From a virus (taxonomy: Duplodnaviria; Caudoviricetes), in IMG/VR virus record IMGVR_UViG_3300028886_000002, positions 1-64,000 of that record: a stretch of 64,000 bases of DNA. One strand, 5' to 3'. Within the stretch, counting starts at the first letter, position 1. The number at the start of each line of letters is the position of its first letter. The position numbers were made by a program, and so were the translations under genes. The notes below the pieces were generated by a model. That model had not been told where the DNA came from. It saw only the letters and a list, made by a program, of their open reading frames with translations, and did no database searches. Below are positions 1 to 64,000 of this stretch, piece by piece.

Positions 1-319
1 TGGGATTACGTCATTTGTTTTTGGCAACGAAGTGGAACACATTCCCGCTTATCTTTGCTATGGCTTAACTGGCTTGACCTCGGTGAGCATCCCCAACTCG
101 GTGACCTCGATTGGCTACGCTGCCTTCTGGGATTGCAGGGGCTTGACAACAATAACTTCACTTGCAACAACAGCCCCTACAATTTCTAATAATACATTCC
201 AAAACATAAAAACTAATGGAACACTCCATGTTCCAGCAGGTTCTGATTACTCTTCTTGGATGTCAACGAGTGATTATTACTTAGGTAAATATAATTGGAC
301 TAAAGTTGAAGATGCTTAA
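1..319 (+). CDS. C-terminal part of a BspA-type (TpLRR/LRR_5) leucine-rich-repeat protein, likely receptor-binding/fibre-associated; 5' end outside window
   Basis: Frame is open from position 2: GITSFVFGNEVEHIPAYLCYGLTGLTSVSIPNSVTSIGYAAFWDCRGLTTI, matching the LxSVxIPxSVTxIGxxAFxxCxxL repeat. Ends in TAA. Confidence 0.85.
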   Translation, partial: GITSFVFGNEVEHIPAYLCYGLTGLTSVSIPNSVTSIGYAAFWDCRGLTTITSLATTAPTISNNTFQNIKTNGTLHVPAGSDYSSWMSTSDYYLGKYNWTKVEDA

Positions 320-384
320 TAAAAAATATAAAAGAAATATTATATATTAACAGATTCATAACTTAATTAAATAAAATTACAAAA

Positions 385-1128
385 ATGAAAAAAGACATTT
401 TATACATTAATTCTGTAGAAGACATAAGGTTAGTAGATATGTTACGTATATCAAAGAAAGAAGATCCTTACAATGGTTACGCATATGTTGACTTAGGATT
501 ACCTAGTGGTACATTATGGGCTACAATGAATGTCGGAGCAAATAGTGAAACTGATTATGGTCTGTATTTCGCTTGGGGTGAGACTCAGGGATATGCTGAT
601 GCAAGTAGTGGAAAGAAATTCTCATGGGATGATTATAAATGGGGTACAGATCAAAACCTAACTAAGTACAACAGCACTGATAACAAGACTTAGCTTGATT
701 TGGAGGATGATGCTGCCGCTGTAAATATGGGCGGTCAGTGGCATATGCCAACACAAAAGCAAATTCAGGAGTTATTGGATAATACTACTATTACACGGGT
801 TACAGACTACAATGGCAGTGGTATTAATGGTATATTGTTTACTTCAAAGACTGATATCAACAGAAAACTCTTTATTCCTAGTGCGGGTAACTTCGGTAAA
901 GGTTCAGTTTACAACGTTGGTGACGATGGCGGCGTTTGGTCAAGTTCACTTACCTTTAATGACATATATAGAGCTATGAGTCTAGAATTAGGTACTACAG
1001 AGAAGCCACATTTTGCAAATAAAGGAACATCCCGTGAAGTTGGACTTTCAGTTCGTGGTGTAATAACTCCTAATCATGATACTCCATATTATCCAGAACC
1101 AGGAGATCCTCATGAAAGTGGTCAATAA
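385..1128 (+). CDS. Bacteroidota surface/lectin-like protein (VDLGLPSGTLWA family, DUF1566/Fib_succ_major-like); one in-frame TAG at 691-693
   Basis: ORFs 385..693 and 700..1128 share a frame. Joined: YVDLGLPSGTLWATMNVGA..YGLYFAWGET..KT[Q]LDLEDDAA..GGQWHMPT..LFIPSAG..WSSS..R..GLSVRGV. Confidence 0.8.
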
Positions 1129-1145
1129 TATTAATTTATTATAGC

Positions 1146-1952
1146 ATGAAAATAATAAAGAAATTTGATAAAGGAGAAGAAGTAAAAAAGCTTCAAAAAC
1201 TTTTAGGAATAAATGATGATGGTATTTTTGGACCTATTACAGAAGAGTGTGTTAAACAGTTTCAAAGAAAAAATGGACTTGTTCCCGTTGATGGTATAGT
1301 TGGTCCAAAGACATGGGCTGCATTAGGTATAACAGATACTAATAGTAAATGTGTAGATCCAAATATCATTTATGTCCCACTAACCAGTTGTATAACTAAA
1401 AAACCTAATAGGACTATTAAGTATATAGCTATTCATTATACCGCAGGTGGTAGTTCAAAACCTGGGACAGCGAAAACTATGAAAAATACTTGGGAAAAGT
1501 ATAAGAAGGGTTCTGCTGATTTTGGTGTGGATGATAGAGATATGATTTAGTTTAACCCTGACATTAATAACTATTATTGTTGGGGAGTAGGCGATAAGAA
1601 AAATCCTTATAGTGGTGGAGGACAATTATATGGTATTATAACCAATAGTAATACTATATCTATTGAAATATGTTCTAGTCTTAAGAAGGATTATTCTGGT
1701 AAATATCCAAATCATGATGGGTGGTACTTTACAGATAAAGTATTAGAAAATGCAGTAAAATTGACAAAGATATTAATGAAGAAATTTAATATTCCTGCTG
1801 CTAGGGTAGTAAGACATTATGATATTAGTGGAAAAATCTGTCCTGGAATTGAAGGTTGGAATAATGCCACATTATATGATAATGAGGGCAAAGCCTTAAA
1901 AGTGAAGAATAATTCCAAAAAGTGGGAAGAATTTAAAAAGAAATTAATATAA
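1146..1952 (+). CDS. Endolysin: N-terminal peptidoglycan-binding domain plus N-acetylmuramoyl-L-alanine amidase (Amidase_2); one in-frame TAG at 1548-1550
   Basis: PG-binding motifs DGIFGPITEECVKQFQ and DGIVGPKTW. Amidase motifs IAIHYTA, ISIEIC and VVRHYDISGKICPG. ORFs 1146 and 1761 are in frame across the TAG (DMI[Q]FNPD). Confidence 0.9.
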
Positions 1953-1954
1953 TA

Positions 1955-1986
1955 TTTGTTTATATTTTTTAAATTTTATAATTTTG
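1955..1986 (+). promoter_or_regulatory. Bacteroidota housekeeping-sigma promoter (-33 TTTG / -7 TAnnTTTG)
   Basis: TTTG at 1955-1958, 20-nt spacer, TAATTTTG at 1979-1986, in the intergenic gap before the structural operon. Confidence 0.7.
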
Positions 1987-2030
1987 CATTATATATTCCA
2001 AGATTTATATATAAACTTAAAAATGAACTA

Positions 2031-2894
2031 ATGACAATGGAAAAAAATTTAATTGTTTTAAGAAGTGTATATGGCAAAGTTGGTTAGATTTATTATATTC
2101 AACCTGTAAAAAATCCTAAAACTGGCCGTTTTCCTGATTGTGTCAGGAGAGTAAATAGTATGGGTGACATGATTATGTCAGACGAAGATAGAAACTCTAA
2201 TAAAGTTTTAATCCCAGAAAATAGAGTATTTGAGATTCAAGATGGTATTCAATTTGATTTGGAAGATCCATATCAGAAAGCAGAATGGGAGTGCATTCGT
2301 TATGCCCCTATTATAGCTCCTTCTAGAGATGCCCGTGATAGTCATGGTAACTTACTTATTGATGGTGAAATTGCAGAGGGTAAAACTAATGCTCGTTATG
2401 GTATTGCTGAACTTTATGTAGAGGCTCCTGGTGTAGAAGTAACTAAGAAAGTTAGTAGAACTAAACAAATCTTTGATGCCCAATCTTATATCTTTAATGA
2501 TACCAAGGGCGCAGAAGGACGAGTACTTAAAGCTCGCTTGTTAGGTAAGAATATGCGTAATGCTCCTGATTCAGAAGTAACTGAATACTTACTTAATATT
2601 GCATCTAAAGATCCTAAACGTATTATAGACCTTTATACAGGTACGGATATGTCTTTACGCTTGCTCTTGATAGAAGCACGAGAAAGACATGTTATTGTTG
2701 TTAAAAATAAAGTCTATGTTTATGGTGATGATATTGTTCTAGGTATCTCTGATGATGCAGTAATTGCTTTCTTAAAGGATCCAAAGAATGCTAAACTTCT
2801 TGAACTTATAAAGAGAGATACTTATCCTGAGCTTGAAGAGGATAATGATGAGGCTGTAGAATCTAAATCAAAGTCTTCTAAAGCTAAGAAGTAA
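2031..2894 (+). CDS. Conserved crAss-like late/structural-module protein; single TAG at codon 19
   Basis: ATG at 2031 (MTMEKNLIVLRSVYGKVG[Q]IYYIQP) is in frame with ORF 2160..2894. TAA stop. Confidence 0.7.
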
Positions 2895-2917
2895 TAATAA
2901 TTATTTATATATTAAAT

Positions 2918-3925
2918 ATGACCGCAAGACAAGGATATGAAGCAATGCTTGTGGAGCTAAATAAAACAGAAGCTCCAAGCTTGTTGTTGGAAGACTTTAA
3001 TTATTTCTTCAATAAAGCTATTTCCCAATATATAAATTTACACTATAATATTTATGATACTAGTCAACAGACTACTGATGATTTAAGAGTTTTAAAGGCA
3101 ACTGCAGTTCTTAAGCCTGTAAAAGTACAAGAGTCAGATAATAAATATGGTGTAAAGGATACTAATTCTTTATATAGTAATATATGGGAAGTAGAACTAC
3201 CAGAAGATTATTTACATATACTAAACTGTATATGTGAATATAAAGTTAAGAAGCGTTTTAAATGTTATAATGCAGGTGAATTATGGGCGCAACCTGCTTC
3301 TAGACTTACTTCTGATATGTGGTCGTAGGTTATTAACAATTTCTATATGCGCCCATCATATAGAAACCCATATTACTTTATCCATAATGTTAATCCTGTA
3401 AGAGAGGATGAAGGTTATTCTTCCGTTCAAGTTCCTACTAATCCTTATTAGGGAGCTAAAAAAGGACAAAGTAATTTAGGAACTGGTACAGACCCTGAAG
3501 TACAAATTAATACAGACGATGATGGAATAGAAAAGATAGAACCAAAGGGTTTATCTAGAATTCTTCATAATCTTGAGGGTACACAAAAGGAAGACCAAGT
3601 AGAACATTATCCAACCATAAGATATGGTAATCCCTCACAAGTCCGAATGGAGATTCGGTATGGGAAGGATGATGAAATATTTGAATTGGATAAAGTTTAT
3701 GTAGATTATTTAAAGACTCCGCAACATATTAGATTAACACAAGAACAAATAGATTTAACAGAAGACACATCATAGATCTTGGAATTTCCAGATTATGTTT
3801 GTCAAGAGATAATAAATGGGCTGGTACGACTCGTTATGGAAAATTCGAGTGATTAGAGATTATAGACCCACATGGGTATAAACACGACTGTTGCCACGCC
3901 AGGCCAGCAGCAGGAATCTAAATAA
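2918..3925 (+). CDS. Putative crAss-like head-tail ring/structural protein (335 aa, several TAG=Gln)
   Basis: Read manually through TAGs to TAA at 3923-3925. N-terminus (ELNK..APS..EDFNYFFNKA) and C-terminus (LEFPDYVCQEII) resemble crAss ring proteins; gene position fits. Confidence 0.65.
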
Positions 3926-3938
3926 AAACTAAAAAATT

Positions 3939-5039
3939 ATGTTTAATTTTACAACAACTACATTGATCCATTCTGCAGATCAATTCGAAGCTAATCCTAA
4001 TGGTACTAATTAGGTTTTACGAGTAAATGGTGTTAACCTGTTTAAGAAAGATAATGTTGTAGCTGTTTATAGAAATCGTTATGTTGATCCTGTTAACGGT
4101 AAGCTTGAAGTAGTAGTTCCAACTGACGGAACATCTACTGATAGATACAGACTTAAATTCTATTTAAGACGTTCTGGTGATAACAATTCGTATTACTCTA
4201 ACGATTTTGTATTCAAGGGCAAGGAGTTTGTTTACGAATGGACTGGAAAACAGAATAGTGCAGCTAAAGTAGGCAAGTTAATCAATAAAATTCAAAGACT
4301 TTATGGTGATATCTATTTGAAAGTTTACGTTGATACTACAGATGCTACCAAGCTTGTTTTTGAAGGTGATAATTATAGCTTGTTTACTACAGCTTCTCTT
4401 GAGAAGTGGGAAGACATGGAACCAGATTGCTGCGTTTACAGAGAGCCAGGTCATTGGGTAGTAATTGACGAAATTACTGAAGAAGATCCATTTGTAAGTA
4501 CAGCTGTTACTAACTGTAGTACTGTAGAAGGCAAAGACAGCATCTTCTTATCTACCGTTACTTCTGCAGGTACCAAGCTTAAGATTACCAAGTGCTTAAA
4601 TGGTGTTGGTACTTACTGGCAGATTATGAAGGACCTTCGTTTACCAACTATGGATCCTTGGAATATCGTTGAAACTCAGAACGAAATGCCTATCCCAGGC
4701 AACAAGTATGTTCAGTACACTTTACACTATATTAGCTGTAGAGGCGTTCTTGGTGGTGCAGCCGTTGGTGAAGTAACTCACTCTAAGACTACTCACGTAT
4801 TCTTTGTTCCAGCAGATTGCTGCTGCGAAGGTCTTGATGGTGCTTTCCAAACAGCTCTGAAGGCTGCATTTGGAGATGATATTATTGAAGAAGCTCCACA
4901 CGATGATCCTACTCAGCAACCTAAAGTACAGAATGTTACTGGTGCAACTACTGACTCTACTACTACTTACACAGCAAGAGACACTACTGATGAAAATGCT
5001 GAAAGCAGTGGAGAAGGAACTGAACCAACAAAACCTTAA
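3939..5039 (+). CDS. Abundant virion protein, probably auxiliary capsid/decoration protein (366 aa); single TAG at codon 25
   Basis: ATG 3939 is in frame with ORF 4317..5039. Codon usage looks high-expression (many AAG/TAC/TTC), the tail is Thr/acidic, and a strong terminator follows. Confidence 0.6.
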
Positions 5040-5063
5040 TCTAATAGATTAATTTAAATAAAC

Positions 5064-5099
5064 AAGGCGGTGAGCTAGAATAAGCCGCCGCCTTTTTTT
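5064..5099 (+). terminator. Rho-independent terminator
   Basis: AAGGCGGTG...CGCCGCCTT stem followed by a T-run. Confidence 0.85.
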
Positions 5100-5110
5100 A
5101 ATTATAAATT

Positions 5111-5791
5111 ATGGTATATTCAAAATTAGCATCTGCAATTTATAACGATATAGTGTCAGGTTTATAGGGCTACACTTCTACTCCAACATTATCTTTGGAG
5201 TAGTTAGAAGACGATATTGTAGATGAAAGATTAGCCCTAATAAAAGAATATTCTTTAAAGGGGATTATTTAGAAAAACGATTTACTACGATCCATTAATT
5301 GTATTCCAGTAGATTGTAAATCTATTGAAAATTGTGATGCTTGTACAGGAGATAATTTTGAGGGTACTCCTACTATGCATTTTGAAATGCCTCCAATTTT
5401 AACAGAATTCGGAGGTGGTATTGAATATATTGGATCTGCAGATATGCAACAACCCTTTTTATGGTACACCAATCCCTCAGTAATGCGATACCATAAATAT
5501 AGAAAAAGAAATAAAAATAGACCCTATGTTTACATAAACATGGCTCCTAACAGTAATAAAATGTATGATTGCTATGTTTATAATGCACCTTTCTTAAAGA
5601 GAATATCTGTATTAGGTATTTTTAAAGACGAAAGATTACTTAAGGAATTTGGATGTGACTGCACAGATGAAGATGCTACACAATCTTCTTTTATGAATGC
5701 TGAAATTAAAGATAGAGTAATATAGAAAAAAATTAAATATTATAGATAGCTTGCTACTGGACCTAGACCAAATGACCAAGTACCTAAATAA
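5111..5791 (+). CDS. Putative crAss-like ring/tail protein (226 aa, TAG=Gln)
   Basis: MVYSKLASAIYNDIVSGL[Q]GY.. is in frame with ORF 5375 and reads through to TAA at 5789-5791. Confidence 0.65.
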
Positions 5792-5793
5792 TT

Positions 5794-6483
5794 ATGGAAG
5801 CTTTTTATTCTGCCTATACATAGGCTAATTTATTATATGGACTTGAAATGAGTCCTGAAGACTTTGAAGAAATGGGACTTATTGCTTGGAATAGAATAGG
5901 CAATAAGCAAACTAGATTATATAAATACTCTATAGATGTAGATTGTGCTACAAAAGCAGTTGCTCTTCCTTGTAATTGTGACGAAATAGAGGCTGTAACA
6001 TTGCCTTATGAAGACTGGAATTATGTAACTAATAAAACATCCAATGGTGATTATGATTCTCAATTTACTGAGAATTATATAGAAATAAGAAAACACGAAT
6101 AGGACCCATTCTATATGCATGGAAGATATGTAAAGTATGAAAGAGTAGGAGACACTCTTTATTTAGACAAAGATTGTGGTCTAATTAATATTCTATATAA
6201 GGGAGTAGAAATGGATGATGACGGTCTTCCCTTATTAAATAATAAAGAAGTTGATGCTATTGCATGTTTTTGTGCTTTTGTAGTATTATATAAACGAGCA
6301 TTAGCATCTAATAATTCAGCATTATTACAATAGGCTTAGTTATTAGAAGCAAGATGGGCAAAGATGTGTGATGCTGCACGTGTTGCACCAAGTATGAGCC
6401 AAAATGATTTCAATAGAATACTTGATGCCAAATCATCCTGGAATAGAAAAATATTTAATAAATCTTATAAACCAATTAAATAA
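5794..6483 (+). CDS. Putative tail tubular/ring protein (229 aa, TAG=Gln)
   Basis: Joins ORFs 5848 and 6115. Contains ILYKG..DDDGLPL. The TAA overlaps the next ATG (TAATG). Confidence 0.65.
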
Positions 6484-6923
6484 TGAAATATGCTACAGGA
6501 TACTGCATGAATGCAGTGGATGTAATGAAAGGATTTCCAGCTAATAAAACTGTTATGACTGCAAAAGAATGTGAAAAAATAATGAAAAACAGACATAAAG
6601 AGAAATTAGCTGAACGAATATGGAAAGCCAATATAGCAATGGTATTAGATGATATTATAGATAATAGCAACACTTTTGTATTACCTACTAGATCTAAAAA
6701 AGCAGAAATATATATTAAAAGTTACCCTAGAGAAGGATTTATATAGGGAAGAAAAAATGGTAAATGGAAGGATATAGATTATCTAGCATCTAATTTTACT
6801 GGAGCACAAATGATGTTTAAATATTAGAATGGTGGGGTTTTTAAAGAAAAACCTATTTATGTAGATGCAGGGCGAAAACAAAGAATCGCTGATAGACTTA
6901 ATTCTGGTAAAGCATATTATTAA
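6483..6923 (+). CDS. Basic protein, putative crAss IHF/HU-like family (146 aa, 2 TAG)
   Basis: Read through to TAA at 6921-6923. Translationally coupled on both sides; located just before the tail-stabilisation genes. Confidence 0.5.
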
Positions 6924-7471
6924 TGATAAAGACTGTAGAAGATTATTATGATCGTTTATATGAGATGTTCCCAGAAGTTCCAAAAGAAGATGTTAGACGA
7001 TCTGTAAACTATGGATGGAGGAAATTCTATTGGTATAATCTAAGAGGCTGTGATGTGTAGATTAAAAGCTCAAATAATGATTTTTGGATGCATTGCGGTG
7101 TACTTACTAAGGATTCAATAAAACACTTTAATTTATACAAATAGAGACTATCTATTAAAGTTAGATTAAAATATGCTAGAAAACATAAAGATTGGGATGG
7201 ATTTTACTACTCAGTTATTGATGAAGACACTTATCAAAGTATTAAAGATAAGCAATCTTTTAATGTAGTATTAAAAGATAAATGTATATTTAAAATATTG
7301 GATGAGTGTAAACTATACTATAATGATGCCCGATATTTTATAAAATTTAAAATAGATAAAGATGTTGGGTGGAAAAAGTTATTTCAAGACTTAGAATGTA
7401 AAGATTGCGAATTGGTATATAAACGAACTAGAGGATTAACCCTTAAAGATTTAATCGATTATAAATTATGA
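6923..7471 (+). CDS. Basic protein, putative second crAss IHF/HU-like protein (182 aa, 2 TAG); absent from ORF track
   Basis: MIKTVEDYYDRLYEMFPEVPKEDVRRSVNYGWRKF... to TGA at 7469-7471, overlapping the next ATG (ATGA). Confidence 0.55.
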
Positions 7472-10400
7472 AAGAATAGGCAGTAAATACCTTTAAAGGT
7501 GGTTTGGTGATGGATCTTAATCCAATGGCTGGAGATGGTACTACATTATCAAACGCTTTAAATGCTACATTGTTAACTAATAATGGCAATGAGCTTATGT
7601 TGTAGAATGATATGGGTAACGGACGTATTAATAAAGTACGCCTGGATGAGGGTTATATACCTGTAGGAATAAAAGAACATGGAGGTATTATTTATATTGC
7701 CTCATATAATCCTGAAACTAAAAAGGGTTAGATAGGATCTTTTCCTTATCCTAAAGTAGAGTATGATGATAGTGATTTTAAAGGTGAGAATACTTCACTT
7801 GATCTTATATATGAAGATGATCCTCGTACCAGTAAATCCATATGTACGAATGAGGATTTAGTCTTTAATAAAATAGCTAATAGTTCATAGAAAATAAAAT
7901 TATTTACTACAACTAATGAATCTGGAGAACAAGTACAAGCTAAATTTAGACAAGGTGATTCTTTCACTTTAACTTTTAGTTCAGAAACTTCTAGCTATTT
8001 AATGTCAGATAATATTGAGGCTACTATAGTAAGTAAAACAGCTTCTGATTATCATACATTACATATTATAAGTAAAGAAGAATTAGAGAAAGGCGGACCA
8101 ATTTCTGTAATATATGACTATCCTTATTCTGGAACTCTATTTTTACAAATTTCTCTAAATATTCCAGATACTTTTGACATAAGTTATGAATATAATAGTA
8201 ATAATAAAACATTTACTATCTATCCATATGCTTATAATTCTGAAAATTCAGAAAATATATATACTACTACAGCATATGTTGAAAGGAATAATGAACGTAT
8301 AACCAATTTTAATTGTGATTCTTTTATTACTTTAAGTACTGGTACTTATGATGTATATCCTGTAACTTCAGACAAAGGTTATTTAAATTACTTAAAATAG
8401 AAGATAATTTTAAATGCCGATTCAGAAAATAAAAATAATATATTTAAATATACTTTTAATGACGGCTCTCTTGACTTATATTGGGATATTTTTTATGAAA
8501 ATTCCCATTATAGTGAAGGTACTAGTTATAGATTTACTTATAATTTTTATCCTTTAGAAAGTGCAGGAAATGTAACATCATTACGAGCTTTATAGCAATT
8601 ACCATATACTACACAAGTAATTAGCAAAGATTATCCAGTAATATCAGGATTACGAAATCTTAAATGTACTTTACCGTCTGATACAATATATGTATTATTA
8701 ATTAATGTTTCTACTAAAACTTAGGATGATTATGGTACTGAAACACCTTGTTTTTGGGGATTTGTATATGCTACTCCTAGATATAATGAAACATTTAAAA
8801 AATGCGATAATTTTAATACTATAAACGAATCTGACCAAGAAGTAAATTATACTTTTAATAGACAGCTCTTGGAATTAAATAGAACTTCTATTACTAATAA
8901 ACATCTTATATTTAATGCAGATGAATAGAAAGACGAATGGCAAGATGTACAAGGTGTAATATTATTTAGTGATTCTTTAATTCCAGACAATAAAATACCA
9001 AAAGCTTATAGTTCAGAAATAGCTGTTGCAATAACTAAAACAGATGAGCCTGTAGTAGTAGCTCCAAAATAGGATGTTAACTTTATTTATGATTCTGACT
9101 AGTTTTCTGTGGAATCTTCAAAATTCGACATTAATTTAAACAACGCTGAAGTAAATGATGTTCCTGAAAAAAATAAAAGCACTAGAATAATAACAACACT
9201 CAATTCTAATGCGTATAAACCTGCAGAACCGACATAGAATTCTATTACCTTTTATAGGTATATTAGTTCAGAAAGTAGTGATGGTCAGGCTTAGCAAACT
9301 AGAACTTTTAAACAATTAATGCCAGTATTTAGTCCAACTGCAGCTAATTACGAAGAATTATTTGGTTTTGATTTTACAGGCATAAATACTGAAACATCAG
9401 AAAATGATAATACAACTACTACATGTTCAACAACAGGTGTATTTGGGTCAAAGTCTTATTTAAATACGACTGAGTCTATATCATTAATGGTATGTAATAG
9501 TTAGGAAAAGGTTGGAGTTTTTGATGAAGAACACTTGGGATGTGCAAATCGATTAACAGGAAATTCAGAAGGAAATTCAAGCCCTGGAATAATAAAGCAA
9601 TTTTTACTAATGCATAGTAAAAACTAGAGGGGGCAAAATATTTCTTCTATATTTGATTTATTTGGGGGAGCACAAGGACGAAAGGGGAATTTAGACGAGG
9701 CCTCTTTGAGGATAGAAGATAAAAACTACATACCATTCAAAAAATTTAGTGGCCTAGACCCAAAATGTACAAGTGATGAATTTTCAGATCATTGTAGGTA
9801 TATAATTCCATCATGTATAACTTATACTAAGTAGGCTTTATTACTTCCATTGCCATCATCTACAATAGGGGTATGCTATACTACAGGATATAAAAAAATA
9901 GAAGATGGAAACTATGCTTAGAGAGATAAGTACCCTGAAAATTAGATAATACCTGCACATAGATTAGAAGACAGAAAAGACGACTTATTAATACCAGCAT
10001 TTAAAAAATTATTTTGTTTATTAAGTCAAATATTCACATTGCAACAATAGGAGTAGTATGTTTATATAGTTGGACCTAGTGAAGTTACAATCAATTATAA
10101 TATATAGGACAATTCATATGTTATATGCCCTGTGACATTGCCAACTGATATTTTTATTGATGAAGGTATTTAGGAAGCTTTAGACAATATTAAAGGATAT
10201 TTATCAGAAAAAGTGGTAAAAGGTCCACGAAATTATATTGGACGACTGAAACTGGTAAACAATTAGGATAACTATTTCTTTTATGGGAGAGAAGTAGATA
10301 TGAGTAATACTCTATATAATAATATTTTATCTCAATATATTAATGCTTATGATGAAACCATAGTAATTGATAATTCATCTGGATATTCCGTTAATGATAT

Positions 10401-11022
10401 TTATTATTTAGATTCTAAAAAGATATACAGTTCTAGTGCTACTATACAGGGGTTTAGATATGATATTGCACATAGTAGAATTGAAAACAACCAAAATTAT
10501 CCTATGGATGATAATGGAATAACAGTAATTGATAGTGAATATAATAAGTTGTGGACAGACTATGATATATATTATAATCCTAGTTATAACTGTTATCAAT
10601 ATAACTTATCTAAATCAAATTTCCTTTCACTCCTTACAAAATCTACTCTAGGCAGTAAAAATTATATACTTGATTGGGCGGGAAATTGTTGGGTAATACC
10701 TTCTTTTATTAATAGCTTTATGACAGTCGAAGAAGCAAAAAATACTCCTGGATCTTAGATAGATTCATATAGTAATAATTTTATAGTACTTAGAACTTTA
10801 AATACTGTTTCTTCTACTTGGGTTGAAGGAACTGATAAACCTGGGCCAGCATTTGCTAAAATAGATCTTGGATTCCGCGGGAATTGGAAAGGTTATTAGT
10901 GTGAGTCTGGATCTGAGAATTTTTTTGGGACTATTACTGCTAAAATATAGGATATAATTAATTTATATAATCACAATTATGTTGCTATTACTGGTAGATA
11001 CCCTAAGCAAGAAAATACTTAA
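7468..11022 (+). CDS. Large tail protein (~1184 aa) with muzzle/tail-stabilisation-like N-terminus
   Basis: Starts MKE[Q]AVNTFKGGLVMDLNP..LSNALNATLLTNNGNELML[Q]NDMGN. ORFs 8002, 9319 and 10300 are all in frame. TAA at 11020-11022. Confidence 0.7.
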
Positions 11023-11036
11023 TAATTTCTTATGTT

Positions 11037-14000
11037 ATGACAACTATACCTATTATAAACTTAAAAAATCGTGCTAATATAATATCCCCAAAAGGATCTT
11101 TAGTATATGATTATAACCCACTGAGAGTCTTTAAAATAGATTCTCCTAATATGGAATATTCTGATTATACTTTAGATGGCTGGGAGAATAAATTTCAAAA
11201 AGGTACATATATTATACTTTCTAATACTGGAAAGTATGATACCTTAGTGTCTGATGGTAGCTCATTAAGTATCTTAGGAGAAGAAGTATCTATTCCTTAT
11301 TTAAAGAATAATTATTTATGGAAAGAAGAAGACGGATTAGCAGTATTTGAGAAAAAATCAAAAAAGAATGGTAAAGGTTTAATAGATAATCTTGATACAC
11401 CTTTATTAAATTTTGATATAACCCGCCCTTTAACTATTGATGCACAAGACTCTTATGATGGTACTGTTAATTTAATATATAATGATAATTATTCTATCCC
11501 TAAGTTAATAAATACTAGATTTGCTACTATTGGTGATAATAAATATCAAATAGTAGATAGGGAAGGAGAGGATGATACAAATTTATATCCTTAGAATTCT
11601 TTTGAGAGTTCTATTGCTTTACAAAAAATAACTAAGGGGATTGTTAATATTGAATTTAGAGGAGTAAATGGAAATGGTAATTTACCAGTAGGTAATTATG
11701 TATTTTACTTTAAATTATCTGATGAGGACTAGAATCCTACTGATTTTATAGGAGAATCGTCAGTAGTAACTTGTCACAATGGTAATTTATTAGATCCCTT
11801 TTCTATAGAAGGTGGAGTAGAAGACTAGAATAGTCATAAACAAGTACATTTTGTATTAGAAAATATTGATTCAGCCTACAATAGAGTACTTGTATATTAT
11901 ACTAGAACTACCTCGTCTTCTACAGGAGTATTGCAAGTTGAACATAAAATGCTTGGAGAATCTTACGATGTTTATAATGGGTCAGCGAATATTACTATAA
12001 CTGGATATGAACCTACTTATGCTGTAGATGAGTCTGAAATTAATACATCTTACGAAATAGTGGGTAGTGCAAAAGCTTAGGCTATCTGTAATAATAGATT
12101 ATTCTTGGGGAATATCAAAAAACCTGAAATTAATAACAAGGCTTTAAAAAATCTGGCTTTACATTTTTATCCTCATATAGTATGTCAATCTATAGGGCAT
12201 GTTGATAATGATTATAATATTTCTTCTGGTTATGAAGGTATTTATCGTGGAGAATATTATAATACCAAAAATATTTACCATTATACAGGATACTGGAATG
12301 ATGAAATATATAGATTTGGTATTGTATTCATTATGAAGGATGGTTCTCTATCTCAAGTATTTAACATTAGAGGAAGATGTAATGTTACTTCAACTGAAGA
12401 AGAAAGTGATTCAAACAAAGTAAAAGAATTGAAACTGTACTCAAATGATAAAAACAAAGGTTAGCCTAACGACCCTGAAGTACTTGATCACATTTATGAA
12501 ATACCATATGATTTAGACCATTATACTATTAATAATGAAGCATATCTTGAGCCAGTAAATAATACAACTTTTACTGAATTAGAAAATACAAAAGGTGTTT
12601 TTAATATTAATTCTAGAGAACCTCAACTAACTTCTACTGACACATATGCTTATGGTATAAAAATTAGCGTAGATAATTCTGAAGTTATAAAAATACTATA
12701 GACTTTTACTAAAGGATACTTTATAGTTCGATAGAAAAGATTAGCAACTACATTATGCTAGGCTATTACTATAGGAACAGATAGAATTAGTCATCTACCT
12801 TTATTGCCAGTACCATAGGGTTACTTAACTGAGGGTTTCCTTGATTCTAATAGAGTTCTAAATAATTCTTTTCAATCAAGAACTATTATAGGAACAAATG
12901 CTATTCAAGGTTCGGCAGCTATTTGTCCAGAATATGAATTAAGACAAAATTACTTTAATCCTTTATTTACTTCAACTAACTATTCTGTACAATTAGCTCT
13001 TGATTAGTATGAAAACCAAACCTTAGACAGTTCTAATAACTATTTTTATCCTATAAATACTTATGTATAGTCTAATAAAGACTTTTAGGGTAAAGTCTAT
13101 ATACAAGCAGTTCCAGATTCTACAACGGCTATAAAGAATAAGTCTTTAGTTTATTCTTCTAAAGCTGGAGAAGCAGAGGAAGCTAAAAGATTTAGTTATG
13201 TGTTTAATAGAAGAAAAACTGAAAAGAACACATCTATAGCTAGAGGAGTATGGGGCCCTTATTTAGGATTAGAATCAACGCGAATTGGAGCTATAGAAAA
13301 CTTAAGAAGAGTAAATATAAAAATGCCAGACTATTCAAGTTCTAACATGGAAGATCTATTTCATATTCGTTACTAGGATTCTAGTCCATTTTATGCTGTT
13401 TCAGATAGAAAATCTTTTGATGAGTATAAAATTGATCCCGAAGATCCTAAAAAACTAGATATAGTCTTTAGAGGAGATTGCTATATATGTAACTTTACAC
13501 ATAGAATGGTTAGAAATTTCCAAGACCCTTCATTTCCAGTAAATGATGATATTCTTGACGCTGAAACCTGGAAAACTCATTATAAATTAAATAAAGGTGG
13601 TAAAAGTACTAATGAAAAAGATTCTACTATTACCTTTAAAATAGGTAGTGATGGTACTGTAAGTTCTGTTCCTAATGAGGATGTAGATATAGCAGAAACT
13701 GCCAAAATCAATAGAGGTGATGTAAATGCTGTTAAAATAGGACATTGGGTTACATTCAAGATAATGTCTAATTTTAACCTATCAATGAGAAGTGTAGATG
13801 AAACCCATATTGATGAGGCTGCTCTCACACATAAGGGAAGGACATTTTATCCTCTATATCCTATGAGTACAGAAGGTACAAATAAGATTCCAGAAGCCTT
13901 TATTATGAATGAAGGCTATGGTAGAACTACATCTGACCAACATAGACTATTAAGTAAAGATTTACCAACTGAAAGAACTGATTTTAGTACTAGAATAATG

Positions 14001-16094
14001 TACTCAGAACTAGGAGTAAATAACGCAATCTCTAATAATCTTAGAATTTTTAAATCTGGAAACCATAGAGATTACTCTACAAATTATGGTCAATTAGTCA
14101 AACTTGTGCCTCAAAATAGTTATTTAGTTTGTATCTTTGAACACGGCATAGGATTAATAGAAATTAATGAACGAGCTGCTATAAATCAGGCTAGTACAGA
14201 ACAAGTTTACATTAAATCTCTGAGTGTATTACCCGAAAAAATGTCTATGATTCATTTAGACTTTGGTAGCCAGTGGCCCGAAAGTGTTATTTCGACTCCT
14301 ACAGGTATTTATGGTGTAGATACAGTAGCTAAAGTAATTTGGAGATTAGATGTTGGGGGAGGATTTGAAACTTTGTCTGATTTTAAAGTTTAGAATTTCT
14401 TAAATAATAATATAACGTTTTCTCTTCATGAAACTTCTCCGATTGTAGGTATTAGAAATGTAAAAACTCACTATAATGCCTTTAAGAAAGATGTAATATT
14501 TACATTTTATGATGATATAAATACTATAGAAGATAAAGCCTGGAGTTTATGTTATAACGAAGATACAAATGTTAAAACATTTACAACTTTCTATTCTTGG
14601 CTGCCTTCTTACTCTGCTAATATTGATAATGTATTTTTTACTTTTGATAGACAAGCATCAAAAGAATTAGCTATGCTATATGACTATTAGGGAAAAATAA
14701 AATTATCTAGTGATGATGTTGATTATTCATATTCTGATTTACATCTTTTTAATAAAGATGCTGCTAGTATAGAGAATAGTAATATATGTAAAGCAAAGAT
14801 TACATATACTGGAGCTTTAGATTATGAATTAGCTATAGACAATAAATATATTTCTGATGAAATATTTAAGTTAAAAAAAGAAGATGGATATTATACATTG
14901 ACTTTATATGACAAGGGCTTAAATTCTGAAGTGTACCATATTCCTATTATTATAAGCGAGTATCAGACAGACAATAATGGACAAAGAATGATATTGAGGA
15001 AGTTAAACACTACTTTAATGATATGTACAGAATAGTACCGTACTAAATTATAGAATTATATATGGAAGCATGGTTAGGCAGGGCTAATGTAGTTGGATAC
15101 AGAAATAAAACCAACTAATTGGTATGGTAAGCAACATCCATTTGAATTTGAATTTGTAGTAAATAAGGATATTTATAGTCATAAAGTATTCGAAAACTTA
15201 ATTATTTTATCAAATAAAACAAAACCAGAGTCTTTACATTTTGAAGTTGTTGGAGAAGTTTATAACTTTGCAAAGGATAAATTAAATATGTTCTACCGTC
15301 AAGAGGCTACTAAACAGTTATATTAGTACTACGGTTATGATATTGCATATAATAAAGAATATCTTAAGTTAAATCCTGAACATAGATGGGATAAATATAG
15401 TGAGTATTTTGATAAATCTATAATATTCCCATTAAGGGTTACTAGACAAGATTCTTTAAATGAAATTTATGATTATTATCAAAGAGCAACTTCTAATTCC
15501 TTAGATTATCAATCTTTATCTGGGGCAGAAATTACCTATGATAAATTATTAAATGATTTTAATGTAAATGTCCATATTCCTGTATATCCTTTAGACGGAT
15601 ATGAAGAAGTTAAAATAACTGCTGACCAATATGAATACTATAAAAGAAAAAATGTACAGGTAAGAAAAGAAGGTAATGATTATTATAAATTAGTACCTTA
15701 TGGTAGAAGATTAGGAAATGCTGAATATGAAAGTGATAGATGGTTAATTCAAATTCCCTCTATAAATTATGTTGAAAAAAATGAGGAGGAATGGACTAAC
15801 AATGTTCCACCTTTAAACGTTTACTATAATCCTTTACCAGAAGACGGTCCTATTAATGGTTATATCGATAAGCCTGAGCAAACCAATCCTTTCCCTGACA
15901 AGGATATATTCATAAATAATAATGGTATTTCTTTATATAAATATGATAATATAAATCAGATAAAATCTGATAATTGGGGAAATTATAAATAGACTAGATT
16001 AAGGGATAAATATATGAAGATAAAAGTTAGATATGATGGAGAAGACCTGGCTGTTATTGCAGCTATTATAACTCTATTTTAGAAAAGCACTTAA
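11037..16094 (+). CDS. Muzzle / tail-stabilisation protein (~1685 aa, P22 gp10-like role inferred)
   Basis: ORFs 11037, 12105, 13506 and 15093 are in frame. Motifs NRLFLGN, GYWNDEIYRFGIVF, FRGDCYI, FGSQWPESVI, FTTFYSWLP and C-terminal RLRDKYMKIKVRY. TAA at 16092-16094. Confidence 0.75.
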
Positions 16095-16104
16095 AAAATA
16101 AATT

Positions 16105-17229
16105 ATGACAAATACAAACGGAGGATCAGCTATTAATGACGCAACAAAAAATTTAGGATCCAACATGCAGAAATTTGGCATGATTGCTGATGCTATTGGA
16201 AGTTTTATTCCACAAAACTATAATATGGGAAAGTATGGAAAGGGTAAACTAGCAAGCTAGTTAGACAGTACCTACGATACTTTATCTAATACAGCCATGT
16301 CCCTAGGTCCCTATGGAATGATAGCAGGAGGAATTATGAAAGGAGCTGGTCTTCTTAATAAAGGATTAGCAGCAATTGGTGGTGGGACTGATTAGATGAC
16401 TACCACTGATGCTATTATGAATAGTAATTTTTTAGGCTGGACTCCTTTAGGAATGATTAATGGTTTTTTTGGCTCTAAAGCTAATACCTACAATAGAGAT
16501 GACGAAATTGATGCTAACTCTGGAGGTTCTTATCAAGGCTTTCTTAGTGCAGAGGATGAAGCAGTTGAAAAGGCTGGTAAAAAATATGGTCTTTTTTCTA
16601 GAGGAGCACTAAATAAAGCAAATGAATTAATTGATAATGTATCTGTATAGCAGATACAATTAGGAGCAATTGAAGACACTAATAAATTAAATCAGAATAT
16701 TGCCCAGAATAATACTCCATTTGTAGCTATGCGTTCTTAGATTGCCAATGATGGAGGACTACAATATGCTAGAATAGGAAAGGAAGGTATGACTTTTGAT
16801 AAAGCAATGAGGTTTGCAAAACATGTATTATAGCGAAAACCAGTTAGAAAGTTAGAAAAAGGAAATAAGAATAGTGTAGTAAAAAAGAATACTAACTATT
16901 CTCTTCCAGAATTGCCTTTACTAAAACAAGGAGGCTCTTTTAATGTAATTCCAGATGGTTCTCTTCATAAAAATAAGCATCATCTTGATGAAATCGATGA
17001 GAAATTTGAGGACGTTACAACAAAAGGCATACCAGTTATTACAGAAAAAAATGGAGAAGTAATATAGCACGCTGAAGTAGAAAAGGAAGAAATAATCTTT
17101 AGACTAGAAACAACTAAAAAAATTGAAGAGCTAATGAAAGAAGGTACTGACGAAGCAGCTATTGAAGCTGGTAAACTTCTTGTTAAAGAGATTTTACATA
17201 ATACTAAAGACAACGCTAATATTATATAA
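16105..17229 (+). CDS. Putative internal virion cargo protein (374 aa) with Gly-rich hydrophobic N-terminal helices
   Basis: ATG 16105 is in frame with ORF 16396. Contains LGPYGMIAGGIMKGAG, LKQGG and GSLH..GIPV..HAEVEKEE. TAA at 17227-17229. Confidence 0.65.
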
Positions 17230-17231
17230 TT

Positions 17232-18182
17232 ATGTCAAATAAAACTAAAATTTACTCTAAAGACAGCAAATAGAAAAAAGAAGTAGATAGTGCTCGTTAG
17301 TATAATATAAATTGGGCTAAGAAAAGGAAAGCTTTACTTAGAAAAAACTGGCAAGAAATGAATAATACTTATTATTGGGCTATTCCTACATTTTATCCTT
17401 TAAGCTAGTTAGATTATAATGTAGATAATTATATAAATAATAGAATTAGAGGTACTTAGAGTGCTCCTGTATATGGGTATGGAGAAGCTTATATGTGGAG
17501 TAACCCTGATAGTACTTACACAAAAAAAGCTAAAGCATATAAATAGAGGGAAAAAGTAGATGCTGATACGGCATTTGATCTTGCAAACGGTCTTAATGGT
17601 TTATCATACACAGATAAATTTGGTAGAAAGGCTCTATATCTTAAACAAGGTAGAAGTGGTTCAGCGGCACATGAATTATGGCATGTTGGAACAGGAGCTG
17701 CAGGATTTAATCCTTATGAAGCATCTGTATATAAAAAGAACCCACAACATTTTGCAACAGTAAAATATTTAAAGCAAGATCCATATATACAAAATTTAAT
17801 TCGTACAAAACAACTTAATTGGGATAAACCTCTTACTAAAGCTACTGCTGATAATTAGAGTTATGTATGGAATCCAGACGAAGTTTTAGCTAGAAGAGCA
17901 TCTCTAATGCATTATTTAAATTGGGACCCAACTAAGAAAGCTACTCTAAAAGATGTACAAAGATGGAGAAAACAAGGGTTATTAGAATGGAATAAAAATA
18001 TTGAAAATAATCCTACATTTTATAATACTCCAAATGTTAATTTATATTAGCTTTCTGATCAAACTATTTTACATCTTATAAATGACGTAGCACTCAATAA
18101 TACTCCATCTCAAGATATTTATTAGGCTAATGATGTGCAATATGCCCGAAAAGGAGGATTAATAAAGAAATCTAAAAAATAA
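17232..18182 (+). CDS. Zincin-like metallopeptidase (316 aa, HExxH), putative virion cargo; absent from ORF track
   Basis: Fully translated by hand with TAG=Gln. AAHELWH at ~17664-17684, downstream YVWNPDEVLAR, C-terminal YARKGGLIKKSKK then TAA. Confidence 0.7.
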
Positions 18183-18186
18183 AACC

Positions 18187-18843
18187 ATGCCACAGGAAGA
18201 AATAACACTTGCAAAAGATGGAACTACTGTAGAAAAAATAGATAATGAAACTTCCAATTAGATAGATATAGAAATTGGAAATAAAAAATATACAGTACAA
18301 CTTGCAAAAACAGAAAAAGAAAAAGAGAAAGGTTTAATGGGTAAACAATCTTTACCAAATAATGAAGGAATGTTATTTATATATGATGAGCCTCAAACAG
18401 TTGGTTTTTGGATGAAAGACACTCATATACCTTTAGATATTATCTTTATTGATGAAGATTGTGAAGTTATTTCTATTTATAAAGCTAAACCATTAGATAA
18501 AACTATTGTCGAAGAAGATAATGTAAAGTATGTATTAGAAGTAAATCAAGGTTCTGATATAAAAGAAGGGGATGAATTAGAGTATGATGAAGATCCTGAC
18601 GAGGATTTGCCTACTATGAAAGTTATAGGACCAAACGGTGAAACACAAATGGAACTTGAAGGTGGAGAAAGAATATTTAGTAGGAAAAATACTAGAACCT
18701 TAATTAGAATGGCAAAAAGAGCCGAAGAATCTAACTCTGATACAGACTATAAACGATTGGGTAAAAAAATATTCAAATATATCGAAATACAAGATAATAG
18801 AGAGCCAGAGTATGTAGAGTTAAAAACTGACTCCGATGATTAA
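18187..18843 (+). CDS. DUF192-domain protein with C-terminal extension; single TAG at codon 25
   Basis: LAKTEKEKEKGLM..GMLFIY..FWMKDTHIPLDIIFID..YVLEVNQG. Confidence 0.8.
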
Positions 18844-18883
18844 TAATTATTATTAATTATTTTACTATAAAAATAATTTTTTA

Positions 18884-18891
18884 TAAATTTG
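18884..18891 (+). promoter_or_regulatory. Putative Bacteroidota -7 promoter element
   Basis: TAAATTTG (TAnnTTTG) in an AT-rich gap 31 nt upstream of the 18923 ATG; no perfect -33 TTTG. Confidence 0.5.
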
Positions 18892-18922
18892 TAGCAGTTT
18901 AACTGTTAAACATTATTTTATT

Positions 18923-19228
18923 ATGAGAATTGTAAGCAAATACAGAAAATTTCAAGACGGCGGAGCTATGCCTCCTGAAGGCGCTCCAGCTGAAGCTCCT
19001 GTAGAAGGAGCACCTGCCCCTGAACAAGGTGGCGATCCTTTAACACAAATCTTACAAGTTGCAGCTATGGCTTTGCAAAATCAAGATTGTGAAGCAGCTA
19101 TGGCAGTATGTCAAGCTTTTATTGAATTAGCTCAAGGTGGTCCTCAAGGTGGTGCTCCAGCACCAGCACCAGAAGGTGAACCTACATTTGCTAGATATGG
19201 AGCTAAACTCGTAAGGGTTAGAAGATAA
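18923..19228 (+). CDS. Small Pro/Ala/Gly-rich protein (101 aa), TAG-free
   Basis: Complete ORF in standard code. KFQDGG near the N-terminus and FARYGAKL near the C-terminus. All 9 Gln codons are CAA. Confidence 0.8.
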   Translation: MRIVSKYRKFQDGGAMPPEGAPAEAPVEGAPAPEQGGDPLTQILQVAAMALQNQDCEAAMAVCQAFIELAQGGPQGGAPAPAPEGEPTFARYGAKLVRVRR

Positions 19229-19250
19229 ACTTAACTTTAAGGTTTATAAT

Positions 19251-19287
19251 AGGGGCTTATATATTTAGTTATAAGTCCCTTTTATTT
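19251..19287 (+). terminator. Rho-independent terminator
   Basis: AGGGGCTTATA...TATAAGTCCCT stem followed by TTTATTT. Confidence 0.7.
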
Positions 19288-19301
19288 AATTTATAGTAAC
19301 T

Positions 19302-22300
19302 ATGGCATAGGTAATAAAAAAATATAAAGAAGGAAGTAATATATCAACTAAAAAAGAAACTTCTAAGAAAGAATCTTCTAGTGAAGCTAAAACTACGGAA
19401 GAACCAGTAGAAGCCGTAGCAGCTACTTAGGCAGAACAAACCCCTTAGACTCAAGTAGAAGATAACTATACTATACATTATAACGATAAAGAATACGACC
19501 CTGTTTGGATAAGGGACTATATAGAAAAAAATGTTAATACTTTTATTAACAATGAAAATATGACATAGGGACAAGCAGAAAAGTTTAGAAACACTATTAA
19601 AGATGTTATATTACCTAGCATAGATGCTAAAGTTTTAGACTTTTCAGACCCTTATACTTTAAATGTCCCTATAGATAATTCTAGTGATGGGTACTATAAT
19701 AAAGCTGGTTCAGGAATATTTAGTTATGATATAACTGATGATAATAAAGCTGGAATGATTGCTGCTACTAGATATTTACGTTCTTTATTAAGTTCTCCAG
19801 ATGCAATAGCTAAAAAACCAAAAGAAGCCTATAATGGTGACAAAGTTCTAATTAAAGCACTTGCTGAAAAATTAGGAAATGGAAGTGCTACAGCATTTAA
19901 GTCTGTATGGGAAGCTTATACTCCAAAAGAGCGTAGAAAAGCTTTACAGGAAGTTTTAGGGAGTTTGGATTACGATAATATATTTAAACTTTACAATTTT
20001 GATGAAACTAATACTAAAGATGCTGCTGCATTACGCCTGGCAGTAACCAATTTACAGGAGGCTTTGAAAAATGATAAAGCCAAAGACGATAAATTAGAAT
20101 CTTCTACATTTGCTGCTGCTGGCAAAGTAGGCATTAGTTTATTAAAATCTCTTCTTTATGGAGAAGAAAAACCACAAGCTCCTGCTACTCCAATAGGAGC
20201 TGAAGGTGGGACTGGCACTGGAACTGGAACGAACACAGGAACAGAAACTAATACGGAACAAGGAATTTCTTAGCAAGATGTACAAGCTGTTAATAATGTA
20301 AATTCTATTTTTAATGAAATGGAAGGAGGCACATCTTCTTAGGAAATTCAAGTTGAATAGGATAGCAAGTATGTAAGAAACCCAGATTCAGAATATACAA
20401 ATTCTGGAGTATAGTTATAGAAAGATATCGATGATCTTAATAAAAATCCATTAAAAGTTGGTGGCAAAGAGTATAGGTACGGGGATTTAATAGAATATAC
20501 TAATAAATATATATTTAAAAACTTAGTAAACGGTAATCTACGTACAACAGATTCTAGTTCATGGAAACCAGTAGATAGAAAAGCTATTAAGTTATATTTC
20601 TATACTTTACAGCAACAGAATCCAGGAGCTTAGTTTGTATATGCATATTATGATCCTGAGACTAAAAAAGTAATTGTTGCAGATATTAAAAATAATAAAT
20701 TTATTGTTGGAGGTATTAATATAGATCAAATGTACGCTTCTCCTGAAGGAAAGAAAGTTATTGATAAAATACTAAGTGATAATAATTTGAGTTATGATAA
20801 ATATCTACAAATAATGAATAGTGTATCTTCTAATAAAAAAGGCGGCACATTAAGGCGTAAATACTTAGAAGGCGGTAAAGCTGCAGAATATGCTAAACAA
20901 ATTAAAGAAGGTATAAGTGCTGATAATGCTAGTAAAATGCCTAAGGGCATGGACCCAAAAGTATGGGAAGCACAAAACACTCTAATGTCTGATGGAGAAA
21001 ATGTAAATCTTACACCAGCAGATTATACTAGAATGGCTGGTCTTGCGCAGGACATTATAGCTTTAGGAGCTTCTTTTGGTGTTGGTGCTGGTTCATTAGT
21101 GGCAGGTGGTTTAGGAGTAACAAGTGCTCTTACCGATATGGCTGCAGATATAATGGATGACGGAGTTAGTGGCTGGGATGTAGCAAAAAATTTAGTCACT
21201 AATTTAGGATTAGCAGCTTTTGGGGCACTTCTTGGAGGAAAAATAGGTTCTATAGGGGCTAAATTAGCTAAATTAGGGCCTAAGCTCGTAACATATGTGG
21301 CTTTGGGAGCAGGAAGTTTTGCTGCTTAGGATGCTTGGGGTGTGATACAAAAAGGAAATACTATAGGATGGAACAATCTTTCAAAAGATGATTGGACTAA
21401 ATTAATTAGAGTTTTACAAGTAGCAGCAGGAGGTAAAACTGCTCATAATCTAGCTAAGGGAAGAGCGAAAGCTTTAAACATTACTAACACTAATACAGCT
21501 AAGCCAACTTCTGTAACTATTAAAGGTAATTTTAAAAAACCTGCTGGTAATGATACTAATGGGGTATTTAAGAGTAATAAAGAACTTAAATTTGATCTTA
21601 ATAATCCAGAACATGTAAAACACTGGCAAGCTTTACAAGGCAAAAAAACTAATACTGAACGTGTAGCATACTTGAAAGAAAAAGGACTTATATCTAAGGA
21701 AGCAGGACAAAACATACGAAGAGCTAGAGCATACTCTTTACAAAATCCAGAAAACGGTCGTTTGAGGAAAGGTTATAATCTATTTGCTGGTGACAAAACT
21801 GCAATGGCTAGAACAGAAGAAGGACGTCTTCTCAATTGGAATGAATATAAAGCTGCCAATACAGAATGGTCGCAAGGTATCACAGGAAGAGAAGGTCGTG
21901 CTCAATTAAGAGGATATTTGGATGCTTTATCTAGAGAAAATCCTGCAGAATATTTAACAGCTATACGTGAAATAAATAGTACTTTAAGACCAAATAGAAG
22001 AAAATTCTTACAGTATCTTGACGAACTTCCTGCAAAATTAGTGCAAAAATTAAATCCTAGATTTTATGGATATCCTAATGATTAGCCTACTACTCCTACT
22101 GGAAGTAGAATACTATCTACTGACCGCTTATTGTTACCTCAATATGCAGAATCTGTTCCAATAAGTAACAGAATTGTTTATGTAAGTCCTAGTGGTTAGG
22201 CAGTTATGAGAAAACAAGGAGGCATTCTGTCTTCAGATGTTCAATTTGCTAAGCAAGTATTATCATATAAGACAGGCGGTAAACCTTCTAATCGTAAATC

Positions 22301-23921
22301 TTCTACTAAGCGTCCAGTAATTGATTATTCTACTATACTTAATTCTCCAGAGTATAAAAAAGCCTGGGAAACAATATTAGATGAATTAGACAAGAATCCT
22401 AATTCCGATATATTAAAATAGCTAAATGACCTCTAGAACTCCTGGGTAACTAATAGCAATGCTTTATTTGGAAGTGCAGGATATACTGGAACAGTTAAAA
22501 AAGGTAACGGTGCAGTTACTTCTCGTAGAAAGATATTTAATAATACCACACTTGGTAAAGCTATAAATACTATTATAAAAGCTAATGATGGTTTAGATGA
22601 TTATTTTGGTCCCTTAGAAAATACTAGACATTTTGGTAAGAAAGAACATCTTTCTTAGGTATCTAAGATAGTAGAGGATTTAATAGCAGAAGGACAAAAA
22701 AATAATAAATATAAAAATCTAAAATCACTTAAAGTAGTTGATAATAATGGTGTGTTAGGGTTTCAATTAAATACTTCTGGTGATGCAAGTACTAATACTT
22801 CAACTAATACTGGTGATGCAACAGTAGTTAAAGGTCAAACAGGCTCTGGAACATCAGTTGATGTTGGTACACCTTTAGCAACAAAAAGTAATAAAAAGGT
22901 TAATATAAACCTTCCTTAGTTGTATGCTGATATTAGGTATAAGGATAGCGTAAATGCTCAGAAACGTATAAATGATTTATATCATACTTATAAAATAGGA
23001 TTTGAGGATCCAACAAGGCAATCATTTATATATAATGATAACTATTCTCCTATTAAGAATATGGAGTAGCAAGCAGCTTCTAATCTTAGTACAATACAAA
23101 GAACAGCTTCCTCAACTGATCAATCTGTAAACAACGCTGCTCTATTAGAAGGCATTAGAACAAATAATAAGGCATTAGCAGATGCACGAGTTCAAGCAGA
23201 TGCTAATATCAGAGAAAATAATAAGCTGAATCAAGCTATTGCAGACGCTAATGCAAAAGAAGCTGTTGAAACAGCAAATGCAAACCGTGAAAAACTTAAT
23301 AAGTTTAATAATCAGATGATAGATATTGATGTTTCTAACGCTCTAGCTTTACATAATAGTAAAGATCGATACTTAGCTGAGCAACAGCAACTTGCTACTC
23401 AGAAACAAATGCTTGCTAATGCAATGGATTACAGTAAATACACTGAAGCTCAAAATGCTCAAGTATTCCATGAACAGTCCGAACTTGCTAAATTGGAAAG
23501 AAAAGAACTTGCTGATTTGGCTGAAAGACTTAAAGCATCAGGAAAAACTGGAGATGAAATTTATAATGATCCAGAATTTATAGCACTTTCTAATTCATTC
23601 TAGAAACAAATGCATGAAATAGTATCTAGACATAGAATGAATAGTGCTGACTATTTAGGTTCATTAATATCATTTAATCCTTATACTTGGGTAAGACCTG
23701 ATAATGTGACATTTGATGTTTCTTATACACCTTCGTTCAAATCAAGTGCTACTAAAAATAAAAAAGTAACAGTTGGAAAAAGAGGACTTAAATTAAGCAA
23801 AGGTGGTGAAGCTAAATATTCATATGACAAAGCAAAAGAAGCATATTTGAAATTCTTAAGAGATGATTATAAATAGGTAAGTAAACGCAATGCAAAAGTA
23901 TTGCATGGTCAATATAAGTAA
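19302..23921 (+). CDS. Large virion cargo/ejection protein (~1539 aa) with a hydrophobic Gly/Ala helical segment and Gln/Ala coiled-coil
   Basis: Starts MA[Q]VIKKYKEG. ORFs 19755, 20730, 21342, 22206, 23316 and 23610 are all in frame. Membrane-like helices at ~21050-21325. TAA at 23919-23921. Confidence 0.75.
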
Positions 23922-23922
23922 T

Positions 23923-25740
23923 ATGAATATAATTCCTAAACATTAGAGCGGAGGTCCTGTAACGGTTGTATATCAGCCGTTAGAGAGGCCTCTTGCTTCT
24001 TTAACAATGGCAGCATATGCCTCGGGTGATAGTAATGCAAATGCCTCTTCTGCTTCTGGAGGAGGTGCGTCTTCATCTTCGTCTTCTTCTAAATCAGATG
24101 AAGGACTTTTAACAAAAGATTTAATTAAAGAGGCTTATACTAAAGGATTGCCAAATGATGTAGCTGAATTCATGAGTAAAGTAAATGGATTTGGTAACGA
24201 TTTATTTGGAATGAGTAACGGTTTATCTTCTTCTAACTATAAATAGTTGGTATCAATGTTAGCTAGTTTATAGTTAAATAAAGAGCAATATACGAAAGCT
24301 TTAGAACATGCTACTTCTAAAAATACATTGAACGAACCTGCAGTTACAACTGATGGCAAAGTATTCGTATTAGGAAGTGACGGTTTAATTACTAAAAGTG
24401 TATCAGAAGTAGGTAGGGATGAAAAAACTTTAAGTGTTGGCGAATTGAGTTAGTTAAGAGCTTATTCTAAAGATATGGCATTTGATAATGGTACATTAAC
24501 CAATGCAATAGCAGGAAGTATAAGTATATAGGATGTCTTCAAGAATATCCAAGATGTAGTAAATAAGATAGGTAGTTCAGAAGTAGAAAGTGAAGTTATA
24601 GGTAAGAAAAGCGGAAAAGCGGTTACTTAGGGACTTGAAGTCCTTTTAAGTGAAGCGGAAGACGGTACTTATAAAATCAAAAAAGAGAATAAAAATCAAT
24701 TAGCTCAAGCACAAGTTACCTTACAATATATATTAGCATCTTTGCCTGTTAATCAATAGGCATTGCTTTAGGAATACTCAAGAAGACATGGTATGGACAC
24801 TTCTCAAGGACCTCTGGTACTAATTAAGAGTTTTATACAAGGTCAATTAAGTGACATATCTAAGTTAACTATTGCTTCTGCTCCAGATGGTAGTAGTGGT
24901 TCTGGTGATGGAAGTGGTAGTGGTAATAAGAGGACAAAAATGACATTTCCAATGCAGTTAATTACTGGTGACGGTCTTGCACATAGTACAGAACTTATAT
25001 CATTTGGAACTGGTGAAGCATATAGCGTAGATGTACAAAGTTCTCCATAGATTCCAATGACATCAGGCGGTGTTGTTAAGGCTGGTACTGCTGCTAGAAT
25101 TTTAGATAGTGAATTAGGTGGAATTATAGAATCAGACTCTATACATGTTGGAGAGCAACTTATTAATCCTATGGCATTATCTAGAATGTATTATGACGGT
25201 ACTGGAGTTAAAGCTATGTGGCTTCCAGTAAAGAAGGATAACAATGGTAAAGACATGCCTAATATGGATTTGATGAAGAAATTCATAGAAGTACAGAAGA
25301 GAATCAAAAATTTCACTGTACCTCCAACACCTCAGAAAGTAAATGCTATGCTTAGAGCAGCAGGTTTATCTGACTATTACTCTGCAGATGGGCAAGTATT
25401 AAGTGGTTATAGACGATTTGCTGTAATATCAGTATTAGGAGACGAATCTACATTTAAAGACCCTGATGAGAATAAAGCATTTACTGAAGTTGACGATGAT
25501 GCAACTCGTGAAACCTTTAGTAGAAGTTTAGGTACTGAAAAGAACCCTCTTAAAATAGACGGTGATCTTTATAGAACTAATTTATTTATTCCATTGTATG
25601 ATAGTCCTTCACTTGCTAGACAAGCAGGAGGAAACCCAGGATGGGTACAAGATAAAGGATGGTAGGCTGATGAAGAAGCCTATTCAGAAGTACAAGCTTA
25701 GAAAAATTTTAAACAACCTCAACCTAAAAGTGCATTATAA
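23923..25740 (+). CDS. Virion cargo protein (605 aa)
   Basis: Starts MNIIPKH[Q]SGG. ORFs 24007, 24793 and 25057 are in frame. Ser/Gly linkers. TAA at 25738-25740. Confidence 0.75.
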
Positions 25741-25742
25741 TA

Positions 25743-28700
25743 ATGGATAATAAGCAGAATGATTGGGTATTGACCTCTTTGGCAAACCCAGACTTTAATT
25801 TTACTGACTTTAGTGCTGTAGGTATTACTGCTGATAATACTTCACTATATGACAGACAAAAATATTTAAATAGCAATTTGATTCAAAATACCCCTGAATT
25901 TTAGACTGAGGGGCATTTTGATGAAGCAAAGTTTAATACCTTCTACGATAAAGCTTTAAAAGACTACAATGCGTTATCTGAGCATACTGACCAACAAAAT
26001 GTTAGTTAGGCTATGTTCAGCTATAATAACATATGGGTAGATAAAGAAAAAAGAAAAAAGCAAGTGGATTTTAATGTAGTACAAATTAATAATCCAGACA
26101 GGCGAAACTTTGGTATAGAGAGAATAGGGTATATTAGTGATCCTACAATGACTCCAGAAGAAATTGCTCAAAATGAAAAAGTATGGGATAGTGCTACTAA
26201 TTCTTGGAAAGAATCCCCAAATGATGCTTGGTTACTTAGAAATTGGCTCGATCCTGTGGCTTTGGCTGTATATGAAACAGACGTTGATGCAGATGGTAAT
26301 CCTACAACTGATGAATCAAAAATAGCTCATAGAAAAGGAGAATATAAAATTAATCCTGATACTGGAACATACTATTATGAAACATTAAATGGTAAAACAC
26401 CACATGATAGATAGGTTCTTACTGTGTTTGATGTAATTACTAAGGATGGTTCTGCGGCAAACAAATATGATTTCTTTGACTCTGACGGTATAGATAAAAG
26501 TATAATTGGCACAGTGGCAAAGAATGTTATGCGTATAGCTCCTGCATTCGTAAAATATATAAAGGGTCCTTATATAGCATTAAATGTTGCTCTTGAGGCT
26601 GCAAAATTTCTACCTACAATATATAAATCTACTTTTGGATTAGTGTCAGAAGATAACTCTGTAGCTAATGGAGTAGAGGCTTTTGCTATGTAGTTTGATA
26701 ATAATAAGTCATCCTTAGAAGGGCAGCAAAGTTTCTTCTCTTCTGAAAGTATAGTTAATATGATTGGTGATATTACCAATCAGTTAGTATAGCAGCGTTG
26801 GCTATTTACAAAAGCTCCTAAAGCTTTCAAGAAGTATGATATTACAGGAACAAGTGCAAAACCTTCTCAATTACAATTAGCAGCAGAATAGAAATCATAG
26901 CAATGGGCAACAGACTTAATATAGAAAGGTATTGCTGGTGAAACTATGATAACAGCAGATGAAGCTGTCGCAGCTTCTTTAGCTAAAGCAAGTATTTGGT
27001 AGGAAAACTATATGAAAGAATATCAAGAGCTAGGTAAGTATATATCCAGATTATATATGACTGGTACTTCTTCTTATCAAGCTTATGAAGATGCTAAAGC
27101 TGAAGGTGCTACTGATGAAGAAGCAGCTGCAATGTTTTGGGGATATTTTGCTGGTATGTATGGAATTATGGCTACAGATATTGGTGAACATGTGTTGCCA
27201 GAATTACGTATGCAAAAACGTGAAATTCGTGATATCTTATTAAAAGCAAATGAATAGGGCTTAAAGAATGGAGTAGCAAAAGCTGCTACTACATCTACTG
27301 CAGAAGAAGTTAGTAAGTTTAAAGGCATATTTTAGAAAGCAGGTAAAAAAGCGCAAGAAATGTGGCAAAAGGCTTCTTCTCCTACAATTGCTGGAGGTTC
27401 TTCTATAATGGCTAATATGTTAGCAGAAGGTGTAGAAGAAGTTTCAGAAGAGGCATTATATGATGTATCGAGAGTTACTTTTAACCTTATTAATTCATTT
27501 AGAGGAGGAAAGACTCAGTTATCTGCATTTGATAATGCTCTAGAACGTTATGGTAGCTCATTCTTTGGTGGTTTTATTGGCGGTGGTATTTTTGAAGGTG
27601 TTAATGTAAAAGACCATATAAAGTCTAATATTAATAGGCCGTATGATCCAACTAATAAAGAGGCAAATGAATCACTCATTTACATGATACGTAATGGGAA
27701 GAAAAAAGAAGTATTAGAGTCATTAGAATATCTTCGTAAACATGGAATGCTTGGCGACACTAACTTAAGTGCTGATATAGACCATATTGAAGGAGATCAA
27801 ATAGTTTATAAGCCTGGTACAAAAGAAGATAATCAAAATGAGTTCTCTTATAAATTAATGAGAAATTACATAAATAACATCGATACTGTGTTATCAGAGG
27901 AACAAATGTAGCTTAGTGATGATGACCTGATTAGTGGTGATGGTGTTACTCAAAATGATGTTATTAAGTATTTAAGATCTTCTTATTTAATTTCATCCAG
28001 CCCATCTGTAGGTAAAATGCTATAGGATTATAACAGTATGGGGGATCGTTTTATAGCTTTACATAGTGAGTTAGATGAACTCAATTAGATGGACGATTAG
28101 AAAAAACGTGCAGACGTTAATTGGCAAGAAAAAGTTGACCGCGTTTAGAAGGATCTAGCTGATTTAAGAAAACAAAGGGAAGAATATCTAGGTGATGAAA
28201 ATCAGAAATATTATACGGGTCTAATGATGTTCAGTGGTAATAGTGAAATTGCCAATGCTTTTACACATGTAACTTACCGTTCTTTTGCTGAAGCCAAATT
28301 TAAAAAAGCTTTTGAAGACCTTACTGAATATGAAAAAGAATATGCCAGACAGTCTTATGAAAACTACTTAGCTCTAGAAGCTAATGAAAAAACAACTTAG
28401 GCTTATGACGTATTCATGAACTTAAACAGGCGCTTCGGCGCATCTTTAGAAGCTATAGGTCATAATGCAGAAGCTTATGCAGAAGCTCGTAGAAAAGTAC
28501 TAGAGTCTGTAGTAGAGTTTGATGAAATTAACCCAGAAACAGGAGAAGTAGTTTTAGACGAAAACGGTCAACCTAAAAAACAGAAACTTAACTTAGCGGG
28601 CATAATTGTTAAAATGTTTGGTGATTATAATCAAACAGATGAACAAGTATAGCAGAGAGCAAGAGAGCTTACCAAATATGCTAATCCATTTAGTGAATTA

Positions 28701-31700
28701 CGCAGATTTGTTTTATAGGGAGCAGGAAAAATCTCACAACATTCTCATGTAAATGATCCTGCTGTAACTGCTGCTTTTGAATAGGGTAATCCAAATATAG
28801 ACATTCAAAGAGGTGCTGGTAATAACCCATATTATGATCAAGCCCTTAAGATTATGGATACTTTTATATAGAATCTTCAGTATCTTATAGGCGATGGTAG
28901 TAGAGTTGACGAAGAAGTTGCAAATTCTATACGTGACATAAAGAATGAATTAATAAAAATCGAAGGTAATTTGTTAATGCAAGACGTTATCTTAGGTGAT
29001 GATTTTATTCAGAATTCAGATGCAAGTTTTACATTGTTTAATAATTTCTTTACTGGTTTAACTTTAGATAATTTAAACGATAAATACCAGGATTTACGTC
29101 AGCACTATAATGAAATATTGGAAGAAGCTTAGAACGATGATCCATCACTAGTTGCTGGTACACAAGCTTTATTACAGGAATTTGATGATAGAGTTAGTAA
29201 ATTTAATCAAGCTAACGCTGACTTGATTTAGAAAAATGCAACTATAAATGGTCTTTTGCAGCAGTAGATAGACAATCCTATCTTTAAAGTTTTAAATGAG
29301 TTGGCTGTTACTACTACAGGAAACCCAAGAAGTGTTATAGCATTATTAAGAGAAATTGAATAGCAATTTATCTTAAAGACAAAGGGTGGAGATATTAGTA
29401 AATTCCTTCTTGATGGCACTATCACAAAGGATGATATAAGAAATGCTGAAACTTTGATTACCCAAGTTTAGGCAATGATTAGAGCTGCACAAGTTGATAA
29501 GTTATATAAAGAGAATCCTTTTAGTTTTAACTCGTCTATGAATGCTATAGGTGGGGATGAAAAATTAGGAGAAATCGATCATATTACTGCATCTTTACTT
29601 ATTAGTGACCTTGAGGCATTTAAACGTAAATTAAACTTTGTAAAGAGTTTACATGATATCAATGATAAGGCTTCTTTAAAAGAACACACTGAAGTAGGAG
29701 TGAACTTAAACTATCTTGCATATGATATAATAGGTAATCCTGAAAGCGAATTGTATAAAACTGTTTCTGTAAATGAAGCTGGCGAGAGAGTGATTAAGGA
29801 TAAAGTCATTAATGGTCAAGCTTTCTTAGAAAAAGGCTCTTAGTTAGATAAAGCTATAGGAGAAGCTGAAACTTTAAATAAATATACTCAAGATCCTAAG
29901 AGACCTACTAATATTCCATTAGAAGACCAAATTGCTATAGCAAAAGAAAAACTTAATATTGAAAATGCATTATATGATAGAGTTTGGGAACTTATTAATT
30001 CGGGCAAAACTGCAGAAGAAAGAGAACAAATTAAAGAAGAATTAATATCAGTACTATTCTCTAAATATATTTCTAATGCTAAGAATATAGGTATAAGTAA
30101 TTAGCCAATTAAAAAGGATTCTACTTCAATGGGAGATAGTGTAGAATTAGCCTATTTAACGTCTATTATAGCGTATAAGTCTGGTGATTTCTTATATAAA
30201 TATCATGCTCTTCTAGAGAAAAAGAACTCGAATTTGGCTCCACTTCCAGCACAAACTTTGAGTGTTCAAATCTGTTATTCAATGACACAGAATAAGGACC
30301 TATTTAATTCTGTATTAAAAGCATTGAATGTAGAAGATTACGGCAGAACTCCTATGGATAGTTTTGTAATGGTAGCAGGTATTCCTGGCGCTGGCAAAAC
30401 ATCAGCGGTGTCTAAAATGGTATATGACATAGCTAAAGAGGATAACCCTAAAGTTAGGACTATGACCATTGGACCTACTAATACTCAAGTACAAAATTTA
30501 GTTAGATCTTTAAATCCTTCTACCAAACGTAATAATACATTTACAAAGGATGAATTACTAGAATTCTTGGGGACCAATGAAGAGGCTATAAATGCTTCTG
30601 ATGCTATAGAATTTACAGACTTTGATGATGGTAGAATTTATTATCGTCTTAAATAGGAAATTATAGATGGTTTAGATACAAGTGTTAAACCAGATATAAT
30701 CTTTATCGATGAGTCAACTATCTTTACGAATGCTGAATTGCAATTAATTAAAGGTTATGCCAATAGAGTAGGAGCCGTTGTAATATTAACAGGCGACTTA
30801 CAACAGAGTGCCAGAAGAATGTTCTGGAATCATAATGATAAAACATTATATAATTCAATTACTACTTGTGTTCCTTTCTGTGCTCCCCCTTTAGGAGTAT
30901 CAATGAGAGCCTCTAATACAAATAAACGAGATAATACAAATGCTACTAGTGAATTAGCATAGAATTTCTCAATGCAAAGTATAAGAGATCATAATTTCTC
31001 TGGTACAACAGAAGTGTTAGATTATATTAGAGATCTTTTATCTAAAGCTAAAATTAAAGGTTCTATAGATCCTACTGGAGTAATAAAAGGTGATTTATTA
31101 CGTGATAAACCAGACCTTACCACTGAAGAAGGTAGAAAGGCATTCAAGAAGCAAGTACAGCAAATGATTGATACTTTAAATGAAGGTGAAAAGGTTGGTT
31201 GCATTTATGAAGACGAGTCTTCTGAAATTTATAAATTCTTGACTGAAAACTTCAGTTCGGATAAAATTGAAATGATCAATAAACTTGAATTTTATTCCGA
31301 AGCTAAAGCTCAAGGTAGTGAGCATCAATATTTTATAATTGATGTAAATTGGGATGGAAAGTATAGTAATTTATTAAGCAATACTAGTTTAACACCTGAA
31401 ATAATAAATGATATATTATCATTTATACAATCATTGCATACTACTATTTCTCGTTCCAAATAGGGATCTGTCATTATAGATAACGGTTTAACTAATTTAT
31501 TAGGGTTGGATGTATTTACAACTATAGACCATAATCAAGTGAATGAAGTCAGACCTTCTGAGGAAATGTTGGAATCTTACAGAGATGAGCAGACAGCTAT
31601 ATTTGAAGCTGTATTAAGTGATTATACTCCAACTGATCCTACTGTTGCTGTAGCTACTGAAGGTACAACAGAAGAAGATAGTGATGAAAAGGGAGAAGAG

Positions 31701-34700
31701 GAAGATGAAGAAGACGAAGGAGAAGACGACGATGATGGTGGTGAAGAAGATGATGGTAAAGGAGAACAAGATGTAGATTTAGTTCCCGTCAGTGAAATAA
31801 AGGTACCATTTAGGAATAATGTAGTAGTAGTATTAAAGTTAAAGAAAGATCAAATTGACTATGTACTAGAAAATGGATATCTTATTAAGTCTGATCCAGT
31901 TGTTGTAACTAATAAAACTACATTAAAAACAGCTGTATAGAATATTAGAAATGATTTGATTGCAGGAGTAGCTGTTATACCCGCTGGAACAGAATTAGCT
32001 ACAAAGATTCAGAACGGTGATAAGGATATAAGTATTCCTGCAGAATATATATATCCTAAGTTTACTAAAGACGTAGTAAAAAAATCAAAAGGTAAAGCTA
32101 AAACTCCTAGTAAGAAAAATAAGAATACTAAATTTGATGTAGGGGATATTATTACAATAAAGAAAGAAAAAGGTAAGAATGGTCGAAAAGGATCTTCTAT
32201 TTAGTATAAAATATCTGATATATCTTCTAAGAGAGTATTTAATAAAAAAACCAAACGTTGGACTAGCAAACAAGTATACAAATTACAGCAGGTAGGGAAA
32301 CCAGCTAATGTAAAAGAATGGACTACAGACTTTGTAGATAATAATTACAAGAAAGTAAGAAGCGCAGCTGCTTCTAAGACTACTAAAGAACAGGTATCTA
32401 CATTAGAGAAATTAATGGCTAGAGAAATTAAACCTGCAACTACGGGAGATACCACACCAGTATCAGCTACAGAGTTACAGAACATCCTTAATTATGCTGA
32501 TAATCAAGTAATGGGAGTTAAATTATATTCTGGTCTGTGCTTTAGAAGTGGTATAGGATTTAATGTTACTCCTAACACTGACACCTTTACTTTGACTTAG
32601 CTTGATCCACTAGGAAGAGATGAAGAAAATCCTTCCGACTTAAGTGGTCTTATAATACCTTTCTTAAATATAGTGGATAATAATGGAAATCCTTTGTAGT
32701 ATGACCATAAAACAATGTCTGCTGTAACATAGGGTAACGATTTAGTAGTAGTATAGAAAGGTACTAGTAATGTAATTGGTAAAGTAAATAATCCAACCTT
32801 GCCTGTTAAATTGTTAAGTGAACTTGAAGCAACTCAAGCAAAGCTTAGATCATTATTGATGTTTAATAATGGGAATCTAAGAGAATTACATAAAGATATA
32901 TATGGAGAAGTCTATAATCTATATGCTAACAATTCTGCATTCTTACAGACTACTAAGGATTTAACAAAAATACCTTTATTATAGAATTTGTATAGATTAT
33001 CCAAAAGCTCAAGTCCAGGTTAGTTTACTTTTAAATTAAAGGTATTTAATAAAGATAACTTTGAACCTGAAGTTGACAAAGTATTAAGAATGGGTAACTC
33101 TGCAGTTCCTAATTCTAAATTATTAGTATATTCTATAGAAGGATGTATGGAAATAACTATGGGCGTATTTCCAAATCCTAAAACTGTAGAAACTTATATA
33201 TCTAATTTAGAGAAGATATATAAGTCAATGAAATCTAGTAATAAGGATAAAGCACGCTTAAATAAAGCAATAAGTTAGCTAAAAAATACTTTAACCGTAG
33301 TTAATTCTATAGATTCCAGCTCCAAGAGTTTACAACAAACTACATACTGGGATTTAGGAGAATTCAATTTGGCAGAGCATCGTGTCACTAACACAAAGAG
33401 AAGCCCAATTTAGTTTGCTTTAGGAAATGGATAGACTTAGATGGATTTTGCTCAATTTAAGGAAGATCCAGATATTATTTGCTCTGATCCTTTCTTATTT
33501 ACAGATGCTTATAAAAATTCTGGCTTAGTTGATCCCTCAACTGCAGGTAAAGCTGTTGTATTCTATACTACAGACTTAAACCTTTACTACGGTTTTGAAA
33601 ATGGTAAATTAGCAGTTGCAAATAGTAAAAAGAATGATTCCTTTAAGAAGATAACTAAAGCTAATAGTAACGAATTATATTCCTTATGGGCTACTGTTAG
33701 AGAATAGGCCGTTGCTTCAGGTAATATGGATGATCTTAATGCTTTGGAAGATAAAATTACAATGGTTGTTTTATCTCCAAAGGGCGTATCCTTAGAAGAA
33801 TTCGTAACTCAGGCTATCAAATTAAAAGAAGCCATGAGAAATGGTGTAAAATATATTACTCCTGCGGGAAATATAAACACCTATACTAGAATTATAGAAT
33901 TCTTGATTAATACTAACATAGAAGTAAAGAAATTCTTAGCTAAAATAAATAAGGATAGTGGAAAATCTTCTTATTCTTACGGCACATTATTTAGTGTTAA
34001 TGGAACAAATGCAGCTATTAATTTTAACACTGTAGATGAAGTTAAGTAGTTCCATGATGATTTAACCTAGATGCTCTCTGGTATATTTACAACAATTGAT
34101 TCTAACATTAATCTCTCTGATTATGGTATTGGTAAATCTACCTCTACTAAGAAATTAGAGAGTGCTTTAGGAAAACTATTAGTTGAAGTTATTGGAGACT
34201 AGGACTTAATAAAAGAATTTATTGATAGTGGTAGAGTTGGGTATTCAGCTAAAGGTACTGGAAATACCATAAAAACAACTTTTAGTGGTTCACATTGGTA
34301 TGAAGTATTCTCTTCTATAGTTAGTTACTTTACAAATAATGTAAATGTTGACGACACTGAAATTGCTGAAAATAGAAAAGATTTCTTAAGCAAGTTAGAA
34401 GCTTTACGACAAGTGGACGCCATTGATAAAGAAAATCCATTAAAATTCGGAATCTTCTATAATCCAAGGTTTAAACCAAATCCTAATTTTAACCCTTCCA
34501 AAAAGGAAATGGCTTATCCAGCAACAGATCTCGAAGATCACTTTTATGTTTCAGTTGTACCTCAAACTCCTGACTTTGTATTACCATTAACAACACTAAG
34601 TAAAGTAAGTAGTACTTCAAGTTCGGACAATGTAGGCGGTACTGCTCCTTCAACTTCGGTAGCAAGAGCAATGGCTGCCGCTCCTGCTGCAGCTGCTTCT

Positions 34701-35639
34701 AATTCAGAAGCTGAAAAAGTATTAGTAATGCTTAATAGAGCTATTGAAAAATTTAAGTAGAAGTTAATTGATGAACTACATATACAAGAAAATATTGATC
34801 CTAATTTACTTACAATCCTGGAACAAACTATAAGCGATGTCGTAGATTCAAAAGCAGAACCTATTATACAGGATTTAAGAACAAATGGGGATAATTCTCA
34901 ATATGCAGTAAAAGAGAAAATGATGGAGGCTGCTAATGCATCAGTTAGAACTATACTTACTGATATTGTTACAGAAGTTAATAATAGGATATCTGATCTT
35001 AATATTTCTACTGTTCCTATAGTAACTTATAATGGAATGATAAGTACGCTTGAACAAGAATTACGTTCTAGAAAAAATTATAAAAAGACTGATTTCAATA
35101 GCCCATTAGCTGAAACATAGTTAGTTAAGGATGGTAAAGATTATTTCTTATATTATAAAGAAGATGGAATAGCTTATAGAGTTAAAATAACTATGTAGGA
35201 TGGCTATGTACGTGATATCAGAAGAAAAGTTATAAGTGCATCAGAATTTCCAGGGGCAGCTCCAGCCGTAGAGCCAGAACAAAAATCTGATTCTTTAGAA
35301 TTAATACCTAAAATAATAGAAAGCATTAATTCTGTTGAACCTCAAAGAGAGGGAGGAATACCTCAGTAGTTTGTAGATGCTTTTAATACGGCAAAACAGA
35401 GTCTAATTGAAGCTGTTACTGATTCTATTTCTTAGGATCCTGGAGTTGTAAATGCTGCTGTATCGAAGTGGCAACTTGCTATGAGCATAATAGAAAATTT
35501 AAAGAATATGTACTAGGTAACATCTAACTTAGATGCTGTTATAGCTGAACATATAAAAGAATTAAATTCGAAACAAACATCGGAAGACATTTGCGTAGAT
35601 GCGCAAAACTTAGTAATTTTGTTGAATAAAACAATTTAA
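25743..35639 (+). CDS. Giant virion protein (~3298 aa) with internal superfamily-1 helicase-like domain
   Basis: All + ORFs from 26013 to 34920 share the frame. Walker A GIPGAGKT (30378-30401), Walker B IIFIDES (~30696), ILTGDLQQ, KAQGSE and TTISRSK[Q]G. TAA at 35637-35639. Confidence 0.8.
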
Positions 35640-35652
35640 AATTAATATTCAA

Positions 35653-38600
35653 ATGAACGGACAATGTAGTTTAAATGATTCAAACATATATTCACTTTTA
35701 AATAAGTTATTAGTTCCTGGCAGAAATCTAGATAATACCTATAAAGAGATAGGTAGGACTCTAGTAGAGGGAGGGTATGACTTATCTGAGGATAACAGAG
35801 AACATTTGGCAGAAGCAATGCTAGCTTGGAGGAATGCTAATCTTCCAATAGCATTGTTTTCGCCTGGTTCAGAGAATCAAATATATCTGAGCGCATTAGC
35901 TGCTGATAGTAAAGAATTATAGTATGCTTTAACTTCTATTATTCATTGGGATGGTGATACTAAACCAGAAGATACTAAATAGATGGTTATAGTTGATTAG
36001 GACAACAGTGATAATGATACTGTTGATATTACCACTCGTATTAAGGAGAACCAATTGGATGATATTTACTAGCAAGCTGCAGAAGCTAAAACATTAATGT
36101 AGCAATCTTTTAAAAGAAATATTGTTAGTTCATTGCTAGTAAATTTTAAAATTGGTCAAATTCCAACAACTGCTGAACAAGTAAATAATAATATTGCTTC
36201 TTATAAAGAGGAATTAGCTAAAGCTATCGTTGATTATGCAAATACTTATGCAGAAAGAAATATTACTGCTCAGATGTATAATGAAGATGGTACCTTAAAT
36301 ATTAGTGGGTATAGAACAGTTGAAGAATTAGCAAAGCATCTTTTTGAAAATACTACAGATATTGAACTTATCGACGCTTTTAAAATGAGAAATGAATCTC
36401 CTAAATCTAGAGCATTTCTTGACGCTTTTAATGCTTGGATAATTCTAAATAACTTTGATATGTTATTGAAAGCAGAGTTAAAAGATTCTGTAAATATTAA
36501 GAAAAGTCTTTTAGATGCTCAAGTAGATAAAGATGTTATAAAATACTAGCTTGTAGATGAGTCTGAATTAGTAAAGACTTGGAGAAATTCAGAAGATGTA
36601 AATGCATTAAAAGAACTTGGTAATATAACAACATTACTTATCTCATCTACACCTATGTATGATTACAATAAAGGCAAGCCTTATTTGCAGCCTGGGAAAT
36701 ATGTAGATCCAAATTCATTTTTCTTTGCATTTGCTGATATATTAAGAATACCATCTATTAAGAGAATTTCTGAAAATAAACGTTATAATTCATTAGAAAT
36801 TATCCCTCAAATTATAGATGCTGTTTTATCTATTTCTTCTTTGGGCCCTAATACAAATCTAATACATAGTATAATGTATTCTGTACAATAGCATTTCTTT
36901 AGGACTTCTGGAAAGCAAGCTGACCAAGACTACTCTTTGGCAGAAATTATGCTAAAAGAACAAAATTCTGAAGGTTACTATGTAAATAAGAATTATTTAA
37001 ATTATGTTGCATCTGCTATAGATAAGACTGTACGAAACTTATATTTGACTTATAATTCAAATAGAGACACTGGTGTAATTGAAACTAGAGTTTCTACGGA
37101 TGTATCAGCATCTAATAGTGAATTTGACATTAGGAATTCTATCGAGAGTCCTAATAAGATGCTTCTTCCTTCTTAGAGAGAATAGTTAATAAATACATAT
37201 GTTCTTAACAATAAAGAATACTACGATGCTTTATCTGAAGAAGAGCAAGAGAAAATTGGGTATGATCCACAGTTAAGTTCATATCCAAGTTTGTGGTCTA
37301 TAACTACTGATATTACTGTGGGAGGAGCTCCTGCTAAATTAGTAATACGAGTATTTAATGACATTACTTCAGATGGTAGTTAGAATAATAAAGCAATCCA
37401 TTCTATAAATATAGTAGATGAAAACGAAAATGTATCTACTATATTTAATAGTAAAGATGGATTTAGCCCAGAAGTTCCAGAAGCAATATTACAAAATGTA
37501 GAATCTGTCATAATGGATATGGTAGATGATACATTAAAGCAGAACTTCAAGACCAATCCTGAATTCTTTAATGCTTATATGTAGAATCTTCCTAACAAGG
37601 AAACTGGACAATAGCAGTCACATTTAGAGGGATTATTATACTTAATTCCAATGGCTAACAGAGTATTAATTAAACATACTTTAGAAGCTAAGAATTTAGC
37701 AGAGAATACTTCATTGTTAGACAAAGTATATAGAATTGATCCTATTTATAAATTTTAGAATGGTAAGCAAAAGCCTTATTTATCCCTTTAGAAAAAACTA
37801 AAAGTATTAATGGATACAAAAGGTGATAAGACTGTTGTAAAATTCTTAGGAAATGCTAAAATGGTAATTACAGGAGAAATTGCAAAATCTACATCTAAAA
37901 ATATTGAAGGTAATACTGTTTCTAACAATGGTCTAACTAATCTTATGAGCACTGTTGCTTTAGTATTTGAAGATTCCAGGAAAAAACTATCTACTGAACA
38001 GGATGATAGTATGGAAGACCCATACTATCGTAATTCTTGTTTACGAAACTGTGTCTTTGTACTACAACCTGAATTTTTACATGGAGTAGTATAGAAGCAA
38101 GGTGCAAAAAGTAAAGACGGTTTATCTAGTAAGCTAGACAAGAAATTTAATGTGGCAGAGTCCTTAGAAAGTGCAATAAAATTTGATTTCTTGATTAATT
38201 ATGGGTTAGATCCAACTAATTCACAACAAGGTATAATCAGAATTCAGCCTACAGATTATTCTGATAAAACTACTGACTATCTTCTCGAATTAAATGGAAA
38301 TATTCCACTTTCAAATAATAAAAGTTTAGTAGGAATGTCCTGTATAGAAGTAGAAGAATTGCATAGAACTCAAATGGATAGTATGTATAGTACTATGCGT
38401 GATAACATAGGAAAAGACTATCATGACACATTATTTAATTTCGTATTAAGAAATGCCGAAATATTAGGATTAAACAGAGACTATTTAATACGTTTAGATC
38501 AGTAGGCTGATTATTCAAAATACTATGATTACTATACTCAAATAGTATTTAAAGCAATCAATAATAATATTGGTAACTTACAAATAGATGGTAAAACTTA

Positions 38601-41600
38601 TTCTAATCCAAAGCAATTATATAGAGACTTATCCAGAATAAATAATACCAAAGTAATTACTAATGTACATTTTGATGATACGGCTAAAGTCTTAACTACT
38701 AATAATATTATTGATTATTATTTCCGTGTATTCGGCAATAAAGATTTATATAATTATGTTCTTAAGAGAAACCAGTTACGTTTTATTAAAGATGTTGCCC
38801 AGTATGTTAACTTTAGATGGTCTACTCAAAAAGGTATTGATCCTATATTGGAAAATGCTGTAAAGAGGCTAATAAGTAATGGTACTATTGGTGATGAAGA
38901 AATGTTTATACATAATTGGGTAGATTATAGAACTGGTGACCTTATATTAGCCAAAATAAATACAGACGAAGAATCTATACCTTTAACTAAAACTGACTTA
39001 AAGAAATTAAAACTTTCTGATTTAATTTATGGTGATAATTTTGGATTTGAGATAAACCCAATTCTTAGAGCATTCTTTGCCATTGACACAATGGTATCGC
39101 AGCAATTTATTAGTTCTACTGTTGGAGGTAACTTTGTACATAAAAACAACTTTGGAAAAAATACTGATGCTAATCCGTTGTGGGAAAATGTAGGACGATT
39201 TGAAATAGGTAGTCCTGAATTTAATATTGCTTTAAATGAATACTTAGATACAGTGGAAGTAGAAGATGCAGGTAGATTACTTACTCAGTATAAACGTATG
39301 GTTATTTACCCTGCCACTATGCACCCATTGTATTAGATGGCATTGGAAGGGTCTCCTACATATTATAATATGGCAAGTATAGACGATGTTTAGGCCAATA
39401 CTTGGGATTATATTAGTGGAGACCATAGTAACGGTAAACAAAAAACTATAGATGCTCACGATGGTTCTGGTATGGTTGATCCTGGATTTGCTATTCTTGA
39501 AAATGGATCATTACAAGGTGCCCATGTAGGTATTGATAAAAAACCTATTGGACATAGTATGGATGATTCATATATGGTTGAGACAGAATTAAAGTATGCG
39601 TTGTTTGCAATTACTAATTGGAAAGTTAGAAATTCTAGTAATAGAGTCGGAGAACGCTATGGTATTAATTATGACCTTTTCCGTAGAAAAATGGGTAGTT
39701 CAGAATATGGGCAAGGATGGCCTAGTGATTTAGATATAGATATTACCACTAAATTTAATGGTGAAAAAATTAATCTAGATGACTTAGTTTCTACATATTT
39801 CTATGATCCAAAACTCAAGAGTTACTTCCAAATTGTAGGAATACAAAAGTTACCAAATGTTAAGAATGGTTACATATTTACATACTAGCATGTAGATGAA
39901 AATGCAAAGCCCATAGGAAAACCAATAGAAGCAGAGCAGCCTCTTATAATTGACAGTAATTACTCTTTATGGAAAGCTTTAGGAGGAGAATGGTCTTGTT
40001 CTCTCCAAGATGGTAGGTTAGTAGAAGATGAATCCTCTAACTATAATTGGGCTTATTTTGCAAACAATATAGGATTTATAAGAACAAAACAAAATCCTAT
40101 AGCTATGCATGAAATAGATTATACTGAAAATGATTTACTTGATGAAAATGATATTACTACTGATGAAAATGGTAAAAAATCTTTTCCAGTAGTTTTAACT
40201 CAAAAAGATATATATCAACCTCTTAAATATTCAGGAATACAATATGCAGTAAACGTATCAGGTATTAAGAATGGTCAAGTAAATACAAACCCAGTACGAT
40301 CTTATTATGATTAGACCCCTTTAAGAAGCTTTCGTATATTTACTAAGCATCTTGGGGTGCAAATGAATGCTGACCACCATGCAGATGATGCAGAACTTAC
40401 TGAGATGTCTCAGGTTATTTCTGCATTGGAAGCTAACGGTTGGGCACACGATCTAGTAAAATAGATTTATGAAGACCTGGGAAGTATAGTATTATAGACT
40501 CTTGAACAAGAAATTAAAGCTTTAAAAGTTTTCTTAAAAACAGGTGATAATACAGAAATATATAGAATTGTAGGTAAGGCCTTTATAAAATCTTTTGGTA
40601 AAGACGGAGGACAAGACACTCTTACTGCTAGTATGATGAATAATATCATCAAGGAATTAAATGGAGAAGACAATATAGAAAATATTGAATAGAAATTACC
40701 TTTTAGTGATACTTCTGTATTATCTTCAGTAGTTGGTAGTATTACTTCTAATATCAATAAAACAGCCATTAAAAGAAAGTACTCAGGTTTAGCCGCTGTT
40801 CTTGTACCTGCCTATGATATTATAAAAGTTTATAAGCAGAAACAAGAAGATGGATCAACTAAAGACGCTCTTAATGAGGATATTATTAAAAATGATACTG
40901 ACTTGTCTGCTCAAACAGAAGCAAGTGATATAATGTCAGCTAAAAACATAGAGTTAGGCCTATCTTATATAGTATATGAAAATGTGGCATTAGACCCTTA
41001 GCCATTAAAAAGAGCTATAATTGATGGCAAAGAATATTATGTAGGGCATAATTATGACGGAATGTTAGTTTTGTTTGATAAATATGGTAATCAACAAGAT
41101 ATTCCTATGCCTGATTTAATACAAGGGCAATATGTTACTGGATAGTTACCTGATTTAGTTGTTACATTGGATACAATTAGTGACTACAAGAAGTTTAAGC
41201 GTTCAGCATTATAGTTTAAAGAAGACTATGCAGTAGGTAGAAACCTCTAGCCATCTAAAACTAGCTTCTAGGTTAGAGAAGAAGAGGGTACTACTTATAG
41301 TATATTTGACACTGATGAAATTGAACAAAAAATAAAATTCAGAGAATTCTATGATGTATTTAAAAAGACTCCTGTAATAAATTACAAGAATTTCTTTAAT
41401 AATAATGATGCTTTATTTGATATAATCAACAGAAATCTAAATCCTAGAATAGTATCTATATACACTAAAATTAGAAATCTAACATCTAAAGATGTATTGA
41501 CTACTAATGATGATGTAATGATTTAGAAGTATATGGATATGTTGGAAGTCGAGTTTGCTAACCAAGTAGTAATGGCTTTCCAAAATTTGCATCAATAGCA

Positions 41601-44600
41601 CATAGTACATATGGGAGGAGAAACATTTAATGTTGTTCCTGAAACAATTAAAGTTGAACCTGCTGAATTGGTTGTATCTAAAATATATGCAACTAAGTTT
41701 GGAATAAAGAAAGGTGATAACTTAAACAATATTGATCTTTAGTATTTTATAAACTAGCAAAGAGAAAATTTTGTACCCAAAACTGAATTATATGATATAA
41801 TGCTCCGTAGGGATAATGGAAGACATACTTATGTTTTACTTAGTAAGCATAAAGACTAGTTATTAAATAAGCAATTTGTAAAGGTAAATCCCCCTACTCG
41901 TGTGGACTCTGTTACTGGTGATGTGATAAGATTAAATGAGTTAGAAGAGGACATGATGCCTTTCAATAACTGCGAGCTATATGTTAAGGATGGAATAGAA
42001 GTAATCGTAACAGACGATCCTGCTGATTTAGTAGATGATGCTTTTGAATACTCTTCATATGATATAAATCCATCTAGTAAATTTGGATTAGAAGACTTAA
42101 AAGTATTTGATACTATTCCTCTTAAGAGGATTTCATTAGAGCAAAGAGAAAATTATATTAATAACTTAGCTTAGAAAAAATGGTCTTCTTTCTAGCAATC
42201 ATTAGAATTTATAGCTGCTCGTATTCCTGCTCAAGCTTTACAATCCTTCATGCCTATGAAAGTAGTAGGATTTACTGATTCTGAGGAAAACAAAGCTTAT
42301 GTTTCTCATTTCTAGACTTATCTTTAGGGTTCTGACTATGATATTGATAAAGTATATCTAATGGGTAATGAGTTTACAGAGTCTGGAATTTATATTGGCT
42401 GGAGTCCTTACTTCAACTTAAATAGTTTACAGAAGTTAAAAATTTCCTAGGAAATTCCTATGCCTAATGGTATAGAATATTCATTGGTTTCTGCTTAGGG
42501 TACAGGTGAAAATACTGATATAACTGAAGACATAATTAATCTTAAGTTAACGGAACTTTCTTATGGGTAGGACAGTATTTAGTATTTAACTGCAATCAAA
42601 AACCTTCTTATTAAAGCTTAGCAGACTAAAAATTCAGAATTGGCTGTAAATTATACTTCTTTGGCAGATACTTTTATACAAAATGGAATTGCCCACGATC
42701 CTACAGCATCTTTATAGTTTGTATAGGATGAAGCTGACAGAATACTTGATATGATTAATAAACATACTTCTTATTTTAAATCAATTAAGAATAAGGATAT
42801 GCGTTTAAAGATGACCAAGAATTCTGTTACATCCAAGATGTATAAAACTGCTAATCTTCCAGAAAATACTTATGCTGCTTACAGCCCTATCGAGATGGGT
42901 GAAACTAGAGAAGCTGCAACTAAGTCTTAGATGGGTGAAGCCGAAAAAGACTATACTACTTTTAATCCAGTATCTAAGTTTATGATGCATTATCAAAATA
43001 TGATGGGTAAAGATGGTATTGGTATATCAGCAGTAGGAGAGAAAGTATTATTCTGTCTATAGTTCTATTTTAACGAAGCTGCAAGATTAAACTCAAATTT
43101 TGATAATCTTGATTCTGATGAATTTAAATTCTAGAGAAATGCATTTTTCCATAAGACATTGGATATAGTAGCAGCTGGTACAGATAGAATGCCTATAATT
43201 CGTAATCTTATTGCAAACGTTAATTTAAAAAATAATAATCATATATGGGCTCAAATTATTAATTCTAACGTAGCAGAATTAGAGAGTCTAATGCAGACAA
43301 GTTAGGATTCAGAAAGAATTAAATTCTTACAAGACATGATACTACTCCAATTAAACTATATGAAAGATAGTTCTCTTGTGAATAGTTCACTTCTTTCTGC
43401 AGCAACTGATAATGCTAAAGAGCTTATTCTTGCAAAAATCAATGCTAATCCTGATATGATGAAAGTCTATACATACGGTATAATATTAGGAATTGATTTT
43501 ACAGATATAGCAAATTTAATGATCTCTCCAACTGTAAATGCTGTTAATCAGTTGAGTGATATTAACATATTTGAGAAAGATAGCTTAACTTCTGCTATTA
43601 CAGCATCTTTAAATTCTCTTAAGAAAGGTATAAATCCTGGTGAGTATCTTAATACTACTGACATAGAGATAATTGAAGACTTACTTTTTAAAGTACCTAA
43701 TGGGGATGTTAGAAGACTAGATTTATAGGAACTTATACGTAAGTCAAAAACCTCTAGTGTAGAAGGGCATACCACGTTCAAGCAAGATTTAGATGGAGTA
43801 AATAAAGGTGAAGTAAGTTGGGAAAGATTTGCAGCTGATTGGACAGTTAAGATTAATAATATTATTGCATTAATAGATGGGTTAGCGGGTTCCACTCCTT
43901 CTCCAAGCATTCAATAGCTTTACAGGTATTTATTCAAGATGCAAGAATGGCTGGATATTGTAAAGGATATTGATCAAGAAACTTTGAATACATTTAAAGA
44001 TATGCTAGATTCAGCAGAAGAATTTGTTACCTTTGGTGCTATCTTAGGCATTAATCAAGGTATTAGAACTGATGTTGATGGTAAATTAGCATATTTAAAT
44101 AGAATAGAAAATGTGTTTAAAAATAGATTCGATAAAGGAGCTTCTGTAGATGTAAATGATATTTTAGCTTCTAAACCTTACTATGTAAGATTCTATGGTG
44201 GGGAACAAGAAGCTAGAAATTACATAGAAGCTACTGTTAAGAAGGCAGACTCTTTAGGAATATTCAACGACTTTAATGTACTACAATTCCTATTAGATGA
44301 ATAGTACAGAGAGGTTGCTATTGATGCTTACGACTTAGTAAAGGGTACTATTAATATACTAGATATAATATCAAGAGTACCCCATTTCCAGGCAATGATA
44401 GACTCTAGCGGTGTTGATTTTTATTTGTTCAGCAGTATTAGTTCTGTATTTAATTTGATGTATAATATTTCACATGAATTATTATAGAGAGGAGAATTAA
44501 GCTCATTATCTACTAGACAAAGAACTGACTTTACTAGAGACCTTCAGAACTTTATACAATCTCAAATTGCCTTAAAGTATTTTAAGGATAGAAATGTTAA

Positions 44601-45585
44601 AGTTCCAATCGGCGAAGGAAATCAGGTAATTAATAAAGACGGTGAACTAATAACTATTGAACAAGAAGAGGCTTTAGATTTAGGAACAGTAGAAGGGCAA
44701 GCAGCATTTAAACTTTGGATGGAACAAACTGTAGTTCCAAATTTAAAAATGGGAGTTGTTGAAGATGGTAATGATGAATATATCCAACGCTCATTGTTAA
44801 CTAATAAATTTATACAAGCCCTTACTTTGAATTCTACTACTAGAACAACTACTGGAGATGAAAAAGGTGTTATATCTCTACCTATTAATATGTCAGTATC
44901 AACAAGTGAGTATAATGAAAATATGTTCGTATCATACCTTACTGATTTTAATAAATTAAAAGGTGTAACATATAATGGTATTCCAGTACAAACTTTATTC
45001 TTCTGGTATAACTTGATTGTAAATAGAAATGTCCAAAGCCGAGATTCTTTAACCAAAATATTTAAATCTGCTATTAGAGATAATAGAGGGGATAATGACA
45101 TTAATGACTATTTTAAGTATGTTGGTGACATGGATAAAAGATAGTTGTTTTCTTCTGAAGACTTTAATATGCAAGACTTATTATTATCTTGTGCTCCAAA
45201 AGTTACTAGAGCGTGGTTAGTAAATGAGAAGTATGAATCTAACTAGTATCCTACATTTGTAAAAAGCTGGGATTCTGACACTGGTACATATAAAATATAT
45301 AAATTAGATCCTACTACTTTTGCAAAACGCGGAGGTGATGAAATGGACGATCTAGCATTAGCACAAATGGAAGATGCAGGAGAATTAGATTATGAAACTA
45401 ATGAGTTTACTCCTGTTGGATATAGAGAATATACTGTAAATGCAAATATGAGTAAAGCAGTAATGGCTAATTTATATCCATTCTTACCCTATAATTCCAG
45501 AGAGTTTAAAACAAAAGACGTAATGGATAAATTAAGTAGATTATTTAAACAAGGTAAAATTTTTATTTATAACGATTGTGGCTAA
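35653..45585 (+). CDS. Virion-packaged two-barrel DNA-dependent RNA polymerase, catalytic subunit (~3310 aa)
   Basis: In-frame AARIPAQALQSFMPMKVVGF...YL[Q]GSDYDIDK (DxDxD at 42334-42348), plus DAHDG, GKDGIGISA and SAATDNAK motifs typical of crAss vRNAP. Confidence 0.9.
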
Positions 45586-48472
45586 TAATTGTATTCCAAA
45601 AATAATAATGGGTGACTAGGAATTTGTTGGTTCCTAGTTACCCGCCCATTCGTCTCTTACACAAATATTGTAGAGTGTATTGGCTAATGGTAATAATGCT
45701 TCAGAGTTAAATTAGAGATTGTCTGATATTTCTAGTCTTGATTAGGTGTAGATAACTTCATTTGATCAAGTTGCTTAGATAATACCAGGTAATGCTACAT
45801 TTATGGATATATCTAAAAAGATACATTCTGAGGGGCGTATATATTCTCCAGTAAATAAATCTATAGAAGAAGCTATAAGTATTATCACTAAATATGGTAA
45901 TTATCCAAAAATATTATGGCTTAATGGCGATATAAAATTAAATGGAGCTTCTATTCCTAATGTTATTATTACTCCAAATGGAGAGGATATTATAGTTCTT
46001 AAATCGAATGATCCTTTTGAGATAAATATAGCATTATAGGAATACATTTATAAAACACTATTATCTACAAGAGCAAGAAGTTTCTTGAGTCTTATAGAGA
46101 CTGCTATGGGTAAAAAAATTACTCAAAAAAATAAAGACTAGATTGATTTAGTATTTAGAAGAAATCCTGCTATAGCTGCTATAGGAACTAAAGAAGAGTA
46201 CAGACAATATTTATTATCTATATTTCCAGAATCTGTAGAAACTTCAATCTATTGGCACGGCTCTAATTCTGATTTCTCGGAAGGATTTTAGAGTGCACAA
46301 AAAACTGAAGGTAGTGGTGCTCCTGAAGTACAGGATAGAAATGATATGTACTTTAATAAGTAGGCGTATGCTTCTATTCAATATGTAAATGGACAAAATA
46401 GAACTGCTCCAGCAGATGTTAATGGTTTTGCTCATTGGAATAAATTATATTGGGAACTTAAAGAGATCCTTTCTAATGGTTTATCTGGAGATTCTTGGAG
46501 AAATCAAGTAATTGATACAAGCACTATTAGAAAAGAAATTCCTAATAAAAGAGGTGAATTTGATCCAAAAAGAAAAAAAGGAAAGACTCTAGACTAGAGA
46601 AAAAGAGCTTATGGGTATGGTGAAGGTGATGAAGAAACAGTTGCTTTCTTTAGAGAAGTTTTTGGTATTGAAATAAATGACCCAAATAAAAAAATAACCT
46701 TTAATGAATGGGTTGCTAAAAACAAGAAAATCTTTAAGGATATGGAAGGAGAAGCTCCTGGTCTTTATCCTGTTATTCTTAATATCAAGAAACCTATTAG
46801 AGAAGAGGGCCAAGATACCTATTATGAGGGGCATCGCAGACTATTTACTAAAGCAGCTAAAAAAGGCAATGATGCTATTATAGGTACTCGTACTAAGAAT
46901 GAATTTGGGTCTGATGTAGTAGTAATGCTCAATCTTGAAGACAATCCAGAAGAAAGAGTACATTTTTTAGGAACTACAGCAGATTTAGAAGCGTTTGCAG
47001 CTTGGAAACAACAAAATCAACTTTCAACTGATAATATAATTGAGAAAATACTTCGAGACCCATTTATAAATGAATTTCTCGATTCTGAAGGTTCTGCTAT
47101 TACTGAAGGTTTTGATACCCTTAGAGATGAATTACAAAGTGTAGTACATTAGGCTATCAATGATGCAATTAGTACAGAACATTATTTTAGATTAGAGAAA
47201 GTAATTAGTGGAGGACAAACTGGAGTAGATACTGCAGGTGTTACTATAGCAAGAGAATTAGGATTTTCCACTGGAGGAACCGTGCCTGTAAATGGTTTAA
47301 GAGAAAGAGTAAATGGACAATCTAGTAATATATCTAAAGAGGATATGGTTAAGTTCGGATTTGAAGAAGTACAAGACATTACTGCTTCTAACCCTTACAC
47401 TGACAGAACAAGAGCTAATGTTCAAAACTCTGATGGTACTGTTTATATATTGGCTAGTAAGTATCTCGCTAGTGGAGAAGAATCCGCTGGTTATAAAGCT
47501 ACTTCAAGAGCTGCTATGGAACTCGGGAAACCTTTTGCAGTTGTCTATAGTGCATAGGACTTAAGAGAATTTGTTATAAATAATAACATTAGAGTATTGA
47601 ACATTGCAGGTTCTAGAGGCAGTTCCTATTCTCCTGGAGATGAAGAAAGAATAAATAGTATTATTAAAGATGGTCTTACTGCACAGCCTTGGATAACAAA
47701 AAATAGAGTTGAATCTTCTTTAGTTACTTCAAGATATCCAAGTGCAAACTACAACACTGATAATATGAGTGTTTCTGATGTACAAGACGCTCTCAATAAT
47801 CGTACTGCTAATATGGTTTCTTATTATGGAAAAAATAAAGCCAATCCATCTATTCCAGGCAATACTTTTGAAGCAATTCTAACTCATTAGAGAACCGCGA
47901 CTACTAGGTATGATAATTTATACTTTTGGACAAAGAAAGTAAAAGTCGGAGACATTGTAGCTTTTAAGAAGAGTAAAGAGGCAAATTCTAGTGTAGTTTT
48001 TGTAAGAATAAAAAGTATTAATCCTATAAATGAGGATGCTAATCCTTCAGAATGGTCAAGCAAAGAAGGTTGGTCATAGGCTTATTTTAAGGATACAGTC
48101 ATACCAAAAATTAGAGAAGCAAAAAAAGAGGGCAGGTAGCCAGTGTAGATAGAATATGAATATGTAGGAGCTATTATTAATGATGACTTAAAGAATGTTT
48201 AGGGAACAAGTGAAACTACCTTTACAATATAGACTCCTATAGGACCTCTTGAATTTAGAAATTAGAAGGATTTAGCAAATAAATTAATAACTATTAGAAA
48301 GCAAATAGTTGGAACACAGAATTAGGAAGCCGAAGAAAAACTATAGAATGATATGAATATGTATGCTCAAGCTATAGTTACAGGCATTCTTCCTAGCGGA
48401 AGGGATATAAATAATGATCCCGTCGAGATGTAGAATTTTATAAATACTGTTATCAATGACGGAAACTGCTAA
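45578..48472 (+). CDS. Polyvalent virion protein (~964 aa): ADP-ribosyltransferase-like + SLOG/YpsA (MoCo-carrier-like) + ASCH-like domains
   Basis: GTG start overlaps the RNAP stop (alternative ATG at 45608). ORFs 45803, 46742, 47282 and 47597 are in frame. Motifs: YWHGS..MYF..A..Y..YPVILNIKKP..GNDAII; KVISGGQTGVD..RTRANVQNSDGT..LNIAGSR; TFEAILTH[Q]RTATTR..KVGDIVAF..EGW. TAA at 48470-48472. Confidence 0.75.
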
Positions 48473-48477
48473 TAAAT

Positions 48478-50190
48478 ATGGCTCAGTGTATTAATAAATT
48501 AGAAATAGAATATCAACAATTATTAGAAATGACAGGACTAATGCCAGCAGAATTAGATTTATATATAGGAGAATATTATCAAAAGAATGGAAAATGCCCT
48601 ACCGTAGATAGATTCCTCCGTACAACTAATACTACAGCGGCTTTTGTCAAGGAATATAATTTAAAGAAATGTGGCAAAGGATGGATAGCATAGGACGACA
48701 GACCTATTGATATTCCATTGATTAACTCTAAATACCGAGATATTGAAGTGTCCGCAATAACTTCTAATATTAGCCCTACTGTATATATGGCCAAAGTAAG
48801 AGCTATTTAGAATAGAGATTTGGACACACCTACAACTTATTTATTACCAACCACCATTGAACAAGTAAAAGAGCTAGAACCCGAGATGCAGCTCGAAGAT
48901 GGTTCCTACCTTTATAGGCAAGGTAACACAATTTATAGAACAAATTGTAAAGTTACTAGTCCTCTTTTACTTACTAATTATCCAAACTTTGCCACTTATT
49001 CTGAAGCTCTCACTACTCCAATAGAAAAAACAAGTTACGATAAAAGCGTAATTGATGTTATTAGATTAAATAGAGGTAAATTGTTTAACGATTAGTATAT
49101 TAAAGTAAAAACTTTGTTAAATTTGCCAGGGGAAATTAAGTTCTACAAAGATTTTAATTACCCAGTATTTGAATTTAATAATATTATTGGAGATCGTGAT
49201 TATTATATAAACTCTTTAGGAGTTCTATTAATAAATCCAGATTCTGTAAACACAGACTTAGATTTAGAAAGAATTATCTTACAAGCAGAGGGATTTAATG
49301 ACTCTTAGATTGAAACTATTTTATCTGGATTGTCTAACTATGAAACTTATGAAGCTATTAGACAATCTAACGACAGCTATTTATTACATAAAGTTAATAA
49401 TGGAACAGATATTAATAGTGTTGCTAATACTATTTCTCCAAAAACCCAAAATAATGGAGAAAATCATCTAGAAAAAATTCTTGATAGATTAGAGGAATTA
49501 TATGGAATAGGGTTTATAAGAACTAGTACAGCTGAATTACAATCTAATAATTTTACTGCTATTATCCCTGACGCTACTAGAGTAAATGCTTTTATATACT
49601 AGGGACAGATTTACATAAACATGGATAATGCTACATCTGATTCCCCTATTCACGAGTTATCTCATATATTATTAGGGGCTTTGAGGGATACTAACCCTGA
49701 TATATATTATACTTTGGTATAGTCAGTAGAGCAACTCCCAGATTATCAACAGAGACTTCAATAGTTTCCTAATCGAACTAGATAGGATGCTAATGAAGAA
49801 ATCTTTGTAGATTTATTTGCAAAGCATTATACAGAGGGCTTAAATCTTGAGGCTGATCAGAGTATTATAAATGATGCAGAATATGAAATTAAGCATAATA
49901 TAGATTCAGGTATATTCCCAAATAAAAGCACTACTACAATAAATTTAGCAGAGCTTATGAATAAATCCTTAAATGAAATAATGGATGTATTTGGGACTGC
50001 CATTAATAGAGATACTTTAATAAAATCTTATAATAGTGATACAGCATATTGTCGTACAATATCTAATTTAAAAGAGGAACTTTTAAAAAGAAAAGAATTG
50101 GAAGAATATTGCTCAGATGGTGGGCATCATTCTTAGAGAATAATTAATGCTTATCGCAGAGGTTAGGATTCTAATCCTGCTAAATTTTAA
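48478..50190 (+). CDS. Virion protein with zincin metallopeptidase domain (570 aa)
   Basis: ORFs 48478, 48820, 49114 and 49330 are in frame. NAFIY[Q]GQIYIN..DSPIHELSH (49651-49665) and downstream ANEE. TAA at 50188-50190. Confidence 0.75.
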
Positions 50191-50199
50191 AAAGGTCGA

Positions 50200-50415
50200 A
50201 TGATGGATAATGCTAAAGATTTAGATACATTTATAGAAAATGTTAAGAAGTCTTTTCGTGAAACAGAAAGAGGAACTTTTGATGTCAACGGTGTCTTCTA
50301 TAAAAACCCTGACGTTACATATGCTTAGAATGTTAGAGGAGCAAAAGATATAAGAGATCTCTGGAATGAATATAGATCTTATGTAACAGATAAATATCCA
50401 AACGCAAATATATAA
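50200..50415 (+). CDS. Small ORF (71 aa, one TAG) in the same frame as the upstream peptidase; possibly its detached C-terminus
   Basis: The frame stays open past TAA 50188 (KGRMMDNAKDLDTFIENVKK...KYPNANI) to TAA at 50413-50415. Confidence 0.45.
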
Positions 50416-50421
50416 TAAATT

Positions 50422-53400
50422 ATGAGTACATGTGTATATAAACTTGGAGGAAGAGTATTTGGTTCAGAGTTGGATTTAGATAATTTCTTATATAATTATC
50501 TCGGATCTTTTGATGCAGACAGCATACCTGATCTTGTATTTAGTACACGATCTCCTAAAGCTAATGTGCTTTCTAAAAAATTGGATGATAAAGCTGAAGC
50601 TTTAAAAGCCAATGTAGTTAAAGCTGCAAAACTAAGGGCTAGAAGAGATGAATTTGTTAGTGAAGCAGAAAGTGCATTAATAGCAAATTACTATGGTGCT
50701 AATATGGTATTATCTACTGTAGAAATCGCCCCAAATACAAGAATAACACCAGAGTTCATTCGCTCTAAATTAAAAGCTAACTTGTTTAATTAGTGGACTG
50801 GTTAGCCTTCAGCTAAATCAACAGGTATTAGTAAAAACATTGCTGATATTTTAGCCGCAGCAGGCTATACAGAGAATGGCAGGCAATTAAAAGCTGGAGA
50901 TATTATTACAGAATAGACATATGCTGGCAATTCCACCAATATAGAAGATATTTTCCCTAAATGCAATGATATATTTGAAAATTATGTATGGCCTTATTGG
51001 GCAGGTTTAGGAAAAGTAGGTACTGCTATGCACCGTGTAGCAGAAATGTTTTGGTTGGGAGAAAGCACTATTTCCATATTAAATGATTCTGTTGTTATAA
51101 CTGGTGATGACAGTTTTACTGGCGATTTATCTAGTGTTTCTCCAGTACTTTCTAATGATACTATACATGAATTTCTTACATATCTAAATAGTTTAAAAAC
51201 TACTTTGCAAGCTCGACATGGAAAAAATTGTAAATTTAGACCTGAGTATCCAGTAGTTGCTAAAAGCTCTCTTCCAGTAAAAGGCAATCATAAGGCTCAT
51301 ATTATAGGTATCATTGACTTAGTAGTAGAAGACGAATAGGGAATACCTCATATTTATGACTATAAAACGTCCGATAAAGATATGGATGAATGGGGTGCAA
51401 TTAAAAGAAGATCTTATATGGCTCAGTTAGGTTTATATAGACGTATTCTTGAATCTTATGGTATAAATATAGAAGGTTCTACTCTAGGAATTTTACCTAT
51501 AAATTTAGCAAATTACACCATAACAAATGAGGGGTCACCTAGAGTAAATTCAATAGAATGTCCTAAAGATGTAAGAGGTCTTCCTTACATTGAAGATGTT
51601 TCTAGAGAACCAGCCTTATCACCTTTAGGAGAATTAACTGCAAAAATTAATAAGTTAGTATATGCTGAAAATGAACTTGAAGCTTTACCAACTAACTTTA
51701 TTAGAGATATTGAAACACATTTCAAAGAACTCTTCCCAAGTTATACCTTTTAGAAAGACTATGATGATGCTGTAAAAGAAGGTATAGAAGCTGAGATAAA
51801 AGAAAACTTGAATAATGGTAAGTACATGTTCCCAAAAATTCCTGGTGAAAAAGAACGTATGGAATATGATAAAGAGGAAATATCTTAGCATATGGAAGAA
51901 TTTTATAAAAAGTATGTTACTTAGAATGATATAGCTCAAAAGCGTAACATATTTTATATAAAACAAGCTATTAGAGAGTAGGATCCCGCTAGACTTCCAG
52001 CAGTATCTTCTGTTAACTATGGAGACAAAGGCGAATGGTTTATTCCAATGTTTTCTAGATATTGTAACGGCTCGTGGGAACCTGTAAACAATGACGCTCT
52101 TGAGAGTTTAAACATATTAGCTTTAAGAAATAAAATCTCTGGACAAGTTAACATCTTTGTTCTAAGCGGATATGACTTAAGCCGTAAAGTAAAAATGAAA
52201 GAGGGTAATACAGTCCTAGGGTAGCATGTTAATGATATTACACCACAACATGAAGGCGTTATTCCATTAGAAGCTGATTTAGGAAACATTGAATTAATGA
52301 AAGCAATGGTAGCTATTAATTTAGCATCTAGATCAGTTCTTCGTAAAGGGGATAAACTAGGCGAAGTTATGGCAATAAATATTTGGAATCAGTAGGGTAG
52401 AACTACCTCTAATAAGCAATTAATGGATAATTTCAATGCTCTATGTGATTATTCACAAACAACTATGCCTAATAATTTTGCCAATGGTAAAATAGAAGTA
52501 GCGTCTGCAACTCAAAAAGTTGCTACTACTATGCTTGAATTAGGTTCTTTGGAAAAAGTGGGAGTTTTAAACCGTATATACTCTAAATATGAAAAAAGCT
52601 TAGTGTCTTTGGACATTGAATATGATACATTAAATAGACTTCGTAAGGAATTAGAGGATGCATATCCAGATTTAGCAAAAGGAGAAGTAGATATTAATAC
52701 ATCCCAAGGGGCTATGTATTCTACTATTATGACTGCTATTTCTGAAATGAATAATGCTTATTATACACAAGAATTAAGAGAAAGTTCCTTTATATCTCTT
52801 AATGTCAATACTCCTGAAATGATGGAATCTTCTAATTTAAGAAGATTAAGAGCTTTAACTAACAATGCATTCTAGAGATTACGTGATAGAATGAATAATG
52901 AAGCTGCCGAGTGGAGAATCCATTATGACAAATTAATAAAAGCCAAAGGTTACAGTAGAGGAGAAAAGTGGATCACTGATAATGATTCACGTCTTTATGA
53001 GAATATGATTATTCATAATAAAGAATAGGGTATTCTTAAATTTAAAAATCCTTGGGATCAGACTACAGACTTGACTAAAGAAGAAAGAGAATTCTTAAAA
53101 TGGTATCTTGATAAACAAGACAAACTAAGGTTTGAAGAGGATAGCACAGAAGAAAGTCGTCAATTAAGAAGGGCAGACTCTAATAGTCAATACTTTGATG
53201 TTCCTTTAATGGAATCTAAGGGACAAGAAAAAATCTTAAATGGCAGAACTAAAGGTTTAGTGGCATGGTTTAAGCGTACAATGCAATGGTGGAGACACCC
53301 AATTCAAAATGCTAAACGATTAGAAGCGAAGGTTTTAACAAATGAGAAAGCCGACGAAGCAAAGAAGACTGCACAAGCTTTTAGAATTATGGATGTTTTT

Positions 53401-55182
53401 GAAGAAAGTGAAAATGAAGTAACTCGAACAAAACTTTTAAAAGAGCACGATCTTAGCTATTTTACTACAAGCGTTGAAAAAATATTCTATGCTTATTCTT
53501 TCTCTAAAATTAGAAAGAGTGTATTAGATTCTTATATGCCTGTATTAAAAGGTATGTATGTAATGCTAAAAACAAATGGTACATTAAACAATATTGGGAT
53601 AGAATAGATGTAGAAATATCTATTAAATTATGTTGAAGCTAAGATAATGAATCGCTCTTTGGTATCTGATGAATACAAAGGTCTAGCACATGCTATGAGT
53701 AAACTTAGAAATATAACAAGTGAGGTTACATTAGGTGTTTCTCCTAAGGCATTCTTATTCTAGCTTATTGAAGGCGTATGGAAAAATAATTCTCGTTCTA
53801 TTGTTAAACCTATGGGACTTAACCAATTTGGACAAAAAGAATATAAAGATGCTTTAATATGGCTTCTTGGAGATGCTAAAAATCACTTTAAAGTAGTATC
53901 AATGGGTGAGCTTATAAATGAACAATATGGTATAAATGACTAGGATATTAATGTACTACAAGACAGATTACGTCAAGGGCAAGATGCTTTAACATTTTAG
54001 GGTAAATTAATGTGGATGGTTAGTGCTCCAGATTATATGAATCGTATGGCTATATTTGTTGCATAGATGAAAGCTGACGGTTGCTTTGATGCTCATACCA
54101 TGAATGATGACGGATTTACAATGTCCTATGATTGTTCTAAAGATACACGCTTTAATAAACTTAAATTTAATAAAAAGTCTAGAGAAGATGTAAATACTAA
54201 CAATCCAGAATATCTTAAATAGCTAGCTCTTTATAAAAGAATGGTAGATGAGTTTAATGCTTAGGGGTATAAGATTATAGATCCTAATACTGGACTAGAA
54301 AGAAAAATGACTTATAATGATAAATTACCTAGGGCTTATACCAATAGAGAGGCTAGAAGTATAAAATCATTTGCAGATTCTTTGTATGGCTATTATAATC
54401 ATGAGGATCAATATCTATTAAAGAGTTATTTATTAGGTGCTTTATTTACTTAGTTTAGAACTTACTGGTCTTCTCTTAAGAACAGATGGTGGCTACGTGG
54501 AGGTATTTACAGTCAAGGACATTGGGAACATATGAAGAACTCAAAAGGAGAGTTAATGTATAAAAAAATAATTAACGAAGGTCAAGAGAATGAAAGAGTA
54601 ATTCTTGTTCCTGAAAGTCAATTGAACGGTGAAAATCTCGAACCATATATGGATTGGAAAGGTTCCTATTAGGAAGGCTATGGTTAGACAGTTTTAAGTC
54701 TCTTTAAAGATATGTTTAGTCCAAATGAAGATGATTTGTCTATGTCTGAAAGAGCCAGACAATGGTGGAAAGGGCAAGAAGGTATTGATGATACTGTTGC
54801 CTATACAAGAAGAGCTAATATAAAATTAATGATTCACGATTTATCAGTATTCTGTTTAATATAGTTAATATTTGGTACAATCATTATGCAACTATTTAAA
54901 GAGCAAAAGAAGAATGATAAAACTAGAAATCTAACTGCAATGGAAAAAGCACTAAGATCTGCTGAAAGAGTAGGACTTTATGCTATGATTCAATCAGGAT
55001 CCGACCTTGGAATTGGTGATGTGTTTTCACCAATGACTGATTGGACTCCTCCTAGCTTTGCAGTAGCTAAAGAAGCTTGGAAAGATATGGGAGAAGTAAT
55101 GACTGGTGATTAGAATTTCTTCAAAGCAGTAGTTGATAATGTAGGATTCTTACGACAGACTAAAACTTTATGGTCACTTTGA
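50422..55182 (+). CDS. Large virion protein (~1586 aa) with PD-(D/E)xK (RecB/Cas4-like) nuclease domain
   Basis: ORFs 50422 to 54886 are in frame. GTAMHRVAE..E..IIGIIDLVVEDE[Q]GIPHIYDYKTS..YMAQLGLY. TGA at 55180-55182. Confidence 0.8.
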
Positions 55183-55194
55183 TTAAATATAGAG

Positions 55195-55241
55195 AAAAAA
55201 AATGGGCCAACACTCCGAAGAGTGTTGACCCGTTTTTATTT
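55195..55241. terminator. Bidirectional terminator between convergent late and early modules
   Basis: A-run, GGGCCAACACTC-CGAA-GAGTGTTGACCC hairpin, then T-run. The loop reads cUUCGg on the - strand. Confidence 0.9.
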
Positions 55242-55243
55242 AA

Positions 55244-55654
55244 TTAATCCTCAATTTTAAGAGAGATTGCTTCTTTGCCTTTAGTTTCTTCTTTAGGAAG
55301 ATAGATATTTAAAATACCATTCTTAAGATCTACTTTAACATTTTGATAATCAATATCATCACTTAAAGCTATCTTTCTTTCACATTTTTCAGAAAAGAAT
55401 TCGTGATTATCATCATAACCTTCATCTTTACTGCGTTCTCCAGTAACTGTTAATATGTTATCCTTTATTGTTACTTTAAGTTCCTCTTTATTAAAACCAG
55501 GAACCATCACTTGAATTGTATAGGAATTTTCTTCCTCTTTCATTCTAACAGGTACAACATAATCAGTTATCTTACATTCAGGTAAATTAAGTTCTCCAAA
55601 CTTGTTAAGAGAATCTCTTAAATAACTTTGAATTTCTTTGAAAGAATTACTCAT
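55244..55654 (-). CDS. Small heat-shock protein (Hsp20/alpha-crystallin)
   Basis: VPGFNKEELKVTIKDNILTVTGER..VDLKNGILNIYLPK. Confidence 0.9.
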   Translation of the reverse strand: MSNSFKEIQSYLRDSLNKFGELNLPECKITDYVVPVRMKEEENSYTIQVMVPGFNKEELKVTIKDNILTVTGERSKDEGYDDNHEFFSEKCERKIALSDDIDYQNVKVDLKNGILNIYLPKEETKGKEAISLKIED

Positions 55655-55656
55655 TT

Positions 55657-56730
55657 TTAAAATCCAATTTTCTTTTCAGTTTTAACCCCATTATCTTCCT
55701 GGTAATTAAAGACATCACAAAGAGGCATCTCTTTAGGTGTCTCATTAATATTGAATTTTTCAAATAGATGTGTAACTTTATCTTTAGTTAGTTTACTAAA
55801 TTCATATTTTAATTTTAGTCTTCCTTTTCTTAATAGTGCAGAATCTACATTTGTTAGACTATCATTAAAAGTACATATGAATTTAAGGTTTAAAGAATCT
55901 CCTAGCATTCCATCTGAAATATTCAATATAGGAGTAATTAGGGTATTGTAATTACTACCTCTGTCTTTTAATACCATTTCACAATCTTCTAATATAAATA
56001 CAGAATCTTTACACTTAAATAAAAAGTCCATAAATGCAGTAGAATTTATCTGAGAAAACATAGAACTATCCAACCAATAAAACTTGATATCAGGATTATC
56101 TGTTATAAGTTTTCTTATAAGGAAGGATTTACCAGTTCCAGGTTCTCCATGAAGTAGTATAAGAGCACTACTTTTTGCTTGTATAATATCTTCTATTTTA
56201 TCATAAGGAAGATCATCATTATAGTTACTCTCTAAATCTACTTCATCTTGTCTGATTGGCATTAAATTAACATTAAATCTACCATTATTATCTACAGATA
56301 CAAATTTAAGATTGGCTTTATCACCAAGTTCATCAACTATACAGTCAATTATTTTTTGGCTTTTCTTTTCATTAACATTAAATATAGTACCCCTAAATAA
56401 TATAAATTCATTAGTTATTACGAATTTATAAGATTTCCATACATGCACGTAACATTCAAAATTCTTTATAATTTTTTCAGTAGTTTCATCAATATTAATT
56501 TTACCTCTTGGGTGATATTCTCCCTCTTCATCCCAATTTTCATCACTAATCTTCTCTTCTACTGTCAATTCATCAAAGAAATACATTACATGTGGTACTT
56601 TGCCATAAATCTTTACAAATAGAGCATAACAAAAAGCATCATCGTTAGTATTTTCTATTGTTGTTGCATCTTTGGAAGCTAATTCATAAATAGCATTTAG
56701 AGTTATTTGTTTTAGTTCTTCTTTCGTCAT
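55657..56730 (-). CDS. AAA+ ATPase
   Basis: LLHGEPGTGKS, FILEDCE, ILNISDGMLGD, DSALLRKGR. Confidence 0.9.
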   Translation of the reverse strand: MTKEELKQITLNAIYELASKDATTIENTNDDAFCYALFVKIYGKVPHVMYFFDELTVEEKISDENWDEEGEYHPRGKINIDETTEKIIKNFECYVHVWKSYKFVITNEFILFRGTIFNVNEKKSQKIIDCIVDELGDKANLKFVSVDNNGRFNVNLMPIRQDEVDLESNYNDDLPYDKIEDIIQAKSSALILLHGEPGTGKSFLIRKLITDNPDIKFYWLDSSMFSQINSTAFMDFLFKCKDSVFILEDCEMVLKDRGSNYNTLITPILNISDGMLGDSLNLKFICTFNDSLTNVDSALLRKGRLKLKYEFSKLTKDKVTHLFEKFNINETPKEMPLCDVFNYQEDNGVKTEKKIGF

Positions 56731-57437
56731 ATTTCAAAATCAAGAGGTGGATAAACTTCATCGTAACTTTCGTCAAGTATTGAAACTGTAGCAAATTTAG
56801 TACTAGTTTCAGGATATTCCTGAATAGAATGGTCAGAAGAGTGGATGTGTCCAGAGATTGCTATCTTTGGCTTTTTTTCTATAATAGCATTTGTAAGCAC
56901 TTTATTACCAGCGCGTTCCCCAGAATAATATCCTTGAGTAATAACTCCCATATTTCCAATATCTGGAGCATCATGAGTCATACATACATCACAGCATTTT
57001 GGTAATGTCTTATATTTCTCCTCTAAGAAAGAATCTACAGACATAAAAGCCCAATCACCAAATTGATGACACCAAGGAGAACCCCAAAACATATAACTCT
57101 TACCATCTTTATTGTAAAAATCTACAGTATCATTTAGGAATTCTATTTTATTACTAGTCGGCACTCTAATGACAGAATGATAATATGGCTGATTATAATA
57201 AAGGCTTTCACCTATAAAATCGTGATTACCCCAAACAGCATACACTTTATCACATGGTAATTTATTTATCCAAGGAACAAAGAATTTCTTTAGCCATTTC
57301 TCACTTTTAGGAATATTACGTTGAATATTTAATGGTACTATATCACCACAAATAAATAATACATCAAAACGATCAGTTATCTGCGGGAGTACACCATGAA
57401 GATCACTAATAGCTTTACACTTTAATTTACTCTCCAT
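56727..57437 (-). CDS. Calcineurin-like metallophosphoesterase
   Basis: ISDLHG, CGDI, WGNHD, MTHDAP, SGHIH. Confidence 0.9.
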   Translation of the reverse strand: MESKLKCKAISDLHGVLPQITDRFDVLFICGDIVPLNIQRNIPKSEKWLKKFFVPWINKLPCDKVYAVWGNHDFIGESLYYNQPYYHSVIRVPTSNKIEFLNDTVDFYNKDGKSYMFWGSPWCHQFGDWAFMSVDSFLEEKYKTLPKCCDVCMTHDAPDIGNMGVITQGYYSGERAGNKVLTNAIIEKKPKIAISGHIHSSDHSIQEYPETSTKFATVSILDESYDEVYPPLDFEI

Positions 57438-57621
57438 TATTATTATCCTTTATATATTCATCAACATAAGTAATTAATGCTTTATTTATAGTTTCTTCAC
57501 TAAATGTCTGTGCTCTCATTTGTCCAACAAAGAGATGTATCAAATCATATGCACAGATTCCTTCGTCTTTAGTTTCTGTTGTAGTAACTAGTCCGTCTAG
57601 ATTTAATTTTAATTCAGTCAT
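57427..57621 (-). CDS. Hypothetical protein (64 aa)
   Basis: ATG to TAA ORF overlapping the next gene start. Confidence 0.6.
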   Translation of the reverse strand: MTELKLNLDGLVTTTETKDEGICAYDLIHLFVGQMRAQTFSEETINKALITYVDEYIKDNNNGE

Positions 57622-57640
57622 AATTTTAAATGCGTTTTAA

Positions 57641-57734
57641 AGCTATTTAGAGAGCCTCTCAGAGGCTTTTAGTTTCTGTCTAAGTAAGTAAGTGTTACAG
57701 AAATAAAAGCCCGCAGAAAGGCTCTATGATAGCT
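57641..57734. repeat. Long imperfect intergenic inverted repeat (~40-nt arms)
   Basis: Left arm AGCTATTTAGAGAGCCTCTCAGAGGCTTTTAGTTTCTGT versus reverse complement of right arm AGCTATCATAGAGCCTTTCTGCGGGCTTTTATTTCTGT. Confidence 0.75.
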
Positions 57735-58252
57735 TATTTTTTATTAAATTTTTTACTTAAGTCAATATTAGATTTTAAGCATATATTTTCAGTAGGAGAT
57801 ACTTGAATTATAAGAGTGTCACACAATTTAATACTACGTTTTTTAGTATTTGCTTGAAGACATTTTCTAAGAGAGTAAGACTTAAGAATCCAAGTTAATA
57901 TTGTTTTCCAATAAATATTAGATTCATCACTCACACATTTTTCCATATGATGCTGTGGTGTCCAACCCATAAAACATCCTATTCTAGCCAATTCAATTTT
58001 TATTTCCCACCTATTAAACAATACTATGTCTATTATAGGATTATGCTTAAAATAAATTCTTTTTGCAGTCTGCTTATATTTAACATCTGATATAAAAATA
58101 TTCAATATTTTACAGTTAGGTATAAAAGGCTTATTCCTTTTCTTACCAATATAGAACTTTATATTAGGTTTTATAAAAAACTTCCTAACTTTCCAGTATG
58201 TTTTTAAGCAATTTTCTATATGTATTATAAAATATTTATTGTTTACTCCCAT
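57734..58252 (-). CDS. Hypothetical basic protein (172 aa)
   Basis: Uninterrupted ORF in operon orientation. Confidence 0.6.
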   Translation of the reverse strand: MGVNNKYFIIHIENCLKTYWKVRKFFIKPNIKFYIGKKRNKPFIPNCKILNIFISDVKYKQTAKRIYFKHNPIIDIVLFNRWEIKIELARIGCFMGWTPQHHMEKCVSDESNIYWKTILTWILKSYSLRKCLQANTKKRSIKLCDTLIIQVSPTENICLKSNIDLSKKFNKK

Positions 58253-58434
58253 ACTCCAGTCTTAATAGAAAGACCTTTGCTTTGTATTAATTTGGTAGTA
58301 TCAAATAATAATAAATTTCTAATATAAGCTTTAACTTCTCTAGGAGAATTTCTAAGAAAATCTTCTATTTCTCTATTTTTTTCTTCTTTCTTTTTAATTA
58401 TATTATTCTTTCTTATTTTCTTCTACCATTTCAT
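58243..58434 (-). CDS. Possible small basic protein (63 aa) needing TAG readthrough at codon 4
   Basis: MKW[TAG]KKIRKNNIIKKKEEKNREIEDFLRNSPREVKAYIRN...GVWE then TAA; fills the gap between thyX and the 172-aa gene. Confidence 0.35.
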
Positions 58435-59281
58435 ATAAACAGTCTTTAATTTCGTTAGCAATAATCTGCATATCTGGATGAGCGCTACTAGCAGTTCTTA
58501 AAGAAAGAAAATGATCCCAATCATCTGAAAATCCAGTTACAATAAGTTCTGTCTTTAATCCAAGTGGTAAGACTTGTCTTGCTTGTTGTGGAGACATTTT
58601 AAGTTCTTGAACCATCCATAAATAATGGTCTTCAGTTTCTTCACAGGCTTTTATATAACACGCTTGTCCTTCAACATTATTATAATACCAATAAGGCTTT
58701 ATAAAAGTAAGTGTATTGCCAAAATTATCATAAGCATAATTGCAATATCTAGTGCTTTCTTGGCAAAAACTTAACTTTCTGTGCCTAACTATTTCATTTC
58801 CAACTGCTCTATCACATACAATTTTAAAGGAATATCGTTTAACATGATTAGGCTCTGGAATAGATAAATATTTAATATCATCCATTCTATCATTCTCTAA
58901 CAATACTCTATAATTTGTAGTAATATAATATAAAGAACTACAAGGCACATCATTGATATAATTTATATTCTTTACTATTCTAGAGTATTTATTGTGTTTA
59001 TAAAATGATATTATTTTATACTTATTATTATAATCAGGGTCTTTTGAAGCCTCTCTAGCAATCCAAGGTAATTCTATTTTTAAATATATAGTGCCATGTT
59101 CTAATGGGGAATAGTGTCCTCTTCTAACAAGCATATCTACAAAGTCTATGTGGGAATCAGTTGTTATTTTATGTTCTGATTTATAGCATATTCTTCCTGC
59201 TTTTTCAATCATTCTTGTGACATCATCAAAATCTTTATAGTCACATTTTAGCATCTCCACACTTGGATCAATTAGTCGCAT
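58403..59281 (-). CDS. thyX: Flavin-dependent thymidylate synthase
   Basis: GRICYKS, GHYSPLEHG, EIVRHRKLSFCQESTRY, ARQVLP, AHPDMQ. Confidence 0.95.
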   Translation of the reverse strand: MRLIDPSVEMLKCDYKDFDDVTRMIEKAGRICYKSEHKITTDSHIDFVDMLVRRGHYSPLEHGTIYLKIELPWIAREASKDPDYNNKYKIISFYKHNKYSRIVKNINYINDVPCSSLYYITTNYRVLLENDRMDDIKYLSIPEPNHVKRYSFKIVCDRAVGNEIVRHRKLSFCQESTRYCNYAYDNFGNTLTFIKPYWYYNNVEGQACYIKACEETEDHYLWMVQELKMSPQQARQVLPLGLKTELIVTGFSDDWDHFLSLRTASSAHPDMQIIANEIKDCLYEMVEENKKE

Positions 59282-59628
59282 AAGATATTATTTTTGATAT
59301 ATTGATTCATTTCATCATACTTTCTGTTAAATTCTTCATTGCTAATAAGATTAGCTTTTATAACAAGAAGTATATTCTTATCTATCTTAGTAGTAATTGT
59401 CTTATGTCCTATTTGTAGGCCTATATAAGTTATATATATTTCATCGTCTCCACGATATTTAATATTAGTAACTTTTATGATCTTAGTGCGGATACCATCA
59501 ACATAAAAACATTTACCTTCTAGATATTTATATTTTTCTAATTCAAGCTCTCGAATCGCCTCATTAATATTTTCGAGACGATTCTCAAGCTCAAACTTTT
59601 CTACCATTAATTCTCCTAGTTTGCTCAT
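59272..59628 (-). CDS. Hypothetical protein (118 aa)
   Basis: ORF overlapping the thyX start. Confidence 0.6.
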   Translation of the reverse strand: MSKLGELMVEKFELENRLENINEAIRELELEKYKYLEGKCFYVDGIRTKIIKVTNIKYRGDDEIYITYIGLQIGHKTITTKIDKNILLVIKANLISNEEFNRKYDEMNQYIKNNILCD

Positions 59629-59786
59629 AGTTCTTTTTCAATTCTTACGAATGTAATACTATAAACCCCAGGAAATTGTGCTTTAAGTTTCTTTAAAGCA
59701 CTTTCCTTATTATAAGCATCAATGAATACTTTGTCTAATTCTTTATCACCAGCGTTATATTGAATGTTATATATATATCTTTTCAT
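59625..59786 (-). CDS. Small hypothetical protein (53 aa), below ORF-track cutoff
   Basis: MKRYIYNIQYNAGDKELDKVFIDAYNKESALKKLKAQFPG...; the TGA overlaps the next ATG (ATGA). Confidence 0.6.
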   Translation of the reverse strand: MKRYIYNIQYNAGDKELDKVFIDAYNKESALKKLKAQFPGVYSITFVRIEKEL

Positions 59787-59820
59787 TTAATATGATTTAA
59801 ATGTTAAACAATGGATTTAA

Positions 59821-60465
59821 TTACTTCTTAATAACTTTATTGATTTTCTTTGTGCCATTGTCATATTCTATAGTAACAATGTTTACACCGTCAAATGGTT
59901 CAGAACTTTGAACGCCTTGCATATTATAATATTGGACTTTCTTTACAGAAGATTCAACATTTGTAATGCCAGTTGGAGGGGTATATGGAGTATAATTAAT
60001 TGTAATACTCTTAATTCTTACTTGAACATTTGTTGTATTATTGTTTCCAATTGTAAATGCAGAAGCATTAATTGCATATTCACCTTCGTCATTTGGTTCA
60101 ACTATATTACCATTTACTTCAACATACACATTTGAATAATTAGCGCTACTAAACTCAAATGTAATATTATTAATAGTTGCATTGTTCAATGATGCAACAT
60201 CAATGGTACTTACACCATTTTCATTCCAGTATAATCTTACTTCTCCAGCTTTATTTAGTCCAGGATAAAGATCATTACCTGCTAAATTACCAATTACTGA
60301 CCATTCAGTGGCATCAAGTCCAACAATAGCGGCGTCATTCTCACCTGTCATATTTGTTGTTGTGGTTCCTGTGTATGCCAAAACTACAGTTTCAGCATTT
60401 GCATACAATGACATACTCACAAAGAGTAATAATAAAAGAGATAATAATTTTTTCATAAAATACAT
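59821..60465 (-). CDS. Secreted beta-rich protein with signal peptide and Bacteroidales T9SS-CTD-like C-terminus
   Basis: Signal MKKLLSLLLLLFVSMSLYA. C-terminus PTGITNV..VQYYNMQGVQSSEPFDGVNIV..NGTKKINKVIKK. Confidence 0.7.
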   Translation of the reverse strand: MYFMKKLLSLLLLLFVSMSLYANAETVVLAYTGTTTTNMTGENDAAIVGLDATEWSVIGNLAGNDLYPGLNKAGEVRLYWNENGVSTIDVASLNNATINNITFEFSSANYSNVYVEVNGNIVEPNDEGEYAINASAFTIGNNNTTNVQVRIKSITINYTPYTPPTGITNVESSVKKVQYYNMQGVQSSEPFDGVNIVTIEYDNGTKKINKVIKK

Positions 60466-60473
60466 TTTTTCAT

Positions 60474-60508
60474 AAAAAAGAGAGATACTATTTATATAAT
60501 ATCTCTCT
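60474..60508 (-). terminator. Rho-independent terminator after ompA-like gene
   Basis: On the - strand: AGAGAGATA...TATCTCTCT followed by a T-run. Confidence 0.7.
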
Positions 60509-60529
60509 AATTAATATAATCGATCTAAT

Positions 60530-61624
60530 TTATTTTACAATTACTATAGCAACACGAGCACCAAGTTCTGTTCCAATACCGTGAGCATCTTCAACACGAA
60601 TTCCACGATTCTTAAGATAGTTCTTTACAACCTGTGCACGCTCATTTGCAAGATTTGCATTGAAATTAGCATTGCCATCGGGCGATGCAGAACCAACTAC
60701 ACGAACAACTGAATTTTCAGCAATCTCATTAAGAGTCTCCTTGGCATTAGAAGTAAGCTCAGCTGAAGCATGGTCAAAGAATACTACAAATTGATTATTT
60801 TCGTTTACTGTTTTAGTAACAACCTTTTCAACAGTTTCGACCTTTGTCACAACCTCTGGTTTACGATTGCGAAGCTCATTGATTTGATCATTAAGGCGGT
60901 CAACCTCAGCTTGTGTATACTTATAAGGACAGAGTGTAAAGTTGTGTGTTCCATTACTATTCTTAAACTTATAAGTTAAACCTGCTTCAAGACCTACCCA
61001 AGCATTACGGGAATCAAATGCTGGCTGATTAACATGATAATAGCCGTTAGCACCTGTAAAATTATAAGCAATATAAGGAGCAACATTAATTTGCAACCTA
61101 TCAGTAATATTTACATTTACTTCTGCTCCTAACTTAGTAATAATGTCATTAGTATGTGCAGTAGTGCCAAAGTAGTAATATTCAGCATCTTGAGCATAGA
61201 TAAAGCCATGATTCCAACCAATACCTGCCACTGCTACAACTTCTACAGGACGAGGTTGTCCTTTATAACCAGCAAACAAGTTATTCAAATTAACTTTGCC
61301 ATTTGCCATAACATTTACATAGTTAAGCCAATTGCGACCTTGAAAATCACCTGGCTGAGAACCATTCTCCCAACCGATTGTACTTGAAATACCTACTCCA
61401 AATACAGGAGTGATGTATTTAGTCAAGTCAAGACTAGTACTTGCTTGGATGGTATGCCCAAAATCTTTATAATTGTTACAACCTGGATGTAAAATAGCTG
61501 TAACACCGCCTCTCACGCCGATTTGCCAATTGTCTGTAAATTTAGAATGCTCTACTGTTTGTGCGCTCATACTGAGCATAGTAGCTAGAGCAGCTACTGC
61601 CATTAAAATAAATTTCTTCATCAT
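60530..61624 (-). CDS. ompA: OmpA-family outer-membrane protein (signal peptide, beta-barrel, coiled-coil, OmpA peptidoglycan-binding domain)
   Basis: Signal peptide; DNWQIGVRGG..KYITPVFG..AGLTYKF; LNDQINELR; VFFDHASAEL..VVGSASPDGNANFNANLANERAQVV. Confidence 0.9.
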   Translation of the reverse strand: MMKKFILMAVAALATMLSMSAQTVEHSKFTDNWQIGVRGGVTAILHPGCNNYKDFGHTIQASTSLDLTKYITPVFGVGISSTIGWENGSQPGDFQGRNWLNYVNVMANGKVNLNNLFAGYKGQPRPVEVVAVAGIGWNHGFIYAQDAEYYYFGTTAHTNDIITKLGAEVNVNITDRLQINVAPYIAYNFTGANGYYHVNQPAFDSRNAWVGLEAGLTYKFKNSNGTHNFTLCPYKYTQAEVDRLNDQINELRNRKPEVVTKVETVEKVVTKTVNENNQFVVFFDHASAELTSNAKETLNEIAENSVVRVVGSASPDGNANFNANLANERAQVVKNYLKNRGIRVEDAHGIGTELGARVAIVIVK

Positions 61625-61652
61625 AAAATCATTAGTTCAATAAAAAAGTATC

Positions 61653-61904
61653 TTAATCTTTTGATATATATTTTAGTATTTCATCAGGATGAGTGAGGCC
61701 GTGCCATTCTTTTATTACCTCATTGTTATCATCAATTAATACTAAAGTTGGTAGAGATTTAACCTTATACTCTTCACATAAAGATTCATTCTCTTCATTT
61801 TCAACATTTACTGGTTCAACTTCTACCACATCAAAAGACTGTAATAATTCTCCTTGCATTTTACAAGGAGAACACCAATCTGCATAAAAATCAAGTAGTT
61901 TCAC
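61653..61904 (-). CDS. Thioredoxin
   Basis: DFYADWCSPCK..VKSLPTLV. Confidence 0.9.
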   Translation of the reverse strand: MKLLDFYADWCSPCKMQGELLQSFDVVEVEPVNVENEENESLCEEYKVKSLPTLVLIDDNNEVIKEWHGLTHPDEILKYISKD

Positions 61905-62148
61905 TTTTAATTAACTCTATTTCTTTATTAATATACCATATGGCTTTTTCGAGATCTTCTATATGAGTATCCTTTTTATTACCTTTGAGTCCAGCACGCC
62001 ATAGATATTTAATAGCATTACCTATACAAAAATCTCTGTGTTTAATAATATCTATACATTCCACTCCAGAAGGATCTGAGCAATAATGAAGTGGATGGTC
62101 CACATTACTTGTGGAAGCTATATAAGGTTTTTTATTATCTTTTATCAT
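61891..62148 (-). CDS. DUF3310 (T7 gp1.7-like nucleotide kinase family) protein
   Basis: VDHPLHY..GVECIDII..FCIGNAIKYLWRAGLK..EDLEKAIWY. Confidence 0.85.
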   Translation of the reverse strand: MIKDNKKPYIASTSNVDHPLHYCSDPSGVECIDIIKHRDFCIGNAIKYLWRAGLKGNKKDTHIEDLEKAIWYINKEIELIKSETT

Positions 62149-62374
62149 AACTATAATAATCGAATAAATAAGAAGGAATTTTATTCATAAAGGATAGCCA
62201 ACCTCTATCATGTGATTCTAAATTATAATATTTATTTTTTATCTCTCTAATTCTAAATCTGGTAGTAGTGCTATGAGTCTGACGGCCCCTTTCTTTATAA
62301 AAGAAAAGCTTTCCTTCTCTATTTTTTTCACTCTGCAAAGTTATCACTTTTATTTCAGATTTCATATAACACAC
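62135..62374 (-). CDS. Hypothetical protein (79 aa)
   Basis: ORF between polA and the DUF3310 gene. Confidence 0.5.
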   Translation of the reverse strand: MCYMKSEIKVITLQSEKNREGKLFFYKERGRQTHSTTTRFRIREIKNKYYNLESHDRGWLSFMNKIPSYLFDYYSYDKR

Positions 62375-62386
62375 AGTTAATTTTTC

Positions 62387-64000
62387 TTAATGAACCCAAT
62401 GGTCGGATACTTCAGCTTCTGCAGGTATAGGTAAAGATTTACAGTATTTGGCTGCGGATTCTTCCATTTTCTGTTGTACTATATTAGGAAATTCTTTTAC
62501 TTCTTTCGGAAATTCCCAGCATGTTTCATCATGGACTAGAGCACAACATAGGATTTTGCCAAAATACTTATTTTCAACAATCCAATTAAAAATATCAGTA
62601 ACAGCTTCCTTGGTCATTGCCGCCGATGTGCCTTGTGGAGGGGCATTTCGAGCAAGTCGATCCCATTTACTGGCAGCTCTAAAATGACTAGAAACCATTA
62701 AAGCTACTTCATCTCCAGTACCCTTATGGAATTGTCTATATTCTTCCCAAAATTCTGGAGTAAAAGATTGCTGCCTAGCTAACCACACATCATGGTCCCA
62801 CCAATACATCTTATGACCAGTCAATGGACATATTAAAATATAACCATTCTTCCTTACAAAGGCAGCTCCTCTTTTTGCAAATTCTACTGTACCTTTAAAG
62901 CCTTCCTCATAATTTTTTACTATAGTTAAAGCTTCCTCTTCGCTACATTTAAGTTGCTGCATTATAGTAGTATATCCACCACCGTATGCTAGTGCAAACT
63001 CGGGCCCCTTGGCTAGAGTTCTTAAATCTGGTCTTAATCTTTTAACATCATGTACATCAATATCTTTTAGTTCATCCTTAAAAAATATCTTAGCATACAT
63101 ACTATGACCATCAATCCCTTCTCTGTACATTTTTAGAATAGCCTTATCTTGATATATGTCACCTTGAACACGCCCTTCTTGAGCTGCGTAGTCACAGCTA
63201 ACAAATAAATTACCTTCTTTCGCAGTAAAACAAGCTCTAGTTGTAGCATCATGTGGTAGCTGCTGAAGATTTGGGTAAGTACAATCTTTAGGACTTAAAT
63301 TTTTATACTTGGCTAAATCATAATTAGACTGCTTACTTCCACAAGACATTCTACCAGATCTGGCTCCAAGTTGTTTATAATTAGTATGTATTCTATCGGT
63401 TTTTGGGTTAATAGCATTAAGATGGCCTTGACCAAAAGATGTAATTACTTTAAATGCTTCCTGAAAATCAAAATATAATTTCAGGAATTCATCATTTATT
63501 CCTTTTTGACTATTAAGATGCTTTTCAAGTACACTATCCTTATCTTCTCCAGTCTTTTTATCCTTTACTTCAGTATTAAATCCTAAATCTTTGGCTATTT
63601 TAACCACTTGTTGACTACTAGCCCAGTTAACTGTGCATATAGGAGTAGTATCAAATCCATCAAATAGACTACCTTGTAGATTTACTCTAGTATATTTAGA
63701 TAAAGCAGGATTATTGACAACAAAATCATCAAGAGCCTTTTTATTAGCTTCATACTTGATTCTATCATTCTTCATCTTTTCTTTCCATTTATCTGCATCC
63801 AAATGTATTCCACACCATTCGAGATAAGCTATAGCTGGAATAAAGTTACATTCTACTTGAACTGCTTTCTTAAGACCTTGTTTCTTTACATCCTTTAATT
63901 GTGAATTAGCTATATCGCCTAAATATGTAACATCTCCTGCTGCATATTTAATAACTTCTTCATCCAGTCCTCTCCATATAATCTCACCTCTAACTGTTTT
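62387..64000 (-). CDS. polA: Family A DNA polymerase, 5' part outside window
   Basis: Frame is open to the window edge, including the ExoIII-like YAAGDV. Also SGRMSC, PNLQQLP, motif A DYAAQEGR, motif B RTLAK..FALAYGG and motif C VHDE. Confidence 0.95.
   Translation of the reverse strand, partial: KTVRGEIIWRGLDEEVIKYAAGDVTYLGDIANSQLKDVKKQGLKKAVQVECNFIPAIAYLEWCGIHLDADKWKEKMKNDRIKYEANKKALDDFVVNNPALSKYTRVNLQGSLFDGFDTTPICTVNWASSQQVVKIAKDLGFNTEVKDKKTGEDKDSVLEKHLNSQKGINDEFLKLYFDFQEAFKVITSFGQGHLNAINPKTDRIHTNYKQLGARSGRMSCGSKQSNYDLAKYKNLSPKDCTYPNLQQLPHDATTRACFTAKEGNLFVSCDYAAQEGRVQGDIYQDKAILKMYREGIDGHSMYAKIFFKDELKDIDVHDVKRLRPDLRTLAKGPEFALAYGGGYTTIMQQLKCSEEEALTIVKNYEEGFKGTVEFAKRGAAFVRKNGYILICPLTGHKMYWWDHDVWLARQQSFTPEFWEEYRQFHKGTGDEVALMVSSHFRAASKWDRLARNAPPQGTSAAMTKEAVTDIFNWIVENKYFGKILCCALVHDETCWEFPKEVKEFPNIVQQKMEESAAKYCKSLPIPAEAEVSDHWVH

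Follow-up and report, generated by a model that had tools for sequence, protein, structure and literature searches.

Reading of TAG as glutamine in late genes has been described for the Zeta group of crAss-like phages, whose genomes measure 145-192 kb (Yutin et al., 2021; PMC7886860). In gut phages, recoding of this kind has been put forward as a means of regulating late and lysis genes (Borges et al., bioRxiv 10.1101/2021.08.26.457843). For two crAss-like phages, peptides prove that TAG is translated as Gln (Peters et al., 2022; PMC9523058). These three reports agree with the premise of the original prediction, namely that code 15 is used in the late genes of crAss-like phages.

The phage analyzed here has a complete genome of 160,728 bp with direct terminal repeats and a GC content of 32%, and the window, i.e., the whole stretch of DNA that was analyzed, consists of its first 64 kb. 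Sequence matches place it in Crassvirales, as it encodes a crAss-type TerL (phrog_6681, E=1e-80), a crAss-type portal (phrog_6547, E=4e-52) and crAss-specific virion proteins. A protein related to crAss001_48 was also found (PF21825, E=6e-17), and tblastn showed 28-30% identity between TerL and those of classified Crassvirales across 84-87% of the TerL length. The phage is probably a member of the Zeta group; its genome size falls inside the Zeta range, those of its relatives are 174-187 kb, and the relatives use mixed genetic codes, as that group does. We consider it very probable that UAG is decoded as Gln, as in code 15, in the virion, tail, cargo/transcription and lysis genes of this phage, with the late timing of these proteins drawn from gene content and published work.

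The recoded block and its genes

When the + strand was read with the standard code (code 11), the region 385-55182 yielded 39 ORFs of at least 100 aa, with a median length of 138 aa and a maximum of 295 aa, that covered only 33% of the sequence. Reading TAG as sense produced 23 abutting genes with 99% coverage, the longest of which encodes 3,310 aa. Treating TGA or TAA as sense gave coverages of 33 and 38%, respectively, and no gain over code 11. The + strand fragments are thus separated only by TAG, as the original prediction had proposed. All 23 recoded genes stop at TAA or TGA, and of their 18,143 codons 282 are in-frame TAGs; among the codons of the Gln family, TAG accounts for 35% in the recoded genes. 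The block belongs to a larger one on the + strand, which extends from ~123.6 kb of the genome through the terminus to 55.2 kb. The main features of the window are:

385-55182, + strand: TAG-recoded block; 23 abutting genes, 282 in-frame TAGs
1146-1952, + strand: endolysin with a peptidoglycan-binding domain and an amidase (phrog_1493, E=7e-35; endolysin and amidase matches in PDB)
11037-16094, + strand: Crassvirus muzzle (tail) protein of 1,685 aa with 22 TAGs (PF25731 crAss_MUZ, 98 bits; cut-off, 27 bits)
23944-23946, + strand: TAG within PKH*SGG; both standard-code relatives have Gln here, KLQ(G/Q)GG
25743-35639, + strand: giant protein of 3,298 aa with an SF1-helicase/AAA_30 P-loop domain (domain match) and 53 TAGs
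35653-45585, + strand: giant protein of 3,310 aa with a GSDxDIDK (DxDxD) motif and 54 TAGs, a putative virion RNA polymerase (motif)
42325-42327, + strand: TAG just upstream of the DxDxD motif (YL*GSDYDIDK); the column is an invariant Gln in 14 homologues
45578-48472, + strand: protein of 964 aa with a cpYpsA SLOG domain (PF12694, E=4.5e-21) and 24 TAGs
50422-55182, + strand: protein of 1,586 aa with a PD-(D/E)XK nuclease domain (domain match) and 25 TAGs; ends the recoded block
55244-64000, - strand: standard-code block without TAG, encoding Hsp20, an AAA ATPase, a metallophosphoesterase, ThyX, an OmpA-domain protein, small ORFs and PolA

The + strand encodes TerL, portal, the muzzle protein, the endolysin and the giant DxDxD and helicase proteins. 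The density of TAGs in the window is highest in the SLOG-domain protein, and the endolysin carries a single TAG (1548-1550). A PHROG search with 20 + strand proteins of the window matched only the endolysin and one further protein, the latter marginally (E=6e-4, unknown function), indicating that most virion genes are too divergent. The 3,298-aa protein has an orthologue in relatives G001/G002 that is 84-89% identical, and the 3,310-aa protein is conserved in about 990 homologues, with an invariant GSDxDIDK motif. Neither a phmmer search of PDB with both giant proteins nor a 14-sequence profile of the DxDxD-motif protein matched any solved structure, and the label of putative RNA polymerase derives from the motif and the literature.

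TAG-free genes, the suppressor tRNA and timing

On the - strand of the window, 12 complete ORFs (55244-62374) are followed by polA (62387 onward, to genome position 64432; PF00476). As originally predicted, these ORFs and polA contain no in-frame TAG and terminate in TAA (11) or TGA (2). They cover 94% of 55244-64000 without any TAG, where ~43 would be expected at the rate of the late module. Throughout the - strand module, whose products serve replication and nucleotide metabolism (PolA, ThyX, RNR, AAA ATPase), the 11,737 aligned codons include no TAG, and TAG serves as the stop in at most 2 of 119 cases, compared to 43 of 344 for standard-code relatives (p=2e-4). With no in-frame TAG and almost no TAG stops in the replication genes, suppression would make no difference to how they are read. 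An ORF at 94123-94524 ends in TAG and is backed by a TAA 8 codons on.

The proposed division into a recoded + strand and a TAG-free - strand held within the window but not genome-wide, as four - strand genes elsewhere, all of lysis or virion (tail) type, are recoded, and a + strand sub-block of 963 codons is wholly free of TAG. Recoding tracks gene function, not strand. The gene for the RNR large subunit was considered as another recoded exception and rejected; its two in-frame TAGs lie upstream of the likely start, beside an insertion of ~1 kb.

The original prediction had also called for a suppressor tRNA(CUA) and/or inhibition of RF1, encoded outside the window. ARAGORN analysis of the full genome identified one tRNA with a CUA anticodon at 126017-126091 on the + strand, with a clean cloverleaf and an Rfam tRNA score of 57 bits. 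This tRNA has a 5′ half like that of tRNA-Gln, U1, A73 and an encoded CCA. Over the 5′ 27 nt, the tRNA(CUA) family is nearest to tRNA-Gln (0.74 identity versus ≤0.60 for other isotypes), and over its whole length the nearest neighbors of this genome's own tRNA(CUA) are Arg and Glu tRNAs; modest similarity thus suggests a Gln-like isotype. Homologs are present in the TAG-recoded relatives G001, G003, and G004, with two copies in the last, and the standard-code relative G006 possesses a tRNA(CUA) of a different sequence family. The other half of the proposal found no counterpart: no match to the RF-1 or PCRF domains (PF00472, PF03462) was detected in the whole genome, using searches whose controls gave matches in 10 of 14 genomes, no aminoacyl-tRNA synthetase or release factor domain was found in the genes flanking the tRNA, and no RF1 inhibitor was recognizable.

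The tRNA(CUA) lies at the head of the late block, on the same strand as TerL and 8.5 kb upstream of it. This arrangement recurs in four lineages at distances of 8.5-12.6 kb, with TerL identities down to 45%. Two recoded ORFs precede the tRNA on the late-gene strand, a position that counts against the timing role and departs from the published placement of such suppressors in an early-gene "code-change module." The 963-codon run of TAG-free + strand genes follows directly after it. A scan for sigma-70 promoters around the tRNA scored no better than shuffled sequence.

The gene content of the two modules fits an early/late division, and from this content and published work we infer a temporal switch of code. 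In such a switch, the tRNA(CUA) would be transcribed, a host enzyme would charge it with Gln, and once accumulated it would outcompete host RF1. Full-length late proteins would appear only at that point, so that the need for suppression would place the expression of late and lysis genes under an additional translational lock, with no phage release factor involved. If the tRNA were co-transcribed with the late mRNAs, the extra temporal control would be limited.

Some weight, though well short of even, belongs to the view that TAG is truly read as Gln but not chiefly for the sake of timing. In its neutral version, a Gln-tRNA in an AT-rich genome mutated to CUA, TAG stops were purged and the codon was then captured; alternatively, the suppressor reads through host TAG stops and harms the protein synthesis of the host or of a competitor. 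Both ideas have been discussed (PMC7886860, PMC12386605). TAGs are evenly spread along genes and show no 5′ bias (KS p=0.37), as is the case for CAA/CAG, which makes them look like ordinary synonymous codons rather than placed gates; a model of TAGs as 5′ gates was likewise unsupported by the first-30-codon segments, which contain 11 TAGs versus 10.7 expected. In addition, TAG and CAA/CAG interchange freely among close relatives, GC content is low, and standard-code relatives such as G006 already hold a tRNA(CUA) without recoding. Neutral drift, however, would not leave 11,737 codons of the replication module and the 963-codon + strand sub-block without TAG. The limitation of TAG to virion and lysis genes, including recoded - strand genes of that type, points to selection by expression class.

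A staged form of the temporal switch is quite doubtful. Transcription of the late strand would first give the tRNA and a TAG-free "middle" set, and the TAG-rich genes later. Because the tRNA(CUA) heads the late block in four lineages and in this genome the TAG-free run comes next, the switch could be coupled to transcription in this manner. The phage also encodes its own tmRNA, the tag of which ends in a non-TAG stop, and this tmRNA might free ribosomes that stall at UAG before suppression has taken hold.

The amino acid at TAG

Only comparisons at the DNA level were used to tally the residue at TAG, and database translations, which may already be code-15 calls, were excluded. In the relative G001+G002 (~88% nucleotide identity), 267 aligned TAGs of the window corresponded to 170 TAGs and 97 changed codons, the latter including 68 CAA/CAG, 9 Glu codons, 4 AAG and 2 Tyr codons. 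In the reverse direction, 60 of the 85 changed TAGs of G001+G002 were CAA/CAG in the window genome. TAG to CAA was the most frequent change (42 sites), even though it takes two substitutions each time, whereas the one-step neighbors TAT/TAC, TGG, TTG, and TCG were nearly absent. A second comparison used the TerL of 58 relatives without an in-frame stop, where Gln faced the nine TAGs in 285 of 522 cases. When two TGA-recoded relatives were included, four of the nine sites were 90-100% Gln, with Gln in 60/60 relatives at sites 188 and 403 and in 54-55/60 at sites 570 and 576.

For the third comparison, window TAGs were masked as X and aligned to G006 and G007, two complete standard-code relatives. 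Gln faced TAG at 24.1 and 26.4% of sites, respectively, against a background of 3.3-3.5% (binomial p ~1e-19 to 1e-22), i.e., a 7-fold enrichment, and faced the CAA/CAG codons of the window genome at 28.9 and 32.7%. The residue profile facing TAG copied that of CAA/CAG, with Glu and Lys as runners-up in both. These three independent codon-level comparisons agree with the predicted assignment and, as far as alignments can, show that UAG is read as sense and is equivalent to CAA/CAG.

Individual sites were in general accord. The three motifs quoted in the original prediction are present, and Gln fits well at two of them; at the TAG upstream of the DxDxD motif both standard-code relatives have a CAA/CAG-encoded Gln (WLQGSD(Y/L)DIDK), as they have Gln at PKH*SGG, whereas the endolysin site (DMI*FNPD, 1548-1550) gave only a low-confidence alignment to PDB 7RUM and weak support for Gln. 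The observation that TAG often lies beside CAA/CAG was correct but modest in size, at 9.2% of TAGs versus 5.4% of other codons (Fisher p=0.008); the rate for CAA/CAG codons themselves is 8.4%.

It is very improbable that TAG specifies another residue, be it Glu, Lys, Tyr, Trp, Leu, Ser or pyrrolysine. ARAGORN labels the tRNA(CUA) "Pyl" by default, and Glu and Lys are the next commonest residues facing TAG, but they hold the same rank facing CAA/CAG, and neither the 7-fold enrichment of Gln, the four nearly invariant TerL sites nor the prevalence of the two-step change to CAA over one-step changes would be expected from such a reading. Practically no credence is due to the idea that the + strand block is not translated through TAG, consisting of pseudogenes, assembly or sequencing artifacts, or proteins made as fragments, which has only the code-11 appearance of the strand in its favor and is effectively refuted by the TerL, close-relative and G006/G007 sequence comparisons, by the 23 gap-free genes at 99% density, by the retention of 64% of TAGs in the same open frames of an independently assembled relative, by full-length homologs of the recoded proteins in hundreds of genomes, and by the presence of in-frame TAGs in the essential TerL, portal and muzzle protein genes.

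Comparison with described recoded phages

Late-gene amber recoding is real and well supported in this phage, and the phenomenon is already known from crAss-like phages. Our results add one further clean and complete case among large crAss-like phages and open no new question. The standard code hides two thirds of the late block, including the muzzle protein, TerL, portal and the giant cargo/RNAP proteins, and annotation therefore needs a dual code, with code 15 for late genes and code 11 elsewhere. The close recoded and standard-code relatives are useful for following a change of code across short evolutionary distances.

Differences were found with respect to the system of Borges et al. The "code-change module" with RF2 or an aminoacyl-tRNA synthetase is absent, and the suppressor is encoded on the late-gene strand rather than in a standard-code operon. 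The single TAG of the endolysin shows that lysis genes are not preferentially TAG-rich here. Similarly, the code-change module of Lak, Agate, and Jade phages includes a release factor, whereas the present genome has no RF1/RF2 domain match. In other respects, the phage is like those of Borges et al. and Peters et al., in that early genes can be read with the standard code, recoding affects structural and lysis genes, the tRNA(CUA) suppressor goes together with recoding, TAG stops are rare and GC content is low.

Zeta phages with "silent" amber suppressors (Lera, clade 8; PMC12386605) share large relatives, an encoded tRNA(CUA), TAG stops that are purged or backed by TAA (as at 94123-94524), and, in G006, a standard-code relative with tRNA(CUA). 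Their suppressors are silent, whereas that of the present phage is clearly used, the window alone containing 282 sense TAGs. The closest agreement is with the Zeta phages of PMC7886860, from which the genome shows no essential difference. The two share a genome size of this order (160.7 kb here), in-frame TAGs in TerL, portal and a large DxDxD protein, reassignment in late genes only, an encoded suppressor tRNA, a replication block with PolA, RNR, and Thy1, and mobile insertions. Close relatives also switch among TAG recoding, TGA recoding and the standard code, as seen in 80 TerL loci, of which 20 are TAG-recoded, 2-4 TGA-recoded and 58 standard.

Coding density and TAG usage of the plus-strand block

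The virus record is a single contig of 160,728 bp, the 64-kb window being its first part; its first ~128 bases are repeated at the genome end, and IMG/VR classes it as carrying direct terminal repeats and 100% complete. The GC content is 32%, and GC skew tracks transcription direction, with a sign change at about 55-56 kb. Under the standard table (code 11), the + strand of 385-55182 contained 39 ORFs of at least 100 aa (median 138 aa, longest 295 aa), with a coverage of 33%. When TAG was read as sense, 23 abutting genes covered 99% of the region, the largest encoding proteins of 3,310, 3,298, 1,685, 1,586, 1,539, and 1,184 aa. The long same-frame runs broken only by TAG that the original prediction described are therefore borne out. 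Reading TGA or TAA as sense brought no such gain (coverage of 33% and 38%, respectively), indicating that ORF restoration is specific to TAG.

All of these genes stop at TAA (21) or TGA (2). Among their 18,143 codons, 282 are in-frame TAGs (1.55%), which make up 35% of the CAA+CAG+TAG family. Placement of TAG inside the recoded genes was uniform (KS p=0.37), with a distribution like that of CAA/CAG. Density was unequal among genes: a single TAG occurred in five smaller genes, including the endolysin, and the highest density of the window (24 TAGs, 51% of Gln-family codons) was found in the following gene:

45578-48472, + strand: 964-aa protein of the cargo/transcription block with a circularly permuted YpsA SLOG domain (PF12694, E=4.5e-21)

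TAG does lie beside CAA/CAG, as the original prediction noted, although the excess is modest (9.2% vs. 5.4% for other codons, p=0.008); CAA/CAG codons themselves adjoin CAA/CAG in 8.4% of cases. A TAG-recoded, homing-endonuclease-like ORF with five TAGs (147122-148228, + strand; phrog_314, E=1e-16) was also observed within the structural block.

The amino acid read at TAG

Because database translations may already use code 15 (TAG as Gln) and would make the argument circular, these were left out and Gln was tallied from DNA-level comparisons only. The full sequence of a close, syntenic relative with ~88% nucleotide identity was available as two contigs (IMG/VR 3300032030, _000027 and _000164). 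Among 267 window TAGs aligned to it, 170 were TAG there too, and the 97 changed sites consisted of 68 CAA/CAG (70%), nine Glu codons, four AAG, and two Tyr codons, among others. In the reverse comparison, 60 of 85 changed TAGs of the relative were CAA/CAG in our genome. The commonest replacement was CAA (42 cases), though it lies two substitutions away, and the one-step neighbours TAT/TAC, TGG, TTG, and TCG were almost absent, as expected if TAG behaves as a synonymous Gln codon.

The terminase gene, which lies outside the window, was compared with 80 IMG/VR loci, 58 of them without an in-frame stop of any kind:

134550-136667: TerL, 9 TAGs

Gln stood opposite these TAGs in 285 of 522 cases among the 58 stop-free loci. 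When two TGA-recoded relatives were added, Gln was found in 60/60 at sites 188 and 403 and in 54-55/60 at sites 570 and 576; the variable sites carried Lys, Glu, or Arg in relatives. Two complete relatives, G006 (182.5 kb) and G007 (186.3 kb), use the standard code throughout: about 9,700 codons were aligned for each, and none was an in-frame stop. After TAG had been masked as X, window proteins were aligned to both; Gln stood opposite 24.1% and 26.4% of TAG sites, respectively, whereas the background was 3.3-3.5% (p about 1e-19 to 1e-22). For the CAA/CAG codons of our genome, the corresponding values were 28.9% and 32.7%. The runners-up (Glu, Lys, Asp) were also the same for TAG and CAA/CAG.

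All three motifs cited in the original prediction were present, with TAG at 42325, 23944, and 1548. Standard-code relatives have WLQGSD(Y/L)DIDK at the first and KLQ(G/Q)GG at the second, and the third, in the endolysin, gave a weak Q-Q alignment to PDB 7RUM. Q2225 of the 3,310-aa protein, a putative virion RNA polymerase (RNAP), is invariant across an alignment of 14 sequences. The refutation test given in the original prediction, i.e., TAG placed mainly opposite another residue or gaps, did not refute the Gln reading. Taken as a whole, these comparisons establish, at the sequence level, that virion, cargo, and lysis genes use TAG as a sense codon equivalent to those for Gln, and rival explanations of the decoding itself are effectively excluded.

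The standard-code block and the limits of a strand rule

The - strand module of the window was correctly described as free of TAG. Its 12 complete ORFs (55244-62374) and PolA (62387 onward, PF00476) tile 94% of 55244-64000, have no TAG vs. about 43 expected at the late-module rate, and end in TAA (11) or TGA (2). On the scale of the whole genome, the recoded + block starts at about 123.6 kb, passes the terminus, and ends at 55.2 kb. The - strand block (55.2-122.9 kb) showed no TAG in 11,737 codons aligned to the close relative, with 81 TAA and 36 TGA stops. Products of - strand genes include PolA, ThyX, RNR, an AAA ATPase, Hsp20, and a phosphoesterase; the replication block reads identically under either code. 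Nine ORFs in this block seemingly ended in TAG, but seven proved to be fragments of recoded genes or overlaps with tRNA genes. TAG thus ends at most 2 of 119 genes here vs. 43 of 344 in standard-code relatives (10-15% of genes; p=2e-4), indicating that TAG stops have been purged. One rare TAG-ended gene (94123-94524, - strand) has a TAA eight codons later, the same backed-up pattern as in Zeta phages.

A ~1-kb insertion (68414-69411, ORF 68439-69350) splits the RNR large-subunit gene (66459-69411, - strand). The close relative lacks this insertion, which probably represents a mobile intron, intein, or homing element. The TAGs apparent where the downstream RNR piece begins fall at the insertion junction.

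Four - strand ORFs need TAG read-through, i.e., 83884-85215, 85231-86004, 88828-89844, and 128595-129413, with 5, 2, 6, and 6 TAGs, respectively. They form islands within or beside standard-code genes. The latter two keep 4/6 TAGs in the close relative and show tape-measure/endolysin-like or minor-tail/endolysin-like similarity. Conversely, TAG was absent from all 963 codons of seven + strand genes located 3' of the suppressor tRNA, where 15 were expected (P=3e-7); these genes may represent a "middle" class:

126116-127396 and 130700-132521, + strand: seven TAG-free genes, including a crAss001_48-like protein, a PD-(D/E)XK nuclease, and a Cpn10-like protein

These exceptions on both strands indicate that recoding follows gene class, not strand.

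Suppressor tRNA, proposed mechanism, and known systems

The original prediction placed a suppressor tRNA and/or RF1 inhibition outside the window. No tRNA gene was found within the 64 kb; nine tRNA-type genes occur elsewhere, seven tRNAs and a tmRNA on the - strand, and the whole-genome scan gave one CUA anticodon:

126017-126091, + strand: tRNA(CUA) (Rfam, 57 bits)
114250-114584, - strand: tmRNA (Rfam RF00023, 80 bits)

A domain search with working positive controls found no RF-1 or PCRF domain in the genome. The suppressor was located, with no release-factor domain accompanying it, and no translation-related domains were seen among the TAG-free genes around tRNA(CUA). The tRNA forms a regular cloverleaf: U1 and G72 make up its first pair, position 73 is A, and the CCA is encoded in the gene. 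This gene recurs in the close relative, where the D-loop differs twice, and homologues with 72-80% identity occur in G003 and G004, TAG-recoded relatives at a greater distance (TerL 45% and 53% identical), as a tandem pair in G004. TerL follows the suppressor on the same strand, 8.5-12.6 kb downstream, in 4/4 genomes. At the head of the recoded block, the phage encodes a conserved, Gln-like tRNA(CUA). Among other tRNAs of these genomes the family is nearest tRNA-Gln(UUG), with which it shares U1 and A73 (mean identity 0.63 across the full tRNA and 0.74 in the 5' 27 nt; other isotypes, 0.60 or less). This resemblance lends modest support to derivation from a Gln-tRNA, the signal being weaker for our own copy alone.

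Immediately 5' of the suppressor, the + block opens with a 662-aa gene without a family match (123625-125571, + strand), which contains 10 TAGs. This gene had no blastn match of at least 400 nt in the otherwise syntenic contig of the close relative, where about 2.9 kb separate the flanking matches, and the slot therefore looks hypervariable. G006 has a tRNA(CUA) of a different sequence family (19612-19684), and ARAGORN reported a tRNA with a four-base anticodon (ttag) in G007 (154930-155024). The likely tmRNA tag ends in ...SMGYRAAA with a TGA stop, and the tag printed by ARAGORN looks mis-called; the close relative also has a tmRNA (tag end ...YSYRAAA, TAA stop). The Zeta crAss paper does not mention a tmRNA (PMC12386605).

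We propose that a host enzyme would charge tRNA(CUA) with Gln, that it would compete with host RF1, and that the need for the suppressor would delay or lock synthesis of late and lysis proteins. Alternatively, the system may reflect codon capture or may serve to harm the host, and either may coexist with a timing role.

TerL and portal matched crAss-type PHROGs, and a crAss001_48-family protein is encoded near the suppressor. TerL was 28-30% identical to classified Crassvirales and 46-64% to two unannotated human-gut contigs (tblastn). The window also encodes a muzzle protein:

11037-16094, + strand: Crassvirus muzzle protein, 1,685 aa (PF25731, 98 bits)

The 3,310-aa putative RNAP has an invariant DxDxD motif and gave no match in PDB sequence and profile searches, which fits the DxDxD motif and extreme divergence reported for crAss-like virion RNAPs (PMC7886860). 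Yutin et al. described 243 crAss-like phages that read TAG as Gln or TGA as Trp; in their account, reassignment is mostly limited to late genes, Zeta branches change codes over short distances, and suppressor tRNAs are encoded (PMC7886860). A temporal-switch model was put forward by Borges et al. (bioRxiv 10.1101/2021.08.26.457843), and Peters et al. found Gln at TAG in peptides of two crAss-like phages, with none in early proteins (PMC9523058). Zeta phages with suppressor tRNAs and TAA-backed TAG stops are also known (PMC12386605). Our genome agrees with all four accounts, and the recoding noted in the original prediction is therefore correct but already known. Codes among TerL relatives were mixed (20 TAG-recoded, 2-4 TGA-recoded, 58 standard); in this, and in genome size and mobile insertions, the phage appears, judging by its sequence, to resemble the Zeta group (PMC7886860).

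What the first reader, a model, noticed from the sequence alone, without database searches (positions are those of the whole stretch)
35592..50433. Head-to-tail terminal cysteines across five consecutive large ejected proteins: a possible covalently chained cargo train
Seen: four successive genes start with Cys within the first 5 residues (MNGQC at 35653, MANNC at 45578, MAQC at 48478, MSTC at 50422). Each preceding protein has Cys at or near its C-terminus (EDIC 15 aa from the end; YNDCG*; DGNC*; EEYC 26 aa from the end). The first protein (MDNKQND..) lacks an N-terminal Cys, and the last has none in its final ~100 aa. Inference: C-to-N disulfides or shared Zn sites could link helicase, RNAP, ART/SLOG, protease and nuclease in gene order, so that they pack and eject as one chain and separate in the reducing cytoplasm. 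A thioredoxin is encoded in the early module.
Basis: partly seen in the sequence, partly recalled or inferred. Interest (0 to 1): 0.8.

Follow-up and report, generated by a model that had tools for sequence, protein, structure and literature searches.

The report
Terminal cysteines chain phage cargo proteins
Five giant proteins that this crAss-like gut phage probably packs in its head and injects (a helicase-domain protein, its RNA polymerase, a SLOG-domain protein, a zincin protein and a nuclease-domain protein) each carry a cysteine at the end that faces the next protein; relatives keep this rule wherever the genes are separate and lack it wherever they are fused, which suggests the proteins are tied head to tail into one thread of about 9,700 residues, a link I did not find described in any paper I could search.

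Summary
Read with TAG=Gln, five consecutive + strand genes (25743-55182) encode Cys-poor proteins. P2-P5 have Cys at residue 4-5. P1-P3 have Cys 14, 1 and 0 residues from the end. P4's Cys545 is the invariant last residue of all its relatives.

I checked 14 genomes: four Crassvirales families, the window's own clade, a cyanophage and a Lightbulbvirus. Of 28 protein junctions, 27 have both cysteines, and 0 of 28 outer chain ends has one. The pair appears where a gene is split. It is absent at five gene fusions and at intron-made pseudo-junctions. Among 50 unrelated giant proteins that share P3's domains, 45 of 289 Cys are terminal where about 2 are expected.

Best reading (about 0.6): cognate docking of facing ends, locked by a disulfide in the virion, makes a linear cargo chain that is released by reduction in the host. 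No bond has been shown. The Zn alternative and a role for the thioredoxin gene are not supported.

This scan has noted the same rule on at least eight other crAss-like genomes. I found no paper describing it. New here are the five-wagon chain and its lineage-specific wagons (P3, P4).

The parts
25743..35639 (+). P1, first wagon: 3298-aa protein with an SF1 helicase-type P-loop domain. It has no N-terminal Cys. Its coupling Cys is residue 3284 (codon 35592-35594), 14 residues from the end.
   Evidence: ORF under TAG=Q. AAA_30 / Viral_helicase1 at residues 1540-1689. Termini. Homologues have a single Cys 4 residues from the end in 2967 aa (MT835470) and in 1540 aa (MT835492).
35653..45585 (+). 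P2, virion RNA polymerase: 3310 aa. Cys5 is at codon 35665-35667 and Cys3309 at codon 45577-45579, 1 residue from the end.
   Evidence: DYDID at residue 2228 lies inside the BLAST alignment to the crAss001 gp50 DFDVD region. The start is pinned by an in-frame stop 27 nt upstream.
45578..48472 (+). P3, lineage-specific wagon: 964 aa, with a cpYpsA/SLOG domain at residues 542-692. It has exactly two Cys: Cys5 (45590-45592) and the last residue, Cys964 (48467-48469). GTG start, overlapping the end of P2 by 8 nt.
   Evidence: It has no homologue in MT835470 or MT835492. The SLOG domain is 38% identical to IAS virus gp055, which also has a Cys at both ends. The start is supported. P3-like database proteins end in a last-residue Cys.
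48478..50190 (+). P4, zincin-type wagon: 570 aa in the window. Cys4 is at codon 48487-48489. HExxH is at residues 392-396. The coupling Cys545 is at codon 50110-50112. The gene is cut short by TAA at 50188-50190.
   Evidence: In alignment A2, H392, E393, H396 and C545 are invariant, and C545 is the last residue in all 10 rows from outside the window's own lineage. Database homologues have exactly two Cys, at residue 3 and the last residue.
50200..50415 (+). A 71-aa ORF in the same frame as P4. In the 91%-identical relative it is the C-terminal part of a 645-aa P4 (TTA instead of TAA).
50422..55182 (+). P5, last wagon: 1586 aa. Cys4 is at codon 50431-50433. PD-(D/E)XK nuclease domain at residues 199-347. 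The C-terminal ~500 residues are homologous to the gp49/g065 family. It has no C-terminal Cys.
   Evidence: Cys4 is invariant in alignment A3 and in database homologues. hhalign to the gp49/g065 family gives probability 96%, E 4.8e-9.

Best explanation
P1 to P5 are the virion cargo block of a 160-kb crAss-like phage with TAG=Gln late genes. Each protein ends in a short tail that carries one cysteine, and the next protein begins with a cysteine at residue 4 or 5.

I propose the following. The C-terminal region of each protein docks on the N-terminal region of its cognate successor. The two thiols then form an inter-protein disulfide once the particle is in an oxidising setting. The five proteins thus become one linear, unbranched thread of about 9,700 residues, in the order helicase-domain protein, RNA polymerase, SLOG protein, zincin protein, nuclease-domain protein.

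Such a thread would be packed in fixed 1:1 stoichiometry. It could be drawn through the narrow portal and tail in a fixed order, N-terminus of P1 first. The reducing cytoplasm would then cut it into free enzymes. A disulfide would do here what a peptide bond does in relatives that have these genes fused.

Shown: the position of the cysteines, their conservation, and their covariation with gene splits and fusions. Inferred: docking (weak model support only), the disulfide chemistry, and the roles in packaging and ejection.
For: 1. Window. P2-P5 have Cys at residue 4-5. P1-P3 have Cys 14, 1 and 0 residues from the end. P3 has only these two Cys in 964 aa. P4 Cys545 is invariant and is the last residue in all relatives.

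2. Distant relatives at 20-30% identity keep the rule at every junction (MT835470 and MT835492).

3. Breadth. Across 14 genomes, 27 of 28 junctions are paired. 0 of 14 first N-termini and 0 of 14 last C-termini carry a Cys. The N-terminal Cys is always residue 3-5. The C-terminal Cys is 0-5 residues from the end in 25 of 28 cases. Of the 142 Cys in 91,997 aa of chain protein, 55 are junction-terminal.

4. Split versus fused.
- MT835492 splits the P1 homologue and has a Cys pair at the split. The fused forms have no Cys there.
- Five fused giants have no pair at the fusion region.
- Polymerase genes split by a group I intron with a LAGLIDADG endonuclease have no Cys at the pseudo-junction, and intron-less alleles are continuous.

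5. Added wagons carry couplers at both ends. This holds for P3 here and for the homologous SLOG protein of IAS virus, which sits at a different place in the chain.

6. Independent sample. Among 50 giant proteins (under 50% identical to each other) that share P3's domains, 45 of 289 Cys are terminal where about 2 are expected. Of 11 giants with a single Cys, 8 have it at a terminus (P about 3e-15). Eight giants have no Cys at all.

7. Not a nucleotide signal. In crAss001 and DAC15 the first wagon is encoded on the opposite strand to the next one, and the pair is still present.

8. Inter-subunit disulfides are an experimental fact in crAss001 virions (PMC10172136). The same paper leaves the order of cargo ejection open.

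9. Docking model for the homologous P4-to-P5 junction, using standard-code homologues: weak support. The score was 0.55 (median of three runs) and the best of 3 controls was 0.00. The mark was reached by 58 of 80 solved complexes and 2 of 110 mismatched pairs, but at 0.60 or under by only 7 of those 80 and by both mismatches that passed. The runs agree in at least 52% of contacts, and the partner's pLDDT is at least 71. My own alignments were used, so these counts hold only roughly. No contacts were given.
Against: - No bond has been observed. Everything rests on sequence patterns.
- These phages live in an anaerobic gut and assemble in a reducing cytoplasm, so when and how oxidation would happen is unknown.
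- The window is the loosest case. P1's Cys is 14 residues from the end and P4's is 25 (100 in the relative). P1, P2, P4 and P5 also have 5-8 internal Cys each, unlike the one- or two-Cys proteins of phi14:2 or crAss001.
- One junction (IAS gp055|gp056) lacks the N-terminal Cys, although the sequence there contains N's.
- One start (crAss002 gp33) had to be moved 32 codons to fit the rule.
- The docking model is only a weak pass, gave no contacts, and was not run on the window's own proteins.
- The genomes are related, so counts of junctions are not counts of independent events. The independent events are the splits, the fusions and the added wagons.
Confidence: 0.6

Rival explanations
1. The facing ends do pair, but the tie serves assembly rather than threaded ejection. 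It would staple the pieces of a once-continuous polymerase complex together so that they are co-packaged in equal numbers, or so that the multi-protein polymerase stays assembled. How the proteins leave the particle would not depend on it.
For: The fused forms show that the proteins can work as one polypeptide (the phi14:2 preprint notes such fusions). The crAss001 paper suggests, as an example of what the cargo space could hold, six copies of each of the three polymerase-associated proteins. Splitting a protein leaves the new ends adjacent, so a staple at that point is natural.
Against: For a staple, a Cys could sit anywhere on the interface. Here the N-terminal Cys is always within 3-5 residues of the end, and the C-terminal Cys is mostly within 0-5. 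That is what a linear thread with minimal side stubs needs. Unrelated added enzymes (the SLOG wagon) carry the couplers too. A disulfide staple would not survive in the cytoplasm, where the polymerase works.
Confidence: 0.2
2. The two thiols of a junction bind a shared metal ion (Zn, Fe or Cu) together with other ligands, or they only strengthen a non-covalent docking. There would be no disulfide.
For: A metal bridge could form in the reducing cytoplasm during assembly. Suoliviridae tails have a His just before the Cys.
Against: There is one Cys per terminus, and only 3 of 28 junctions have another His or Cys within four residues. No conserved ligand set is visible. A two-ligand site at flexible ends would be weak.
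Confidence: 0.1
3. The terminal Cys bond to something other than the neighbouring wagon. Candidates are like-with-like dimers (N with N, C with C), or links to the portal, the capsid interior or the DNA ends.
For: Several copies of each cargo protein are thought to be in one particle, so like-with-like bonds are sterically possible.
Against: This does not explain why the first N-terminus and the last C-terminus never carry a Cys (0 of 14 each). It does not explain why N- and C-terminal Cys are equal in number in 13 of 14 genomes, or why a split creates a Cys on both new ends at once.
Confidence: 0.05
4. The pattern is chance, a composition effect, a gene-calling artefact, or a nucleotide-level signal at gene junctions.
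For: Two starts are uncertain (P3's GTG, crAss002 gp33). Many of the genomes are related.
Against: Background rates are 3.3% and 12.9%. The starts of P2, P4 and P5 are pinned by stops. The pair persists when the partner genes lie on opposite strands. The independent giant-protein sample gives P about 3e-15. The N4 and T7 ejection proteins lack it.
Confidence: 0.01

Closest known systems
RNA-polymerase cargo block of Crassvirales: crAss001 gp47 / gp50 / gp49 and Cellulophaga phage phi14:2 g067 / g066 / g065
   Same: It is the same block. P2 has the catalytic D-x-D-x-D motif aligned with that of gp50. P5's C-terminal region is homologous to gp49/g065. These reference phages show the same terminal-Cys rule: phi14:2 has four Cys in 5,398 residues, all at facing ends, and crAss001 gp47 and gp49 have one Cys each. 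The proteins were found in virions by mass spectrometry.
   Different: The window has five wagons instead of three. The zincin is a separate protein (P4). A SLOG wagon (P3) is inserted after the polymerase. P5 has a PD-(D/E)XK domain and P1 a helicase domain. The genes are TAG-recoded. The tails after the coupling Cys of P1 and P4 are longer. The papers I read on these reference phages do not mention the cysteines.
Fused 'polyprotein' forms of the same block (crAss002 gp33, cr11_1, cr127_1, cr1_1, cr118_1)
   Same: They hold the same domains in the same order. The fusion shows that continuity of the chain is tolerated or wanted.
   Different: The link is a peptide bond. There is no Cys pair at the fusion region, and only the remaining real junction carries one.
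Inter-subunit disulfides of the crAss001 tail and portal vertex (PMC10172136)
   Same: These are disulfides between separate virion proteins of a crAss-like phage, seen experimentally.
   Different: They brace a fixed structure between folded subunits. They do not join mobile cargo end to end.
Ejection proteins of podoviruses: T7 gp14/gp15/gp16 and N4 vRNAP gp50 with its partners
   Same: They are large internal proteins that must unfold, pass the tail and act in the host. They too are almost free of Cys: N4 gp50 has none in 3,500 aa, and T7 gp15 and gp16 have none.
   Different: They have no facing terminal Cys pairs. As far as I know they are not covalently linked (my own knowledge).
Interchain disulfide of AB toxins such as diphtheria toxin (analogy only, from my own knowledge)
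   Same: Two chains are held by one disulfide while an unfolded chain crosses a membrane, and reduction in the cytosol releases the enzyme.
   Different: These are unrelated proteins. The two chains come from cleavage of one precursor, there is no multi-protein series, and no virion is involved.

Membership tests
crAss-like virion RNA polymerase cargo block | A giant protein with the two-barrel polymerase catalytic motif (DFDxD type) | tested here: met
   P2 has DYDID at residue 2228, inside the BLAST alignment to the crAss001 gp50 region that holds DFDVD. phi14:2 g066 has DFDID.
crAss-like virion RNA polymerase cargo block | A flanking gp49/g065-type protein downstream of the polymerase | tested here: met
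   hhalign of the P5 family against the gp49/g065 family gives probability 96%, E 4.8e-9, over about 420 columns.
crAss-like virion RNA polymerase cargo block | The proteins are present in the virion and are ejected | not testable with these tools
   This is known for crAss001 and phi14:2 by mass spectrometry. For this phage it is inferred by homology only.
Head-to-tail terminal-cysteine chain (a rule proposed by this scan, not a published family) | A Cys within about 5 residues of the N-terminus of each downstream protein, a Cys at or near the C-terminus of each upstream protein, and none at the outer ends | tested here: met
   P1 (-14) and P4 (-25) have longer tails, but P4's Cys545 is the homologue of the terminal Cys.
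Head-to-tail terminal-cysteine chain (a rule proposed by this scan, not a published family) | The pair is present at splits and absent at fusions and at intron pseudo-junctions | tested here: met
Head-to-tail terminal-cysteine chain (a rule proposed by this scan, not a published family) | A real covalent bond between the paired Cys in the particle | not testable with these tools
   This needs non-reducing gels or disulfide mapping on virions.
Structural zinc site shared between two chains (zinc-hook type) | Three or four conserved Cys/His ligands contributed by the two partners | tested here: not met
   There is one Cys per terminus, and another His or Cys lies within 4 residues at only 3 of 28 junctions.
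Split intein / protein trans-splicing | Hint/intein domains next to the junction Cys | tested here: not met
   Pfam finds no Hint or intein domain in P1-P5. The Cys is residue 3-5, not residue 1.
Bacterial lipoprotein | A signal peptide of about 15-25 residues with a lipobox before the Cys | tested here: not met
   Only 2-4 residues precede the Cys.
Zincin metalloprotease (P4) | An HExxH motif conserved in the family | tested here: met
   H392, E393 and H396 are invariant in 12 sequences. There is no Pfam hit, the fold is low-confidence and the link to the gp49 zincin region is not significant. So the motif is met but family membership stays open.

The most novel reading that the evidence does not exclude
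crAss-like phages, and at least two phage groups outside the order, use a modular coupling system. Any enzyme that carries a short N-terminal and a short C-terminal cysteine 'coupler', plus the matching docking surface, can be hooked into a linear disulfide-linked train. The train is packed, pulled through the tail in a set order and uncoupled by the host's reducing cytoplasm. The window would then show evolution adding wagons (a SLOG/nucleotide-signal enzyme and a zincin) to the core three-protein train.
Probability: 0.4. Interest if true: 0.9.

Novelty: categorically new. Interest (0 to 1): 0.8.

Why it matters
crAss-like phages are the most abundant viruses of the human gut. How they pack and deliver more than a megadalton of enzymes ahead of their DNA is an open question, and the crAss001 structure paper says the order of ejection is unexplained.

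A covalent, redox-cleavable head-to-tail chain would explain three things at once:
- fixed stoichiometry of the cargo;
- ordered passage through a narrow channel;
- why these giants are almost free of cysteine.

It would also explain why the same genes are fused in some lineages and split in others. It is directly testable on phages already in culture, with a non-reducing gel or by re-searching existing mass-spectrometry data. If true, it is a natural, extensible protein-delivery device, and a cue for annotating ejected effectors in uncultured phages: look for giant Cys-poor proteins with a Cys at each facing end.

Tried and rejected
- **'MQKYC' start at 23890.** This looked like a fifth N-terminal Cys. 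I rejected it because the ATG at 23923 follows the upstream stop directly, and the homologues are Cys-free and start alike.
- **Docking model on the window's own P4 and P5.** I did not resend those rows. I ran the standard-code homologues instead.
- **AlphaFold2 of P4 with 12 sequences.** Mean pLDDT was 42, and only the zincin core was moderately confident. Both Cys lie in low-confidence segments. I made no use of the model and ran no fold search.
- **Pfam on the three parts of P3 at E up to 1.** Nothing was found besides the SLOG domain, so 'ART' is unconfirmed.
- **hhalign of the P4 family against the gp49/g065 family.** It lines up the HExxH region with gp49 residues 166-253, but the probability is only 6.5%. 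Whether P4|P5 is a split of a gp49-like ancestor is therefore open.
- **Thioredoxin as part of the system.** The gene exists, but it lies in a replication context.
- **Apparent exceptions.** The annotated start of crAss002 gp33 lies 32 codons upstream of an in-frame Met-Ser-Cys. IAS gp056 lacks the Cys, but that junction contains N's.
- **First literature search.** It was swamped by Neurospora crassa.
Full report
**Gene calls.** Under table 11 the region 25-55 kb breaks into short ORFs. Reading TAG as Gln restores a row of long + strand genes, each with 10-54 in-frame TAG, while the minus-strand genes from 55.6 kb on have none. The genome is a complete 160,728-bp record with terminal repeats.

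The five genes of the finding are:

| Protein | Coordinates | Length | Features |
|---|---|---|---|
| P1 | 25743-35639 | 3298 aa | SF1-type P-loop domain |
| P2 | 35653-45585 | 3310 aa | DYDID at 2228, aligned with the catalytic DFDVD region of crAss001 gp50 |
| P3 | 45578-48472 | 964 aa | cpYpsA/SLOG domain |
| P4 | 48478-50190 | 570 aa | invariant HExxH |
| P5 | 50422-55182 | 1586 aa | PD-(D/E)XK domain; C-terminal ~500 residues homologous to the gp49/g065 family (probability 96%) |

**The observation.** P2, P3, P4 and P5 have Cys at residue 5, 5, 4 and 4. P1, P2, P3 and P4 have Cys 14, 1, 0 and 25 residues before the stop. P1 has no N-terminal Cys, and P5 has none in its last 108 residues. 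P3 has only those two Cys in 964 residues.

The starts of P2, P4 and P5 are fixed by in-frame stops 3-27 nt upstream. The GTG start of P3 stands for two reasons. The only nearby ATG is ATA in the 91%-identical relative. An independent homologue, colinear from residue 5, begins with Met and has Cys5.

There are two corrections. First, the window's P4 is cut by a TAA where the relative has TTA and a 645-aa protein that abuts P5. Second, a possible fifth N-terminal Cys at 23890 is an ORF-calling artefact. Cys545 of P4 is nevertheless the right residue: it is an invariant alignment column and is the very last residue in every other family member.

**Relatives of the window's clade.** Two human-gut phage records at 20-30% identity keep the rule more strictly.

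In MT835470 (standard code):
- The P1 homologue has one Cys in 2967 residues, 4 from the end.
- The polymerase starts Met-Ala-Cys and ends in Cys.
- The zincin protein has exactly two Cys, at residue 3 and the last residue.
- The P5 homologue has a single Cys, at residue 3.

In MT835492 (TAG=Gln), all four junctions are paired. Seventeen IMG/VR contigs and 17 database proteins of these families agree.

**Natural experiments.**

1. In MT835470 the polymerase looks split into two ORFs with no Cys at the break. The gap holds a LAGLIDADG endonuclease flanked by the two halves of a group I intron match. Sister contigs without it are continuous, so there is no protein junction there.
2. MT835492 splits the P1 homologue into two proteins with a Cys pair at the split. 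The fused forms in the window and in MT835470 have no Cys near the matching position.
3. P3 has no counterpart in those two phages. It is an added wagon and carries a Cys at each end. IAS virus has a homologous SLOG protein (38% identity, E 2e-32) at a different place in the chain, and it too has a Cys at each end.

**The whole order and beyond.** I read the cargo blocks of the following phages:
- crAss001, phi14:2, DAC15 and IAS (Steigviridae);
- crAss002 and cr11_1 (Intestiviridae);
- cr1_1 and cr118_1 (Suoliviridae);
- cr127_1 (Crevaviridae);
- Leptolyngbya phage Lbo-JY46 and Cellulophaga phage phi17:2 (Lightbulbvirus), as two outgroups.

phi14:2 has four Cys in 5,398 residues, all at facing ends. 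crAss001 gp47 and gp49 have one Cys each, at the facing end, even though gp47 is encoded on the opposite strand to gp50. That rules out a nucleotide-level junction signal.

Five giants of 4,100-4,900 aa are fusions (gp47-like plus polymerase, or polymerase plus gp49-like). None has a Cys pair in the fusion region.

Tallied from stored sequences, the result is 14 genomes and 28 junctions, of which 27 have both Cys. None of the 14 first N-termini and none of the 14 last C-termini has a Cys. The N-terminal Cys is always residue 3-5, and the C-terminal Cys is 0-5 residues from the end in 25 cases. Of the 142 Cys in 91,997 residues, 55 are junction-terminal. The single exception (IAS gp056) sits in a stretch with N's, and the crAss002 gp33 start had to be moved to an in-frame Met-Ser-Cys.

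The background in 209 other ORFs is 3.3% (Cys in residues 2-6) and 12.9% (Cys in the last 15), with a Cys frequency of 1.32%.

**An independent sample.** An exhaustive search with P3 returned 150 representatives, all under 50% identical to each other. Among the 50 that are 1,300 aa or longer:
- 54% have a Cys in the last 15 residues and 36% in residues 2-6.
- 45 of 289 Cys fall in the 20 terminal positions, where about 2 are expected.
- 8 of the 11 single-Cys giants have that Cys at a terminus (binomial P about 3e-15).
- 8 giants of up to 4,676 aa have no Cys at all.

**Controls.** N4 vRNAP (3,500 aa) and T7 gp15 and gp16 have no Cys and no facing pairs. Cys depletion therefore looks general for ejected proteins, while the terminal pairs are particular to this cargo type.

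**Mechanism.** The simplest reading is a disulfide between the facing ends. Cognate docking would supply the specificity, since all thiols are chemically alike.

Several points favour a thread over a surface staple:
- The Cys hug the very ends, which leaves only stubs of a few residues at each joint.
- The rest of the chain avoids Cys.
- A peptide bond can replace the pair.

Disulfides between virion proteins are an experimental fact in crAss001. The same paper states that cargo must partly unfold to pass the tail and that the order of exit is unexplained.

A docking model of the homologous P4-to-P5 junction gave weak support. The score was 0.55 and the best of 3 controls was 0.00. The mark was reached by 58 of 80 solved complexes and 2 of 110 mismatched pairs, but at 0.60 or under by only 7 of those 80 and by both passing mismatches. 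The runs agree in at least 52% of contacts, and the partner's pLDDT is at least 71. My own alignments were used, and no contacts were reported.

A metal site is unlikely, because there is one Cys per end and rarely a second ligand nearby. The thioredoxin gene is real, but it lies next to the family A DNA polymerase and near ThyX.

**Limits.**
- No bond is shown.
- The time and place of oxidation are unknown for a phage of anaerobes.
- The window is the least strict example, with longer tails on P1 and P4 and 5-8 internal Cys in four of the five proteins.
- The genomes are related, so the weight lies on the independent splits, fusions, insertions and the outgroups.

**Novelty.** The two structural papers on these proteins do not mention the cysteines. 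Four further full-text searches found nothing, although the library lacks most subscription journals. This scan has noted the same rule on at least eight other crAss-like genomes. I re-tested its central claims here on my own data.

What this window adds:
- the longest chain seen in my set, five wagons and about 9,700 residues;
- two lineage-specific wagons;
- evidence that the rule reaches a cyanophage and a Lightbulbvirus.

Noticed in passing
window 385-55182 (+) versus 55657-64000 (-): TAG is read as Gln in all + strand late genes (1-54 in-frame TAG per gene), while the minus-strand early or replication genes in the window have none. No tRNA gene lies in the window, so any suppressor tRNA must be elsewhere in the 160-kb genome.
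   Followed up: partly
window 50188-50190: A TAA stop interrupts P4 where the 91%-identical IMG/VR relative has TTA (Leu) and a continuous 645-aa protein. This may be a nonsense mutation, a polymorphism or an assembly error. The read check could not be run.
   Followed up: partly
L002 14346-15407 (MT835470); also L014, L016, L020, L022, L024, L025: A group I intron carrying a LAGLIDADG homing endonuclease interrupts the virion RNA polymerase gene. It is present in some contigs and absent in near-identical ones. L025 has a break at a different site.
   Followed up: partly
window 61662-61907 (-): A thioredoxin-domain ORF (E 1.8e-15) lies directly beside a family A DNA polymerase gene (62387-63799) and near ThyX (58403-59278). 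This recalls T7, whose family A polymerase uses host thioredoxin as a processivity factor (my own knowledge).
   Followed up: partly
window 19302-25740; L031, L032: The two proteins upstream of the chain (1539 aa and about 605 aa) have no Cys at all. The same is true of their homologues in both distant relatives (1554/610 aa and 1474/637 aa). They are likely also ejected cargo.
   Followed up: partly
window 46115-47035 (P3 residues about 180-485): This domain has no Pfam match, yet it has strong homologues (45-54% identity) both in small proteins and embedded in giants of 2,100-3,400 aa. The SLOG domain and a third domain (residues about 740-865) also recur inside giants of up to 5,600 aa.
   Followed up: partly
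L006 5270-5368 (crAss002 gp33) and L008 9380-9460 (IAS gp055/gp056): These are probable annotation problems in reference genomes. The crAss002 gp33 start lies 32 codons upstream of an in-frame Met-Ser-Cys, downstream of a terminator-like hairpin. The IAS junction contains runs of N.
   Followed up: partly
L036 1729-2319 (T7 gene 14): T7 gp14 has a single Cys, at residue 2, while gp15 and gp16 have none. No partner C-terminal Cys was seen in gp13.
   Followed up: no
window 25743-25780; L031, L032: The first wagon starts with a conserved Asn-Asp-Trp motif within its first 10 residues in all three clades. This could be a packaging or portal-docking signal for the head of the chain.
   Followed up: no
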